From Candidatus Methylomirabilis limnetica (GTDB taxonomy: Bacteria > Methylomirabilota > Methylomirabilia > Methylomirabilales > Methylomirabilaceae), in the NCBI RefSeq assembly GCF_003044035.1, contig NZ_NVQC01000017.1, positions 1-32,000 on the forward strand: a stretch of 32,000 bases of DNA. Reading direction: 5' to 3'. The notes under the pieces were generated by a model. The model was not told where the DNA came from and did no database searches. It saw only the letters and a program-made list of their open reading frames with translations. This document shows positions 1 through 32,000 of this stretch, one piece after another. The translations under genes were made by a program, and so were the position numbers. The first letter of the stretch is position 1. Every line of letters starts with the position of its first letter.

Positions 1-163
1 GCTTGCAGGTGACGGCGACGTTCTGCTTGAAGACGCCAGAGGCGGGATCGGCAGCTCGTCGGATCTCGTGAGCGCCATGGCAATCGGTGCAGGTTGCGGC
101 AGTGAGATTGCCTTTCTGTAGGATGGCCAAACAGGAGACAGGACAGGGGGCGGTGCGAAGCAT
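1..163 (-). CDS. multihaem c-type cytochrome, partial (runs off left edge; 5' end probably not native)
   Basis: The minus-strand frame reads MLRTAPCPVSCLAILQKGNLTAATCTDCHGAHEIRRAADPASGVFKQNVAVTCK. This contains a CXXCH haem motif followed by G-x-H, then a further Cys at the edge, as in doubled-CXXCH cytochromes. The frame is open to position 1 and is absent from the ORF track because no stop lies in the window. The first ~15 codons do not look like a signal peptide, so the gene is probably 5'-truncated at about 120-125. Confidence 0.4.
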   Translation of the reverse strand, partial: MLRTAPCPVSCLAILQKGNLTAATCTDCHGAHEIRRAADPASGVFKQNVAVTCK

Positions 164-569
164 CGCGAATCAGGTATTTGATGTTTTCCCCTACAGCGCC
201 ACGGTAACCCAGGTAATGATATTGTGACAAGAGGCAGTTGAACAGCGCATAATCCTCCGATTTGAGGCTTACAACCGTGATCCGAAGGGGAATCAATGCC
301 TTGAGACTGTCGCTGATCCCTTCCTTTCGATATGGAACAGATGGATAAGAAGGACGGGACGTAAAAGTAAGTTTCCCCTGGCGGGGAGGCAACACAATAG
401 AGCCAGCTCGCTCCAGTTTCAGCAGGAGGCTGCGGCAGGCCATGTCTTTGTATTGCCCTGTGGGACTTTGCCAGTTCCACAACCTGCAAATCTCCAAAGA
501 GAGGCGGGTGCGGTGCCAGTCGGGGGTGGCAGTAAGCAGCTGTCGGATTTGCTGGACATTTACGGTCAT
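126..569 (-). pseudogene. DUF4338 (DruA-like) protein, N-terminal fragment only
   Basis: ATG at 569 on the minus strand. The translation is MTVNVQQIRQLLTATPDWHRTRLSLEICRLWNWQSPTGQYKDMACRSLLLKLERAGSIVLPPRQ...LSQYHYLGYRGAVGENIKYLIRDASHRPLSCLLFG. It fits my recollection of the DUF4338 N-terminal half (YHYLGY..GE.LKYL..LLFG). Similarity ends after LLFG at about 126. The same frame then continues as Arg-rich nonsense while another frame carries the cytochrome motif. Confidence 0.55.
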
Positions 570-822
570 GGATTGTTCCATGCCGTGGAATATCACATAA
601 AAAAACGCGTGAGTCCAGCAAAAATGAAGGGGTTCATGAAACTTTTTTAAGGGGTATTCCGTCAGGAAGAAATCACACCTGTTTTATTACTCCATGCTCA
701 GTAGCGGCAAATTATGTGCCGAACAGTATTGGGATTAAGGGGGATTTTTGTAAAAAATAACACATTTTATTTAATGATTTCCCCCCTTTCACTGAATGGT
801 TACCTTGGGACCATGATATTGA

Positions 823-850
823 TTGACAAAAGGTATAGAAAAGGTATAGT
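823..850 (+). promoter_or_regulatory. candidate brnTA promoter with direct-repeat operator
   Basis: TTGACA at 823-828, a 16-nt spacer, then TATAGT at 845-850. This overlaps a tandem direct repeat AAAGGTATAG (829-838 and 840-849), 9 nt upstream of the ATG at 859. Confidence 0.3.
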
Positions 851-858
851 TTTTATAC

Positions 859-1275
859 ATGGAATTTGAATCTACTGGGGGTTCATTCCCTGCGGCTTGC
901 CGCGAGTTCGTCATACCGGCGGAAGCCGGTATCCAGAGGGCCAGACTGGATTCCGTGTCAAGCACGGAATGACGGGCCAGAACAGAAGACGATACCCCGC
1001 AGATTGCTGCAGGGTAGTTCATTTTCGACATCAAGAAGAGCGAAGGCAATAAGATAAAACATGGAATCGATTTTTACGAAGCCCAGGCGCTATGGGATGA
1101 CCCTGATTTGATTGAAATTCCCTTAATAACAAGCGATGAGCCAAGACTCCTCGTGATTGGCAAGTGGTTGGGGAGGCATTGGTCAGGGATTATTACATAT
1201 AGGGGCGATAGGATAAGAATGATTTCAGTGCGACGTGCCAGGAAAGAGGAGGTTGATATATATGAAGGCGAGTGA
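859..1275 (+). pseudogene. brnT: BrnT-family (DUF497) toxin gene interrupted after codon 4
   Basis: ATG GAA TTT GAA (MEFE, 859-870) and FDIKKSEGNKIKHGIDFYEAQALWDDPDLIEIP...RIRMISVRRARKEEVDIYEGE* (1024-1275) are in the same frame. Joined, they give the typical BrnT start MEFE(W/F)D..K...N..KHG..F.EA. The intervening 153 bp contains in-frame stops (TGA about 967-969, TAG 1015-1017). No ATG/GTG/TTG lies between 1018 and 1024. Confidence 0.7.
871..1023. mobile_element. MITE-like insert (GC-rich, nested hairpins)
   Basis: Imperfect terminal inverted repeats: CCCTGCGGCTTGCCGCG near the left end versus the reverse complement CCCTGCAGCAATCTGCGG near the right end. Internal hairpins are CATACCGGCGGAAGCCGGTATC and GGATTCCGTGTCAAGCACGGAATG. 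The spurious translations (WIPASAGMT / RHSVLDTESS) are typical of a widespread bacterial miniature repeat class. The element splits brnT exactly. Confidence 0.6.
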
Positions 1276-1510
1276 ATTAGACAAGAGATTCGACGAAGGT
1301 GAGGATATCTCCAAACACCTCGATCGGTCCAAGGCCAGAAGGCCTGAGCGGGAGCAGAAAAGGGTAAATGTAGATTTCCCTTTATGGATGATCAACCTGT
1401 TGGATAAAGAATCAAAACGGTTAGGTGTGCCCAGGCAATCCATTATCAAAGTTTGGGTGGCAGAACGTCTTGAAAAAGTAATGGTAACTACTCAGGCAGA
1501 TAGACTGTAG
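1262..1510 (+). CDS. brnA: BrnA-family (CopG/RHH-like) antitoxin
   Basis: MKASELDKRFDEGEDISKHLDRSKARRPEREQKRVNVDFPLWMINLLDKESKRLGVPRQSIIKVWVAERLEK. The ATG at 1262 overlaps the brnT stop (ATGAAGGCGAGTGA). The ORF-track start at 1235 lies inside brnT and is less likely. The last ~9 codons (VTTQADRL*) are read from repeat copy A. Confidence 0.8.
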   Translation: MKASELDKRFDEGEDISKHLDRSKARRPEREQKRVNVDFPLWMINLLDKESKRLGVPRQSIIKVWVAERLEKVMVTTQADRL

Positions 1511-1644
1511 GCTTTTAGACTGTAGGAACACGCCATGCGAGACCATACCAAGCTCAGAGTGTTTGAACTGCCCGGCGAAGTGCGCCTTGATTCGGTCTGT
1601 GCGCAACGGCTAACAGCCTACAGCCTAAACACCTAAGCAGTTCC
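1484..1644 (+). mobile_element. TIR element carrying a four-helix-bundle gene remnant, copy A (degenerate, inverted relative to B-F)
   Basis: It starts GTAACTACTCAGGCAGATAGACTGTAGG and ends CCTACAGCCTAAACACCTAAGCAGTTCC. The interior ATGCGAGACCATACCAAGCTCAGAGTGTTTGAACTG translates as MRDHTKLRVFEL, followed by ...VRLDSVCAQRLTAYSLNT*. No flanking duplication is recognisable. Confidence 0.75.
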
Positions 1645-1663
1645 CGCCCCTGTAACTTTTCCC

Positions 1664-3289
1664 TCAGGACAGGTCAGGTGCGGGGCGTAAGGCGACCGGG
1701 ACCTCGATGACTGTCAGCCGGTTTCGCGCTAATGCCTTCTCAACGACCTCACTGATCTGATCGAGCGAATCGACCCGCTCTGCTTCGGCTCCAAACGACC
1801 TTGCCAAGGCGATGAAGTCCGGGTTCGCGAGCGCTTCGTCGCCAAACAGGTGTCCGTCCTTCCGTTGACCATAGTCCACCATACCAAAGGCATTGTCGTT
1901 AAAGAGTAAGACGACAATGGCGGCTCGGTGTTTGACTGCGGTCGCCAGCTCCTGACAGGAGAAGAGAAATCCGCCGTCACCACACAGCGCCAGGACCTGA
2001 CGGTCAGGCTTGGCGAGCTTGGCACCGATGGCTGCCGGCAGCCCGAACCCGATCGTCCCGCTCCCCATCGCCCAGAGAAATGTTCCGGGTTCGTAGACCT
2101 CGAAGTATCTACGCGCCCAGTACGTCGCCATGGTCGAATCGTTGGTTACGATGGCGTCGCGTTTTATCACGTGCCTGATATCTTCGAGCAGCTTCACTTC
2201 GGCAGGGTATGTCGCTCTCACGCTTTCCATGGTCTGCTTTTTTGCCCTGATGACCTCTAGCCCTTCAAAGCCCTGCGGGCGTGACGACTGCTTTTCAAGC
2301 CTTCCGAGAATGTACTCTAAGGTTATACGAGCGTCTCCCACCAGCTCAACGATATGGCTGCCTTGAATGCCTGGATGGGTTTTGGCAAACTGCAGCTCGT
2401 CTATATCAACCCTGACCCAGTGCGGCGGAAGCCTCAATGACCATTTGCCGGTCGATCGGTTGCTGAACCGCGTGCCGACCACGATGGCGAGATCGGCCTT
2501 CTCGATGAGCGCCCGAACGGGTCCCTCCGTCCCCAGATTTCCAAGGGAGAGATCATGAGCCTCAGAGAGCACCCCTTTCCCTTTGATGCTGGTGAGCACC
2601 GGGGCGTTGAGCAACTCGGTCAGTCGTTTAATCGCCTGGCCCGCCCCTGAGGCGATCGCGCCACCCCCGGCATAGATGACAGGCCGCACCGCCCTGGCAA
2701 TCCGCTCGACCGCCTCTGCCAGCCTCTGCGCGTCGGGAAGGGTTGGCGTGTGCGTGACCGGCTGATACGAGAAGGGGGCGGCAAGCTCCGCATTCAGGAC
2801 ATCCACCGGAACCTCAAGGCCATAGGGTCGCGGCCGCCCATGTGCCATCCTGGAGAATATCGCCTGGAGGCTGTGAGGAATGTCTGAGGGTGTCGCCACG
2901 TCGTAGCACGCCTCTGTCACATTCGAAATCAGACCATGCTGGTTTTTGACCTCATGAAGGTCGCCCCAGCCTTTATGCAGATGCGCTTGCTCGATCTGAC
3001 TGGCGATAAGCAACACCGGTGAGGAACTGCAATAGGCTTCCTGCAACCCGACCATGGTGGCGGCAGTGCCGGCTCCTGTGCCTGCTATCACAACTCCAAC
3101 CTTGCCGGTGACCCGCGCATAGGCATCCGCCATGAACGCCGCAGATTGCTCATGACGCACCTCAATAAATCGAACGCCACGTCGCTTGGCGGCATCTGCG
3201 ACAGCGGTGATATGTAGGCCACGTATGCCGAATACGAACTCAACACCTTGAGCTTTGAGGCATTCGGCTATCGTCTCTGCGCCAGTCAT
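1664..3289 (-). CDS. thiamine-diphosphate-dependent enzyme (acetolactate-synthase / 2-keto-acid decarboxylase-like)
   Basis: 541-aa ORF. N-terminal TPP-pyrimidine domain (GVEFVFGIRG...HEQSAAFMADAYARVTGK) and the C-terminal GDG-x24-NDN TPP-binding motif (CGDGGFLFSCQELATAVKHRAAIVVLLFNDNAFG). GGAG-type RBS upstream of the ATG at 3289. Confidence 0.85.
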   Translation of the reverse strand: MTGAETIAECLKAQGVEFVFGIRGLHITAVADAAKRRGVRFIEVRHEQSAAFMADAYARVTGKVGVVIAGTGAGTAATMVGLQEAYCSSSPVLLIASQIEQAHLHKGWGDLHEVKNQHGLISNVTEACYDVATPSDIPHSLQAIFSRMAHGRPRPYGLEVPVDVLNAELAAPFSYQPVTHTPTLPDAQRLAEAVERIARAVRPVIYAGGGAIASGAGQAIKRLTELLNAPVLTSIKGKGVLSEAHDLSLGNLGTEGPVRALIEKADLAIVVGTRFSNRSTGKWSLRLPPHWVRVDIDELQFAKTHPGIQGSHIVELVGDARITLEYILGRLEKQSSRPQGFEGLEVIRAKKQTMESVRATYPAEVKLLEDIRHVIKRDAIVTNDSTMATYWARRYFEVYEPGTFLWAMGSGTIGFGLPAAIGAKLAKPDRQVLALCGDGGFLFSCQELATAVKHRAAIVVLLFNDNAFGMVDYGQRKDGHLFGDEALANPDFIALARSFGAEAERVDSLDQISEVVEKALARNRLTVIEVPVALRPAPDLS

Positions 3290-3316
3290 CCCGTATCTCC
3301 GTCACCCCCTCCCTCA

Positions 3317-3340
3317 CCCTCCCCCCTCGGAGGGGGAGGG
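3317..3340. repeat. GC-rich 9-bp hairpin (CCCTCCCCC/GGGGGAGGG) within a C/G-run element
   Basis: CCCTCCCCC-ctcgga-GGGGGAGGG lies between the aminotransferase stop and the TPP gene start. No U-run follows on the transcribed (minus) strand. Confidence 0.5.
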
Positions 3341-3465
3341 GACCAGTGGGGGGGGACTTTCGGGGCAATGATATCTCATTTCATGCGTTTGTATTAGGCG
3401 ATCATTCGAGAATGGTAGGGCCCGCCCTGTTGGGTCAGTGAGCGGCATCTGGAAGAGGTCGCCGC

Positions 3466-4653
3466 CTATTTGATCTGCGCGATGGCGGCATCCAGGATCA
3501 CAATGGCCTGATCCACATCCTGCGGGCTGATAATCAGAGGGGGCATGAACCGGATTGTCTGAGGTGGGATTGGGCTCAGCAGCAGGCCCCGTTCGCAGCA
3601 GGCCTTGGCCATCGCCAGGGCTACCGGCTTGGTAAACTCTATCGCCAGAAGAAGGCCCCGGCCCCGGACTTCCTTCACAATATCCCACTCCTCTTGCAAA
3701 CCCAGGAGTCGCTCCCGGAAGTAGCTTCCCACCCGCACCGCGCTCCCTGAAAGATCTTCCTTCACAATAAATCGAAAGACGGCTGTGGCCACCGCACAAC
3801 AGAGTGGATTCCCCCCGAAGGTAGAGCCGTGATCTCCCGGGCCAAAACAGGCGGCCCGATCGTTCGCCAGGAGCGCGGCAATGGGAATCCCGCCACCCAG
3901 CCCCTTGCCCACCGTCATAATGTCCGGCTTGATGCCGGAGACCTCGTGAGCCCACAGGGTCCCTGTTCGGCCGCAGCCCGTCTGGACCTCGTCCAAAATC
4001 AGCAGGAGGCCCCGTTCGTCGCAGAGATCTCGGACCTCCTTCAGATAGTTCTCAGTCGGAACGTTGACCCCACCCTCACCCTGGATCGGCTCCAGTAAGA
4101 TGGCGCAGGTTCGCTCTCCTACAGCCGCTCGCAGGGCCGCGACATCGTTGAACGGGACATGGCTGAACCCTTCAGGGAGCGGGGTAAAGGGCGCCTGGTA
4201 CTCCGGCTTGCCCGTCGCGGCCACCATCGCCAACGTTCGGCCATGGAAGCTCTTCAGCGCCGAAATGACCTCGTAGGCTCCATTCAGGTGCAGCTTGCCA
4301 TACTTCCGGGCTAGCTTGACCGCTCCCTCGTTGGCCTCAGCTCCACTGTTGCAAAAGAAGACTTTTGCCAGACCGCTCGCCGAGGTCAGTAGCTCTGCCA
4401 ACTCAATCTGTGGGGTTGTATAGACATCCAGGCTCGCCAGGATTAGGCGCTCCGACTGCTCTCGAAGAGCCTCTACGATCACAGGATGGCAGTGGCCCAG
4501 GCTGCAGGCGGCCCATCCGGCAATGAAGTCGAGATACTCCTTCCCGACCTCATCCCACACCCTCGCCCCTTCGCCACGGACGAGCGTCACCCCAAGACGC
4601 CGGTGGCCCGTGTCCATGAAATACCGTTTATCCAACTCTACCCAATGGTTCAT
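3466..4653 (-). CDS. class-III PLP aminotransferase (acetylornithine/ornithine aminotransferase-like)
   Basis: MNHWVELDKRYFMDTGHRRLGVTLVRGEGARVWD...CNSGAEANEGAVKLARKY...LDEVQTGCGRTGTLWA...MTVGKGLGGGIPIAA. The start at 4653 overlaps the upstream stop as ATGA, which I prefer over the ORF-track start at 4686. Confidence 0.85.
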   Translation of the reverse strand: MNHWVELDKRYFMDTGHRRLGVTLVRGEGARVWDEVGKEYLDFIAGWAACSLGHCHPVIVEALREQSERLILASLDVYTTPQIELAELLTSASGLAKVFFCNSGAEANEGAVKLARKYGKLHLNGAYEVISALKSFHGRTLAMVAATGKPEYQAPFTPLPEGFSHVPFNDVAALRAAVGERTCAILLEPIQGEGGVNVPTENYLKEVRDLCDERGLLLILDEVQTGCGRTGTLWAHEVSGIKPDIMTVGKGLGGGIPIAALLANDRAACFGPGDHGSTFGGNPLCCAVATAVFRFIVKEDLSGSAVRVGSYFRERLLGLQEEWDIVKEVRGRGLLLAIEFTKPVALAMAKACCERGLLLSPIPPQTIRFMPPLIISPQDVDQAIVILDAAIAQIK

Positions 4654-5456
4654 GATCCGTCCCGATCCAGGCTCAGGGCCAGGCACTTGGGCCCGCCTCC
4701 GGCCTTGAGAAACTCCGTGGTCTCGACCTCGTGAACGTGATACCCGGCCTCGGTGAGCGTCCGAGACAGGTGGGGACAGCCGGCGTTGACGACCACTGAC
4801 CGCCCGATGACCAGTGCATTGCAGGCCAACCGTTTAGCCTCCGCCTCCGTCACCGGGAGAAGCTCAGGAATAGCCTCTTTCAGGAGCCGCTGCGAGGCGG
4901 GACTGAACGCCTCCGGATAGTACGCTGCCCGGCCCGGTTGGAGCGGACACAAGCAGGTGTCCAGGTGATAGAACCATGGATCGGCGAGCTCCAGGGAATG
5001 GACGCGTAGCCCCAGGAGCTCCGCCAGAAGCTGATGGGCATGCAGCTCCGAACGAAAGCGGTGCCCGGCAAACAGGTCATTCCCGCAGAAGAGCGCATCC
5101 CCCTCCCCTTCAAAGAAGGCGGGTTCGGGAAGACAGGCCACCCGATAGTTCCGCTCTGCAAACCACTGTGTGCAATGAGGAACTTCCGCCTCGCGCTCAC
5201 GGTACCGGAACCGGCTACTCACAAAGAGGCCATTCACCAGGAGCCCGGCGTTGGCGGTAAAACAGAGGTCAGGCAACCCCGGAACCGGTGGCAGGAGCTC
5301 CACCTGAACCTGTAGCCCTTCGGTGAGGAGTCGATAGAGCGCCTCCCACTGCCTCACGGCGACTCCCCGGTCCGCCTGGTGCCCTCGATCCATCCAGGGA
5401 TTGATCTCGTAGTAGATCCCGTAATGGTCGGGACGACACATCAGTAGCCGGGTCAT
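4650..5456 (-). CDS. guanidino-group-modifying (amidinotransferase-fold) enzyme, ArgZ/AgrE N-domain-like candidate arginine dihydrolase
   Basis: 268 aa. The N-terminus LMCRPDHYGIYYEINPWMD, ...PDLCFTANAGL..., and the C-terminal GGGPKCLAL (catalytic Cys context) are typical of this superfamily. Confidence 0.65.
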   Translation of the reverse strand: MTRLLMCRPDHYGIYYEINPWMDRGHQADRGVAVRQWEALYRLLTEGLQVQVELLPPVPGLPDLCFTANAGLLVNGLFVSSRFRYREREAEVPHCTQWFAERNYRVACLPEPAFFEGEGDALFCGNDLFAGHRFRSELHAHQLLAELLGLRVHSLELADPWFYHLDTCLCPLQPGRAAYYPEAFSPASQRLLKEAIPELLPVTEAEAKRLACNALVIGRSVVVNAGCPHLSRTLTEAGYHVHEVETTEFLKAGGGPKCLALSLDRDGS

Positions 5457-5458
5457 GG

Positions 5459-6949
5459 CTACACGTCGGTACTAAGGCCTTGAGCCATTCTGATCTCGCG
5501 ACCGTGATTGACGGTCCACGCCACTTTGTGCGTCAGGAGATCCAACAAAGGCCAGGAAGCCGGAACACCCGTCCCGCTCTTCTTTATCCCGCCGAATGGC
5601 AGATGTACCTCGGCGCCGATGGTAGGCAGATTCCAGTACCCGACGCCAAACTCACACTCCTCCCGAAGACGACGGGCGATCCGGTAATCTTCGGTGATTA
5701 CGGAACAGGCCAGGCCATACTCCACATCGTTGTGGATGGCCACGGCCTCTTCCAGCGTTCGGAAGGGGATCAGAGCAACATGCGGCCCAAAGACCTCTTC
5801 GTGGAGCACCCTGGCATCTCTCCGATGAGCCATGCGATAGATGAAGGGGCTGAAGAAGTAGCCGTGCCGATAGGCCCCTTCCTCCAGGCGTCCGCCATCC
5901 AAGAGTACCTCGGCCCCCTCCTGCTTCGCCAGCAGGTTATAGAAACTGACCTTCTTCATCGCCGCCTCGTTGATGAGCGGGCCCATAAAGACCTGAGGAT
6001 CGAGCGGATCGCCGATGACGATCCGCCGCGCCATGGCGACAAAGGCCTTCGCGAACTCCTCCATCCGGCTCTCATGGATAATGAGGCGAGAAGCCGAGGT
6101 GCAGCGCTGCCCTGTCGTCTTGAAGGCGCTGAGTATCGCGGCCCGGACGGCCAGATCAAGATCGGCATCCTGGCAGACGATCATCGCATTCTTCCCGCCC
6201 ATCTCACAGGCGTACATCTTGCGATAGTCCTTGGCGCACGCCTCCTTGATCCGTGATCCCACCTCATACGAGCCGGTGAAGAGTACTACCTCGACGTCAG
6301 GGTGGGTCACCAATGGCCACCCTGCATCCCCTCCCATGCCCTGGACGAGATTCAGAACGCCTGGAGGAAGCTCGGCCTGCTCAAAGCACTCAACGATCTT
6401 CTCCCCCACCAACGGGGTGTTCCCGGACGGCTTGAAGACCACCGTGTTCCCTTCGAGCAGGGCCGGGGTGATCAGCCAGATGGGAATCGCAAAGGGGAAA
6501 TTCCAGGGGCTGATAACCGTGACCACCCCTTTCGGCTTGCGGAACATGTACGCATCCTTCTCGGCGAGCTCCGAGGGGAGGGCCTGACCGGAAGGAAGCC
6601 GCGCGTGGCCGAACATATACTGCGCCATGTGGATCCCCTCGACGACATCGGCCTTGGCCTCGTTGTACGCCTTGCCGGCCTCGGTTGCCACGAGGCGGGT
6701 GATCTCTTCAGTCTGGGCCTTAATCGCTTCAACGAATCGATCGAGATACTCCCCCCTTCTCACCCGTGACAGCGCGCGCCAGCCATGAAAAGCCGCCTTC
6801 GCGGCCGCGACCGCCTGCTCAGCATCCTCCCGATTCGACAAGGCTGCAACGCCAAGCACCTGATCGAATTTGGCGGGATTACGACTTTCAAACCTGGCTC
6901 CCCCGACCGCCTCCACCCATCTCCCACCAATATAATTCTTACCCTCCAT
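5459..6949 (-). CDS. NAD(P)-dependent aldehyde dehydrogenase
   Basis: 496 aa. Contains FTGSYEVG, the catalytic Glu context ACEMGGKNA and the catalytic Cys context GQRCTSASR. It ends 2 nt before the next gene's start, so the two are likely operonic. Confidence 0.9.
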   Translation of the reverse strand: MEGKNYIGGRWVEAVGGARFESRNPAKFDQVLGVAALSNREDAEQAVAAAKAAFHGWRALSRVRRGEYLDRFVEAIKAQTEEITRLVATEAGKAYNEAKADVVEGIHMAQYMFGHARLPSGQALPSELAEKDAYMFRKPKGVVTVISPWNFPFAIPIWLITPALLEGNTVVFKPSGNTPLVGEKIVECFEQAELPPGVLNLVQGMGGDAGWPLVTHPDVEVVLFTGSYEVGSRIKEACAKDYRKMYACEMGGKNAMIVCQDADLDLAVRAAILSAFKTTGQRCTSASRLIIHESRMEEFAKAFVAMARRIVIGDPLDPQVFMGPLINEAAMKKVSFYNLLAKQEGAEVLLDGGRLEEGAYRHGYFFSPFIYRMAHRRDARVLHEEVFGPHVALIPFRTLEEAVAIHNDVEYGLACSVITEDYRIARRLREECEFGVGYWNLPTIGAEVHLPFGGIKKSGTGVPASWPLLDLLTHKVAWTVNHGREIRMAQGLSTDV

Positions 6950-7168
6950 CGATCTCCCTCCTGAAAACGATAAGAGCAGGTCACCTCTCGGCTTCCTGCT
7001 CTTGGTATTGTATTAGGTTTCTCACCCCCGCAACTACTGACTAAGCCTTTACGCCGCCCACCACCCGATCCCGCCCCCGTCACAGTCAAGATCCGATGGG
7101 CACTGATAATCTAGCGCGAACGACAAGCGAGGGCAAGCTGTTTCGCTAAAAGTCAGCCCGATAGTTCC

Positions 7169-7197
7169 TTGACATATTGGAAGGGGCAGATTAGATT
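7169..7197 (+). promoter_or_regulatory. candidate sigma70 promoter of the plus-strand operon
   Basis: TTGACA (7169-7174), a 17-nt spacer, then TAGATT (7192-7197), about 95 nt upstream of the ATG at 7294. Confidence 0.35.
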
Positions 7198-7293
7198 ACA
7201 ACTAGCTGCAACATAACGGTTTATAATACCTTTCCTGATCCTTGGTAGGCTTCTCGATACCGTCGTTGATCTTCTCATGTCGGAGAGGGCGCC

Positions 7294-8103
7294 ATGCAGA
7301 GCAATGCCAGACAAAAGCGATTTGACGCCTTTTGGAAGAAGGTCGAACGGAAGGTTCATCGGCATCAAGCGATCAGGAACAACAGGTTCTGCGCCTGGTT
7401 CAATCGTGGGGAAGCCAACACCGCTCAAGTCATCCATTTCCTTGAACAGTTCGGGGTCTTTTCCAAGCATTTTGTCCCGATACAAGCCAAGCGAGTCGCC
7501 CGCGCGACAAACATTGAAAGCGAAAGGCTGGCACGCCATATCCTGGTCAACGAAAGCGGTGTGAGACTCGGCCCGGATAAGACCCCGGAGAATCAGACGT
7601 TCAGAACGGAGTGGGCCCATATCGAGTGGTTGCGCCAGACGTGCGCGCCACTCCCACTGGATCCGGAACGGTTAGGCAACTGGAGAACCGCTACCCCACC
7701 GACACGGCGCTTTCTGATTGAGCTTGAGAAGGCGTATGGAAGCCTCGATTGGCTGGTCGCCGGCGGCGCCAGTTACGGAATCGAGACGTGGGCGGCGTGG
7801 GGAATCGGGAAAGGTGAGGAGGCGGAATCCAAGAATTTCTGGAAGCAGCTCATCATTGGACTGAAGGGCTATAATGAAACACAGCGTCTGCTCCATGGCC
7901 TGGAGCCGATCCCTCTCGGCTTTTTCGAGCATCACTTCGAGCTTGAAACAGGGCATGGGGAGAATGTGTATGGCGAGCTCCTGAAAAGCTTTTCTCGCCC
8001 AAGGTTCGATGAAGATAAGTTTATAGAGGGCGGGCGAAGAGCGCTTGATGCCCTTTATATTTTCTGGGAGGGCCTTAACTCAGCCAGAAAGGCTCTTGCG
8101 TGA
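7294..8103 (+). CDS. haem-oxygenase-like fold, iron-containing redox enzyme family protein (PqqC/CADD/HDO-like)
   Basis: 269 aa and all-helical in character. Carboxylate/His pairs are spaced as in di-iron HO-like proteins: LVNESG, EWAHIEW, YGIETWAAW, FFEHHFELETGHGE. Confidence 0.55.
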   Translation: MQSNARQKRFDAFWKKVERKVHRHQAIRNNRFCAWFNRGEANTAQVIHFLEQFGVFSKHFVPIQAKRVARATNIESERLARHILVNESGVRLGPDKTPENQTFRTEWAHIEWLRQTCAPLPLDPERLGNWRTATPPTRRFLIELEKAYGSLDWLVAGGASYGIETWAAWGIGKGEEAESKNFWKQLIIGLKGYNETQRLLHGLEPIPLGFFEHHFELETGHGENVYGELLKSFSRPRFDEDKFIEGGRRALDALYIFWEGLNSARKALA

Positions 8104-8801
8104 CGGGCGCGAGGGGTTCGATGAGGTTCGCTCCCGGCGTGACGCTCGTATCGCCGACCCTCGATGCAGGGCTAGCGCGCAGGATCATTGAGGAGACGGA
8201 TCCATTCTCGACCCGACAGCATCTGGCGTACCCATCGGATCACGATGGGGCACAGGTGCATCTCGACGCCTACTTCTCCACCGAAGCGCTTGTTCAAATC
8301 CCGGAATTCGCTTCATGGCTCGTCGAAGACGTTGTGTTATGGATGACGGCGAAGGACCTCCGGCCTCAACTCATATTTGCTCCTGGCACTGACGCCGTCC
8401 GGGTCTTCGTCGAGAGACTTTCAAAAGCCGTCGGTGCCAAGCCGGTCTATCTCGAGACCAAGCCCAGCGGGCGATTCGGTAACACTATCGAGGGGAGTGT
8501 TCCCACCGATGCCTCGGTGTTGACGTTTAATCTGACCAGTTTGACCGGTGGCCGGTGCATCGGGTTTCGATTGCCTGAAGCGGCCACCCATGCCGGCGGT
8601 AACGTCATCGGCACGGCCGCGATTGCCCTCGGGACCTCACCGATTAACGAGGAGCTTCGAAGCAGATTTTCTGACAACCTCTACATCGCGTTCCACGTCG
8701 CGGTCACGAATCATAACCCGGATGCCTGCCCCGCGAATGCGCCCAGACTGCGTCCCTGGCAAGAGGCGAATGCGGAAATCATTGCTCGCCTCAGAAAGTG
8801 A
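8100..8801 (+). CDS. hypothetical protein (weak phosphoribosyltransferase-like topology)
   Basis: 233-aa ORF whose GTG start overlaps the upstream stop (GTGA); an alternative ATG lies at 8119. The segment LIFAPGTDAVRVF..LSKAVGAKPVY...SVLTFNLTSLTGG resembles a PRTase core but lacks the acidic DD pair. Confidence 0.5.
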   Translation: MTGARGSMRFAPGVTLVSPTLDAGLARRIIEETDPFSTRQHLAYPSDHDGAQVHLDAYFSTEALVQIPEFASWLVEDVVLWMTAKDLRPQLIFAPGTDAVRVFVERLSKAVGAKPVYLETKPSGRFGNTIEGSVPTDASVLTFNLTSLTGGRCIGFRLPEAATHAGGNVIGTAAIALGTSPINEELRSRFSDNLYIAFHVAVTNHNPDACPANAPRLRPWQEANAEIIARLRK

Positions 8802-8807
8802 AGCGCC

Positions 8808-9578
8808 ATGACCACTGCCTCGATCAAAGACCAACTCACCTATCCGGTCAGATTCCTGGACGGCGTCTCCGATGCCAGACACATCATCGGCATGGGAAGG
8901 AGTCTAGGGAGGAGCGACGAGGAGATTCACAAAGGTCTCGAACTTCGCAAGGTCAGGTGGGCGTACTATGCGCTCGCCCTTGGCCGGCACGAGATCCATG
9001 ACTCTGGCGAGACGCTGTTCATCCCGCGAACGGTCCAAAGACCGGACTACGAGTTCGAAATCGCTCTCCTTCTCGACCGGGCGACGAAGGCAGGGTGGAC
9101 TGAAGAAGAGGCAGAGGATTTTCTGCAGGAGTATGGTCGCGTGACCATCCTCAACGATCTCTCCTGCCGGTGTCTTCAGGCAGAGGACAATCTACTTGGG
9201 CTTGGCCCTGCGCGGAGCAAGTCCATCCTTGGGAAGGTGCTCGGGCCGCGTTTTCTGCCGTATGCGGAGTTCGCGAAGCGAAACTCTCACATTGTCCTGC
9301 GGGTGAATGGCGAGGTTCGTCTGGAAGCCCAGGCATGCACCGACTCGACATTATGGACCTTTCCAAAAATCAGCTCCTACCTCTCTCAACAGCCCTTGAT
9401 TCTCGAAGCCGGAACGCTCATCGGGTCCGGGACCTTTGGCGGCGGCTCGATCGCCGAAACGTCCGGGAAGTATCCCTGGCTTGCAGATGGAAATACGGTA
9501 GACGTCGTGGAGATGGAGGTCGAGGGGATTGGGGTCCTGAAAAACCGCTTCACGAGAAAGAGCGAAGAGGATGGATAG
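8808..9578 (+). CDS. fumarylacetoacetate-hydrolase (FAH) family protein, small type
   Basis: 256 aa. Contains DYEFEIALLL, ILNDLSCRCLQ, GPARSKS and LIGSGTFGGG, arranged as in the FAA_hydrolase domain. Confidence 0.7.
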   Translation: MTTASIKDQLTYPVRFLDGVSDARHIIGMGRSLGRSDEEIHKGLELRKVRWAYYALALGRHEIHDSGETLFIPRTVQRPDYEFEIALLLDRATKAGWTEEEAEDFLQEYGRVTILNDLSCRCLQAEDNLLGLGPARSKSILGKVLGPRFLPYAEFAKRNSHIVLRVNGEVRLEAQACTDSTLWTFPKISSYLSQQPLILEAGTLIGSGTFGGGSIAETSGKYPWLADGNTVDVVEMEVEGIGVLKNRFTRKSEEDG

Positions 9579-10254
9579 GACGCAGGTGGGACCAGGCGGC
9601 TTGAGCGAGGCGGAACGGGATCTGCTCCTGGCAGAACTGTGGGGCACATTTACGTTGAAGCTCGATCATGCGGCACTCGCGACCCAGAGCCTCCGGGAAA
9701 CCGCCTATCTGTTCATGCGCGCACTCCAGGGGGGTCGGGTGACCTACAAGAGTCACGATGTCAATGATCCAGAGGCCCCTTCCAGCATGAAGACCGTCGG
9801 AATCCAGCTCGGCAGGATGCCGGGGGCCGGCTATATCGCGCCGGTGGAGGGAATCGACCGGAAGGGAGAGTCGCAGGTCTCACACATTATCAAGTGCTGC
9901 GGGGAAGGGATCCAGCACGTCGCGCTCCGCATCGAAGGAGGATCGATCGAAACGTACCGTCGGATCACGGAGCGGCTGGGGGTCCGCTACATCACCCCCA
10001 TCCTGTATGACGATCGCAGCCGGCTCTTGCAGATGTTCACCGGTTCGCTCTTCCGCTCGCCGAATCCAGCGGCAGGCCCCTTCATCGAGCTCAACCAACG
10101 CCTCGACCTGTTTGATCACGATCCCACTCATTTCCACCATGCCACGGTCCAGGCGCTGTATCGGTACATGGAGGAGCTCCAGGAGGCCGGCGCACCGATC
10201 TGGATCCTCGACTTCGACGCCATCCCGCCGGACTGGGACCCGTTCGCAGAATGA
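9571..10254 (+). CDS. 4-hydroxyphenylpyruvate-dioxygenase-like protein, catalytic C-terminal domain only
   Basis: 227 aa. Contains LDHAAL (first His), GIQHVALRI (second His) and LLQMFT....PFIELNQR (Glu), the HPPD 2-His-1-carboxylate layout. There is no N-terminal barrel. The start overlaps the upstream gene by 8 nt (ATGGATAG). Confidence 0.65.
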   Translation: MDRTQVGPGGLSEAERDLLLAELWGTFTLKLDHAALATQSLRETAYLFMRALQGGRVTYKSHDVNDPEAPSSMKTVGIQLGRMPGAGYIAPVEGIDRKGESQVSHIIKCCGEGIQHVALRIEGGSIETYRRITERLGVRYITPILYDDRSRLLQMFTGSLFRSPNPAAGPFIELNQRLDLFDHDPTHFHHATVQALYRYMEELQEAGAPIWILDFDAIPPDWDPFAE

Positions 10255-10315
10255 GACGAGACCGACGCCAGTTCGTTCTACGTCGGAAAGAGAGACAGGC
10301 GAGGACCGACACGCC

Positions 10316-11719
10316 ATGACGCATCGTGAGCTTCGTCGAGAGTTAATCGCCCGATGCGGCTACAATCTTTTTGAACTCAAGCCGTCGGAAATTTGCGTGG
10401 ATCTCTTGACCGATTCTGGAACTACGCCGCTCTCTGAAGCGCAGCGGAAAGCCGTCTCACGAGTGCTCAGGAAGCGCAGAACGAATGAACGGGCGTATGC
10501 CGGCAACGAGAGCGCTGAGCGACTGCGAGCGGCACTTCGAGAGGTCTTCCCCGATTTTCCGTATGTGATTCTCGTCCATCAGGGGCGAGGAGCCGAGCGG
10601 GTGTTCTGCGATGGATTTATTCGATCAGGTCTCTGGACGTTACCCCAAGATCTTTGGAGGCAAGAGACACCGCATCAGAAGCGACGAAGGCCCATAGTTA
10701 TCGGCAACGCTCCCTTTGATACGACTCGGGGCAACATCGAGGCGGCAGAGGCGGAGATCATTGACGCAACGACCCGCCTCTGGCATGATCCCAATACACC
10801 CTTGCCTTTCAAGGGCAATGTCGATGTTGAGCTACTCGATCGCTCGTTGATTCGTGATGGCGATCGCATGGCGTGCACGTTGATCACCGCAACGTGCAAT
10901 ACGGCGGCCGGGCAGCCAGTAAGTACGAGCAATTTCGGCGAGGTGGGGTTGCGGACCTCTTCGGCTGGAACGCTTCTCGTGGCCGACATCGCCAGGATCT
11001 TCCTGAACGCTTTTCTCAATAAGAAGAACCTCCCTTACGATGTCGGTATCACCATACAAGGAATCGTAAAGCAATCGTTGACGCCTGTCGACCTCTGTCT
11101 CATGTCCGCCAAGAAAGACGCGCTGAGTCCAGGCGGTGGGTGCATCCTTATGAAGGATCGCGCGCTCTACGAGGCCCTCCTACCCTACGCGATACTTTCT
11201 GAAGGGGGAAAGGATTACGGGGGCATGACCACCGAGACCATGGAAGCGTTTGGCGTAGGGCTGAAGGAAGGCCTCAACGAATCGTTTCTGGAAGAGTACA
11301 CCGGGCAAGTTGCCTATCTCGGTGAGGGCTTGAAATCTGCCGGCTGGCCGATGTATGAGCCTTTCGGGGGACATGCGGTATACCTCGATGCAGGAGCTGC
11401 GTTGGACCACCTCGCACCGGACGACTTACCTGGTCAGGCTTGCGCGGTTGAACTCTACATCGAGTGTGGCGTCCGGGCCTGCGAGCTGGGCACCGCGATG
11501 GCCGGTCGCGATCCCAAGACGGGAAAGAACCGCCATCCCAGGTTTGAGTTTGTGCGGCTTGCGCTTCCACGCCTGCGCTATACACGAGACGACCTTGACC
11601 GCGTCATCAAGGGCGCAGAGCGATTGTGGAAACGACGGCGCGACATCCATGGAATGATGTTTGTCGAACCTGAACCGCCAGGCCTCAGACACTTTACCGC
11701 AACATATAAATGGAAGTGA
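10316..11719 (+). CDS. beta-eliminating lyase family PLP enzyme (tyrosine phenol-lyase / tryptophanase-like)
   Basis: MTHRELRRELIARCGYNLFELKPSEICVDLLTDSGTTPLSEAQ... includes the DLLTDSGT motif and the PLP-Lys context MSAKKDALSPGGG. The ORF-track start at 10007 overlaps the upstream gene and reads as Arg/Ser-rich nonsense. Confidence 0.8.
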   Translation: MTHRELRRELIARCGYNLFELKPSEICVDLLTDSGTTPLSEAQRKAVSRVLRKRRTNERAYAGNESAERLRAALREVFPDFPYVILVHQGRGAERVFCDGFIRSGLWTLPQDLWRQETPHQKRRRPIVIGNAPFDTTRGNIEAAEAEIIDATTRLWHDPNTPLPFKGNVDVELLDRSLIRDGDRMACTLITATCNTAAGQPVSTSNFGEVGLRTSSAGTLLVADIARIFLNAFLNKKNLPYDVGITIQGIVKQSLTPVDLCLMSAKKDALSPGGGCILMKDRALYEALLPYAILSEGGKDYGGMTTETMEAFGVGLKEGLNESFLEEYTGQVAYLGEGLKSAGWPMYEPFGGHAVYLDAGAALDHLAPDDLPGQACAVELYIECGVRACELGTAMAGRDPKTGKNRHPRFEFVRLALPRLRYTRDDLDRVIKGAERLWKRRRDIHGMMFVEPEPPGLRHFTATYKWK

Positions 11720-11743
11720 GTAAACTCAGGATGGGGCGAAAAC

Positions 11744-13000
11744 ATGGCTGAGAATGTGCCAAAGATGGTGAATCTGACACGGACCGAGCGACGGGTCCGG
11801 TCTGATTACCAGACAGCTCTTACGGACTGGCACTCTACTGGCCGTCCTCCGAGGGGCCTTTCGAGCTACAAGCTCGAGTTCGGCACGGAACTCCTGATGG
11901 AGCACCCTCCAACCGCCATCGTCGAAAGCGCGACGATTCCCGCCGACCACCCCTTGTTCAAAGCACACGTCGAACGGCCAATAGGGGAAAGTCGCCCTCT
12001 CCAGAGGCAAGCCTTTCACGTAGCAGAGATGGCCACGTCCGGCTCCTTCGTCCCCATCCTCTCAAGTAACGATGTCACCATTTGGGTCTGCAATGGTGAT
12101 TTCGGGGAAGCCGGGAAGTGGCAACCGCCCTCTCGTCATGCGGACTGCGATGAACTCTATTTTGTCCATCGAGCCCACCATCCCCTGAGCCTCATTACCG
12201 ATTTCGGACTGCTCAAGGAAGTTCGGGAGGGCGATTTCGTTTTTCTGCCCCGAGGTACCACCTATTCGTTTCTCTTTACCGGAAGGGTTTCTATCCTCCT
12301 CTACGAAATCCCGAAACGGCTGTTTCGCCCCTACGACTACTGGATGGGGGATCAGCAGCCCTGGCCCTTTTCGCCGGCTGCTCCGATTCCGCCAGAACCG
12401 AAGCCTCTTGCTGGGCTCCATCCGCCGCTCAGCGGCGACGAGGCCACACAGGTTGTCGTCAAAAGACGGCTGGGCGGTTTCACGTTGCTCAAATATGCAG
12501 CGTCGGTCTTCGATGTCGTGGCGTGGGAGGGAGAGGTGTGGCCATTCATCTTGCGCCTCAACGATATAGTTGCGCTGTCCTCACCACACGTTCATCTCGA
12601 TCCGAAGAAGCTCACCGTCTTCGTAAGCGAGGATGAAGGAATGGCATTGCAGGTTTTCCTGCCCCGGTGGATCCACAGCCTGCCGTATCACCATCTCAAC
12701 TGGGTGGATGAGGTTCTCTTCAACCACAAGGGGTACAGCGCGCGGCCCGAGATCACCGACGGCTTCATGACCTTACATCCGGTCGGTCTGGCCCATGGCC
12801 CAGATTTGAAACTCCTGGCCAACATCGCCCGGAAAGAGATACCCAGCCCAAAGGACCTGCATTTCCTGGAAGAGATCGCCGTGATGGTGGAATCCAGGTC
12901 GCCGTTCGTTGTCCTGAAGGATGCGGAGAATGTGGAATTGAAGGGGTACGACCAATCCTGGTACCAGCAGTCGCTTGAGAGTAACTACTCAGGTGTTTAG
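11744..13000 (+). CDS. homogentisate 1,2-dioxygenase-family cupin protein
   Basis: 418 aa. Contains LPYHHLNWVDEVLFNHKGY....GFMTLHPVGLAHGPD, which matches the HGD signature YHRN..E....G.Y......SLHP.G.PHGP. The last 7 codons and the stop are supplied by repeat copy B. Confidence 0.7.
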   Translation: MAENVPKMVNLTRTERRVRSDYQTALTDWHSTGRPPRGLSSYKLEFGTELLMEHPPTAIVESATIPADHPLFKAHVERPIGESRPLQRQAFHVAEMATSGSFVPILSSNDVTIWVCNGDFGEAGKWQPPSRHADCDELYFVHRAHHPLSLITDFGLLKEVREGDFVFLPRGTTYSFLFTGRVSILLYEIPKRLFRPYDYWMGDQQPWPFSPAAPIPPEPKPLAGLHPPLSGDEATQVVVKRRLGGFTLLKYAASVFDVVAWEGEVWPFILRLNDIVALSSPHVHLDPKKLTVFVSEDEGMALQVFLPRWIHSLPYHHLNWVDEVLFNHKGYSARPEITDGFMTLHPVGLAHGPDLKLLANIARKEIPSPKDLHFLEEIAVMVESRSPFVVLKDAENVELKGYDQSWYQQSLESNYSGV

Positions 13001-13144
13001 GCTGAAGGCTGAAGGTTCTAAATTATCTCGCAAGGCACGAATCTAGCCATTCAAGACCTTTTCGGAGTTTTGTATGATCACGCATGACTTACCCCTAAAA
13101 GCCTTCAGCCTTCAGCCTTCAGCCTATCTACCTGAGTTAGTTAC
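12981..13144 (-). mobile_element. TIR element with four-helix-bundle gene remnant, copy B
   Basis: On the plus strand it starts GTAACTACTCAGGTGTTTAGGCTGAAGGCTGAAGG and ends CCTTCAGCCTTCAGCCTATCTACCTGAGTTAGTTAC. The minus-strand interior is ATGCGTGATCATACAAAACTC (MRDHTKL) joined to ...GLEWLDSCLAR*. Flanks are GCTTGAGA / AATTGAGA. Confidence 0.8.
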
Positions 13145-13160
13145 AATTGAGAAATGCTGA

Positions 13161-13727
13161 ATGCGCTGTCGCGAGGCGCTGGAAGAGACAATGACTCCGT
13201 TTGGAGTGGGGACCAAGCTGGTTATCGCTGTTGGGCTTGCCGCGCTGCTGATCGGCGCAGGAGGGGTGACGATGGAACTGAAGAGTCAGGCTTTTGCCGC
13301 TGGTGAAATGATTCCAGCCAAGTACACGTGTGATGGGCAAGACATCTCCCCACCACTAAGCTGGTCAGACCCTCCGGCCGGGACAATAGAGTTTGCCCTC
13401 ATCTCGGACGATCCTGATGCGCCGGTCGGCACGTGGGTCCACTGGGTCATGTGGAACATCCCCGCCGGCGCCGGCGCACTCGACGAGGATCTACCCAAGA
13501 CCGCATCGCTGCTAAACGGTACCAAACAGGGAACCACCGATTTCCACCGGATCGGCTATGGCGGCCCATGTCCCCCTTCTGGGACTCATCGGTATTTCTT
13601 CAAGCTGTACGCGCTCGATACGGCGATGAATCTCCCCGCAAGCACGACCAAGAAGGATCTGGAGAAGGCGATGCAGGGTCATATCCTCGGCCAAACGGAG
13701 TTGATGGGAACATACCGCCGGAGGTGA
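13161..13727 (+). CDS. YbhB/YbcL-family phosphatidylethanolamine-binding (PEBP) protein, secreted or anchored
   Basis: Contains IPAKYTCDGQDISPPLSWSDPPAGT..FALISDDPDAP.GTWVHW..WNIP...GYGGPCPPSGTHRYFFKLYALD. The true start is probably the ATG at 13191 (MTPFGVGTKLVIAVGLAALLIGA, signal-like). Confidence 0.85.
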   Translation: MRCREALEETMTPFGVGTKLVIAVGLAALLIGAGGVTMELKSQAFAAGEMIPAKYTCDGQDISPPLSWSDPPAGTIEFALISDDPDAPVGTWVHWVMWNIPAGAGALDEDLPKTASLLNGTKQGTTDFHRIGYGGPCPPSGTHRYFFKLYALDTAMNLPASTTKKDLEKAMQGHILGQTELMGTYRRR

Positions 13728-13729
13728 GG

Positions 13730-14212
13730 ATGGCTGTCGAAAAGGCGTTGCGGCACTATCTGGTACGCCATGGAGAGGCAAAGGCCGACATGGAGGATTC
13801 CGCCAGGCCGCTAAGCGATCGTGGGCGCGATGAGATTCAGCGAGTGGCCAGGCATGCCGCGATCCTGGGACTTGAGGTGGCACAGATACGCCACTCCGGT
13901 AAGGTGCGCGCGCGGCAGACCGCTGAAATCCTGGCCGAACACCTCGCGCCGCGGCTCGGTATTCGACAGATCGAGGGCCTCGCGCCCGGTGACGCGCCGG
14001 ACAGGGCCCGAGCCGAGCTGGAGGCTGCCGGGGAACCGCTGATGCTCGTGGGCCACCTGCCGCACCTGAGCCGCCTCGTCTCGGCTCTGGTGCTGGGCGA
14101 TAACGAGGAGGAGATCATCTGGCCGGATACAGGAACGATGGTCTGCCTCGCCAAGACCGAAAGAGGCTTTCGGCTACTGTGGGTTCTTACCCCTGAACTT
14201 GCTCAAGCGTAG
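13730..14212 (+). CDS. sixA: phosphohistidine phosphatase SixA-like
   Basis: MAVEKALRHYLVRHGEA....RPLSDRGRDE......RHSGKVRARQTAEI...LVGHLP. This has the RHG motif at the N-terminus and is 160 aa. The ATG at 13730 lies 2 nt after the PEBP stop. The ORF-track start at 13433 lies inside the PEBP gene. Confidence 0.8.
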   Translation: MAVEKALRHYLVRHGEAKADMEDSARPLSDRGRDEIQRVARHAAILGLEVAQIRHSGKVRARQTAEILAEHLAPRLGIRQIEGLAPGDAPDRARAELEAAGEPLMLVGHLPHLSRLVSALVLGDNEEEIIWPDTGTMVCLAKTERGFRLLWVLTPELAQA

Positions 14213-14224
14213 GGCATCAGGATG

Positions 14225-14448
14225 GTAACTGCTCAGGTGTTTAGGCTGAAGGCTATAAAATATTATCTCGCAAGGCACGAATCAAGCTATTCAAGACCTT
14301 CTCGGTTTCTACGACCTTTGGTTCAAGCAGAGCTTAATCCTCGTTGGGCAAGAAGCCCAAATGCTTTGACAGATTTAGTTGATAGCGCAGTTACCTCTGA
14401 TTACCCCTAAAAGCCTTCAGCCTTCAGCCTATCTACCTGAGTAGTTAC
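14225..14448 (-). mobile_element. TIR element with four-helix-bundle gene remnant, copy C
   Basis: It starts GTAACTGCTCAGGTGTTTAGGCTGAAGGCT and ends AGCCTTCAGCCTTCAGCCTATCTACCTGAGTAGTTAC. The interior keeps ..LLAQRGL.. and ..EGLE*LDSCLAR* remnants on the minus strand. A perfect 8-bp duplication TCAGGATG sits at 14217-14224 and 14449-14456. Confidence 0.85.
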
Positions 14449-14497
14449 TCAGGATGAACGTCGAAACGAAAGGATTGCGATTTACGATGGGAGGACG

Positions 14498-15028
14498 ATG
14501 AGAGCGCTGCTCATTATGCTACTGGGTGGGTGGATCGTCGGCACCTTACTGATGTCGTTCGTGGCAACGCAGAATTTTCGTACAGTCGATCGGCTGCTGT
14601 CTGCGCCAACCGTTGAGTTCTCGCGCGCCATCGCCCCCCTCGCACACGATGAGGCTCGCGGCGTCCTGCGCTATCTCGTTTCAGAATTGAATCGGCTTTT
14701 CTTTAGCGCCTGGGGGCTCACCCAGCTTGCGCTCGGCGCGGCCGTCGTCGCTGCCGCCATCGGACTGAGACCCCTGGACCGCACAGTGATCACTATCGCC
14801 GCAACGGTCTCCGTCATCGTCGTCGTGTCGCTACTGCTCAGCCAATCCCTCCTGTCGCTCGGCCGAAGTCTGGACTTTGTCCCCCGGACCCTGGTGTCCA
14901 TCGACTTGGCACGCTTCCGGAAACTGCACCTGATTTATACCGCTCTCGATCTGCTCAAACTGACTCTCTGCATCTGGCTACTGATTCGCTCCGCTCGCCA
15001 GGCGAGTCTGGCCCCCATGAAGCGCTGA
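14498..15028 (+). CDS. integral membrane protein, about 4 TM helices, unknown function
   Basis: 176 aa. GGGAGGA RBS. Four hydrophobic segments: LLIMLLGGWIVGTLLMSFV, LFFSAWGLTQLALGAAVVAAAI, VITIAATVSVIVVVSLLL and LHLIYTALDLLKLTLCIWLLI. Confidence 0.7.
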   Translation: MRALLIMLLGGWIVGTLLMSFVATQNFRTVDRLLSAPTVEFSRAIAPLAHDEARGVLRYLVSELNRLFFSAWGLTQLALGAAVVAAAIGLRPLDRTVITIAATVSVIVVVSLLLSQSLLSLGRSLDFVPRTLVSIDLARFRKLHLIYTALDLLKLTLCIWLLIRSARQASLAPMKR

Positions 15029-15121
15029 GCCGAGGATGGTTGACGATAGGCCAGATAAATGGGCCGTTTTCTTCATCAGCGTAACGGGAGCTTCCAGGCT
15101 AAGGCGGGAGAAAAACAGCGC

Positions 15122-15165
15122 TCGGAAAGAAAACGACCTCCCGGAGAGATCTCCGGGAGGTCGTA
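15122..15165 (-). terminator. intrinsic terminator of the cold-shock gene
   Basis: Perfect hairpin ACGACCTCCCGGAGA/TCTCCGGGAGGTCGT (15134-15165), followed on the minus strand by TTTCTTTCC. It lies 25 nt after the csp stop. Confidence 0.8.
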
Positions 15166-15190
15166 ACGGTTCAGAGGGAACGTAAGCTAA

Positions 15191-15400
15191 CTAGGCTGCT
15201 CTAGAGACGTTGGCGGCCTGCTTACCCTTTGGCCCATCCACTACCTCGAACTCCACAGCCTGCCCTTCATTGAGCGACCGGAAGCCGGCTCCAGTAATCG
15301 CAGAATAGTGCACGAATACGTCGTCGCCGTCTTCCCGTGCAATAAAGCCGTAGCCCTTCGCATCGTTGAACCACTTTACAGTACCAGTAACTCGTTCCAA
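15191..15400 (-). CDS. cspA: cold-shock protein (CspA family)
   Basis: (M)[49 protein letters not shown] contains the RNP1 (KGYGFI) and RNP2 (VFVHYS) motifs. TTG start with GGTGAGG 4 nt upstream. Confidence 0.95.
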
Positions 15401-15529
15401 AACCTCACCCCCCCTCTATCTAAAATCTCGAGGCCATGCCCCGATAAACAAAAACCGCGAAAGCCCCATCCAGCAGCTTTGCGCGGTTCTCTCCCTTCCA
15501 CAACAAAAGCGTGCTACACCAACGGCCGT

Positions 15530-15558
15530 ATCATAAAGACAATGCATCGCGATGTCAA
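15530..15558 (-). promoter_or_regulatory. candidate sigma70 promoter of csp with a ~120-nt leader
   Basis: On the minus strand: TTGACA (15558-15553), a 17-nt spacer, then TATGAT (15535-15530). A long 5' UTR is typical for cspA-type genes. Confidence 0.5.
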
Positions 15559-15608
15559 GAACTTTTTTACTTCCTTACAACATCGAATCCAGCAATCAGC
15601 GCTCACAT

Positions 15609-15660
15609 GAAATCCCCCCCCACCCCCCTTTATCAAAGGGGGGAACCCGAGGGGGATTTC
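15609..15660. repeat. nested GC-run palindromic element
   Basis: The outer arms GAAATCCCCC...GGGGGATTTC enclose CCCCCCTTT-atc-AAAGGGGGG. This class gives spurious PPLxKGG-type translations in many genomes. Confidence 0.6.
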
Positions 15661-15709
15661 AGTCGTAGGCGATTTTCCAAGTAAAGCTGATCGCTACCGT
15701 AGATAGCAT

Positions 15710-16111
15710 CTACGGATGGACAAAATTCCGGGATAGTTCAACCTCAGTGACTTTTCCTCTAATCTTACTACTGATATTGACGTTGAACTGATCCGTGAGG
15801 TCTCTACTGAACAGGATAAGGGTATTCAGGAGCTTTCCAGAGTCGATCTCAGAGATTTGCGCATTCCTGTCCACCTTCTCCTGATAGAATTTGACAACTT
15901 GCTTATACGGTGCGTTGACTGTGAAACTGATCTGAACCCATCGCGTCCCTTCCCCTTCTCCAGACCGATGAACGATGGTGGAAGGGATCGCCTTTGGATG
16001 AATCGGAAGGCCAACATCGTCCTGAGCAAAGACCTGTGAGACGAGAAGGGGCGCTACCAAGAACGCAAGCGCCAATAGTACACCCATCCGTCCAGCCACT
16101 CGCTCCAGCAT
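15710..16111 (-). CDS. small secreted protein of unknown function, last gene after xoxG
   Basis: 133 aa. Signal peptide MGVLLALAFLVAPLLVSQVFAQ. It starts 20 nt after the xoxG stop on the same strand. I recognise no family motif. Confidence 0.6.
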   Translation of the reverse strand: MLERVAGRMGVLLALAFLVAPLLVSQVFAQDDVGLPIHPKAIPSTIVHRSGEGEGTRWVQISFTVNAPYKQVVKFYQEKVDRNAQISEIDSGKLLNTLILFSRDLTDQFNVNISSKIRGKVTEVELSRNFVHP

Positions 16112-16131
16112 CAGCGGACCCGTCCTCTGTT

Positions 16132-16617
16132 CTACCAGGAGATCCTCTCCGGATCTCCTTTATAGATAGACCGAATCCATGCAATGATCTTCCATACCTG
16201 CTCATCGCTGAGGATGGCCCCGAAGACCGCCGGCATGGTCTGTCCTGGATAGGTCCCCTTGGTAACCTTGAAGTAGGTCTCGTCGTCACCACCAAACTTC
16301 CAAGTATCACGTATGAATGCCGTAGCCCCAGCCATCGCGCCACCACCGCCTGAGCCATGGCAGCCTGGACAGCCGGACTGCAGATACAATTGACGCCCCT
16401 CTTTGATCGCGTCTGCGTTCCCGGTGAACGGGTTGAGCTTTTTTGGCTTCTGCGGATCAGCAGGTGCGGGGGCCTCTGATCCTTTCGGTTGTTGGCCGGA
16501 TTCTTCTATCTTCGCCGGCTCTTTCTGGGTCTGAGCCGTGAGACTCTGAACACATCCCAACATCACAAAGGTCAGGATTAACATAGCAAGAAGCGACTTC
16601 TTCTGTCTCATGGTCAC
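16132..16617 (-). CDS. xoxG: periplasmic c-type cytochrome (XoxG / cytochrome cL-like)
   Basis: 161 aa with a signal peptide and a single CPGCHG haem motif. It lies directly downstream of xoxJ. Confidence 0.75.
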   Translation of the reverse strand: MTMRQKKSLLAMLILTFVMLGCVQSLTAQTQKEPAKIEESGQQPKGSEAPAPADPQKPKKLNPFTGNADAIKEGRQLYLQSGCPGCHGSGGGGAMAGATAFIRDTWKFGGDDETYFKVTKGTYPGQTMPAVFGAILSDEQVWKIIAWIRSIYKGDPERISW

Positions 16618-16663
16618 TGTTCCTCGTTCGTGTTTAGGTAAGGTTTGCCCCTTTCACCCGGTT

Positions 16664-17554
16664 TTAATAAGAGGGGAGGGGATCGTCCCGATCGAAGCTA
16701 CGGTAAAAGATCTCTCCCGGTTTCTCTTCCACCTTTGGAAATTGCTCGTGCGCCAGGAGTGGTAGAAGGGGCACACCATACTCCTCCAGAATCTTTCTGA
16801 TTTCGGCATGCCGTTTACTAATCGCCTGCTCAAGCTCAGCCTTGAGTGCCGTATTGCCTTCTTTCACCCCCATAGAAAACTCGAAGGTGAAAGGGATCCT
16901 CGGCTCCCCACCCTGAAGGAGGACTACCTCAAGAGGTGTCGATCCATTCAACCGTTTTGCAAAATAGCCAGCCATCGGCCCCCAATCCAATACGACATCG
17001 ATCTCGCCGGCAACAAGGTCCCGGATGATCTTGTCCGAACGCTCATTCTGGTCGCCATAATTGACGAGACTGTAGCCGACGAGATTTGTCCTGATATCCC
17101 TATTGGCCAATGCCTCCATGGGGGGGGAATTAATATAGACTCCGATCTTGAGACGCTTCAGGATCGGGTCATCTAGCGAGCTGATATGAAACCCCCGATC
17201 CTTGCGATAGACAAAGGCATACGCCGAACGGTAATAGGGCTTGGTCCAGAGAACCCGATCCCAACCCTGAGGGATCGAGATCATGACATCACAGAGTCCC
17301 GGTTTCAACGCTCTCCGAACTAACCCCTGCTGATGCGGCCACCAGAAATAGGTGAGTTCTATCTTCATTTCCTTGGCGATGACTTCGGCGATCTTGTTTT
17401 CAAAACCTTCTGATTGCTTGTTGGAGAATGGCAGGTTATTTGGATCGCCGCAGACACGGAGTGGGTTGACATGCCCCCCCCAGGCTTGCCAGGCAAAGGG
17501 AAACAGAATCATCACTACAACGAATCCGCTGAGAATGGCTGATCTTCGGCTCAT
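16664..17554 (-). CDS. xoxJ: MxaJ/XoxJ-type periplasmic solute-binding-like protein
   Basis: 296 aa. LRVCGDPNNLPFSN....GFENKIAE is typical of the quinoprotein-dehydrogenase-associated SBP. It is positioned between xoxF and the cytochrome gene. Confidence 0.8.
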   Translation of the reverse strand: MSRRSAILSGFVVVMILFPFAWQAWGGHVNPLRVCGDPNNLPFSNKQSEGFENKIAEVIAKEMKIELTYFWWPHQQGLVRRALKPGLCDVMISIPQGWDRVLWTKPYYRSAYAFVYRKDRGFHISSLDDPILKRLKIGVYINSPPMEALANRDIRTNLVGYSLVNYGDQNERSDKIIRDLVAGEIDVVLDWGPMAGYFAKRLNGSTPLEVVLLQGGEPRIPFTFEFSMGVKEGNTALKAELEQAISKRHAEIRKILEEYGVPLLPLLAHEQFPKVEEKPGEIFYRSFDRDDPLPSY

Positions 17555-17595
17555 TATACTCCCTTTAGCTTAGCCAAGCCGCTACCTTGCACGGG

Positions 17596-17634
17596 AAAAA
17601 AACCGGCGCCGAGGGCATAACCCTTCGGCGCCGG
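17596..17634 (-). terminator. intrinsic terminator/attenuator between xoxF and xoxJ
   Basis: On the minus strand, CCGGCGCCGAAGGG-ttat-GCCCTCGGCGCCGG is followed by TTTTTTT. It starts 17 nt after the xoxF stop. Confidence 0.7.
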
Positions 17635-17650
17635 CATCAGGCATGCTCGC

Positions 17651-19483
17651 TTAGAGGCCGAAGACGTAGAGCGTCCCGCCCTTGGTTGTGGCCATGGGCA
17701 GACCTGACAAGTAGGCGGCATTCACCCCGCCCAATGCGGCGGTTGGATCGTCCGACGGAAGGTCGAGCGACACGGTGGCGCCAAACCACCCGCCAACGCC
17801 GGAGTATACGGCGACATACTGCTTGCCGTCAGGCCCCTTGTAGGTGATCGGATTACCGATGATCCCGGACCCCACCTTGTGCTTCCACAAAAGCTTCCCA
17901 TCTCGGGCATCGACCGCTTTGAACCAGCCGTCCATCGTACCATAGAAGACCACATTGGTAGAGGTCACCACGGGCCCACTCCATGGGGGCTGACTCTCTT
18001 TAATGGCCCACGCCCTTTTCCCTTTGACGACATCCCAGGCAATGAGATCTCCCCACCAGCCCTTGTCTTTACCTTCGTGGCCTTCGTACATCAGAACGGT
18101 GGCGCCCACGTACGGAGCCCCCGCCGTGTACTGAACCTTAACGCCTTCATAGCTCATACACATGTTGTTGACGGACGCGTAGAAGAGGTTCGTCACCGGG
18201 GAGTAGGCAGCAGGCAGGTAGTTCTTACCACCCATCGCGCAAGGGCAGATGTTCTTGGTGTCTTCACCCTGCTTAGTTAACTTGTCAGGGTTTACGATCG
18301 GCCGCCCCGTCTTCAGGTCGATCCCCTTCGCCCAGTTGACATAGACGAACGCATCGGCCCGGAGAAGTGTCCCGTCAGCGCGGTCAAGGGTGTATACAAA
18401 GCCGTTTCTGTCGAAATGAGTCAGAACCTTGCGCTTTTTGCCATCGATCGTCTGCTCGGTCAGGACGGATTCGTCGATCCCATCGTAGTCCCAGTTGTCC
18501 CACGGAGTCATCTGGTATGCCCACTTGGCCACCCCAGTGTCAGGATTGCGGGCCCATATGGTCATCGACCACTTGTTATCGCCGCCTTTCCGAGGGGCGG
18601 GGTTCCAGGTCCCGGGGTTACCGCTGCCGTAGTAGAACAGGTTCAGATCAGGATCGTATGCATAGTAGCCCCAAGTGGTGCCACCGCCCGTTTTCCACTC
18701 CTCGCCAGGCCAGCTCTTGGTCCCCTCGCCAAATCGTCCGTAATGCGGGTTGGCGGCGTTGAAGTCGGAGGCAAGCTTGAGATCCTCATCGGGCCCCACG
18801 CTGCGGGCCTTCCAGACCTGCTTGCCGGTGTTGATGTCGTAGGCCGCCACCCAGCCTCGGACTCCAAACTCACCACCGGCGACGCCGGCAATGTATTTAT
18901 CCTTAATCACCAGGCCGGCGGCGGTATTCGTCTCACCCTTGGAAGGGTCGGCATTCCGAGTCTTCCAGAGCTCCTTACCGGTCTTGGCATCGAGGGCAAT
19001 AACCATTCCATCGAGCGTTTGGTACAGGATCTTGCCGTTCCCATATTGGAGGCCCTTATGCACTAAGTCGCAGCAGGCGACCGGAACCGCCTTTGGATCG
19101 TGCTTGGCCACGTACTTCCACTTGATCGGCGCCCCTTCCTTGGTCAGATCGAGGGCAAAAATATTATGCGAGTTGCCCGTAGAATAGGAGCTATGGGCAT
19201 ACATCGTGTCGCCGACAACCAGCGGGCCTCCCTGTTGGCCGTTGAGTGTCCCCAGCGAGAACGACCACGCGACTTTAAGATTTTTCGCGTTCTCGGGCGT
19301 AATCTGGTTCAGGGTGCTGTAGCGGGTCCCTGCGTAGTCCTTGCTCTGCTGCGCCCATTGGCCATCGTCTTTCTGCAGCTTCAACACCTCGTCGTTGGCG
19401 TAGACCATAGGCGCCGCCACTACGAGACCCCCAGCCAGGATCAGTAGACCCCCGATCAGTGACGTACATCGTTTCACGCTCAT
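17651..19483 (-). CDS. xoxF: PQQ-dependent methanol/ethanol dehydrogenase, XoxF (lanthanide) type
   Basis: 610 aa with a signal peptide. Contains NDEVLKLQKDDGQWAQQSKDYAGTRYS, the vicinal Cys pair VACCD, and WDNWDYDGIDE, whose DYD is the extra Asp characteristic of XoxF (MxaF has DYA). Confidence 0.9.
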   Translation of the reverse strand: MSVKRCTSLIGGLLILAGGLVVAAPMVYANDEVLKLQKDDGQWAQQSKDYAGTRYSTLNQITPENAKNLKVAWSFSLGTLNGQQGGPLVVGDTMYAHSSYSTGNSHNIFALDLTKEGAPIKWKYVAKHDPKAVPVACCDLVHKGLQYGNGKILYQTLDGMVIALDAKTGKELWKTRNADPSKGETNTAAGLVIKDKYIAGVAGGEFGVRGWVAAYDINTGKQVWKARSVGPDEDLKLASDFNAANPHYGRFGEGTKSWPGEEWKTGGGTTWGYYAYDPDLNLFYYGSGNPGTWNPAPRKGGDNKWSMTIWARNPDTGVAKWAYQMTPWDNWDYDGIDESVLTEQTIDGKKRKVLTHFDRNGFVYTLDRADGTLLRADAFVYVNWAKGIDLKTGRPIVNPDKLTKQGEDTKNICPCAMGGKNYLPAAYSPVTNLFYASVNNMCMSYEGVKVQYTAGAPYVGATVLMYEGHEGKDKGWWGDLIAWDVVKGKRAWAIKESQPPWSGPVVTSTNVVFYGTMDGWFKAVDARDGKLLWKHKVGSGIIGNPITYKGPDGKQYVAVYSGVGGWFGATVSLDLPSDDPTAALGGVNAAYLSGLPMATTKGGTLYVFGL

Positions 19484-19682
19484 TGAATACCTCCCTCTTT
19501 ATGCGATCCTGTTGCTTCCCAGGAAATCATATCTCACTTCTCTCTAATGCCCCGATTGCCCCTACTTCACTTACGCCGCCTTTTCAGGAATTGCGATCCA
19601 CGCGTTCATCCAAGCAAAGATGCAGAGCGGCCGCTCTCCTCCTTTCTTTTGCCTAGCCTCTTCACGATTGGGTAAATCACTC

Positions 19683-19864
19683 GTAACTACTCAGGTGTTT
19701 AGGCTGTAGGCTGAAGGCTGTTAGTCGTTGCGCATGGACCGAATCAAGGCGCCCAGAACCTTTTCGGTCTCCATCATGTTCGCGTCGCATTCAGAAAACG
19801 CCTGGTTCATCCGTGCGCGTTCCTGCAGGCTAAAAGCCTACAGCCTATCTACCTAAGTAGTTAC
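19683..19864 (-). mobile_element. TIR element with four-helix-bundle gene remnant, copy D
   Basis: 182 bp: GTAACTACTCAGGTGTTTAGGCTGTAGG...CCTACAGCCTATCTACCTAAGTAGTTAC. The minus-strand interior reads MNQAFSECDANMMETEKVLGALIRSMRND*. A perfect 8-bp duplication AATCACTC sits at 19675-19682 and 19865-19872. Confidence 0.9.
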
Positions 19865-19894
19865 AATCACTCAACGCTCCGTAATGCGGACATC

Positions 19895-22054
19895 TTACCG
19901 GGTGAAAGAAAACACGCTAATAATACCACGTGACCCGTCCTGCAGATATGCGACGACACCCTTTTCTTTAACAGCCGATAGCACAATCAGGTTCTTCCTG
20001 CCGGTACCGTTCAGATCGGCCAAGGCAACGTCACGCACCTTCCCCTCAAGAGGGATCGTCTCCCACCCCCGCGCAAAGGTTCCTTCTTGACGGTCAAACG
20101 CCACAACCCGGCTAGGCAGGGACGACTCGACACGAAAAAGCCCAATCTTTTTCGGATTGGTAAAGGTCAGAAGCTCTGTCTTGGCGTTACCCCACAGGGG
20201 CGAGGTCTCGACAAGGATTCGCCGCGGCAGGATCTCCCGAATTGCGTGCTCTTCAGGAGTAATCAGGCCCGACTTGAGCCCGTCTCTAGCCAGGAGAGCC
20301 CGGTGCGTGGGGATGTGGGAAAAGGCAAGGTGATCGACCTCGCCCAGGTCATCTTTGCCTTCCCATGACGGCTTGCCCTCGCTCCCGTAGGCCTTGACCC
20401 GTTGCTCGCTAATAACAGCAACCTCTGATATCTGATCGCCGGTGGCATTGATCGGCGCAAATTCGTAGAGATTCTTCACCTGGACCGGAAGGATGAGTGG
20501 CTGCCCTTCGACATACCGCTCGCCATTCCAGGACAGTCGGATGATCGGCCCTTCAAAAGCAGTCAGTTCCCCCATCCGCTGACCGACCAGGATAGGCGTC
20601 TCAATACCAGGCCCCATGACCACGCGAAGGAAGTAGCCCAGCTTATCGGCAATTCGGACGAGCTTACTACCTTGAAGTTCCAGGACAAACGAGTGAAGCT
20701 CGTTCCGAGCACCGGACAGGGCCGTGATAACGACCTGGGCATGACTGCGGCCATTAATATTGCCGACATCAACATGCAAGTGGCGAATAGACCGGGGACT
20801 GCCAATCCTGGCAATCGGCGCCAGTCGTTGATTCTGCCACCGATAGACAATCACCTCAGAGGAGGTTATCCCAACGATCTCTGGCCGTTGATCCCCATCC
20901 AGATCTCCCGCTGCCAGTGCAAGAAGCGGATCGGGCAACTCGAATACGACAGACTCTTGCAAACCCTTATTATTATCGGAACGCGCCGGTTCGGCCTCAG
21001 CCACAGTCAGGAATGAAGGGGCCCCGGGCTTTCGCAACGCCTCTTCGGCAACCACACCCTTACGGGAAGAGGCTATCTCTGAAGAGGGACCTTTCATCTG
21101 CTCGGCAGTTCTCGAAGGCTCAGAACTTTGACGCTCCGCGTGGACGAAAGAGGGTCGTGACGCTGCTGAGGGGGCATGCCCTGAGCCAGGTCGGAGGGCC
21201 GGACCAGACGGTGGCGAGGGGGCGGCCACAACCATCGGTCCACGTTCCGCGATCTCGACGCTCGCAACAGTCAACGGCGCTCCGGTAACGACTGACATGA
21301 CCTGCAGATTCAAGAACAGGCCCTGATGACCAGGACTGAGTTTGCCCAAAACGAGGAGCTGAACGTGCGCCTTCTCCGCCAACAGTTTCAGGGTGGAGGG
21401 ATCGCCTAATGATTCCACCCGCGAGGAATGCTCCCCCGCCAGCGCGGCCCTGAGGAGCGGATCCTCGATTACGATAAAGCGGCCGGTCTTGGCTAGCGCA
21501 ATGGCCAGATCTTTCGTGACCGAATGGGCATTCGCTTCCTTGATCCCGCCGGTATTGATGAGTGGAAGGCCAACCAATAGACGGTCTGAACCTACCCGGA
21601 CCAAATCACTGGCCCTGATGGTAGACCCCTCCTCTCTGGAGACAATGGCCGCCTCCGAGAATTTCTCTTTCACATCAACGACTCTGAGGAGGCCCAGCCT
21701 TTTGTCCCGCCTTCCCAAGATCTCGCCAGTCACGGGGTGTTTGACTTCATCTCCTGCCCGATAGACCTGCAGTTCCATCCCCTGGTACACCTTATTGGCC
21801 CCCAGGTCGATCAGGACCCGGTCCCTCTCGACTCCTGTCACTGACCCTTGGACGACTGGAAAGGCTTCAGCGAGTTTAGCGGCAGCCTCCTCAGCAGCTT
21901 GACCAAAGGCCGGCTCCAGAGCGCGAGCTTGAGAGGCAATGATCGGGATAAAAAGGGTAACGACGAGACAAAGGCAAACCAGCCCGCGCCAGACACATGG
22001 AGGAGCAACTCTGACCGTTTTCGTATTCTTCACAAGGTGAGTGAAAACCTTCAT
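19895..22054 (-). CDS. secreted/anchored FG-GAP/VCBS-repeat protein with an N-terminal LpoB/CsgG-like domain and a Pro/Ser/Ala linker
   Basis: The start is taken at MKVFTHLV...LVCLCLVVTLFIPIIASQARA (22054). The ORF-track start at 22264 reads through repeat copy E. Contains GDLDGDQRPEIVG and ADLNGTGRKNLIV (FG-GAP Ca-loop-like) and a low-complexity linker about 100 aa long. Confidence 0.65.
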   Translation of the reverse strand: MKVFTHLVKNTKTVRVAPPCVWRGLVCLCLVVTLFIPIIASQARALEPAFGQAAEEAAAKLAEAFPVVQGSVTGVERDRVLIDLGANKVYQGMELQVYRAGDEVKHPVTGEILGRRDKRLGLLRVVDVKEKFSEAAIVSREEGSTIRASDLVRVGSDRLLVGLPLINTGGIKEANAHSVTKDLAIALAKTGRFIVIEDPLLRAALAGEHSSRVESLGDPSTLKLLAEKAHVQLLVLGKLSPGHQGLFLNLQVMSVVTGAPLTVASVEIAERGPMVVAAPSPPSGPALRPGSGHAPSAASRPSFVHAERQSSEPSRTAEQMKGPSSEIASSRKGVVAEEALRKPGAPSFLTVAEAEPARSDNNKGLQESVVFELPDPLLALAAGDLDGDQRPEIVGITSSEVIVYRWQNQRLAPIARIGSPRSIRHLHVDVGNINGRSHAQVVITALSGARNELHSFVLELQGSKLVRIADKLGYFLRVVMGPGIETPILVGQRMGELTAFEGPIIRLSWNGERYVEGQPLILPVQVKNLYEFAPINATGDQISEVAVISEQRVKAYGSEGKPSWEGKDDLGEVDHLAFSHIPTHRALLARDGLKSGLITPEEHAIREILPRRILVETSPLWGNAKTELLTFTNPKKIGLFRVESSLPSRVVAFDRQEGTFARGWETIPLEGKVRDVALADLNGTGRKNLIVLSAVKEKGVVAYLQDGSRGIISVFSFTR

Positions 22055-22156
22055 GCCATTGAACGCGATCAGCACCGGCTCGATTGTATCGATGAGAAAC
22101 CATGCACGCCTCTCACGCCCAGGAGAGCCAACCCATTCAGAAACGCTGTTTGATGC

Positions 22157-22338
22157 GTAACTACTTAGGTGTTTAGGCTGAAGGCTGAAGGCTGTTAGCC
22201 ATTGCGCATGGACCGAATCAAGGCGCCCAGAACCTTTTCGGTCTCCATCATGTTCGCGTCGCATTCTGAAAACGCCTGGCTCATCCGTGCGCGTTCCTAC
22301 AGTCTAAAAGCCTATAGTCTATCTACCTGAGTAGTTAC
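22157..22338 (-). mobile_element. TIR element with four-helix-bundle gene remnant, copy E
   Basis: 182 bp and about 94% identical to copy D. A perfect 8-bp duplication TTTGATGC sits at 22149-22156 and 22339-22346. Confidence 0.9.
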
Positions 22339-22426
22339 TTTGATGCAACGGCATTTTACACCTCATTCGCGCCAATCTGTCAAGTAATTTTTCTCTCGAA
22401 TATATGCCGTCTTGAGAGGTTGAGCG

Positions 22427-23662
22427 TTACGGGATCTTAGGCATCAGCAGGCGCGGCGGGCTGTCCGCTCGCTTTTCGCCGACCAGTTCCTTACCCACGA
22501 CCTTCCCTCCTGCAAAGCGATACCGGACATGAACCTTGCCATTGTAATCGGTGTCCTCTTCCTGAAGCACCTTTTCACCCGTCTCATTATAGGAGACCCA
22601 GACGTCCGGTCGGCCGTCCCCGTTGGTGTCATACTCTTCTTTGGCAAGGCGACCACTCCCAAAGAAGCGAACTAGGTCATACCGCCCCTCGTATTTGGTA
22701 TCAACCTCCTGCCGTTGAATCTCTTCCTCGCGAAAGAAGGTGACGACATCCATCTTCCCCTGCCGCCTGGTATCCTGCTGTCGCTTGACCGGCTTACCGC
22801 TCTCGTACCAGTCGATCAGATCGAGCCGGCCGGCTCCCTGCGTGTCCTCTTCTCGTCGGAAAAGGATGCCTACCTGGAAAAAGTAGGCGACGTTCGGCCG
22901 GCCTTGACCAAGAGTATCCTCCTCTTGCTTGACGATCTGTCCGTTCTCATAGTAGGCCCAGACGTCAGGTCGCCCGGAACCCTTTCGGTCGGCCTCGCGC
23001 CGGATCAGGCGCTCGTCCTTGTCGTAATACGACCAGCGGTCGATCCGCCCCGATCCTTTCGTATCCTCCTCGCGCCGCACGAGTTTTCCTTCCTGGTAAT
23101 AAGAAAAGAACGTTGGGCGAGCGACTCCCTTCTTATCCTCCTCATCCCTGATGAGCACGCCGGCAGCATCATAATACGACCAGAGGGTGATCTTTCCATC
23201 GCGTTTCACCGATTCCTCGGCCCGAACCGCCTTCCCCTTTTCGTAGAAGATGAATCGATCGACTCGCCCATCGGCATCCAGGTCCTGTTCTGCCTTCATC
23301 GGGATTCCCTGGTGATAACTAATCCGGATATCGAACTTCCCATCGCCGTTGTTATCTTTTTCCGTCCTCTCCACCTGACGATCTGTAGACAGGTGGTGCC
23401 ATGTGTCGGGTTTACCGTCTTTATTCGTGTCTACTGCCTGGAGGATCGGGTGTCCATCCCGGTAGGTGATCCAGGCATCGATACGCCCGGAGCCGGCGCT
23501 ATCAACCTCCTCCCGGATGACCTCCCCATTCTCGTCATAGAAATACTTACTCTTCGGCTCGGCTCCTCCTGCAGGAGGAGCGAAAAAGACGAGAAGGGAA
23601 AGGGCGAGGGGAAAGGACAAGGATATGGAGAACAATCTCGCAATGTGTAAGATAGTCGTCAC
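22427..23662 (-). CDS. secreted tandem-repeat protein, 14 x 24-25 aa units with D-x-[DN]-x-[DG]-G-[RK]-x-D loops
   Basis: GTG start. Signal peptide LFSISLSFPLALSLLVFFAPPAGGA. The repeat units include DTNKDGKPDTWHHL.., DNNGDGKFDIRISY.., DLDADGRVDRFIFY.., DTKGSGRIDRWSYY.. and DTNGDGRPDVWVSY... The gene starts 13 nt after the tonB stop. Confidence 0.75.
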   Translation of the reverse strand: MTTILHIARLFSISLSFPLALSLLVFFAPPAGGAEPKSKYFYDENGEVIREEVDSAGSGRIDAWITYRDGHPILQAVDTNKDGKPDTWHHLSTDRQVERTEKDNNGDGKFDIRISYHQGIPMKAEQDLDADGRVDRFIFYEKGKAVRAEESVKRDGKITLWSYYDAAGVLIRDEEDKKGVARPTFFSYYQEGKLVRREEDTKGSGRIDRWSYYDKDERLIRREADRKGSGRPDVWAYYENGQIVKQEEDTLGQGRPNVAYFFQVGILFRREEDTQGAGRLDLIDWYESGKPVKRQQDTRRQGKMDVVTFFREEEIQRQEVDTKYEGRYDLVRFFGSGRLAKEEYDTNGDGRPDVWVSYNETGEKVLQEEDTDYNGKVHVRYRFAGGKVVGKELVGEKRADSPPRLLMPKIP

Positions 23663-23675
23663 GCCCTATCCCATA

Positions 23676-24698
23676 TCAGTTAAGCGCGAACTTTACCGGA
23701 AGCAGCACCCAGCTTTCCACCGGCTTCCCACCCTTTTTGGCAGGAAGAAACGCCCACCCCTTAACCGAATCTACCGCCTCCCGATCAAGGATCTCATAGC
23801 CCGAGGATCGATCAATAGTAAGTTGCCCCACGCGACCATCCGCCCGAACCAAGACACGCAGGTAGACCGTTCCTTCGTAACCTTTTTCCCGTGCCAAAGG
23901 AGGGTACCTGGGAAGCGGATTGATCCCGTAGTTCGGGGCCGCGTATCCACCTCCAGCAGCTCCACTACCTGTCCGGCCAGATCCTCCGCCTGTACCGCCG
24001 CCCTGGGGAGAACCAACAGTCACTGTCGGTGTCAGTGGCGCGGTCAACGCTGCGTCGAGCCGGCCCGCTCCACCCCGGCTTGCTGAGCCGGAGCCGCCTA
24101 CGCCATCCCCGTCAGGACCGAGCAGAACCGGCCCCGGCGACAAGCTAACTGCTGTAGAGGATCCCGGTGTGCCAACGTCCACTGCGCGTGACCCACTCCC
24201 CGACATACCAACGGCCTTTGGCCCGCCGATCCGCTCATCCAACGTCGTAGGCTCCACCACCTCAGCCGCCCGAGCAGGTGAAGACGCCGCAAGAACAGGA
24301 GACGGAGGCGAAACGCGAGGTTGAGCCATCGCTTTCGAGTTGACAGGAGGAACCGCCTTCCCTGGGGCGGCTGCTTGCCTCGTGCGAGTGCGGTCAGGGT
24401 GTCCCGATGGAGCGGATGGCTCGGAATTCTCACTTCCAATGAGGGTTACGACAAGGGGCCGCGGAGCTGATGGAGCCGTGAGAAGCCCAAAACTGATGAT
24501 AACCCAAGCCAGAATCAGGTGGAAACCGGTGGAACTCAGGAGAAATCGGCCCAACGAAAGCGGTCTGGCCTGCGATCCAACCAGAAACGTCATGACAGGA
24601 TGGATCGCATCGGGGGCCCGGTCAACCTCAGTACGGCCTCCTTGACGTCCAAGCGCGAAACTATCCTTTGGAGACATAAAACAATTATAGCGGATCAT
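23676..24698 (-). CDS. tonB: TonB-family energy transducer
   Basis: C-terminal TonB domain: YPPLAREKGYEGTVYLRVLVRADGRVGQLTIDRSSGYEILDREAVDSVKGWAFLPAKKGGKPV. There is one TM segment (FHLILAWVIISFGLL) and a Gly/Pro/Ser/Ala-rich spacer. The start is uncertain: ATGs lie at 24698, 24677 and 24593, none with a good RBS. The ORF-track start at 24851 lies inside repeat copy F. Confidence 0.8.
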   Translation of the reverse strand: MIRYNCFMSPKDSFALGRQGGRTEVDRAPDAIHPVMTFLVGSQARPLSLGRFLLSSTGFHLILAWVIISFGLLTAPSAPRPLVVTLIGSENSEPSAPSGHPDRTRTRQAAAPGKAVPPVNSKAMAQPRVSPPSPVLAASSPARAAEVVEPTTLDERIGGPKAVGMSGSGSRAVDVGTPGSSTAVSLSPGPVLLGPDGDGVGGSGSASRGGAGRLDAALTAPLTPTVTVGSPQGGGTGGGSGRTGSGAAGGGYAAPNYGINPLPRYPPLAREKGYEGTVYLRVLVRADGRVGQLTIDRSSGYEILDREAVDSVKGWAFLPAKKGGKPVESWVLLPVKFALN

Positions 24699-24743
24699 TA
24701 CGAAGCGAGCGAAGAGTTTTTTCTTACATACGGTCCTGTGATC

Positions 24744-24925
24744 GTAACTCCTCAGGTGTTTAGGCTGTAGACTGAAGGCTGTTAGTCGTTGCGCATGGAC
24801 CGAATCAAGGTGCCCAGAACCTTTTCGGTCTCCATCGTTTTCGCGTCGCATTCAGAAAACGCCTGGCTCATCTGTGCGCGTTCCTACAGTCTAAAAACCT
24901 ACAGTCTATCTACCTGAGTTGTTAC
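24744..24925 (-). mobile_element. TIR element with four-helix-bundle gene remnant, copy F
   Basis: 182 bp. The flanks CTGTGATC (24736-24743) and CTGTAATC (24926-24933) match at 7 of 8 positions. It begins 8 nt after the receptor stop. Confidence 0.9.
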
Positions 24926-24933
24926 CTGTAATC

Positions 24934-27171
24934 TTAGAATCGGTAACTGGCGCCGACCAAGACGTTGATCGGCGGCGCAGGATTCAAAAACCGCTCGATA
25001 GGCTCCCCGGGGACCTTAGCATTTGGGGCGAAGGTCCCAAAGGTCTCATAGCGGTTGTTTGTCAGATTGTTGATCTTTACGAACCCGTTTAACCGCTTCC
25101 AGTGGAGATCGAGGCCGGTACTCAAGATAATATAGTCGTCGAGCTTCGACTGGGTGTTCGCCTCGTCGCCACGCAAGAACTGCGAGCTCACATAGGTCAG
25201 GTCCAGAGAGAGGCTCAGCCATCTATAGAGATGGTAGCGGAGACCGGCATTTACACGATGGTTCGGTATTAAGGGGAGTTGATCCCCCTTGGCCACTTGC
25301 TGAGGGACGCCTGGCGTTCGAGGCGAGCCCAGCTCGATGTTATCCTGGAAGGTTCCGCGGGTGAATGTGTAATTCACGTAGGGCTCCAGAAGGTTTCTGT
25401 AGATCCCGCGCAGGCCGGCCTCCAACCCCTGGCGCCTGGTGTTACCGATGTTCTGGAAGAAGACGGTCAGCTCGGCCGGATCGGAGACAGAGAAGATGTC
25501 ATCGCGCACATCGGTCCGGTAGAGCGCCAGGCTCCCCTCCAGCCAGGGCAAGGGGCGCGCCCGGAAACCCACCTCGTAGTTGTGGGCCCTGACGGGACTA
25601 AGCTTCAAGAAGCCGGTGTCGGGCGCCACACCTGCCTGCAGGCCGACGCATGGCGAATCGGGCTTGCCACAGGTCAGCTCCAGGAAAGCCGGGACTCGCC
25701 ACCCCTGGGAGTATGAAAAATAGAACCCGTAGCTGTCGGAGAGATTGTAGTTGATGCCGGCCCTGGGGTTCACGCGGCTATAGGAGGCCCTCCCCGTCGC
25801 CTTGCCCGGCTCTTCTGGGCTCGAGTCGGTAATATCGTGCCTGACGTAATCAACCCGGAGCGCCCCCGTCAAGAACAGATTGTCACTGGACAGTAGCAGG
25901 CCACGCCCAAGCTCGGCGGTGTCCTGGATGTACGCCCCGACGGTATCCTGCTTGTCGGAGAGAACGGAGGTAAGCTGCTTCTCCGGGCATTCCTCATCCG
26001 GATTCTTCCCCGCGGCGAGCGCCTCCTCTCGGCATTGCTGACGAGACCGATCATTCTGCTCCTCGGAAACCCGGATGTCTACATCGTGACGGGTGTATTC
26101 GGTCCCGATGGTCAGCAGATTCTTGCGCCCCCAGAATCGGCCTTCGTGCGTGAGCTGGAGCGTGCCACCGCCGGAGAAGGTATCATTAAAGAGGCGTGAG
26201 TTCTCGCTGATCAGGCTCGCGTTGAACTGCTCGGTGTCCAGCTTCCTGACGAATCCGTTGAGGGCAAAGGTAAAGCCCCCGCCGAGGCGTTGACTGGCAT
26301 TCAGAGTCCCCATATGGAGATTCGGGTTGAAGAAATCGCCCCCGGTGAAGTTCTGCGTCCGATCGACCTTCAGGACGCTCTCGGGCAACGTGCCTGGTTG
26401 CAGAATCCTATTATTCTGAAACTGGTACGAAAGGGTGATGTCAGTGCCGCCTTGACGGAAACCGAGCTTCCCAAAGGCTTGCGAAAGGCGGCTGTCGGAC
26501 TGAACTCTCCAACCGTCCTCATCGAACTGACTTCCGGCGACGTAGTAGTCGAATGGTCCGGCAGTTCCACTCATGTACCCCCGCCCCTTCCGGCGCCCGA
26601 AGCTGCCACCTGAACCTTCAACGACCATCTCTCGCTCGGCTGTACCCCGCTTCGTAATGATATTCAGGGAACCGGCCAGGGTGTTCCGGCCGAAGATAGC
26701 CGTTGGTCCACGAATCAACTCGATCCGTTCGACATCATCGAGCGGGATGAGGTCGAAATTGATCTCTTCGACGGTCGGCTCGTTGACCCTGACCCCATCC
26801 ACGAACACGCTGATTCCCTGAGGGACGCCAGTGACCGAGGTACCCGAAAAGCCTCTAAAGGAGAGATCGAACTGATAGGCGTTGCCCTGTTGATCGTTCA
26901 GATGGACCCCCGGAAGCTGCTGCATGACGTCCTGGAGGTTCAGCGCACCCGAGCGTTTGATCTCCTCGGCCGTAATAACCTGAACGCTAGCCGGAACTTC
27001 GGCGAGCGAGAGCGGGACCTCTGGAAGGCGGGCCGGCGCAGTCACGAGGATCTCTGGAAGCGGGGTGATCTCCAGAGGCACTCCAGATTCCTGGGCATGC
27101 ACGCCATTGGCCCACCAACTGATCATCAATCCCGCCAGCGCTCCGATCGCCTGAGTCCGAGCTCCCTGCAT
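24934..27171 (-). CDS. TonB-dependent outer-membrane receptor
   Basis: 745 aa with a signal peptide. Plug-domain motifs are VQVITAEEIKRSGALNLQDVMQQLPGV and FDLSFRGF. A beta-barrel follows, ending in the terminal ...GASYRF. Confidence 0.9.
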   Translation of the reverse strand: MQGARTQAIGALAGLMISWWANGVHAQESGVPLEITPLPEILVTAPARLPEVPLSLAEVPASVQVITAEEIKRSGALNLQDVMQQLPGVHLNDQQGNAYQFDLSFRGFSGTSVTGVPQGISVFVDGVRVNEPTVEEINFDLIPLDDVERIELIRGPTAIFGRNTLAGSLNIITKRGTAEREMVVEGSGGSFGRRKGRGYMSGTAGPFDYYVAGSQFDEDGWRVQSDSRLSQAFGKLGFRQGGTDITLSYQFQNNRILQPGTLPESVLKVDRTQNFTGGDFFNPNLHMGTLNASQRLGGGFTFALNGFVRKLDTEQFNASLISENSRLFNDTFSGGGTLQLTHEGRFWGRKNLLTIGTEYTRHDVDIRVSEEQNDRSRQQCREEALAAGKNPDEECPEKQLTSVLSDKQDTVGAYIQDTAELGRGLLLSSDNLFLTGALRVDYVRHDITDSSPEEPGKATGRASYSRVNPRAGINYNLSDSYGFYFSYSQGWRVPAFLELTCGKPDSPCVGLQAGVAPDTGFLKLSPVRAHNYEVGFRARPLPWLEGSLALYRTDVRDDIFSVSDPAELTVFFQNIGNTRRQGLEAGLRGIYRNLLEPYVNYTFTRGTFQDNIELGSPRTPGVPQQVAKGDQLPLIPNHRVNAGLRYHLYRWLSLSLDLTYVSSQFLRGDEANTQSKLDDYIILSTGLDLHWKRLNGFVKINNLTNNRYETFGTFAPNAKVPGEPIERFLNPAPPINVLVGASYRF

Positions 27172-27249
27172 AGTGTCACCTCCTTAAGGATGCCTAGGGA
27201 TAGAGGAGCGAGTTCAAGTAGACATCTCCCCTGAGAAGCATCCCCATGA

Positions 27250-27266
27250 TGCAACGCGTATGCCGA
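27250..27266 (-). promoter_or_regulatory. candidate sigma54 (-24/-12) promoter upstream of the receptor gene
   Basis: The minus strand reads TCGGCATACGCGTTGCAT. This gives GG-N10-GC spacing and a TTGCA -12 box, about 80-95 nt upstream of the ATG at 27171. Confidence 0.45.
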
Positions 27267-27349
27267 ATGGAAGCCGAGATGAGGGGCAGCTAACTCATTG
27301 AATTATCGAGAGGGATTCGGGAGCATATCCAAACCGTACGCGGGAAGAT

Positions 27350-27384
27350 CTGGTTGATTTCAACCACTGGTTGATTTCAACCGG
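27350..27384. promoter_or_regulatory. tandem pair of identical palindromes, candidate enhancer (UAS)
   Basis: TGGTTGATTTCAACC occurs at 27351-27365 and again at 27368-27382. Each is an inverted repeat GGTTGA-tt-TCAACC. The pair is centred about 100 bp upstream of the candidate -24 element. Confidence 0.45.
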
Positions 27385-27439
27385 TCGCGCTTCTCGGTGT
27401 CGGTGAGGTCGTAGGCTTCTTTCGGCTGGCGGGTCATGG

Positions 27440-27850
27440 TCAGGCGGCGAGAGCTACTTCGAGCGACTGCGTCAATTCGGGCGCGGCGCGCCGGAGCGTC
27501 GCATCTTCCGTGACGAGCTTTACCCCCAGTTCCCGAGCCGCCACGAGGAAACGAGCGTCGTAGACTGACACCTTGTAGGTCATCGCGACAACCAAGGCTT
27601 GATGGTGGCTGACAACGGTCAACCCTGGGCTCAGGAATACCTCGGCCTCATTGAGCCGCGCAAGCGCCTCACCCTCGCTGGTTAGCCCCATACGCGCGTA
27701 GGTCGCCATAACGTTCGCGAACTCTATCAGCGCGAAGGACTCCGTGCGCCAATCCCAATCTTTTTCCAGCAGCCGGCGCGCCGCATGCGTCCAGGCATTC
27801 TCGACCCACAATGAGATCGCGATGTTGGTATCGATCAACACCATCGTCAA
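27440..27850 (-). CDS. vapC: PIN-domain toxin VapC
   Basis: MTMVLIDTNIAISL..., YDARFLVAA and VTED provide the conserved acidic residues of a PIN domain. The gene starts 6 nt after the antitoxin stop. Confidence 0.85.
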   Translation of the reverse strand: MTMVLIDTNIAISLWVENAWTHAARRLLEKDWDWRTESFALIEFANVMATYARMGLTSEGEALARLNEAEVFLSPGLTVVSHHQALVVAMTYKVSVYDARFLVAARELGVKLVTEDATLRRAAPELTQSLEVALAA

Positions 27851-27856
27851 TAACGC

Positions 27857-28090
27857 TCAGTCACGCCCTTCGGCGATGGCGGCTTCGATGTCTTCAATGG
27901 TCGGACGGTCTCCACTCGCCAGCTTCAGCGGCGGTGACAGCTTTGGTGGCTGGCGGGGCGCCGCGAGTACGGACTCGATGAGGCTCACCACCTCTTTGGT
28001 GACGGAGCGATGGTGGCGCTGTGCCTGCGCCTTCAAGCGCACGTGCAGTTTTTCGGGGAAGTTCTTGATCACCAGCGTGCTCATGGACAA
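27857..28090 (-). CDS. vapB: ribbon-helix-helix (Arc/FitA-like) antitoxin VapB
   Basis: 77 aa. The N-terminus MSMSTLVIKNFPEKLHVRLKAQAQRHHRSVTKEVVSLIE has a beta-strand plus two-helix RHH pattern. It sits upstream of the PIN gene. Confidence 0.8.
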   Translation of the reverse strand: MSMSTLVIKNFPEKLHVRLKAQAQRHHRSVTKEVVSLIESVLAAPRQPPKLSPPLKLASGDRPTIEDIEAAIAEGRD

Positions 28091-28099
28091 TCCCTCCAG

Positions 28100-28266
28100 C
28101 TAGTGTCGTGAATCAGAAATATCGAAACATAAAACGGCGTCTTTTTTCGCATGGCGGTGTTGCTCGTCGTTGCCATAGTCCGGGCTATGGCGCCTCCTCG
28201 TGCCTTGCCATGCGAAAAAATCCATTCGTTTTATTCTGTTCCGCTATTTATGATTCACGACACTAG
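28100..28266. repeat. 167-bp long imperfect palindrome (MITE-like or structured RNA)
   Basis: The perfect 16-nt ends are CTAGTGTCGTGAATCA (28100-28115) and TGATTCACGACACTAG (28251-28266). The arms pair imperfectly over about 60 nt, including TTTTTTCGCATGGC/GCCATGCGAAAAAA. The central hairpin is GCCATAG-tccggg-CTATGGC. Confidence 0.65.
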
Positions 28267-28344
28267 GTATTAAATTGCTAGTAGTAGTATAGCATATAGC
28301 TATCCATTCATCAACCCCAATACTCCGGAACACCTGTATCGGTT

Positions 28345-29766
28345 CTACAAAATGGCCGGGCGGGTAATCCCATGTTTCTGGATGCGATAACGGAGCGCTT
28401 CTCTACCGATGCTCAATTTTCTGGCAGCTTCCGCGACATTGCCGTCCGTCAGGTCCAACGCCTGCTTGATCAATTGTCGCTCAACCTCATCCAAATCGAT
28501 ACCCTGTTCTGGAAACTGTATCTGAAACGTCTCATCGGCGCCGGGTGGGTGATTTCGCCTTTGGCTTGCAACGACAGGGGACGTGGCGTCCATGCTAAGA
28601 GCCGAGGGACCGATCTCTTGCTCATCGCAGACCAAAAGCGCCCGCTCTACCAAGTGGACGAGTTCTCGAACATTGCCAGGCCAGCGGTACGCTCTGAGGG
28701 CTTGGAGGGCGGCCTCTGTGAACCGTCTTACAGGAAGCGAATACTTATGGGTCAGTTGCTTGAGAAAGTGGTTCGCCAGCAAGACCACATCTTCGCCGCG
28801 CTCCCGCAACGGCGGCAGTTCCACGGTGAGGACCTTCAGGCGATAGTAGAGATCTGGTCGGAAGGCGCCGACCTTCACAGCCGCCTCGAGGTCGCGGTTG
28901 GTGGCCGCAATAATACGAACATTGATTTTTCGCTCCCGAAGGCTGCCCAACCGGCGAATCTGCCTTCGCTCGATCGCCTTCAACAGCTTCGCCTGAAGCT
29001 CTGGACTCAGCTCGCCGACCTCGTCCAGAAAGAGCGTCCCGCCGTCGGCCGCCTCGATCAGGCCAGGCTTCGCAGCAGTGGCGCCTGTGAACGCGCCCTT
29101 CTCGTACCCAAACAGCTCCGCTTCTGCGAGATCCTTTGGGATCGACGTACATTCAATCTCGACAAACGGCTGCCCGGCAAGGCTTCCTCGGCGATGGATT
29201 GCCCGTGCCACGAGGTCCTTCCCCGTCCCGGTCTCGCCCAGCAGCAACACCGTCGGCAGCTCGCCCGCAGGCCTGGGTTCGAGGTGAGCGATCCGTCCGA
29301 TCATCTCTATGACCTGCGTCATCCCGGCAGAGACGCCAATGATCTCGCCATGAGCGGCCTGCTGGACCTCCTTGCGTTGGAAGTAAGAGAGGCGTTCTCT
29401 CAGGCGATGCGTCTCCAATGCTTTCTCGATGATAAATGTCAACTCATCGTGATCGATCGGCTTCTGGATGTAGTCGTATGCCCCATCCTTCATCGCGGCC
29501 ACAGCGCTCTCGACGCTGCTGTACGCAGTCATGATGATGACGATGATGCTCCCGTCGAGGCTCAAGATCTTCCTTAGCGCGTCGAGCCCACTCATACCGG
29601 CCAGCTTGATATCCAGCAGGATCAGATCGGGCCGATCCGTCTCGATCGATATCATCCCCTCCTCTGCGCTCGACAGACTTCTGCACTCATGGCCATTTCT
29701 GCTGAGGGTGTGCGCCACGGAGCGAGCAAACACGACCTCGTCATCAATGACCAGTATCTTAGCCAT
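28345..29766 (-). CDS. sigma54-dependent response regulator (NtrC family)
   Basis: Receiver domain MAKILVIDDE...DLILLD. AAA+ domain with GETGTGKD, the GAFTGA loop and ELFLDE-like LFLDEVGEL. C-terminal Fis-type HTH GNVAEAARKLSIGREALRYRIQKHGI. The start at 29766 overlaps the kinase stop by 8 nt. The ORF-track start at 29823 is less likely. Confidence 0.9.
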   Translation of the reverse strand: MAKILVIDDEVVFARSVAHTLSRNGHECRSLSSAEEGMISIETDRPDLILLDIKLAGMSGLDALRKILSLDGSIIVIIMTAYSSVESAVAAMKDGAYDYIQKPIDHDELTFIIEKALETHRLRERLSYFQRKEVQQAAHGEIIGVSAGMTQVIEMIGRIAHLEPRPAGELPTVLLLGETGTGKDLVARAIHRRGSLAGQPFVEIECTSIPKDLAEAELFGYEKGAFTGATAAKPGLIEAADGGTLFLDEVGELSPELQAKLLKAIERRQIRRLGSLRERKINVRIIAATNRDLEAAVKVGAFRPDLYYRLKVLTVELPPLRERGEDVVLLANHFLKQLTHKYSLPVRRFTEAALQALRAYRWPGNVRELVHLVERALLVCDEQEIGPSALSMDATSPVVASQRRNHPPGADETFQIQFPEQGIDLDEVERQLIKQALDLTDGNVAEAARKLSIGREALRYRIQKHGITRPAIL

Positions 29767-31237
29767 TGCGACCGGCTCCTGTAGGATAGGTAATCGGAAG
29801 CAGAACCTGTACTGCAGTCCCACCCTCTGTGCGGTTCGACACGGTAAGGCTTCCCCCGTGAGCGCTGATAAACTTCCGGGCCATTGTCAGGCCAAGGCCC
29901 ACGCCGTCGCTCTTCGTGGTAAAGTACGGGGTGAACACCTTCTGGAGTATGTCGGGGGGGATTCCCTCGCCATTGTCAGCGAACTCAATAGCGATGCCGC
30001 CTGGCCCCTCACCTTCGTGGATCAGCCGGGAGGTAATCACAATGTTCCCCTTTCGGGGGGTCGCTTCGCACGCGTTAGCGAGTAGGGCAACGAGGGCCTG
30101 TTCCAGATAGCCCTCATCAAGGGGGACAAGCGGCAATGTTGGGGATGGGATCAAGTCAAGCGTGATCTGCTTCCCCTCGATCATCGGGCGAACCACATCA
30201 ACCGCCTGCATGACCACTCGGTTCAGATCGAAAGGGATCAAGGTTGGCGTAATCGGTTTCAAGGCAAAGAGAAAGTTGTACGCCCATTGGTTCAAGCGAT
30301 CAACGCTTTCCACAATGCTCTGAAGCGTAAGCCGAACCTCTGCGGACTGCTCCGATCCCTTGAGGGCTGCCTGAGCGGCAGACCGGATGCTCGCCAATGG
30401 GTTACGGATATTGTGGGCAATACAGGAAGAGAGCTCGCCGGCCGCCGCCAATCGTTCGGCTTGAAGCAAGCGTTCCTGAATCCCCTTAAGCGACTGGGCC
30501 ATGCGATTGATCGAGGCCGCCAGATCGCCTAATTCATCTTGGAACGTGACCTGGACACGATGATCCAACTCTCCGGTACTGATGATCGCGGTCGAGCGAC
30601 CGATCGCCCGAAGAGGCTTTACCAGCCACCGGTGAATTCCGAACAGCAGCCCGCTGCCCCACGCGAGGGCGAGTAGCACGACGACTCCGGCCAGCAGTTC
30701 TCCCTGAGTCGCGACGGCGCGGGTCCGTTGCATCGACTGCTGTGCGGCTGCGTCATAATAGGCCCGCAGCCGGTCAATCTGTTCGTCTTGCCGCAGGAAC
30801 GCCACTTGCTCCAGTTCCCGCTCGACCCGCTGTATGGCCCGCTCCCGAACGCCTTTCTCGAGAAGTTCAAAAATCTCCCTCACAAGCTGTGTAACCTGTC
30901 GATGCGCCGTCTCGAGCGCGTGAATCCGCTCCTCCTCCGCCCTCGACTGGGAATGCTTCCGGAGGTCAGCCAACTCCCCCTCCACCGTCACCCCCAGGTT
31001 CTCGAACTCCCCCCGTGCGGACCGATCCCCACTCACAAACCGGTCGAGGATCTCCTTGATCTGCCGATACAAATCCCCCCGCAGCCGCTCGGCCCTCAGA
31101 CTCTGCGCGTGGGAGTAGGTGAGATCCCTTACTCCCGCCTCCCATCCTCGCAGAGCCCAGACCATGACGAGCCCGATGCAGACCACCAGGGTAAAGATGA
31201 CCAGATACCCGATGCGGAGCTTTGTGCGGATCAGCAT
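29759..31237 (-). CDS. sensor histidine kinase (two TM, helical periplasmic domain, HAMP, HisKA, HATPase)
   Basis: TM1 is IGYLVIFTLVVCIGLVMVWAL, followed by an Arg/Glu-rich helical sensor of about 150 aa, then TM2 LLAGVVVLLALAWGSGLLFGI. The HAMP region contains DELGDLAASINRM, the H-box is SCIAHNIRNPLASI, and the G-boxes are DNGEGIP and GVGLGL. Confidence 0.9.
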   Translation of the reverse strand: MLIRTKLRIGYLVIFTLVVCIGLVMVWALRGWEAGVRDLTYSHAQSLRAERLRGDLYRQIKEILDRFVSGDRSARGEFENLGVTVEGELADLRKHSQSRAEEERIHALETAHRQVTQLVREIFELLEKGVRERAIQRVERELEQVAFLRQDEQIDRLRAYYDAAAQQSMQRTRAVATQGELLAGVVVLLALAWGSGLLFGIHRWLVKPLRAIGRSTAIISTGELDHRVQVTFQDELGDLAASINRMAQSLKGIQERLLQAERLAAAGELSSCIAHNIRNPLASIRSAAQAALKGSEQSAEVRLTLQSIVESVDRLNQWAYNFLFALKPITPTLIPFDLNRVVMQAVDVVRPMIEGKQITLDLIPSPTLPLVPLDEGYLEQALVALLANACEATPRKGNIVITSRLIHEGEGPGGIAIEFADNGEGIPPDILQKVFTPYFTTKSDGVGLGLTMARKFISAHGGSLTVSNRTEGGTAVQVLLPITYPTGAGRNG

Positions 31238-31267
31238 GCGACTGATCGCCCCATAAGTTCTAAGCCA

Positions 31268-31345
31268 TCAGCAATGACTGTAGGGGCAGGGCTTGCCCTG
31301 CCCACAGACGGCGCAGCAAGCAGCGCCCCTACATCAGTTGCTGCT
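31268..31345. repeat. REP-like GC-rich nested palindrome
   Basis: CAGCAAtgacTGTAGGGGC...GCCCCTACAtcagTTGCTG encloses CAGGGC-tt-GCCCTG. It lies between the receptor stop (31357) and the kinase start (31237). It belongs to a repeat class that yields spurious VGAGLAPA-type ORFs. Confidence 0.6.
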
Positions 31346-31356
31346 GAGGGCTTTCT

Positions 31357-32000
31357 TCAGAACCGTACTCTGACGCCGCCATGTACGAGCAGCGGAGTAC
31401 CGGTGGTGACGATGCCATCGGCCGTCCTGCTGACCTCGTACGTCCTATCGAAGAGGTTCTCTGCCGCCAGGAAGAGTTCTCCTGCGGTCGCCCCTGGAAC
31501 GGGGATCGGTCGCGAGAGCATGAGGTCCACCACAAAGAAGTCGCCGAGCTTCAGTGAGTTGAGGTCGTCCTCAAATTGATCCCCGACAAACCGCCCCTGG
31601 ACGGAGACGTTGATGAGGGCAGGGTTGGTGTAATTCAGCTTCAAGGCAAACTGATGCCTCGGAACCTGGGCGATTCTTTTTCCCTCCAGATCCGGCTGGT
31701 TCGGGGCGCTCAAGACCTCAGTATGGTTATAAAGATAACTGCCTGAGGCGGTCCAGCGCGGAAGCGGACGATATTCCAGTTCGGCCTCGATCCCCCTGAT
31801 CCGTGTCCGGTCCAGGTTGTCCCGCTGTCGGCAGACGCCTCCGGCCGGAACGAAGCCGCAAGGAGCAACGGGGGCCCCCGCACCGATCCCCTTGGTGACG
31901 TTGACAACAGGATCCTTCACCTCGTTCCAAAAAGCAGTCAGCCGACCGAGAAGGTTGCTCATAATGGCATAGTCGGCCCCGACCTCTCCCCCGATTAGCC
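31357..32000 (-). CDS. TonB-dependent receptor, C-terminal part (continues beyond right edge)
   Basis: It ends ...TTGTPLLVHGGVRVRF* with the terminal aromatic residue. The frame stays open upstream of the ORF-track Met (LIGGEVGADYAIMSNLLG...) to position 32000. The sequence has a beta-barrel-like alternating pattern. Confidence 0.8.
   Translation of the reverse strand, partial: LIGGEVGADYAIMSNLLGRLTAFWNEVKDPVVNVTKGIGAGAPVAPCGFVPAGGVCRQRDNLDRTRIRGIEAELEYRPLPRWTASGSYLYNHTEVLSAPNQPDLEGKRIAQVPRHQFALKLNYTNPALINVSVQGRFVGDQFEDDLNSLKLGDFFVVDLMLSRPIPVPGATAGELFLAAENLFDRTYEVSRTADGIVTTGTPLLVHGGVRVRF

Follow-up and report, generated by a model that had tools for sequence, protein, structure and literature searches.

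Six miniature elements in Candidatus Methylomirabilis limnetica are deletion derivatives of a cassette with ISBst12-type ends and a four-helix-bundle gene

Mobile insertion cassettes (MICs) have ends of the insertion sequence (IS) type and a passenger gene but no transposase of their own (PMC3129680). The initial annotation of the DNA studied here considered a non-transposase gene between transposon ends to be undescribed, which was overstated, since MICs are such an arrangement. The elements reported here resemble MICs, such as MIC231 of Bacillus cereus, and bacterial MITEs in their IS-type terminal inverted repeats and target duplication, in having no transposase of their own, and in containing a passenger gene (as in MICs) or nothing (as in MITEs); for all of them, mobilization in trans by a cognate IS is presumed. 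Unlike in MICs, the passenger is always one small PF05635 gene, it lies between heptamer-array arms that make the whole unit one long hairpin, many phyla are represented in the family, and purifying selection acts on the cargo, with the gene-bearing copies co-oriented with host genes. The PF05635 cargo, the many-phyla spread, and the inverted heptamer arrays bracketing the gene appear to be new. The six copies described below are nonautonomous MITEs that arose by internal deletion from a mobile insertion cassette and were most likely moved in trans by a transposase of the ISBst12 group.

Six copies and their insertion sites

The window, the whole stretch of 32,000 nucleotides that was analyzed, contains six copies of one element and no seventh, all located where the initial annotation had placed them (Table 1), with ends GTAACTACTCAGG...CCTGAGTAGTTAC. 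The invariant 14-mer AGGTGTTTAGGCTG occurs six times in the window versus 0.00 times expected from 100 shuffles, and a relaxed scan of the window returned these 12 ends only, with no solo ends. When paired, the two ends form a 14-bp stem, a 3-by-3 internal loop, and then a heptamer-based stem of at least 13 bp, in agreement with the inverted termini of 14 nucleotides and second paired block first described; the folding energy of copy D is -78.6 kcal/mol (z = -7.4). The plus-strand end pattern given for copies B to F was also as described, except that the right end of B has one additional T (GAGTTAGTTAC). The observation that D, E, and F share a length of exactly 182 bp and are nearly alike, with D and E at about 94%, was matched by measured identities of 94.0% (D/E), 92.9% (D/F), and 92.3% (E/F). 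The recent spread read from this closeness holds in a relative sense only; the window copies diverge by 6 to 8% and therefore give no sign of current activity.

Table 1. Element copies in the window and their flanking 8-mers
Feature	Position	Strand	Description
Copy A	1484-1644	+ (gene-sense strand)	161 bp, subfamily 1; 5' arm, codons 1-16 (MRDHTKLRVFEL...), about the last 10 codons, 3' arm
Outer end of A	1632-1644		Degraded "left" end GGAACTGCTTAGG; no recognizable TSD
Left flank of B	12973-12980		GCTTGAGA
Copy B	12981-13144	-	164 bp, subfamily 2; codons 1-7 (MRDHTKL), about the last 17 codons
Right flank of B	13145-13152		AATTGAGA; decayed duplicate, 6/8 match to left
Left TSD of C	14217-14224		TCAGGATG; identical to 14449-14456
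Copy C	14225-14448	-	224 bp, subfamily 2; about the last 45 codons (LRYQLNLSKHLGFLPNED, stop, ALLEPKVVETEKVLNSLIRALRDNIL), one in-frame stop
Right TSD of C	14449-14456		TCAGGATG
Left TSD of D	19675-19682		AATCACTC; identical to 19865-19872
Copy D	19683-19864	-	182 bp, subfamily 1; 5' arm, last 30 codons (...SECDANMMETEKVLGALIRSMRND, stop), 3' arm; between FG-GAP gene and xoxF
Right TSD of D	19865-19872		AATCACTC
Left TSD of E	22149-22156		TTTGATGC; identical to 22339-22346
Copy E	22157-22338	-	182 bp, subfamily 1
Right TSD of E	22339-22346		TTTGATGC
Left flank of F	24736-24743		CTGTGATC
Copy F	24744-24925	-	182 bp, subfamily 1; between TonB-dependent receptor gene and TonB gene
Right flank of F	24926-24933		CTGTAATC; 7/8 match to left

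The flanking 8-mers listed in Table 1 agree with the initial description at all six copies, and the expectation that they be single copy at empty sites was borne out in syntenic relatives for B, C, D, and E. Copies D and E are both missing from two syntenic contigs (L217 and L218, with XoxF 95% and 89% identical), where the site of D shows only one GAGCGATT (reverse complement, one substitution) and the site of E only one GCATCAAA. For B and C, the relatives were three contigs (L236, L238, and L239) with a PEBP that is 90 to 92% identical. Copy B lies in a 418-amino-acid open reading frame (ORF) (11744 to 13000), three codons upstream of its stop; all three contigs have a single TTGAGA at this site, read as ...GCTTGAGATATGC, and the ortholog of the host ORF has 414 amino acids and ends in SLEIC. 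The site of C in L236 and L239 contains TCAGGATG in single copy. Among the contigs recovered, no relative covered the site of F.

Target duplications were scored family wide for 103 paired elements from approximately 50 assemblies. The adjacent 8-mers matched at six or more of the eight positions in 61 of 100 cases, versus 0 of 100 for a control taken 12 nucleotides further out, and perfect flanking repeats numbered 33 at length 8 and at most one at each other length from 4 to 11. The sizes of the paired elements are bimodal (55 to 340 bp and 430 to 495 bp), the surroundings of the target 8-mers show a weak symmetric A/T preference, and insertions lie inside long open frames in 13 of 50 cases, versus 86% of random positions. 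The six repeats are confirmed to be real miniature transposons. Repeats that, like these, are intergenic, fold into strong hairpins, and break short-read assemblies might be taken for terminators or for structural or regulatory palindromes like REP/REPIN, with recombination or a RAYT-type enzyme as the means of spread and chance as the source of the 8-mer matches at their flanks. That reading is refuted by the empty-site alignments, with their precise single 8-mers for four copies, and it has next to no probability given the 33 perfect 8-bp repeats against none in the offset control, the lack of an Rfam match to any family, and the lack of a T-run after the hairpins of the six copies.

Full-length parents and the cargo gene

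All six copies are internal-deletion derivatives of parents of 430 to 470 bp, a cassette of about 445 bp. The interiors had been ascribed to different deletions of one gene; the internal deletions stand, but there are two different parents, one for each of two subfamilies, A/D/E/F and B/C. The parent of the first is a 446-bp element (L199) that encodes MRDHTKLRAFELADE...SECDAKMMETEKVLGALIRSMRND and a stop. Copy A corresponds to its positions 1 to 99 (93.9%) and 377 to 436 (83%), and the other three to positions 1 to 50 and 316 to 446 (90% and 94.7% for D, 96% and 92.4% for E, and 94% and 92.4% for F). Copy C corresponds to positions 1 to 30 and 261 to 430 of L155 (87.3%). The initial annotation proposed a search for a full-length parent or an intact ORF between the ends; besides L199, this search returned L125, L130, L136, and L187, in which an intact four-helix-bundle ORF lies between the same ends with a perfect 8-bp duplication.

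The full-length cassette begins with a 13-nucleotide terminal inverted repeat, GTAACT(A/G)CTCAGG, followed by a short mismatch and an arm of tandem heptamers with the consensus CTGAAGG or CTGTAGG. The gene, of 116 to 119 codons, starts after this 5' arm, and its stop abuts the 3' arm, a complementary heptamer arm that leads into the inverted terminus. Of 71 gene flanks on each side, 56 upstream and 48 downstream have 7 as the dominant period. Full-length copies are co-oriented with neighboring ORFs (95:27, p = 5e-10), versus no orientation bias among the deletion derivatives (75:66, p = 0.5).

The parent cargo is an intact 118-amino-acid PF05635/TIGR02436 gene, and among solved structures 2GSC comes closest (E = 2.5e-24). 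The assignment to the IVS-protein family made at the outset stands for the full-length cargo, which scores far over the cutoffs (107 to 110 bits versus 33.8 for PF05635 and 110 bits versus 24 for TIGR02436), but the short remnants do not pass these profiles, copy C alone being marginal (E = 0.0022, TIGR02436), and they are assigned to the family because of their 87 to 95% DNA identity to full-length parents. The GLE.LDSCLAR C terminus previously read in B and C was rejected as out of frame; the gene frame reads ...VVETEKVLNSLIRALRDN, as in the intact gene of L077. The cargo gene is under purifying selection, with a median dN/dS of 0.125 (569 pairs, 67 intact ORFs).

In the metagenome sample, intact GTAAC termini are missing from the majority of full-length four-helix-bundle genes. 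Decay is our reading, since agreement with the consensus falls off in a continuous series from 13/13 to background; an equally compatible alternative is that IS ends secondarily captured an older hairpin-plus-gene module. With terminus decay, the outer termini would be lost after insertion and the gene and inner hairpin retained. Full-length copies may be expressed by read-through from host operons, and the long stem of the transcript might be excised by RNase III, by analogy with rRNA intervening sequences (IVSs).

ISBst12-type ends and the likely transposase

An IS66 relationship had been suggested on the basis of the GTAA ends and 8-bp duplications, and the ends indeed match the ISBst12 group of that family. 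The outer 12 to 13 nucleotides, GT(A/T)ACT(A/G)(C/T)TCAG(G/C), are common to the elements and these ISs, as is the 8-bp target duplication where both flanks are readable. ISDge4, represented by its published 14-nucleotide termini only, has ends GTGACTACTCAGCA / GTAACTGCTCAGCA and an 8-bp direct repeat (PMC12898284). The pHTA426 IS of Geobacillus has ends GTATCTATTCAGCCC / GTAACTATTCAGCCC and TSD GACGAGTT, and environmental ISs gave end GTAACTATTCAGCCCC with TSD ATAAAAAG (P0027) and ends GTATCTGCTCAGGCATG / GTTACTACTCAGGCC with TSD CTTTTGTT (P0092). The end type recurs in those of P0113 and P0067, but their flanking 8-mers, on short metagenome contigs, are unmatched and therefore demonstrate the ends and not the duplication. 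The ISs are 1.57 to 1.64 kb and encode a DDE_Tnp_IS66 transposase of 485 to 505 amino acids with its stop codon in the right end, unlike the elements, which have no transposase. All five transposases sequenced contain DDE_Tnp_IS66, zf-IS66, and DUF6444, according to direct profile tests (three) or precomputed Pfam calls (P0027 and P0067). The heptamer arrays past nucleotide 13 occur in the elements and are absent from the five ISs with ends read. No IS with end identity past 13 nucleotides into the heptamer arms was found, and there was no ISBst12-type transposase gene in the window or in approximately 1.2 Mb of element-bearing loci.

Judging from the shared ends, a single-ORF DDE transposase of the ISBst12 group most likely acts in trans. 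It would recognize the common outer 12 to 13 nucleotides of the cassette, and its staggered cut would generate the 8-bp target duplication. The elements are distributed over many phyla, and neither viral contigs nor plasmids yielded a vehicle for this spread.

A less probable proposition, to which we give little credence, is that the element owes its mobility to the four-helix-bundle protein, acting as the mobility factor or as an essential cofactor and binding the heptamer arrays of its own element and, in trans, those of the deletion derivatives, and that the likeness to ISBst12 ends is secondary. Such a role would fit the dominant 7-nucleotide period, the retention of the arrays in all MITE derivatives, the purifying selection on the cargo, the occurrence of PF05635 genes bracketed by heptamer arrays even without GTAAC termini in the Coxiella IVS and cyanobacterial plasmids, and a proposal by Ralph and McClelland, as cited in PMC4990558, that the IVS ORF is a mobility component. 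However, nuclease or transposase chemistry is not known for a 118-amino-acid helical bundle, and a DDE enzyme fully explains the strict 8-bp duplication and the 12- to 13-nucleotide end identity. Moreover, other MITE families (L026, L087, and L199) have the same termini, although their subterminal repeats are quite different and they contain no remnant of the four-helix-bundle gene, which argues that the termini, and not the arrays, define mobility.

Relation to rRNA intervening sequences, Avd, and cyanobacterial arrays

The element has the same build as the unexplained IVS in the 23S rRNA of Coxiella burnetii. The IVSs of Coxiella (S23p) and Leptospira are 428 to 445 nucleotides long, versus 430 to 470 bp for the element; both have terminal complementary arms that form a long stem, with tandem heptamers in variable number separating the start codon from the base of the stem and their complement past the stop. 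The IVS ORF is of the PF05635 type, like the cargo (S23p is 31% identical, E = 1e-18), and strain variants have internal ORF deletions, like the element derivatives. The IVS differs in its location, where it replaces the tip of helix 45 of 23S rRNA, and in its heptamer (GACAGAT versus CTGAAGG), and GTAACT termini and an 8-bp duplication are not recognizable in the published Coxiella sequence. None of approximately 200 loci fetched lies in an rRNA gene.

Cyanobacteria have short tandemly repeated repetitive (STRR) heptamers, and heptamer arrays likewise bracket genes annotated as four helix bundle protein on plasmids of Nostoc, Calothrix, and Stanieria, in one example as TAGGGAG x7 versus TCCCTAC x5. 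The plasmid cases have other heptamer sequences, ISBst12-type termini were not seen in them, and in a Pseudanabaena case the arrays are direct, whereas those of the element are inverted; STRR arrays may be related to the elements. The initial idea that such elements gave rise to rRNA IVSs is strengthened, because the 445-nucleotide Coxiella IVS and the cyanobacterial plasmid copies show similar arrays, but it falls short of demonstration.

Avd, the accessory protein of diversity-generating retroelements, belongs to a four-helix-bundle fold family homologous to the cargo, which matches the Avd profiles below their cutoffs (NF033474, E = 2.8e-6; bAvd PF22296, E = 1e-4). Unlike Avd, the cargo is solitary between transposon ends, without a nearby reverse transcriptase, template repeat, or variable repeat. 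The kinship with Avd, a reverse transcriptase partner, on these subthreshold matches, and a hairpin-plus-ORF build and size that match the RNase III-excised Coxiella IVS could suggest an RNA intermediate, in which the hairpin transcript is excised like an rRNA IVS, reverse transcribed, and integrated. We regard this route as highly improbable. No reverse transcriptase was seen adjoining the copies, and the duplication is fixed at 8 bp with precise DNA boundaries, GTAAC...GTTAC, whereas the duplications made by retro-insertions are usually variable. The element ends are those of DDE insertion sequences, and the RNase III cut in Coxiella falls inside the stem, which would give a cDNA without the outer termini, whereas the copies keep theirs.

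The six copies and their insertion sites

The six repeat copies of the 32-kb window stand where the initial annotation placed them and can be aligned over their whole length. They fall into two subfamilies, A/D/E/F and B/C, and copies D, E, and F, each 182 bp long as had been reported, are 92 to 94% identical to one another. All are short, at 161 to 224 bp (under ~500 bp), with a terminal inverted repeat of 13 to 14 nt followed by further pairing, and none of them contains an intact ORF. The window has six occurrences of an invariant core, AGGTGTTTAGGCTG, where shuffled sequences predict 0.00, and a relaxed scan of the window for ends returned none beyond the twelve of the six copies. As a single strand, the element folds into one long hairpin made of a 14-bp terminal stem, a 3x3 internal loop, and a heptamer-repeat stem, with copy D reaching -78.6 kcal/mol (z = -7.4). 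The window gave no matches with Rfam at gathering thresholds or with a tRNA scan.

Coordinates of the repeat copies and of associated features in the window
Feature	Position	Strand	Source
Copy A	1484-1644		
Copy B	12981-13144		
Copy C	14225-14448		
Copy D	19683-19864		
Copy E	22157-22338		
Copy F	24744-24925		
789-aa gene call	19895-22264	minus	
391-aa gene call	23676-24851	minus	
ORF start inside copy E	22157-22264	minus	public contig gene calls
ORF start inside copy F	24744-24851	minus	public contig gene calls
FitA-like/PIN toxin-antitoxin pair	~27440-28084	minus	gene calls
Inverted repeat unrelated to the element family	28100-28266		

Five of the six copies are intergenic, and copy B sits three codons ahead of the stop codon of a 418-aa ORF. 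Copies D, E, and F occupy spacers of a co-directional cluster encoding a TonB-dependent receptor, TonB, a 411-aa product, an FG-GAP protein, and XoxF. The flanking 8-mers are duplicated as first described, perfectly at C, D, and E, at 7 of 8 positions at F, and at 6 of 8 at B, with none at A; the right end of B carries one extra T (GAGTTAGTTAC) that had been missed. No orthologous regions were present among the loci derived from the end pattern, and empty sites were sought in syntenic contigs of relatives obtained via XoxF and PEBP homologs. Two such contigs, L217 (XoxF 95% identical) and L218 (89%), have neither D nor E and contain GAGCGATT and GCATCAAA once each, where the window has the element between two copies. 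Three others, with PEBP proteins 90 to 92% identical (L236, L238, and L239), lack B and C and contain TTGAGA and TCAGGATG once each. The ortholog of the 418-aa ORF in these relatives is 414 aa long and ends in SLEIC, matching the prediction from the removal of B. Empty sites with a single 8-mer are thus present for B, C, D, and E, which bears out the proposed target duplication. Named PEBP homologs are those of Candidatus Methylomirabilis oxyfera and M. lanthanidiphila, 85% and 78% identical to the window protein, and the nearest copies of the element, among the matches listed, are in Methylomirabilis metagenome-assembled genomes, which places the window in an NC10/Methylomirabilis-like genome.

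Searched for the left-end pattern, species-representative genomes yielded at least 120 loci in 50 assemblies. The matches listed include Desulfobacterota, Methylomirabilota, Nitrospirota, Nitrospinota, and Planctomycetota (Brocadiaceae), as well as Ignavibacteriota, Lentisphaerae, Aminicenantes, and Desantisbacteria. Target duplications were scored on 103 paired elements among these listed matches; the adjacent 8-mers agreed at six or more of eight positions in 61 of 100 elements, versus 0 of 100 in an offset control, and perfect flanking repeats numbered 33 at length 8 and at most one at any other length. The target sites lean weakly and symmetrically toward A/T, and only 13 of 50 insertions fall within long open frames, compared with 86% of positions drawn at random from those loci. 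Viral contigs gave 0 matches in the end-pattern search, and a DNA search of a plasmid collection gave none. One locus (L092) has two 330-bp copies in the same orientation (4074-4403 and 7538-7867), ~3.5 kb apart and with one identical outer flank, a possible segmental duplication or composite arrangement. Methylomirabilis sp. bin48 (L017) and M. oxygeniifera (L050) have a common insertion site (flank CTTCGGCA) occupied by elements of 166 and 182 bp, respectively; the element may have been shortened by deletion once inserted there, or this site may have been a target twice.

The insertions also affect gene calls and assemblies. The first ~35 residues (MRREHDGDRKGSGRLDSVHAQ...) of the 789- and 391-aa gene calls are encoded by the element, and the ortholog in L217, which lacks copy E, is 736 aa long. 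Since the calls start within E and F and the L217 ortholog is shorter, these N termini are probably annotation artifacts made by the insertions. The XoxF-type dehydrogenase of the window is present on an ENA metagenome contig whose end falls in copy B, and hence the element breaks assemblies. The consequences are broken short-read assemblies of Methylomirabilis, Nitrospira, and Desulfobacterota genomes, together with false N-terminal extensions and altered C termini in gene calls. Just upstream of the toxin-antitoxin pair is a separate inverted repeat, a possible operator or regulatory region, whose 33-nt arms are separated by 101 nt and show 88% complementarity.

Element ends and a candidate transposase

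The ends, together with the 8-bp duplication, match the ISBst12 group of the IS66 family, which makes good an earlier hint at IS66. ISDge4 of Deinococcus, a member of that group, has the termini GTGACTACTCAGCA and GTAACTGCTCAGCA and an 8-bp direct repeat (PMC12898284). Terminal sequences were also read for a further five IS66-type elements with a single ORF, of which one is carried by Geobacillus plasmid pHTA426 and the other four are environmental. All five start with GT(A/T)ACT(A/G)(C/T)TCAG(G/C), and GT(A/T)ACTNNTCAG is common to these five, ISDge4, and the element. The terminus of the element, GTAACT(A/G)CTCAGG, lies within the variation of ISBst12 ends, as exemplified by the right end of one environmental IS (P0092), GTTACTACTCAGGCC. 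The five ISs are 1.57 to 1.64 kb long and encode transposases with DDE_Tnp_IS66, zf-IS66, and DUF6444 domains. An 8-bp duplication was read directly for the ISs of pHTA426, P0027, and P0092; the flanking 8-mers of P0113 and P0067, on short metagenome contigs, were unmatched.

An ISBst12-type transposase is absent from every copy, from the window, and from ~1.2 Mb of element-bearing loci. A tblastn search of all element-bearing loci with six such transposases gave no match, and ~1.17 Mb of fetched loci contained no long IS with the same ends. Because the copies, the window, and the loci have no transposase, the element is to be regarded as a derivative or parasite of the ISBst12 group and not as a member IS. 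The best explanation, given the ends common with ISBst12-group ISs, would be mobilization in trans by an ISBst12-type transposase. MITEs are common, and we consider it quite probable that the six repeats are MITEs or mobile insertion cassettes (MICs) with ISBst12 ends. The initial annotation knew of no described case of a non-transposase gene between such ends; its suggestion of novelty goes too far, as elements whose IS ends enclose a passenger gene but no transposase are the described class of MICs (PMC3129680). The open-access papers searched contained nothing on this particular cargo, its ISBst12-type ends, its cross-phylum distribution, or the selection on the cargo.

Other small elements (L026 3670-4652, L199 ~3490, L087 5793-5883 and 7173, L040 3323, and one in L103) have the terminal GTAACT(A/G)CTCAG in common with the element but different subterminal repeats, for example GGTTCAA/GGTTCAC heptamers or CCACAAAGACACGAAGG. 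They contain no four-helix-bundle remnant, and it appears that one transposase group serves several MITE families. At another locus (L042, ~2665-3600), an IS110-family (DEDD) transposase gene abuts the truncated right arm of a copy of the 182-bp type, and in five of six places such a gene abuts a truncated right end of the P0067 IS (L211 and L213 to L216). The truncations stop at different distances from the tip, 19 nt and 8 nt. An IS110-type element may prefer ISBst12-type ends as its target.

Full-length cassettes and their four-helix-bundle cargo

The genome scan contained full-length copies at L079 and, with a mutated start codon, at L121. An alignment of the cargo protein, used to scan metagenome contigs, picked out 80 full-length genes. 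Four of these loci (L125, L130, L136, and L187) have the same termini and perfect 8-bp duplications around cassettes of 444 to 457 bp, in which the sole ORF is a 117- to 118-aa PF05635 gene and no transposase is present. Four additional full-length copies have flanking 8-mers that match at 7 of 8 positions. A further cassette of 446 bp (L199) is the parent of the A/D/E/F subfamily: D, E, and F correspond to its positions 1-50 plus 316-446 at 90 to 96% identity, and A corresponds to positions 1-99 plus 377-436. Copy C corresponds to positions 1-30 plus 261-430 of another full-length relative (L155) at 87% identity. The protein of L199 ends in SECDAKMMETEKVLGALIRSMRND, and D reads SECDANMMETEKVLGALIRSMRND before its stop. 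The proposal that the interiors are deletion derivatives of a four-helix-bundle gene thus holds, with intact genes between the same ends at L125, L130, L136, and L187 and with L199 and L155 as parents. The reading GLE.LDSCLAR in B and C was out of frame; the correct gene frame gives ...ETEKVLNSLIRALRDN.

Recognition of the family by profile stood for the full-length cargo, which scores 107 to 110 bits with PF05635 (cut-off, 33.8) and 110 bits with TIGR02436 (cut-off, 24), and failed for the remnants in the window, all of which are below cut-off: A, D, E, and F gave no match, and C was marginal at 18.2 bits. The family assignment of the remnants is therefore made through the full-length parents. 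The closest solved structure to the cargo is 2GSC. A median dN/dS of 0.125 over 67 intact cargo ORFs argues that the cargo protein is functional and under selection, not a relic. PADLOC returned no defense-system match for it. To our knowledge, PF05635/TIGR02436 proteins, although very common, have no known function outside diversity-generating retroelements. The hallmarks of those retroelements, where the related Avd protein occurs, are an adjacent reverse transcriptase with template and variable repeats, whereas ordinary host genes flank both the window copies and the full-length ones, and the cargo scores 27.6 bits with the Avd profile NF033474 (cut-off, 80). One PF05635 clade now has a defined candidate mechanism of mobility, through ISBst12-type ends and an 8-bp duplication, and a cargo that is selected.

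Across the 80 loci that carry the gene, the outer 13 nt agree with the consensus to a graded extent, from 13/13 down to background, with the gene and the inner heptamer stem intact. By a crude ORF heuristic, gene-bearing copies are co-oriented with neighboring long ORFs at 95:27 (p = 5e-10), and by the same crude heuristic deletion derivatives have no orientation bias (75:66). The cassette provides only 44 to 51 nt ahead of the start codon. The graded outer ends, the co-orientation, and the short leader suggest that retained copies would be expressed by read-through from host operons. A 3-nt arm mismatch seen in most copies (T[A/G]GATAG versus TGTTTAG) is not universal, as seen in L130 and L138; in some full-length copies both arms have one variant and pair without mismatch. 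The two arm variants may be left-end versus right-end differences of the ancestral IS.

rRNA intervening sequences and heptamer-flanked genes

Where ORF-containing rRNA intervening sequences (IVSs) came from is a question dating from 1990 to 1993. Their origin has been termed unclear (PMC4990558). The Coxiella burnetii IVS, with a probe sequence of 445 nt (PMC4990558, Table S3), has complementary arms of GACAGAT heptamers in strain-variable number, a 176-bp internal deletion in one strain, and a stem that is an RNase III cleavage site (PMC4990558). Its start codon comes right after the 5' arm and its stop shortly before the 3' arm, and the encoded protein, S23p, is 31% identical to the cargo (E = 1e-18). 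Like the element, the Coxiella IVS has a long terminal stem around an optional PF05635 ORF, and the two fold alike. Cyanobacterial plasmid genes annotated as encoding four helix bundle proteins likewise have heptamer arrays on both sides, and in the metagenome set the dominant repeat lag has a period of 7 for 56 of the 71 upstream flanks and 48 of the 71 downstream ones. A heptamer-array hairpin bracketing the gene is the signature common to the element, the Coxiella IVS, and the cyanobacterial plasmids. The open-access papers searched contained nothing on a general association of heptamer arrays with four-helix-bundle genes and nothing that connects PF05635 genes to MITEs, MICs, or STRR heptamers, which is not proof of novelty.

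The initial annotation had suggested that such elements seeded rRNA IVSs. The same build of heptamer hairpin plus ORF speaks for this. However, the Coxiella IVS and the cyanobacterial copies, unlike the element, do not have GTAACT termini; rRNA IVSs lie inside a helix of an rRNA gene, whereas the six copies occupy spacers of protein-coding genes or a gene end; and ~200 fetched loci contained no rRNA motifs. The seeding idea is strengthened but not shown. When the Coxiella IVS ends were considered as ISBst12 ends, only TCAG was in common, which is not significant.

A broader reading, which we hold to be possible but rather unlikely, is that ORF-bearing rRNA IVSs, heptamer-flanked four-helix-bundle genes, and ISBst12-ended cassettes form one ancient superfamily. 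If so, the heptamer arrays would be cognate binding sites or a processing substrate of the encoded protein, and the long stem would let RNase III excise the unit from the host operon mRNA or rRNA, so that the insertion would be tolerated and the cargo mRNA released. The borrowed ISBst12 ends would then be a vehicle by which the cassette spreads, and this would be the first concrete mechanism for the entry of IVSs into rRNA genes.

Annotated four-helix-bundle genes with STRR-like heptamer flanks were seen in operon spacers on cyanobacterial and Gemmatirosa plasmids (L229 and L231 to L235). On Nostoc edaphicum pNe_5 (L231), the gene lies between nrdB and nrdA, with seven TAGGGAG heptamers facing five of TCCCTAC. 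On Pseudanabaena pPg_01 (L229), it lies between cas6 and cas4, and its arrays of 17 AAAAGCT and 9 AAAAGCC heptamers are direct, not inverted.

Follow-up and report, generated by a model that had tools for sequence, protein, structure and literature searches.

A compact operon of Candidatus Methylomirabilis limnetica that may encode a divergent homogentisate-type route

Candidatus Methylomirabilis, a methane-oxidising bacterium, belongs to NC10. The stretch of Candidatus Methylomirabilis limnetica DNA analysed here (32,000 nucleotides; hereafter the window) carries six co-directional open reading frames between positions 7294 and 13000, several of whose products recall tyrosine breakdown, and raises the question of which reactions such a set of genes could serve. 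The first-pass annotation had described these ORFs as a non-canonical operon matching no familiar pathway. The operon is indeed real and non-canonical, its six genes are all real, and the families originally named stand after profile searches; the supposed lack of a matching pathway does not stand, as the core of the operon follows the order HPPD, HGD, (isomerase), FAH step for step. Judged by profile search, no member belongs to a characterised orthologous group, housekeeping or otherwise, and the proteins are without characterised relatives in their own families, every equivalog HMM scoring far below its cut-off. The features of the locus are as follows.

7169-7197, + strand: putative promoter-like site, TTGACA-17-TAGATT, matching 10/12 sigma-70-like consensus positions (consensus match only)
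7294-8103, + strand: candidate haem-oxygenase-like di-iron oxidase/oxygenase (HDO), 269 aa, weak match to PF14518
8121-8801, + strand: PRT-fold protein, 226 aa, candidate isomerase or accessory protein; GTG 8100 is an alternative start of the ORF
8808-9578, + strand: small FAH-family hydrolase, 256 aa, PF01557 FAA_hydrolase (88 bits)
9571-10254, + strand: half-size HPPD-like VOC protein, 227 aa, catalytic barrel only, weak match to TIGR01263
10316-11719, + strand: tryptophanase-family PLP beta-eliminating lyase, 467 aa, NF009709; the gene is a lineage-specific insertion into the operon
11744-13000, + strand: divergent homogentisate 1,2-dioxygenase-family cupin, 418 aa, PF04209 HgmA_C

The promoter-like site lies about 100 nt upstream of the HDO gene, which heads the Methylomirabilis operon, and within a 345-nt divergent spacer that separates an arginine-catabolism operon from the ring-cleavage operon. 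The flanks hold PEBP, SixA and arginine-catabolism genes, which are syntenic within the genus as well. Of the two overlaps of 4-8 nt reported earlier, the 8-nt overlap of the FAH and VOC genes is real, because the VOC N-terminus (MD+xQxGPGG) is kept across phyla. The 4-nt overlap between the first gene and the gene then listed as unknown is doubtful: for the latter the most likely start is ATG 8121, which follows a GAGGGG ribosome-binding site and is where its relatives start, so that the two genes probably do not overlap. For the lyase the start is ATG 10316 and not the first ATG of its ORF (10007-11719).

We propose that the operon encodes a compact, highly divergent and partly non-orthologous homogentisate central pathway for an aromatic 2-oxo acid, a reading to which we give an even chance, and that tyrosine-derived 4-hydroxyphenylpyruvate is the most likely such acid. 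In Pseudomonas putida and Vibrio cholerae the homogentisate central pathway is encoded by hpd, hmgA, hmgC and hmgB, i.e. HPPD, HGD, maleylacetoacetate isomerase and fumarylacetoacetase. The four core families of the window imply the same order of chemistries; the genes are clustered, a FAH-fold C-C hydrolase is present, and the HPPD-type His/His/Glu site with its motifs is retained, as is every iron ligand and substrate residue of HGD. In the chemistry that we infer, which extends to what the PRT-fold protein, the HDO and the lyase do, the half-size HPPD-like protein would turn the 2-oxo acid into homogentisate, or a compound close to it, at its His/His/Glu iron site, the HGD-like cupin would open the ring to give a maleylacetoacetate-type product, and the FAH hydrolase would cleave the 1,3-dicarbonyl, acting on the cis (maleyl) form directly or after isomerisation. 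The PRT-fold protein, with its invariant His/His/Cys, may act as a glutathione-independent isomerase or as an accessory of the hydrolase. The HDO would probably feed the route through an O2-dependent reaction on an aromatic amino acid or an aryl acid, and the lyase could add a further input by converting tryptophan to pyruvate, NH4+ and indole, or by acting on a related aromatic amino acid. A CoA-transferase pair predicted to be able to take acetoacetate is present in the genome.

The three enzymes at the centre of this proposal are distant from their canonical counterparts, and their families and retained catalytic residues are established. The HGD-like cupin matches PF04209 (29.9 bits, cut-off 21), and for most of its length its family profile aligns with HGD of P. 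putida and of human (E 1e-23). All three iron ligands and the equivalents of H292, Y333 and H365 are kept: human H292, Y333, H335, E341, H365 and H371 correspond to H284, Y315, H317, E323, H345 and H351, of which Y315 occurs in at least 90% of the family and the other five are invariant. The VOC protein matches the TIGR01263 4HPPD model weakly (E 1e-4, profile positions 217-266). Comparison of its family profile with a 379-aa HPPD by hhalign gives 96.4% probability over HPPD residues 166-372, i.e. the catalytic barrel alone, in agreement with the earlier statement that the N-terminal domain is missing; the DH, QHxALR, LLQxF and FxExxQR motifs and the C-terminal helix align, and H33, H116 and E173 are invariant. 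At 227 aa, compared with about 350-400 in the homogentisate pathway, the protein also has an internal deletion of ~30 residues. The hydrolase is of the 250-aa FAHD/HpaG-like type and not the 420-aa fumarylacetoacetase, as had been recognised; it scores 15 bits against the fumarylacetoacetase equivalog TIGR01266 (cut-off 375). It has a family-specific N-terminal stretch of ~60 aa, and its ExE, ND..R..Q, RSK and GT motifs line up with metal-site and catalytic residues of 6iym, 8sky and FAHD1, the metal (ExE/D) and catalytic Lys/Arg residues being intact. The catalytic residues kept in all three proteins count for the homogentisate-type reading.

The equivalog HMMs for HPPD, hmgA (49 bits for the cupin, cut-off 510) and fumarylacetoacetase are nevertheless far from satisfied, and the substrates may therefore differ from 4-HPP and homogentisate. 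The same types of chemistry (2-oxo-acid dioxygenase, ring-cleaving cupin, C-C hydrolase) could then serve a specialised aromatic substrate other than tyrosine, an alternative that we regard as unlikely, though the strongest of those considered; candidates are a substituted hydroquinone-acetate, a gentisate-like compound or an HDO-made aromatic amino acid derivative. The families are very scarce, with a scattered distribution over the phyla (about 50 clusters in 5.8e9 proteins for the HGD-like family; about 25 for the VOC family, all annotated 'hypothetical' and without a Pfam domain), and the operon is accessory within Methylomirabilis. With 10-50 clusters among billions of proteins, these families are rarer than one would expect of a general tyrosine pathway; a specialised metabolite would be the better fit. 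In addition, distant HGD-like/FAH pairs adjoin genes for a luciferase-like monooxygenase, flavin reductase, CoA ligase, thiolase and IclR/TetR regulators, neighbours typical of xenobiotic and aromatic catabolic clusters. However, every residue that contacts iron or homogentisate in the human or P. putida HGD is conserved, the HPPD signature motifs are kept, ligand-adjacent Gln residues included, and among the ORFs of the NC10 locus family searches found neither a transporter nor a regulator for an exogenous aromatic compound.

For the homogentisate-type reading the step between ring opening and hydrolysis requires attention. Neither a maleylacetoacetate isomerase nor an aromatic aminotransferase is found in the locus, as the first-pass annotation had noted, and TIGR01262 (maiA) is found nowhere in the genome, which is 99% complete. 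The same genome yields no TIGR01263 HPPD, GST_N domain or phenylalanine hydroxylase, and no glutathione synthetase above cut-off. A GST-zeta isomerase is therefore not available and, in the absence of a canonical HPPD elsewhere, the operon is the only HPPD/HGD-like equipment. Unlike the homogentisate central pathway, with its GST-zeta isomerase, the operon has a PRT-fold protein in that place, in a genome that appears to be without glutathione synthetase and GSTs. A precedent for hydrolysis of a maleyl ring-cleavage product without an isomerase is HbzF, as cited in PMC5658364. In that account of the gentisate variant of Pseudomonas alcaligenes, the cis product is hydrolysed without a thiol-dependent isomerase, which by analogy may apply here, although the HbzF substrate is maleylpyruvate from gentisate and not the maleylacetoacetate-type product that we propose.

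The PRT-fold protein, listed as unknown before, is a candidate for the isomerase slot. It matches no Pfam or NCBIfam profile, PF00156 included, and its family counts 19 representatives among 1.8e9 proteins. The AF2 model from a 15-sequence alignment (pLDDT 93.1) matches OPRTases in Foldseek (E 2e-9, TM about 0.56-0.58) and in VIA-align (Z 15.4, 174-181 residues aligned), which places the modelled fold with that of type I phosphoribosyltransferases such as orotate PRTase. In contrast to orotate PRTase, the acidic pair of the PRPP loop is lost, the position reading VLxFNGVSxxGRCVG with FN in place of DD. The family has its own invariant residues (H41, P45, G50, H54, G151, C210, P211), including a His/His/Cys-Pro set, and a CPxC motif in most relatives; its genomic partners are a hydrolase and dioxygenases and not nucleotide-metabolism genes. 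The protein is thus a candidate glutathione-independent isomerase or hydrolase accessory, the former a function without precedent in the PRT fold. Its gene adjoins the FAH gene in L028/L029, L031, L063 and all NC10 operons, but is missing from the L009 and Bradymonadaceae loci and is therefore not always required nearby.

The conserved association of the genes is likewise established, and the neighbourhood survey showed that it extends beyond the genus. In two unrelated metagenomic lineages the four families occur in different orders: VOC-HGD-PRT-FAH in L063 (60/50/25/60% identity) and HGD-PRT-FAH-VOC' in L031, where the VOC relative is confirmed by hhalign (98.8%). Subsets occur in L009, a Planctomycetia MAG (VOC-HGD-FAH), in Bradymonadaceae (VOC-HGD) and in L028/L029 (PRT-FAH); the VOC gene adjoins the HGD-like gene in L009, L010, L011, L037 and L063, and FAH orthologues in L009, L029 and L063 are 52-60% identical, N-terminal extension included. 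As read from gene order, the conserved unit is four families (VOC, HGD-like, PRT-fold and FAH), and not the six genes first treated as a unit: most Methylomirabilis operons lack the lyase gene, which arrived late. The occurrence of the four together in unrelated lineages with shuffled order counts for the homogentisate-type reading. Functionally unrelated neighbours placed under one promoter by chance are very improbable. The lyase is clearly a late addition, and the syntenic flanks mean that synteny within the genus alone proves little; against this, three or more unrelated lineages have the four families next to each other, Methylomirabilis genomes have either the whole five-gene block or none of it, and the FAH and VOC genes overlap by those 8 nt.

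The two remaining proteins bear on what enters the route. The assignment of the first gene product as a haem-oxygenase-like iron enzyme is borne out at family level: the protein itself falls under the PF14518 cut-off (20.5 bits, cut-off 28.9), whereas 10/11 family members match (best E 1e-7), and the nearest named clusters in the Atlas are PF14518/TenA/PqqC. Among 11 sequences from at least two phyla E87, E99, H109, E164, H214, E218 and H221 are invariant, a 3His/3-4 carboxylate set, and the H-x3-E-x2-H helix aligns weakly to BesC 7twa. The protein shares PF14518-type similarity with UndA, BesC, SznF, AetD, SktA and CADD, and its H-x3-(D/E)-x2-H spacing equals that of SznF His311/Asp315/His318 (PMC7848743). 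It differs in forming a separate, rare family without a characterised member (10 clusters in 5.8e9 proteins) and in heading a ring-cleavage operon and not a natural-product cluster. Outside NC10 its link to ring-cleavage genes is only loose (in L025 it faces a 30%-identical HGD-like/FAH pair convergently, at a distance of ~6 kb). Characterised HDOs act mostly on amino or fatty acids, tryptophan derivatives included (AetD, SktA), and are almost all from natural-product pathways, one of which, the aetokthonotoxin cluster, holds an HDO and a tryptophanase together (PMC11869266, PMC13108848).

The beta-eliminating PLP lyase was correctly recognised. Its ORF matches Beta_elim_lyase and the NF009709 tryptophanase subfamily (401.9 bits, cut-off 285); the TnaA and TPL equivalogs are both far below cut-off, and PDB structures of TPL and TnaA match at E 1e-76 to 1e-80 with full-length alignment. 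The PLP lysine pair (SAKKD) and the Tyr71 and Arg100 equivalents are kept. The tyrosine-phenol-lyase leaning of the first-pass annotation gives way to tryptophanase-type specificity residues: the TPL positions Thr124, Arg381 and Phe448 are Asp, Leu and His, which we take to correspond to tryptophanase Asp137, Ile396 and His463 (E. coli numbering). Among 19 other genomes of the genus the gene occurs only in G000 and G003, and also on three metagenome contigs, in every case flanked by the VOC and HGD genes, and was clearly gained late, in a derived Methylomirabilis subclade.

These two proteins invite the alternative of a biosynthetic operon, in which an aromatic amino acid is first modified by the HDO (together with the lyase in operons that have one) and then tailored by the dioxygenases and hydrolase to a small secreted or cofactor-like molecule that does not feed central metabolism; the role of the PRT-fold protein might then be to bind a phosphoribosyl or nucleotide moiety or to attach one. 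Besides the origin of characterised HDOs, this would agree with the usual handling of PRPP or nucleotides by the PRT fold and with a lyase that, at 92-95% identity in diverged operons, is more conserved than its neighbours while its identity to relatives outside the genus does not exceed 40%. We consider it improbable, more so than a specialised substrate: other lineages have the four core genes with neither HDO nor lyase, the PRT-fold protein lacks the PRPP-binding acidic pair, and a FAH-type C-C hydrolase acting after a ring-cleaving dioxygenase is the hallmark of degradation. Family searches of the locus also found no carrier, ligase, methyltransferase, exporter or other tailoring genes. 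For the homogentisate-type route that we favour, indole, the tryptophanase product, has no obvious place. Compared with TnaA and TPL, the lyase carries insertions of ~20 and 7 residues near residues 45-50 and 106-126, and it is embedded in a ring-cleavage operon, whereas TnaA is found in a tnaCAB-type locus.

The six co-directional open reading frames at 7294-13000 were confirmed as an operon, and Pfam and NCBIfam profile searches of all six proteins bore out the families to which the first-pass annotation had assigned them. The genome in which they lie measures 2.55 Mb and is 99% complete, and proteins nearly identical to those of the window carry the annotation Candidatus Methylomirabilis (phylum NC10).

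Features of the six-gene operon
7169-7197 (+), promoter-like site upstream of the six co-directional genes
7294-8103 (+), candidate haem-oxygenase-like di-iron oxidase/oxygenase (HDO), weak PF14518 haem-oxygenase-like match
8121-8801 (+), phosphoribosyltransferase (PRT)-fold protein, no Pfam or NCBIfam family
8808-9578 (+), small FAH-family hydrolase, FAA_hydrolase, 256 aa
9571-10254 (+), VOC protein, half-size 4-hydroxyphenylpyruvate dioxygenase (HPPD)-like, 227 aa, sole family match weak and to 4HPPD
10316-11719 (+), beta-eliminating lyase, tryptophanase subfamily
11744-13000 (+), homogentisate 1,2-dioxygenase (HGD)-like cupin containing HgmA_C

The start of the lyase is corrected here to ATG 10316. 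Two gene overlaps had been claimed, of which the 8-nt overlap between the FAH and VOC genes is genuine; the 4-nt overlap between the HDO gene and the gene behind it is doubtful, because the PRT-fold gene most likely opens at ATG 8121, which is preceded by a GAGGGG site and is the starting point in its relatives as well. A search of 6900-13400 against Rfam returned no match, and a terminator scan gave background level only.

The four core families (VOC, HGD-like, PRT-fold and FAH) follow the same logic as the homogentisate pathway, from HPPD through HGD and an isomerase to FAH, and catalytic residues are intact in them wherever they could be checked. In the 99%-complete genome we found no canonical HPPD, maiA (TIGR01262, the maleylacetoacetate isomerase of the GST zeta type), GST_N domain or phenylalanine hydroxylase, and no glutathione synthetase above the cut-off. 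When 121 genomes of the phylum were sampled, only one contained a canonical HPPD, and there it scored below the family's cut-off. A CoA-transferase pair is present in the genome. Based on the pathway logic, the intact catalytic residues and a genome in which the canonical enzymes were not found, our preferred reading, at about even odds, is that the core is a non-orthologous, compact catabolic route of the homogentisate type. The set had previously been read as matching no known pathway, an interpretation that is supported in part: the operon is non-canonical, but its core follows a known logic. It is best seen as a variant form of an established type of pathway, with proteins drawn from uncharacterised families.

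The HGD-like cupin and the VOC protein would provide the two oxygenases of this route. The HGD-like family profile matches the Pseudomonas putida and human HGD with an E value of 1e-23. Aligned to structures 1ey2 and 3zds, the iron ligands of human HGD (His335, Glu341 and His371) correspond to H317, E323 and H351, and its substrate residues His292, Tyr333 and His365 to H284, Y315 and H345; Y315 is present in at least 90% of sequences and the other five are invariant. The protein scores 29.9 bits against PF04209 (cut-off 21) and 49.2 bits against the hmgA equivalog TIGR01015 (cut-off 510), and by these scores it is a member of the HGD family, not an equivalog. The VOC family profile aligns with residues 166-372 of a 379-aa HPPD (hhalign probability 96.4%), with the DH, QHxALR, LLQxF and FxExxQR motifs and the C-terminal helix in register. 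Its invariant H33, H116 and E173 reproduce the His/His/Glu iron ligands of HPPD. At 227 aa, the protein lacks the two-barrel HPPD architecture (about 350-400 aa): the entire N-terminal barrel is absent. About 30 residues are also missing from the interior, and its TIGR01263 score is 21.9 bits (cut-off 277). The FAH protein matches PF01557 with 88 bits (cut-off 23.9) and, aligned to 6iym, 8sky and FAHD1, has both an intact Glu-x-Glu/Asp metal site and the catalytic Lys/Arg residues found in FAHD1 and HpaG-type enzymes. True fumarylacetoacetase has about 420 aa with an N-terminal domain; the FAH protein, with 256 aa, reaches 15.3 bits on TIGR01266 (cut-off 375), and about 60 residues at its N-terminus are specific to the family and common to its orthologues. 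In the proposed route, 4-hydroxyphenylpyruvate would come straight from tyrosine metabolism, so that no dedicated aminotransferase would be needed. The absent isomerase could be bypassed by hydrolysing the maleyl product directly, with HbzF as a precedent (PMC5658364), or replaced by the PRT-fold protein.

The PRT-fold protein had been listed as of no known family. Its AF2 model reached a pLDDT of 93 with an alignment supplied and 35 from the single sequence, and the predicted model has a type I PRT fold with orotate PRTases as top matches (Foldseek E 2e-9; VIA-align Z 15.4). The Pfam search gave no PF00156 match. The canonical PRPP-binding loop carries two adjacent acidic residues; here this pair is replaced, the loop reading VLTFNLTSLTGG in the window and VLxFNGVSxxGRCVG in relatives. 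The invariant residues of the family are its own, namely H41, H54 and C210-P211, and a CPxC motif is usually present. Because its gene adjoins the FAH gene and because of these invariant Cys and His residues, we infer that the protein is a candidate isomerase of the ring-cleavage product. Searches of the PDB by phmmer with the PRT-fold, VOC and HDO proteins gave chance-level matches only.

The remaining two proteins, HDO and the lyase, are lineage-specific additions to the core. The invariant residues of HDO (E87, E99, H109, E164, H214, E218 and H221) supply a ligand set of three histidines and three carboxylates, or four with E87, probably placed on the core helices. This set fits the 3His/3-4 carboxylate pattern of haem-oxygenase-like di-iron enzymes (PMC7848743, PMC13108848), and the H-x3-(D/E)-x2-H spacing is that of SznF (PMC7848743). 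Against PF14518 the window's protein scores 20.5 bits (cut-off 28.9), while 10 of 11 relatives match the model, with a best E value of 1e-7; the ligand helix aligns weakly with BesC. HDO may contribute an O2-dependent step that feeds the route. The lyase scores 401.9 bits against NF009709 (Beta_elim_lyase, tryptophanase subfamily; cut-off 285) and keeps both the PLP lysine pair (SAKKD) and the catalytic Tyr equivalent to Tyr71. Its earlier reading as a tyrosine-phenol-lyase type is not supported, as the phenol-binding Thr124, Arg381 and Phe448 (Citrobacter freundii numbering) are replaced by Asp, Leu and His, and the TIGR02618 score is 315 bits, far below the cut-off of 720.7. Asp, Leu and His at these positions are the pattern of tryptophanase, whose indole pocket carries Asp, a hydrophobic residue and His (Asp137, Ile396 and His463 in E. 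coli numbering). The scores against the TnaA equivalogs TIGR02617 and NF053783 are 284.8 and 318 bits, far under the cut-offs of 825.8 and 750. The lyase may later have widened the input of the operon to include tryptophan or a related amino acid.

Comparison within the genus separates the lyase from the other genes. The order HDO-PRT-FAH-VOC-HGD recurs in eight other Methylomirabilis genomes at the same location, between an arginine-catabolism operon and the PEBP/SixA genes, and Methylomirabilis genomes carry this five-gene block complete or not at all; in two genomes with a completeness of at least 94%, no such block was found. The lyase was found only in two (G000 and G003) of 19 other genomes of the genus and in three metagenome contigs, each time exactly between the VOC and HGD-like genes, with a clean junction immediately after the VOC stop codon. 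On a tree of concatenated FAH, VOC and HGD-like proteins, the lyase-bearing operons fall within a derived clade and all deeper branches are without it, as is the genome G006, which is nested in that clade. No relative of the lyase above 40% identity was found elsewhere. Between diverged operons the lyase is 92-95% identical, above the identity of neighbouring genes. A 4.5-kb contig labelled as a Patescibacteria group bacterium (DATMXF010000070.1) carries FAH-VOC-HGD-PEBP-SixA in the same order, with proteins 78-92% identical to the Methylomirabilis operon, and is most likely a mis-binned Methylomirabilis contig.

All operon families are rare outside NC10, yet they occur together. The HGD-like family comprises about 50 clusters, VOC about 25, the PRT-fold family 19 representatives and HDO 10 clusters. 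The arrangements among the compared loci are:

Arrangements outside NC10
L063: VOC-HGD-PRT-FAH
L031: HGD-PRT-FAH-VOC', where VOC' is a VOC relative (hhalign 98.8%)
L009 (Planctomycetia MAG): VOC-HGD-FAH
Bradymonadaceae MAGs: VOC-HGD
L028/L029: PRT-FAH, behind hemE-hemH-hemY

HDO homologues outside NC10 adjoin a TPP enzyme, a CoA ligase, a thiolase and a flavin reductase, and the link to a distant HGD-like/FAH pair about 6 kb from the homologue in L025 is loose. The rarity of the families and their distance from equivalog models allow for two other readings. The true substrate could be a specialised aromatic compound, which we regard as rather unlikely, or the operon could make a small molecule, for which the same evidence speaks and which seems improbable. 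Literature searches for Methylomirabilis with homogentisate, and for gene clusters with HDO and FAH, gave no match. A partial ORF behind the HDO homologue in L027 was considered as a PRT-like protein and rejected, as it is not PRT-like. In L028/L029 (4583-9421), one metagenomic lineage only, the PRT-fold/FAH pair directly follows hemE, hemH and a hemY-type oxidase, which may hint at a tetrapyrrole connection or be a coincidence.

A stronger form of the homogentisate-type reading, which we consider unlikely, sees in the four-gene module a pathway that was assembled independently and has so far escaped notice, with three novel elements: PRT-fold, single-barrel HPPD and HDO. The PRT-fold protein would then be a recruited cis-trans isomerase of the ring-cleavage product, of a new kind independent of a thiol cofactor, or would carry out some other catalysis that has no known precedent in this fold. 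The single-barrel VOC protein would be a minimal functional HPPD, and the Methylomirabilis HDO would represent a new subfamily, supplying the route through an oxidation, so far undescribed, of an aromatic amino or aryl acid. If the homogentisate-type reading holds, evolution would have arrived at this route a second time, in a compact form concealed among 'hypothetical proteins', and one barrel would suffice for the chemistry of HPPD, which is a herbicide and drug target. Three orphan families (the VOC half, the PRT-fold protein and this HDO clade) would gain first functions, and amino-acid/aromatic catabolism would be documented in nitrite-dependent methanotrophs, usually seen as metabolically narrow. 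The divergent tryptophanase inserted into the operon in one sublineage is a natural experiment, and even with a different substrate the module is a conserved, well-defined target for enzyme discovery.

The flanks of the operon offer several further observations. The divergent upstream operon (1664-6949, minus strand) holds four genes: a TPP enzyme whose best match is the 5-guanidino-2-oxopentanoate decarboxylase subfamily (408.7 bits, under the cut-off of 500), an argD/ornithine-type aminotransferase, a DDAH/arginine-dihydrolase-like protein and an aldehyde dehydrogenase. Taken together, these genes look like a putative set for arginine catabolism of the transaminase type, and the 'unexplained TPP enzyme' would then be accounted for. 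Joining the TPP enzyme, aldehyde dehydrogenase and aminotransferase to the six-gene operon, as an Ehrlich-type route to 4-hydroxyphenylacetate, was rejected: the window's TPP enzyme is only 27% identical to that adjoining the L025/L026 HDO homologue, the models that the window's enzyme matches best are of the 5-guanidino-2-oxopentanoate decarboxylase type, and the aminotransferase belongs with the argD/ornithine enzymes. The genes for HDO and the divergent aldehyde dehydrogenase are separated by about 345 nt in the window, about 1.4 kb in M. oxyfera (G008; L013 12579-13959) and about 3.3 kb in G010 (L014 12752-16027), indicating that extra DNA was inserted there in some genomes. In G004 (L018/L034 3725-5433) tblastn recovers this aldehyde dehydrogenase in two overlapping pieces (residues 1-334 and 296-496) that lie about 100 nt apart, which points to a frameshift, an inserted segment or a faulty assembly.

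Downstream, an element at 12995-13130 with inverted GGCTGAAGG.../...CCTTCAGCC repeat ends overlaps and directly follows the HGD-like stop codon. The HGD-like orthologues in other genomes have 413 aa and the alignment ends at residue 412-414 or so of the 418-aa product, consistent with replacement of the last few codons by this element. The PEBP/YbhB-type ORF (13161-13727) and the SixA ORF as listed (13433-14212) overlap by about 300 nt; since the SixA model matches from residue 108 only, the true SixA start probably lies near 13750.

Follow-up and report, generated by a model that had tools for sequence, protein, structure and literature searches.

The three near-identical elements in consecutive spacers of a receptor-tonB-p411-FG-GAP-xoxF gene string of Candidatus Methylomirabilis limnetica are very probably MITEs derived from a 23S_rRNA_IVP cassette, which landed independently and recently and were presumably moved in trans by an ISBst12/IS66 enzyme. 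The window, i.e., the whole stretch of 32,000 nt that was analysed, stems from contig NZ_NVQC01000017.1 (GCF_003044035.1). A repeat search identified three copies (19682-19876, 22156-22350, and 24743-24937) that are 89-92% identical over 195 nt, and it bore out the proposal of the initial annotation that look-alike elements occupy consecutive spacers of this string in gene orientation. Trimming to the ends of the inverted repeats resulted in elements D, E, and F, each of 182 nt, with pairwise identities of 171/182, 169/182, and 168/182 (92-94%):

Element D: 19683-19864, minus strand, 182-nt MITE in the spacer between the FG-GAP stop and xoxF; best-kept hairpin, 14+13 bp with 0 mismatches
Element E: 22157-22338, minus strand, 182-nt MITE in the spacer between p411 and FG-GAP; stem with 1 outer and 3 inner mismatches
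Element F: 24744-24925, minus strand, 182-nt MITE 8 nt past the receptor stop; outer stem with 2 uncompensated mismatches

The coordinates also agree with the positions previously assigned to the elements relative to gene starts and stops. D extends from 30 nt past the FG-GAP stop (19895-19897) to 199 nt short of the xoxF ATG (19483), E is located between the stop codon of p411 (22427) and the conserved ATG of FG-GAP (22054), and F begins 8 nt beyond the receptor stop codon (24934-24936). According to Pfam, the string encodes a TonB-dependent receptor, TonB_C, p411 (for which no Pfam family was found), FG-GAP_3, and a PQQ dehydrogenase. The elements have ~30-nt terminal inverted repeats, in which heptamer repeats of the type GGCTGAA/GGCTGTA come after the 14-nt terminus GTAACTACTCAGGT, and the 30-nt arms are 87% complementary. 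With up to three mismatches, the terminus occurs 12 times in the window versus 1.05 expected occurrences, and none of 100 shuffles reached 12. The ORF-proximal end (AGATAG) lies upstream in gene direction in all three elements (3/3).

Each element is flanked by a direct repeat of 8 bp:

D target-site duplication (TSD): 19675-19682 and 19865-19872, unstranded, AATCACTC, 8/8; single in relatives
E target-site duplication: 22149-22156 and 22339-22346, unstranded, TTTGATGC, 8/8; single in relatives
F target-site duplication: 24736-24743 and 24926-24933, unstranded, CTGTGATC / CTGTAATC, 7/8; relatives have GATTACAG once

The duplication copy at 24926-24933 represents the 8 nt that separate F from the receptor stop. 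The comparison set comprised 13 orthologous loci on related Methylomirabilis-like metagenome contigs, mostly partial, with a p411 identity of 70-88%. The gene order is the same wherever it is covered, and no element was found in any spacer present among these loci. In junction alignments with four to six relatives per site, the target 8-mer occurs once in every aligned relative at all three sites. Empty sites were found for D in L124-L127, L133, and L134, for E in L122, L125, L126, L133, and L134, and for F in L125, L126, L127, and L134. The 8-bp duplications and the empty sites in relatives indicate that D, E, and F have been inserted, and judged from these alignments they are three independent, lineage-specific, and recent transposon insertions. 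Since none of the orthologous clusters spanning these sites has an insertion there, the gene string functions without the elements.

D, E, and F have the hallmarks of MITEs, namely, a length of 182 nt, below the limit of ~600 bp for MITEs, without a transposase gene, terminal inverted repeats, duplications with corresponding empty sites, and dispersed copies; their only ORF is a relic of 29 codons. Their ends begin with GTAA, here GTAACTAYTCAG, and GTAACTACTCAGGT shares 11-12 terminal bases with the ISBst12 group of the IS66 family, for which a target duplication of 8 bp is characteristic (PMC12898284, PMC11946415). ISDge4 of this group ends in the TIRs GTGACTACTCAGCA and GTAACTGCTCAGCA and is flanked by a direct repeat of 8 bp (PMC12898284), and an IS66-like element of Geobacillus pHTA426 with a PF03050 transposase has the ends GTATCTATTCAGCC and GTAACTATTCAGCC and the TSD GACGAGTT (8/8). 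Both references share the termini GTAACT(A/G)(C/T)TCAG and the length of the duplication with D, E, and F. However, they are autonomous elements of 1.5-1.7 kb that encode a DDE_Tnp_IS66 transposase of 449-485 aa, whereas D, E, and F lack a transposase and contain heptamer arrays and a four-helix-bundle relic instead. The assignment draws on three reference ends, with 11-12 terminal bases in common, and on the length of the TSD, and the near-identical termini together with the 8-bp duplications suggest that a DDE transposase of the ISBst12 group would mobilise the elements in trans. No transposase was found in the window (Pfam, neighbouring genes), none recurs among the at least 120 family loci, and the Geobacillus transposase has no homologue in the window or in the family loci examined. 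There is no DDE_Tnp_IS66 ORF in or beside D, E, and F, and therefore they are only non-autonomous derivatives and not members of IS66. Insertions into genes would have been purged by selection, so that copies survived exclusively in spacers.

The initial annotation had counted three copies, but the window holds six, and the additional ones represent other deletion subtypes:

Copy A: 1484-1644, plus strand, 161 nt; N-terminal stub MRDHTKLRVFELPGE; between convergent genes, in opposite chromosomal orientation
Copy B: 12981-13144, minus strand, 164 nt; TSD 6/8; N-terminal stub MRDHTKLR and a C-terminal stub that has decayed
Copy C: 14225-14448, minus strand, 224 nt; TSD TCAGGATG, 8/8; ~45 C-terminal ORF codons, broken by a stop

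B and C are antisense to their neighbour genes on the plus strand. Copy A has no recognisable TSD at its ends, which, like the absence of an autonomous partner from the loci examined, counts against the explanation preferred here.

A scan with a 24-nt end pattern retrieved at least 120 genome stretches, and the carriers include Methylomirabilis, Nitrospirota, Desulfobacterota, Nitrospinota, anammox Planctomycetota, Elusimicrobia, and others. The matches listed include 79 elements with paired ends (86-483 nt); all of these are intergenic, and about half have perfect 8/8 duplications. In full-length relatives of 445-478 nt the same ends enclose one intact ORF of 118 aa that belongs to the four-helix-bundle family 23S_rRNA_IVP of Pfam; in L097, L138, and L150 (445-453 nt) an intact ORF is combined with 8/8 TSDs. 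For the ORF, matches to PF05635 (E 8e-34) and TIGR02436 (E 2e-34) were obtained, and with dN/dS values of 0.07-0.50 over 21 pairs it is, by this measure, under purifying selection. D, E, and F do not contain this gene, which full-length relatives with the same ends encode. An alignment showed that, at the level of sequence, they are internal-deletion derivatives of the 445-478-nt cassette, which have kept ~50 nt from its 5' terminus and the final 29 codons of the ORF:

29-codon stub in D: 19721-19810, minus strand, MNQAFSECDANMMETEKVLGALIRSMRND plus stop; remnant of the 29 C-terminal codons of the four-helix-bundle ORF
29-codon stubs in E and F: 22195-22284 and 24782-24871, minus strand; equivalents of the D stub

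The differences at synonymous sites of the stubs point to a protein-coding ancestry. By analogy, the 453-nt parent would best be described as a mobile insertion cassette. MIC231 of Bacillus cereus likewise has IS ends around a passenger gene, lacks a transposase, and is moved in trans, as the parent probably is. The two differ in the IS type (IS231/IS4 versus IS66/ISBst12) and in the passenger, and trans-mobilisation has reportedly been shown by experiment for the mobile insertion cassette MIC231, while it is putative for the parent.

The earlier comparison of the hairpins with intervening sequences (IVSs) of 23S rRNA turned out to be better founded than first supposed, because full-length relatives carry the 23S_rRNA_IVP ORF and the analogy thus rests on real homology. 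The IVSs of Leptospira, Coxiella, and Azospirillum lipoferum AZO_p2 contain the same ORF family as the parent cassette (PF05635/TIGR02436; PMC4990558). They also have the same build, i.e., ~430-480 nt with inverted repeats around the ORF, a long stem, and arms of 7-nt repeats, and in both cases the ORF has the same orientation as the host transcript. In an Azospirillum 23S rRNA gene, the family member is located inside helix 45 between 36-nt inverted repeats, with neither a target duplication nor a GTAAC terminus visible. IVSs are located in helix 45 of the rRNA, whereas the window copies are found in mRNA spacers, have been shortened to 182 nt, and show ISBst12-type ends and 8-bp duplications. 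D, E, and F themselves were rejected as 23S rRNA IVSs, as Rfam detected no rRNA in the window and the elements lie between protein-coding genes.

The predicted fold of D, E, and F has an outer stem of 14 bp and an inner stem of 13 bp, separated by a 3x3 internal loop, and an interior of ~120 nt, close to the stem of 14+10 bp and the loop of ~110 nt that had been claimed, and the terminal stem is kept when 60-nt flanks are included. For D, the minimum free energy is -78.6 kcal/mol (z = -7.4). After transcription the arms would pair into a quasi-continuous duplex of ~30 bp, of the type that is cut by RNase III in rRNA IVSs and Correia elements. RNase III excises 23S rRNA IVSs (PMC4990558) and cuts the hairpin of Correia MITEs in mRNAs at the TIRs (PMC10969869), and by analogy RNase III cutting of read-through RNA with D, E, or F hairpins is plausible. 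The transcription signals of the region include one close to E:

Promoter-like motif TTGACA-N17-TGTAAA: 22355-22383, minus strand, upstream of E and outside the element

Its -35 box is conserved in all aligned relatives, and its -10 box is TATAAA in L126. E starts 16 nt downstream of this conserved -10-like hexamer and thus probably belongs to the 5' leader of FG-GAP, while F lies in the 3' region of the receptor gene and D upstream of xoxF. A conserved TATAAT is present upstream of tonB. The conserved motif upstream of E makes a single polycistron from receptor to xoxF, the premise of the initial annotation, appear doubtful.

The initial annotation viewed the hairpins as evolved RNA-processing, stability, or insulator modules that split this polycistron, and several results are in accord with that. 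The sense strand forms stable hairpins, the parent family includes rRNA IVSs excised by RNase III, and the genes are not separated by any clear terminator, as had been stated; the scan was clean in the three spacers except for one weak match in the FG-GAP leader. D, E, and F are all in gene orientation, and among the matches listed the intact-ORF relatives are strongly co-oriented with their host genes, matching the downstream gene in 9/10 independent loci, which indicates that orientation does matter for the parent cassette. However, the three spacers are element-free in all 13 orthologous loci, where covered, and the two strands fold equally well, as is expected from a DNA inverted repeat. 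The E and F stems have already lost base pairs with no compensatory changes, and divergence between copies is no lower in the arms than in the interior. Both B and C read against their neighbour genes, and among the matches listed, deletion-type relatives between co-directional genes (n = 25) were found 15 times in the same and 10 times in the opposite orientation, so that deletion derivatives obey no orientation rule. The shared orientation of D, E, and F has a chance probability of 1 in 4 to 8, and a selective filter may stand behind it. Furthermore, the promoter-like sites before E and tonB suggest separate transcription units. With lineage-specific insertions, equal folding of both strands, decaying stems, and unruly orientation of the derivatives, a designed processing, stability, or insulator role is unsupported, and we regard it as unlikely. 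In this strain, the hairpins may split or destabilise read-through transcripts, but this would be a consequence of the insertions and not their purpose.

The remaining alternatives concern the nature and the mobility of the elements. An identity as intrinsic terminators or as common host repeats of the REP/BIME type is hardly conceivable: the intergenic location, palindromic structure, and multiple copies of D, E, and F would fit, but the 8-bp duplications and the filled versus empty sites already contradict this view, there was no Rfam match, and REPs of 20-40 nt do not resemble 182 nt with a coding relic. The idea of terminator modules also had to be abandoned. The scan was empty at the element ends, and the stems are directly followed by GAGTGATT, GCATCAAA, and GATCACAG, i.e., there is no T-run or U-tract 3' of the stems, and therefore they are not intrinsic terminators. 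Only marginally more credible is a small-protein gene with the 29-codon ORF M[NS]QAFSECDA..ETEKVLGALIRSMRND as the functional unit. This ORF is uninterrupted in D, E, and F as well as in two copies from a Methylomirabilis MAG (L001 and L043), with an AGGA ~12 nt upstream of the ATG. However, it corresponds codon by codon to the final 29 residues of the 118-aa protein and would thus encode just one helix of the bundle, ~5/7 substitutions among the D, E, and F stubs are non-synonymous, and the stubs of subtypes A, B, and C are different ones, which lie in other frames or contain stops. Mobility by means other than an ISBst12/IS66 transposase, e.g., by a trans-supplied four-helix-bundle protein together with the heptamer arrays and a host enzyme, is improbable, albeit not without arguments. 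No cognate transposase was found beside any copy, the ORF is under apparent purifying selection within a mobile cassette, and inverted heptamer arrays also flank family members without GTAAC termini (cyanobacterial plasmids, Azospirillum IVS). The 118-aa helical bundle is not known to have a catalytic motif for strand transfer, and deletion subtypes without an intact ORF multiplied anyway. In addition, demonstrated ISBst12-group elements have matching ends over the terminal 12 nt and likewise make 8-bp duplications, although a mobility role for the ORF has been proposed by Ralph and McClelland, as cited in PMC4990558.

With the origin as trans-mobilised MITEs as the preferred explanation, a broader reading can be put forward tentatively. 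D, E, and F could be the degenerate tip of an undescribed cross-phylum cassette, in which IS66/ISBst12-type ends and heptamer arrays surround the IVS four-helix-bundle gene, and which inserts in sense orientation into operons, generates 8-bp duplications, and spawns MITEs. If true, this would be the first filled-versus-empty-site evidence that the IVS-protein family spreads as DNA transposons. A Coxiella paper from 2016 describes the origin of ORF-bearing rRNA IVSs as still unclear; they could then be the survivors in those few rRNA loops that tolerate a hairpin excisable by RNase III. The reading also predicts RNase III-dependent excision of the elements from mRNAs.

Correia/NEMIS elements of Neisseria and ERIC of Yersinia are, like D, E, and F, small elements without a transposase that end in TIRs and reside in intergenic spacers. 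They are co-transcribed with their neighbours, which is putative for D, E, and F. Correia elements have TIRs of 26 bp and duplicate the target TA. An identity with Correia/NEMIS was rejected, as D, E, and F duplicate 8 bp of variable sequence and the end sequences are unrelated; unlike Correia, they also stem from a gene-carrying cassette and are spread over several phyla. The MITE Chunjie of the deltaproteobacterium Geobacter uraniireducens is A+T-rich and has a length of 178-235 bp, TIRs of 21 bp, and direct repeats of 9 bp (PMC3184786). Compared by description only, it resembles D, E, and F in size, in its intergenic and intra-operon sites, and in a very stable RNA fold (PMC3184786).

Repeat detection over the whole window returned a repeat of ~195 nt in three copies, at 19682, 22156 and 24743, with identities of 89-92%, so that repeat detection and TIR boundaries alike bear out the initial annotation, which had claimed three near-identical elements in these spacers and had also placed D, E and F at the correct distances from the genes. 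The limits of the elements were fixed by the terminal inverted repeats (TIRs), not by the raw repeat matches, and the pairwise identity of D, E and F is 168-171 of 182 positions. The 14-nt terminus GTAACTACTCAGGT has 12 matches in the window at ≤3 mismatches, compared to 1.05 expected, and none of 100 shuffles reached 12. Because these matches also delimit A, B and C, they define six elements, not three.

Elements in the window and genes of the string (genes by Pfam), with the flanking repeats
1484-1644, element A, no flanking duplication recognised
12981-13144, element B, flanking repeat 6/8
14225-14448, element C, flanking 8-bp repeat TCAGGATG, 8/8
17651-19483, minus strand, PQQ methanol/ethanol dehydrogenase (xoxF)
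19683-19864, element D, 182 nt, flanking 8-bp direct repeats AATCACTC / AATCACTC
19895-22264, minus strand, FG-GAP protein (ORF call)
22157-22338, element E, 182 nt, flanking 8-bp direct repeats TTTGATGC / TTTGATGC
22427-23662, minus strand, p411, no family
23676-24851, minus strand, TonB_C protein (ORF call)
24744-24925, element F, 182 nt, flanking 8-bp direct repeats CTGTGATC / CTGTAATC
24934-27171, minus strand, TonB-dependent receptor

Comparing filled with empty sites is the classic way to prove transposition. The p411 protein, used to scan metagenomes, yielded 13 orthologous loci (70-88% identity, mostly partial contigs), which keep the order receptor-tonB-p411-FG-GAP-xoxF wherever they are covered, and none of their covered spacers contains an element. 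In junction alignments with four to six relatives per site the target 8-mer is single in each relative, while in the window the element lies between two copies. On the sense strand of the relatives, GATTACAG is found once directly 3' of the receptor stop codon (F site), GCATCAAA once upstream of FG-GAP (E site), and GAGCGATT once after FG-GAP (D site). Element-free relatives include L124-L126 and L134. D, E and F thus represent three separate lineage-specific insertions, and they are very probably non-autonomous transposon insertions that were derived from a cassette encoding a four-helix-bundle protein.

Six-frame translation of the interiors revealed relics of one gene. A and B have the common start ATG CGN GAY CAT ACN AAR CTC (MRDHTKL), with only synonymous differences between them, and C, D, E and F share the C-terminal relic ...ETEKVL..LIR..R.. 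followed by the stop. Longer relatives contain the whole ORF of 118 aa, including three comparison loci with perfect target-site duplications (TSDs).

Cassettes with the whole 118-aa ORF
L097, 453 nt, TSD TATTTTAA, 8/8
L138, 445 nt, TSD AAAGGAGA, 8/8
L150, 453 nt, TSD AAGCAGAT, 8/8

The ORF matches Pfam PF05635 23S_rRNA_IVP (E 8e-34, 116 bits, cut-off 33.8) and TIGR02436 "four helix bundle protein" (E 2e-34); its similarity to Avd, an accessory protein of DGRs, is weak. Among solved structures the pentameric XCC0516 is nearest, and a sequence search of the PDB returned only 2GSC and 2RLD, both uncharacterised pentameric bundles. The dN/dS values among seven intact copies are 0.07-0.50, about 0.15-0.2 for most pairs, and thus the protein is under purifying selection. 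A protein database search gave 7,919 matches at E ≤ 1e-10, and the best 120 of these are all 115-120 aa long (nearly all 118), 89-99% identical, and mostly located on short contigs, which is the signature of an abundant repeat. Alignment with the cassette (alignment A1) shows the window copies to be internal deletions of it: what is left in D, E and F is ~50 nt from the 5' end plus the last 29 codons, for which a new ATG serves as start. Several deletion subtypes (182 nt, 161-168 nt and 224-246 nt) occur in multiple copies, and these have thus multiplied with no intact ORF in cis. In nine of ten independent loci an intact cassette points in the same direction as the downstream host gene, often in tight operon spacers (uvrD/gatC, aconitase/icd, speE/acetyltransferase, a spacer next to MMPL, and ABC/glycosyltransferase), an arrangement that would fit a cassette living off host read-through transcription. 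In L138 (2450-2910) the intact cassette is inserted exactly at the ribosome-binding site of gatC; since the duplication AAAGGAGA supplies this site anew on the downstream side of the element, gatC keeps its Shine-Dalgarno sequence. In three otherwise full-length cassettes (L069 6230-6310, L108 and L118) a short secondary palindrome of the same heptamers, AGGTGAGTAGGCTGAAGACTGAAGAC...CTTCAGCCTTCGGTCTTCAGCCTAATGACCT, stands in place of the central part of the ORF, which suggests a recurrent internal rearrangement. A blastn search of plasmids with the 453-nt cassette gave no match.

The window does not encode a transposase. When ORFs of at least 200 aa in 120 of the loci with such ends were compared all-against-all, only housekeeping families recurred and no transposase was found, and a full-length IS with paired ends 600-7000 nt apart and a matching TSD was likewise absent from these 120 loci. 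The ISBst12-group transposase of Geobacillus had no tblastn match in the collected sequences. IS66 elements begin with GTAAGCG and produce 8-bp repeats (PMC11946415). ISDge4 of Deinococcus geothermalis, a member of the single-ORF ISBst12 group of IS66 with demonstrated transposition, has the ends GTGACTACTCAGCA and GTAACTGCTCAGCA and also produces an 8-bp repeat (PMC12898284). An IS66-like element on the Geobacillus kaustophilus plasmid pHTA426 encodes a 485-aa protein (PF03050 DDE_Tnp_IS66, E 2e-64). The two ends of this element are GTATCTATTCAGCC and GTAACTATTCAGCC, and GACGAGTT flanks both of them. Of the first 12 positions of the terminus GTAACTACTCAGGT, 11-12 are shared with the ends of ISDge4 and the pHTA426 element, and the duplications are equally long. 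Because of this agreement, mobilisation in trans by an ISBst12-group transposase is the best-supported mechanism that we infer, and a transposase of this type is the somewhat probable mover of D, E and F. The 453-nt parent would then be a "mobile insertion cassette," consisting of IS ends and a passenger gene, and the window copies would be its MITEs.

One genome per prokaryotic species was scanned for a degenerate end pattern of 24 nt, which matched at least 120 stretches. Copies are most numerous in certain MAGs, for example Deltaproteobacteria HYP3_UM_29. The stretches listed stem from Methylomirabilis, Nitrospira and other Nitrospirota, many Desulfobacterota, and also from Nitrospinota, anammox Planctomycetota, Elusimicrobia, Desantisbacteria and a few others, with some source labels being metagenome bins and possibly wrong, and several matches lying on contigs of 0.2-4.6 Mb. 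Matches in a Methanoperedens MAG (L073, an archaeal bin) and a Bacteroidales MAG (L002) could be binning errors or real transfer between domains or phyla. Among the matches listed, 79 elements could be paired; they are 86-483 nt long (mostly 160-180 nt) and always outside long ORFs, and the duplications of about half are perfect (8/8). The end pattern had no match in the viral contigs scanned, and hence there is no evidence for a phage vector. In L067 (4242-4331), L090 (5680-5917), L010 and L034 the same 14-nt terminus is combined with the heptamer GGTTCAA/GGTTCAC instead of GGCTGAA, and therefore terminus and heptamer arrays vary independently. The long end pairs of L044 and L047 are not single IS elements, they are separate MITEs that bracket ordinary genes. 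Chunjie of Geobacter, by its published description, has 9-bp direct repeats and 21-bp TIRs, which argues against membership in the same family. The ENA contig ERZ4201063 NODE_41 (L121), which matches the window, ends inside element B at ~13042, and many family members in MAGs are likewise placed at contig ends: the repeat breaks short-read assemblies.

The insertions have also affected gene annotation. The longest-ORF call for tonB (391 aa, ATG 24851) begins within element F, that for FG-GAP (789 aa, ATG 22264) within element E, and the public assembly L121 has identical start calls. Element-free relatives together with an in-frame stop in the comparison locus L122 indicate ATG 24677 (MSPKDSF...) and ATG 22054 (MKVFTHLV...) as the true starts. 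The extra N-terminal stretches (window 24677-24851 and 22054-22264, minus strand) are artefacts of annotation that the insertions have produced, and annotation should stop starting both genes at codons inside the elements. A promoter-like TTGACA-N17-TGTAAA just upstream of the E site (window 22355-22383, minus strand) is conserved in relatives, with TATAAA in L126, and a TATAAT upstream of tonB is conserved as well. Because of these conserved motifs the five genes probably do not form one obligatory polycistron, contrary to the premise of the initial annotation. The ~110-nt leader upstream of the FG-GAP start is conserved at the nucleotide level in relatives and has no Rfam match; motif and leader fall within window 22055-22383 (minus strand). 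The PQQ dehydrogenase is identical to an NCBI protein assigned to Candidatus Methylomirabilis.

The elements had been proposed to be hairpins for RNA processing or insulation, cleaved by RNase III like the intervening sequences (IVSs) of 23S rRNA. A stable stem is indeed predicted: in the sense RNA of D two stems of 14 bp and 13 bp, separated by a 3x3 internal loop, close ~120 nt (-78.6 kcal/mol, z = -7.4), and the terminal stems of D, E and F all persist with 60-nt flanks. In D, E and F the IS-type ends make up the outer 14 bp, and heptamers (GGCTGTA/GGCTGAA/GGCTGTT) the inner 13 bp. The whole window matched no Rfam family at the gathering threshold. Folding is equally good for the antisense strand (-82.7 kcal/mol, z = -8.0), as is expected when DNA contains an inverted repeat, and does not point to selection on the RNA of one strand. 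The stem of D is perfect. In E the outer stem contains one C.A mismatch and the inner stem three unpaired positions, and F has two uncompensated mismatches in the outer stem; the copies differ at 5-7 of 60 arm nt versus 6-7 of 122 interior nt. B and C are oriented against their neighboring genes, and deletion derivatives elsewhere between co-directional genes are 15 in sense and 10 in antisense orientation among the matches listed, which is not significant. Absence from relatives, folding of both strands, decaying stems in E and F, and the antisense orientation of B and C are evidence against a selected role at this locus, and an evolved processing or insulator function is not borne out. A U-tract does not follow the stems, so that the proposed terminator module fails too; integron attC, REP and terminator readings were dropped, none of them being compatible with inverted repeats at both ends, 8-bp duplications and a missing U-tract. 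What stands of the proposal is the structure and the kinship with IVSs; as a design feature of the operon it falls, the hairpins being a by-product of recent transposon insertions. If transcribed, F would be placed in the receptor 3' region, E at about +10 in the FG-GAP leader, and D upstream of xoxF. The ~30-bp duplex would resemble established substrates of RNase III, among them the Correia MITEs of mRNAs (PMC10969869), and by this analogy there is perhaps an even chance that RNase III cuts the element RNA in vivo as a side effect.

The analogy to IVSs reaches further than the fold, as full-length relatives encode PF05635 23S_rRNA_IVP. When plasmids were searched by tblastn, an unannotated member of the same protein family turned up on Azospirillum lipoferum AZO_p2. 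Its ORF occupies the helix-45 position of a 23S rRNA gene (gene of 3,199 nt versus a model of 2,925 nt) and lies between 36-nt inverted repeats of the heptamers GAGGACG GATGACA GAGGACG GAGGACA. Copies on cyanobacterial plasmids are bracketed by inverted heptamer arrays (AGCGATT/AGCTGTT/AGCTTTT), and one is located between cas6 and cas4. The inverted 7-nt arrays of the cyanobacterial plasmid and Azospirillum IVS copies are located in the comparison loci L136 (1263-1500 and 1860-1965), L137 (1349-1378 and 1862-1899) and L135 (3418-3453 and 3851-3886). In sequence they are lineage-specific, (AGCTTTT)n, AGCTGTT or GAGGACG, and resemble GGCTGAA/GGCTGTA of the window, and such arrays may be a feature of the whole four-helix-bundle family. 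The paper on the Coxiella IVS gives ORF-bearing IVSs a length of 428-444 nt and a terminal stem of 28 bp, which RNase III cuts; it calls their origin unclear, and older hypotheses cited there regarded them as a "remnant of transposition" or a "mobile element whose ORF aids mobility" (PMC4990558). The IVS ORF is co-oriented with the rRNA, as intact cassettes are with the downstream host gene. The shared ORF family and the heptamer arrays imply that the analogy reflects common descent of the inner module.

MITEs in operon spacers and their cleavage by RNase III are well known, and as an explanation of three hairpins the result is ordinary; for the IVS-protein family it suggests something moderately interesting. 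In a literature search, with most subscription journals outside its scope, neither this end family, nor MITEs derived from PF05635 cassettes, nor PF05635 genes as IS-ended cassettes with TIRs and TSDs were found described. The family brings together three subjects that are usually treated apart: MITEs, IS66 elements of the ISBst12 branch, and the proteins named "four helix bundle / S23 ribosomal / 23S rRNA IVS," which have no assigned function in spite of their abundance (7,919 close matches in one search). It also offers a concrete, testable route by which ORF-bearing rRNA IVSs could arise. The elements are recent parasites outside the conserved regulation of the lanthanide-type methanol dehydrogenase (xoxF) cluster, and strains with and without insertions are a natural set for measuring RNase III processing of MITE hairpins in mRNAs.

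Small addiction modules adjoin MITE insertions in the window. A gene for a PIN-domain toxin, partnered by an RHH antitoxin, is found at 27440-28103 (Pfam; annotation of L121), and the 3' end of a CopG-like antitoxin ORF (1235-1510) runs into element A. A single-copy 33-nt inverted repeat at 28100-28266, TGTCGTGAATCA...TGATTCACGACA, with arms 101 nt apart and an inner perfect pair of 14 nt, is unrelated to the MITE family. It lies between a sigma-54 response regulator (28345-29823) and the RHH/PIN pair, and may be a putative pair of regulator binding sites.

Follow-up and report, generated by a model that had tools for sequence, protein, structure and literature searches.

The window analyzed here, a stretch of 32,000 nucleotides from the NC10 bacterium Candidatus Methylomirabilis limnetica, carries on its minus strand a series of genes running from a TonB-dependent receptor (TBDR) to a XoxF-type methanol dehydrogenase and its partners, with the gene studied here, REP, in their midst (Table 1). 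The tonB stop codon (TGA, 23676-23678) lies 13 nt before the GTG start codon of REP, and REP is two genes upstream of xoxF, whose product bears WDYDG at residues 336-340, the lanthanide (Ln)-type DYD motif. An earlier sequence-only reading of this DNA had pointed out both the closeness of REP to tonB and its position upstream of a lanthanide-type xoxF. Both points are correct, the second on the Pfam PQQ match and the WDYDG motif, and the tonB link proved to be a family-wide signal. The gene order TBDR-TonB-REP-FG-GAP protein-xoxF-xoxJ-cytochrome c is kept in seven NC10 loci, with the FG-GAP protein of about 719 residues always following REP. In addition to its FG-GAP_3 match this protein shows weak FlgT_C and LpoB-like matches, and its listed ORF reaches 22264 through a repeat element. 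The listed ORF of the TonB-like gene also continues through an inserted repeat element, to 24851; M59 of this ORF is the likely start, and TonB orthologs align only from about residues 37-43 onward. NCBIfam matches of the receptor were generic, of siderophore type, and under their cut-offs. ExbB and ExbD are absent from the window, REP2 (a lipoprotein related to REP that is found in other lineages) is absent from the NC10 cluster, and an Rfam search found nothing within the window.

Table 1. Position of REP, its parts and the neighboring genes in the window
Feature	Coordinates	Strand	Description	Basis
REP gene	22427..23662	(-)	411-aa exported beta-hairpin-repeat protein; stop codon included	ORF list
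Predicted signal peptide	23561..23662	(-)	Residues 1-34 (MTTILHIARLFSISLSFPLALSLLVFFAPPAGGA, followed by EP)	Read from sequence
Repeat array	22484..23557	(-)	Residues 36-393; half unit and 14 units of 24-25 aa, one beta-hairpin each	Unit table, autocorrelation, AF2
Loop 2	23405..23431	(-)	DTNKDGKPD, residues 78-86; canonical DxDxDG type	Unit table
Loop 3	23330..23356	(-)	DNNGDGKFD, residues 103-111; canonical	Unit table
Loop 4	23258..23284	(-)	DLDADGRVD, residues 127-135; canonical in NC10 only	Unit table
Loop 13	22604..22630	(-)	DTNGDGRPD, residues 345-353; canonical	Unit table
C-terminal tail	22430..22483	(-)	Residues 394-411; conserved PPR motif, P402 invariant	Alignments
TonB-like gene	23676..24677	(-)	TM helix, long Gly/Ser/Pro-rich linker, TonB_C domain	Pfam TonB_C 80.7 bits; NCBIfam tonB_Cterm
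TonB-dependent receptor	24934..27171	(-)	Plug and 22-strand barrel family	Pfam Plug, TonB_dep_Rec_b-barrel
Exported multidomain protein	19895..22054	(-)	About 719 aa, FG-GAP/VCBS region	Pfam FG-GAP_3 41.4 bits; synteny
XoxF	17651..19483	(-)	XoxF-type PQQ methanol dehydrogenase	Pfam PQQ 181.9 bits
XoxJ	16664..17554	(-)	XoxJ-like periplasmic binding-protein homolog	Pfam SBP_bac_3; synteny
XoxG	16132..16617	(-)	XoxG-like c-type cytochrome	Pfam Cytochrom_C; synteny

REP is 75-89% identical to its NC10 orthologs, and dN/dS values of 0.19-0.20 against two of them indicate that it is a real gene under purifying selection. The protein begins with a hydrophobic, signal-like segment (residues 1-34) that ends in FFAPPAGGA, with EP following. 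This segment contains no cysteine and hence no lipobox, which rules out REP being a lipoprotein, and the sequence suggests a signal peptide of the Sec/SPI type. AXA-like sites occur at the matching alignment position in 16/16 of the other proteins in the REP1-clade alignment, and the AF2 model has a pLDDT below 50 over residues 1-31. Mature REP has an acidic pI of 5.4 and is highly charged, with 76 D+E among 378 residues, and its sequence bears neither a known signal for surface export nor a terminus of the autotransporter or T1SS/T9SS type. The conserved C-terminal tail might act as a docking peptide.

Repeat units, acidic loops and predicted fold

Following the signal-like segment, a half unit (residues 36-53) leads into 14 units that start at residues 54, 78, 103, 127, 152, 176, 200, 225, 249, 273, 297, 321, 345, and 370 and share the consensus DT.G.GR.D.....Y...G..V..EE. 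Autocorrelation scored with BLOSUM62 has maxima at lags 24, 49, and 73, and the periodicity is far above chance, the lag-24 score being 0.79 against a maximum of -0.35 in 1000 shuffles (z = 23.5). TRF detected no tandem repeat at the DNA level, indicating that the repeats arose long ago and have since drifted apart.

The motif D-x-[DN]-x-[DN]-G-x-x-[DNE] is present in four of the 14 loops, at residues 78, 103, 127, and 345. The secreted array of 14 units of 24-25 residues and the four full DxDxDG loops were thus described accurately in the sequence-only reading, the loops to the letter; its view of the array as a series of metal sites fared worse. In ten of the 14 loops the ligands at position 3 and/or position 5 are lost, with K, S, Q, or A replacing D or N. 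Of the four canonical loops, three are kept throughout the REP1 clade, in whose 17-sequence alignment the invariant residues are D78, G83, and D86 in loop 2, D103, D107, G108, and D111 in loop 3, and D345, T346, N347, D349, D353, and W355 in the region of loop 13; at the position of loop 4, type-II relatives read ASKNDGxxD. The ligand positions are most degenerate in NC10 REP and its REP1 clade, whereas relatives with no link to xoxF retain canonical loops in 8/8, 11/12, 16/20, and 32/37 cases (80-100%). Degenerate loops with K or R at position 3 are kept as such across phyla, a sign that something besides metal binding constrains them. The number of units varies among homologs from 8 to about 40.

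When supplied with an alignment, AF2 predicts hairpins strung together in an all-beta chain (pLDDT 78), exceeding a pLDDT of 95 over residues 190-320 and 340-395; this model was used, as the single-sequence prediction was poor (pLDDT 58). Each unit has two strands, a 9-residue loop lies between successive hairpins, and the model contains no helices of four or more residues; how the acidic loops are placed in space is deduced from this secondary structure only. In Foldseek the model matched Rhs/YD shells and the OspA sheet best, the former with E = 2.6e-9 to 1e-6 and a probability of about 1 but TM-scores of only 0.1-0.2. Rhs/YD shells, as found in Rhs effectors, Tc toxin BC, and teneurin, resemble REP in running hairpins into a continuous sheet, and the YYDxxGxL.R motif of REP recalls the YD of their repeats. 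An Rhs toxin shell can nevertheless be rejected: the likeness is local, the 411-residue REP lacks the Rhs core, plug, and toxin domain, and 14 hairpins are too short for a closed cocoon. Pfam RHS_repeat matched one of the 17 REP1-clade members, below threshold (E = 0.006).

The acidic loops call other families to mind. FG-GAP/VCBS integrin-type propellers, thrombospondin type-3 repeats, and dockerins have loops of the form D-x-[DN]-x-D-G-x-x-D, as do the four canonical loops of REP; its other ten lack the ligands. Pfam FG-GAP_3 (18.2 against a cut-off of 26.9 bits) aligns to REP by its first 16 positions only, which correspond to the loop, and FG-GAP also falls short (15.8 against 22.1), so that membership is rejected. 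The beta-propeller raised by the sequence-only reading is likewise contradicted, as REP has one hairpin per 24-residue unit rather than blades of about 60 residues, the AF2 model is not a propeller, and none appears among the 50 listed Foldseek matches. Lanmodulin (LanM) resembles REP in being a small, exported, acidic protein of methylotrophs with similar D-rich loops and a lanthanide-related gene neighborhood. However, LanM is helical and built of four EF-hands whose 12-residue loops end in Glu. REP is all-beta in the model, a strand follows each of its loops, loop position 12 is W, Y, F, or I rather than E, and the Pfam EF-hand_5 match is below threshold (12.6 against 25.9 bits), which excludes an EF-hand.

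In support of the claim of a new architecture, no Pfam model matches the family above its cut-off, and none of its sequence relatives has a solved structure. NCBIfam matches were also sub-threshold only, the single REP protein had no meaningful PDB match (best E = 0.16), and the 17-sequence REP1 profile had none at E <= 1. Our searches of the literature on Lsa25.6, on Methylomirabilis, xoxF, and TonB, and on hairpin repeats found no description of the REP family or of its Ton linkage.

Gene neighborhoods in other lineages

Homologs were sought in a scan of metagenome loci with a hand-built two-unit alignment (A3) as the query, and genes at these loci were identified by phmmer on all stop-to-stop ORFs. 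A single peptide pattern served as the seed of this sample, which is phylogenetically unbalanced and in which several of the type-II loci may trace to related lineages of soil bacteria. Within this sample, strong homologs outside NC10 adjoin genes for TonB/TolA-like proteins, ExbB, ExbD, or TonB-dependent receptors in at least four gene orders. A Ton gene lies within 3 kb of REP at 16 of the 28 informative strong-match loci (19/32 if short contigs are counted), compared with one of 19 weak matches from the same scan (Fisher p = 4e-4, strong versus weak). At eight of the Ton-negative strong loci the contig breaks off at REP, on the side that carries the Ton genes in intact relatives. Ton genes do not adjoin the homologs in L004, L006, and L030, nor the REP2-type protein in L068.

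The order REP1-REP2-TonB_2-ExbB-ExbD is found at six loci (L017, L018, L020, L022, L026, and L027), and in Ca. Binatia REP1-REP2 adjoins ExbD-ExbB. A divergent ExbD-ExbB pair lies beside TonB-REP at L025, L028, L029, and L033, where REP is about 1000 residues long, with L031 of this group carrying TonB-REP alone. REP-ExbB-ExbD-TonB occurs at three loci, two of which (L002 and L005) also have a TBDR; none was detected in L003. The remaining arrangements are TBDR-TonB-REP (L044), TonB-REP-TBDR (L042), and TonB-REP (L016). The units of the window REP correspond one to one, in the same order, to those of type-II REP1 (35-41% identity), with common unit-specific residues and the PPR tail, which indicates orthology and a fixed architecture whose units are not interchangeable. 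The accompanying receptors are of different subtypes, 24-33% identical in local tblastn matches, as are the TonB proteins, with Pro-rich or Gly-rich linkers; what unites the loci is therefore the Ton machinery and not one cargo.

No PQQ dehydrogenase was found near a REP homolog at any non-NC10 locus, including that of Ca. Binatia (L069). The expected co-occurrence with xoxF thus holds inside the NC10 lineage only, and of the proposed phylogenetic association the part that stands is the recurrence of TonB and TBDR neighbors.

A possible role in the TonB system

TonB systems power the import of nutrients across the outer membrane, and their known core is TonB-ExbB-ExbD. Few accessory proteins of these systems have, to our knowledge, been described. 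By its conserved co-location with TonB/TolA-like and ExbB/ExbD genes, in several lineages and gene orders, REP can be classed, in an operational sense, as a Ton/Tol accessory. Our leading interpretation, held tentatively at slightly less than an even chance, is that REP is a Ca2+-stabilized structural accessory of the TonB system located in the periplasm. As its relatives outside NC10 adjoin TonB, ExbB, and ExbD rather than lanthanide enzymes, this role is more likely than that of a lanthanide carrier. REP would be exported by Sec as a soluble periplasmic protein, its 14 hairpin units stacking into one long antiparallel sheet of the single-sheet type seen in YD, MORN, and OspA structures, with up to four DxDxDG Ca2+ sites at loops 2, 3, 4, and 13. 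The conserved genomic partner of the family is a TonB/TolA-like protein, in many lineages together with its ExbB-ExbD motor. REP may be a structural accessory of this energy-transducing envelope complex, either binding the TonB-like protein or bracing or bridging its periplasm-spanning part toward the outer-membrane partner, and would be joined in this by REP2 in most lineages. Gene adjacency is silent on what REP does within the Ton system. In Methylomirabilis, the TonB-REP pair would serve the receptor encoded immediately upstream, which by its position beside xoxFJG may import a lanthanide or another cofactor needed there; REP would aid this uptake only indirectly and would not itself be a lanthanide carrier.

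If this interpretation is correct, REP adds a component to the Ton machinery of phyla that cannot yet be cultivated, such as NC10, Binatota, and many lineages of soil metagenomes. The bearing of these results on lanthanide biology is chiefly cautionary, in that adjacency to xoxF and acidic loops are insufficient to nominate a lanthanide binder. Even so, the receptor-TonB-REP block upstream of the Methylomirabilis xoxF is a concrete candidate for the route by which anaerobic methanotrophs take up lanthanides.

By context, REP resembles the Ton/Tol accessories TolB-Pal-CpoB and the TtpC of Vibrio TonB2, which are periplasmic or lipoprotein partners encoded in operons with TonB/TolA-like proteins and MotA/ExbB-ExbD/TolR motors. 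Soluble REP1 with the lipoprotein REP2 recalls, by position, TolB with Pal. The analogy is one of gene context only, as REP has no sequence or fold relationship to these proteins: TolB folds as a propeller, Pal resembles OmpA, and TtpC resides in the inner membrane. A more far-reaching proposal, which we consider possible but rather unlikely, is that REP1 and REP2 form an unrecognized structural part of a Ton/Tol-like envelope-spanning machine, encoded as the module REP1-REP2-TonB_2-ExbB-ExbD in NC10, Binatota, and other uncultured phyla, in which REP1 would dock on the C-terminal domain of the TonB/TolA-like protein as TolB does on TolA. The TonB-REP1 pair of Methylomirabilis would then have been recruited to the receptor of the xoxF cluster, and together with this receptor would constitute a lanthanide-uptake route distinct from the lut/LanM route of Alphaproteobacteria.

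The sequence-only reading had instead proposed REP as a candidate Ca/lanthanide-binding or shuttling protein, periplasmic or associated with the outer membrane. As such a buffer or shuttle in the periplasm, it would take Ln3+ from the receptor and pass it to XoxF by means of its acidic loops. The placement of REP between a TBDR-TonB pair and an Ln-type xoxF at the seven NC10 loci, its four canonical loops, and its acidity all suit such a function, and Ca2+ sites generally bind Ln3+ more tightly than Ca2+. Nevertheless, the REP family tracks TonB and not xoxF, relatives far from any PQQ dehydrogenase have the more complete loops, the lysine- or arginine-bearing loops are themselves conserved, and neither the EF-hand helix-loop-helix nor the Glu at loop position 12 is present. 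We found no specific support for a dedicated lanthanide binder and judge this function improbable.

It is no more probable that REP is a general cargo handler of TonB-dependent receptors, standing outside the motor and binding cationic metals or metallophores released from them, whatever the substrate. Receptor genes do occur near REP in L002, L005, L040, L042, L044, and NC10, and loops of the Ca type could bind cations. However, no receptor accompanies the motor and TonB in operons of types II and III, L002 already has a periplasmic binding protein dedicated to uptake and an ABC importer, and so wide a range of unit numbers is easier to reconcile with a spacer or scaffold than with a defined ligand site.

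Least probable is that REP is a Ca2+-dependent structural protein of the envelope or surface, or an adhesin like Lsa25.6 of Leptospira, functionally unconnected with TonB and with the TonB signal a sampling artifact: the top curated-model match is indeed the NCBIfam Lsa25.6 family (NF050087; E = 3.8e-15, 56 bits), with the same repeat type in five matched stretches, and some homologs have no Ton neighbors, but the score is far under the 150 bits required of an equivalog and attests only to likeness of the repeats, the Lsa25.6 proteins are surface proteins of about 196 residues studied as host-binding adhesins, REP lacks a lipobox and any recognizable signal for surface export, and the Ton neighbors recur in independent gene orders with a significant contrast between strong and weak matches.

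Among known repeats, those of the MORN-variant/YwqK type (PF07661 MORN_2, COG2849) resemble REP in having units of about 22-24 residues that form one beta-hairpin, with aromatics in strand 1 and a Gly turn. They lack the 9-residue DxDxDG-type loop between hairpins, and YwqK is a cytoplasmic antitoxin, unlike the exported, Ton-linked REP. MORN_2 matches were sub-threshold at E <= 0.01 in ten of the 17 REP1-clade members, REP scoring 16.2 bits and the best clade member 27.5 against a cut-off of 29.6, so that membership is rejected and MORN_2 is probably a sister family with a related repeat type. Several REP homologs are annotated by JGI as "antitoxin component YwqK".

Repeat anatomy, predicted fold and loops of REP

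REP, the exported hairpin-repeat protein of the window (Table), begins with a hydrophobic segment that ends, as read from the translation, at FFAPPAGGA/EP; with an AXA-like site conserved in the alignment, this forms its export signal. Because the translation contains no Cys at any position, REP lacks a lipobox. The 14 repeat units share the consensus DT.G.GR.D.....Y...G..V..EE and are followed by an 18-residue C-terminal tail. Autocorrelation computed with BLOSUM62 has its peaks at lags 24, 49 and 73, with a value of 0.79 at lag 24 versus no more than -0.35 for the best shuffled lag (1000 shuffles, z = 23.5). TRF found no tandem repeat in the gene at the DNA level, which marks the units as ancient and diverged. 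As judged from its sequence, the gene is real, protein-coding and under purifying selection (dN/dS = 0.19-0.20 versus two orthologues from the Methylomirabilis lineage, NC10). The sequence-only reading had thus described the signal segment, the units and the neighbouring genes correctly.

The AlphaFold2 model of REP, built with a 101-sequence alignment (pLDDT 78, pTM 0.66, with pLDDT > 95 over residues 190-320 and 340-395), consists of beta strands only. Each unit is predicted to form one hairpin, comprising a strand x-W-x-Y-Y, a Gly turn and a strand x-l-v-R-x-E-E, with the D..G.GR.D segment as a 9-residue loop linking successive hairpins. Foldseek placed Rhs/YD-repeat shells, teneurins and Tc-toxin BC components first among the PDB matches of the model, with E-values as low as 2.6e-9; OspA single-layer sheets came next. 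Their TM-scores are low (0.1-0.4), and the likeness therefore lies in the hairpin-after-hairpin sheet rather than in overall shape. A propeller, which structure prediction had been expected to reveal or dismiss, appeared neither in the model nor among these matches, and the suggested analogy to the EF-hand protein lanmodulin was rejected, as the all-beta model contains no EF-hand and EF-hand_5 is sub-threshold.

No Pfam model matched REP above its cut-off, with FG-GAP_3, MORN_2, DUF6802 and EF-hand_5 all falling below threshold and FG-GAP_3 aligning over the first 16 positions only, which correspond to the loop. Neither its sequence nor a 17-sequence profile matched any PDB chain. Among curated models, the NCBIfam Leptospira Lsa25.6 adhesin family matched best, scoring 56 bits where the cut-off is 150. 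REP could not be assigned to the EF-hand/lanmodulin proteins, FG-GAP propellers, MORN_2, Rhs or the Lsa25.6 equivalog; MORN-variant/YwqK and Rhs/YD repeats are its closest families by fold, and the DxDxDG sites of FG-GAP, thrombospondin and dockerin proteins are closest by loop.

The DxDxDG motif is present in four REP loops, as had been claimed; in the other 10 of 14, position 3, position 5 or both hold neither an acidic nor an amide residue. In the wider family, canonical loops number 8 of 8, 11 of 12, 16 of 20 and 32 of 37 in the members at loci L042, L016, L044 and L029. This well-known motif suggests that the wider family probably comprises Ca2+-binding hairpin arrays. REP1, the clade of soluble homologues that includes REP, is the degenerate branch, in which 3-5 loops are canonical. 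Loops 2 and 3 alone are canonical in NC10 and type II proteins alike, loop 13 being nearly so, and position 3 of several degenerate loops remains Lys or Arg across phyla. The number of units ranges from 8 to ~40 across the family. Giant members of ~1000-1150 aa and ~37-40 units occur at L029:9546-12821, L025, L028, L031 and L024; nearly all their loops are canonical DxNxDG. A Gly-rich TonB-like gene directly precedes them in four of these loci; in the fifth, L024, the contig begins within REP.

Features of the window and of homologue loci (L numbers denote fetched genome MAG or metagenome loci; TBDR, TonB-dependent receptor)
Feature	Position or loci	Strand	Basis or remarks
REP ORF, 411 aa	22427..23662	(-)	GTG start; ORF list
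REP units, 14 of 24-25 aa	residues 54, 78, 103, 127, 152, 176, 200, 225, 249, 273, 297, 321, 345, 370	(-)	translation; half unit precedes
Complete D-x-[DN]-x-D-G-x-x-D loops in REP	residues 78, 103, 127, 345	(-)	sequence; the four named in the sequence-only reading
TonB_C-domain gene	stop 13 nt before REP start	(-)	Pfam/NCBIfam and sequence
Plug/barrel TBDR	precedes TonB_C-domain gene	(-)	Pfam/NCBIfam
Large exported FG-GAP protein	19895-22054	(-)	weak FlgT_C and LpoB-like N-terminal matches, Pro/Ser-rich linker, FG-GAP/VCBS C-terminal region
Sigma-54-dependent response regulator and HAMP histidine kinase	28345-31237	(-)	upstream of window receptor
Second TBDR, C-terminal part	31357-31962	(-)	runs past window end
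Intergenic element, six copies of ~165-235 nt	1475-1645, 12972-13137, 14216-14450, 19682-19876, 22156-22350, 24743-24937		window
REP2, predicted lipoprotein, ~378 aa	L020:5598-6734; equivalents L015, L017, L018, L021-L023, L026, L027, L069		directly after REP1, before TonB_2-ExbB-ExbD
Type I (NC10): TBDR-TonB-REP-FG-GAP protein-xoxF-xoxJ-cytochrome c			window arrangement
Type II: REP1 (~410 aa)-REP2 (~378 aa)-TonB_2/TolA-like (341 aa)-MotA/ExbB-ExbD	L017, L018, L020, L022, L026, L027		Pfam-confirmed
Type II, truncated copies	L001, L015, L019, L021, L023		phmmer labelling
Type III: ExbD and ExbB on one strand, TonB then ~1000-aa REP on the other	L025, L028, L029, L033
Type IV: REP-ExbB-ExbD-TonB downstream of TBDR, sometimes ABC importer	L002, L003, L005
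Type V: TBDR-TonB-REP; TonB-REP-TBDR; TonB-REP	L044; L042; L016		phmmer labelling

Association of the family with Ton genes

Among 1.84 billion cluster representatives searched, 2825 relatives reached E <= 1e-3, of which 749 reached E <= 1e-10 and 38 reached E <= 1e-30. Relatives from the word-index search are mostly unnamed, a few being called 'antitoxin YwqK' by JGI; those with a named source come from, among others, Binatia, Vicinamibacteria, 'Deltaproteobacteria' MAGs and Polyangiaceae. Neighbourhoods were sampled around 8 matches and in 55 loci from metagenomes, for which the peptide pattern DTNGDG[RK]xD was the seed. The neighbouring genes were labelled with phmmer, the queries being ExbB, ExbD, the TonB C-domain, TBDR, XoxF and the FG-GAP protein.

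Co-location with Ton genes (TonB, ExbB, ExbD or TBDR) is conserved. A Ton gene lies within 3 kb of strong relatives (E < 1e-25) in 16 of 28 informative loci, or 19 of 32 including short contigs, versus 1 of 19 loci with weak matches (short proteins with few DxDxDG units) in the same scan (Fisher p = 4e-4 for strong versus weak). In eight strong-match negatives the contig ends at REP, on the Ton-gene side of intact relatives. The link to tonB proposed from the window alone therefore holds in several gene orders (Table). Among these, the TonB-REP pair alone is visible in the type III locus L031, no TBDR was detected in the type IV locus L003, and a REP1-REP2 pair adjoins convergent ExbD-ExbB in a Candidatus Binatia MAG. 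Local tblastn matches between the window receptor and those of two type IV loci (L002 and L005) show 24-33% identity, and the linker of the TonB beside REP is rich in Pro or in Gly, depending on the locus. As the accompanying receptors and TonBs are of differing kinds, the conserved partner is the Ton-type machinery, with the TonB-like gene foremost; it is neither xoxF nor one particular cargo. This family-wide coupling to TonB/ExbBD, independent of gene order and found in several uncultured phyla, is the more interesting finding, and no description of the family or its TonB link was found in the literature searched, the coverage of which was incomplete.

REP aligns unit for unit with type II REP1 over its whole length (35-41% identity), only unit 1 being missing from the latter. 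Signatures of individual units are shared, as in DRKGSGRPDVWAYYENGQIVKQEED of REP versus DRKxNGKIDLWGYYxDGRLVKQEED of type II and DTDYNGKVHVRYRFAGGKVV versus DQKYQGKVTARYxFKGGQVV, and both proteins end in a PPR tail with an invariant Pro. By these alignments the two are orthologous, beyond mere repeat likeness, and the unit-for-unit match and unit-specific signatures indicate that unit number and order are fixed in the REP1 clade. Besides six REP-type hairpin units, REP2 has a lipobox Cys, a Gly-zipper segment and a coiled-coil-like stretch. It accounts for most matches of the first homologue search, and Candidatus Binatia and 'Deltaproteobacteria' MAGs supplied many of these. The NC10 cluster has no REP2; its position there is held by the FG-GAP protein. 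A VWA-domain protein is encoded beside ExbB-ExbD of REP1-REP2 loci on a soil metagenome contig (L020:9035-10279, minus strand) and in a Binatia MAG (L069:3509-4726, minus strand).

Proposed role of REP

We tentatively favour, at somewhat short of even chances, a role for REP as a Ca2+-stiffened periplasmic accessory of a TonB-type complex. After export by Sec, REP would form an elongated sheet of hairpins in the periplasm, with a few Ca2+ ions stiffening it. As a structural accessory of the energy-transducing complex, it would either bind the TonB-like protein or link that protein with a partner in the outer membrane. By context, its closest likeness is to Ton/Tol accessory proteins such as TolB-Pal or TtpC. 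In NC10, the TonB-REP complex may serve the receptor encoded upstream, which lies beside xoxFJG and is therefore a plausible candidate importer of a lanthanide or cofactor.

The sequence-only reading had proposed a Ca/Ln-binding or shuttling protein. Its four canonical loops are present, but the other ten are degenerate and the xoxF neighbourhood is lineage-specific: co-occurrence with xoxF was seen in NC10 only, with no PQQ dehydrogenase near any non-NC10 homologue in the phmmer-labelled loci. In a specialised holder of many lanthanide ions, one would expect the ligand sets to be retained or increased in number. Most are gone from the xoxF-adjacent version, which argues against a dedicated Ln/Ca shuttle without disproving it; we consider this role, the entire basis of which is the NC10 neighbourhood and the four loops, unlikely. 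A general cargo-handling partner of receptors is equally doubtful, and an unrelated Ca-dependent envelope protein or adhesin is less probable still.

The NC10 cluster and its intergenic element

Downstream of REP follow the exported FG-GAP_3 protein, a PQQ dehydrogenase, an SBP_bac_3 (xoxJ-like) protein and a c-type cytochrome (xoxG-like). The dehydrogenase contains WDYDG, in which the second Asp of DYD is the established marker of lanthanide-dependent XoxF. REP orthologues 75-89% identical occur in five Candidatus Methylomirabilis/Methylomirabilota MAGs (one genome per species scanned), and two metagenome loci (L013, L014) are NC10-like. The type I order is kept in all NC10 loci as far as contigs reach, and the FG-GAP protein, found in NC10 only, always follows REP there. 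A complete block from TonB to cytochrome c, with proteins 76-88% identical to the window, lies on L008 (DATMXF010000214.1), which is labelled 'Patescibacteria group bacterium' and is probably a mis-binned Methylomirabilota contig. The regulator and kinase upstream of the window receptor, beyond which lies the partial second receptor, may regulate the cluster. Between receptor and response regulator (27440-28090, minus strand) lies a candidate pair of a 136-aa PIN/VapC toxin-like ORF, 89% identical to its counterpart at the equivalent place in the NC10 MAG L010, and a 77-aa antitoxin-like ORF.

The three copies of the intergenic element in the xoxF cluster are 195 nt each and 89-92% identical, and element ends are 24-nt terminal inverted repeats, GTAACTACTCAGGTGTTTAGGCTG ... 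CAGCCTATCTACCTGAGTAGTTAC. This terminal pattern occurs 11 times in the window, where 0 matches are expected, and is absent from the 69 other fetched loci; Rfam gave no match to the element. Intergenic gaps matching its sites are ~190 nt shorter in L010. The element, which looks like a strain-specific MITE-like insertion, parts every gene of the cluster with the sole exception of the tonB-REP pair. The mechanical ORFs for TonB and the FG-GAP protein start, at 24678-24851 and 22055-22264 respectively, with nearly the same 35 residues, MRRE[NH]DGDRKGSG..., because both read through the element. Orthologues of the two proteins align only from ~residue 24-57 on, and the true starts are probably near 24677 (TonB) and 22054 (FG-GAP protein), both on the minus strand.
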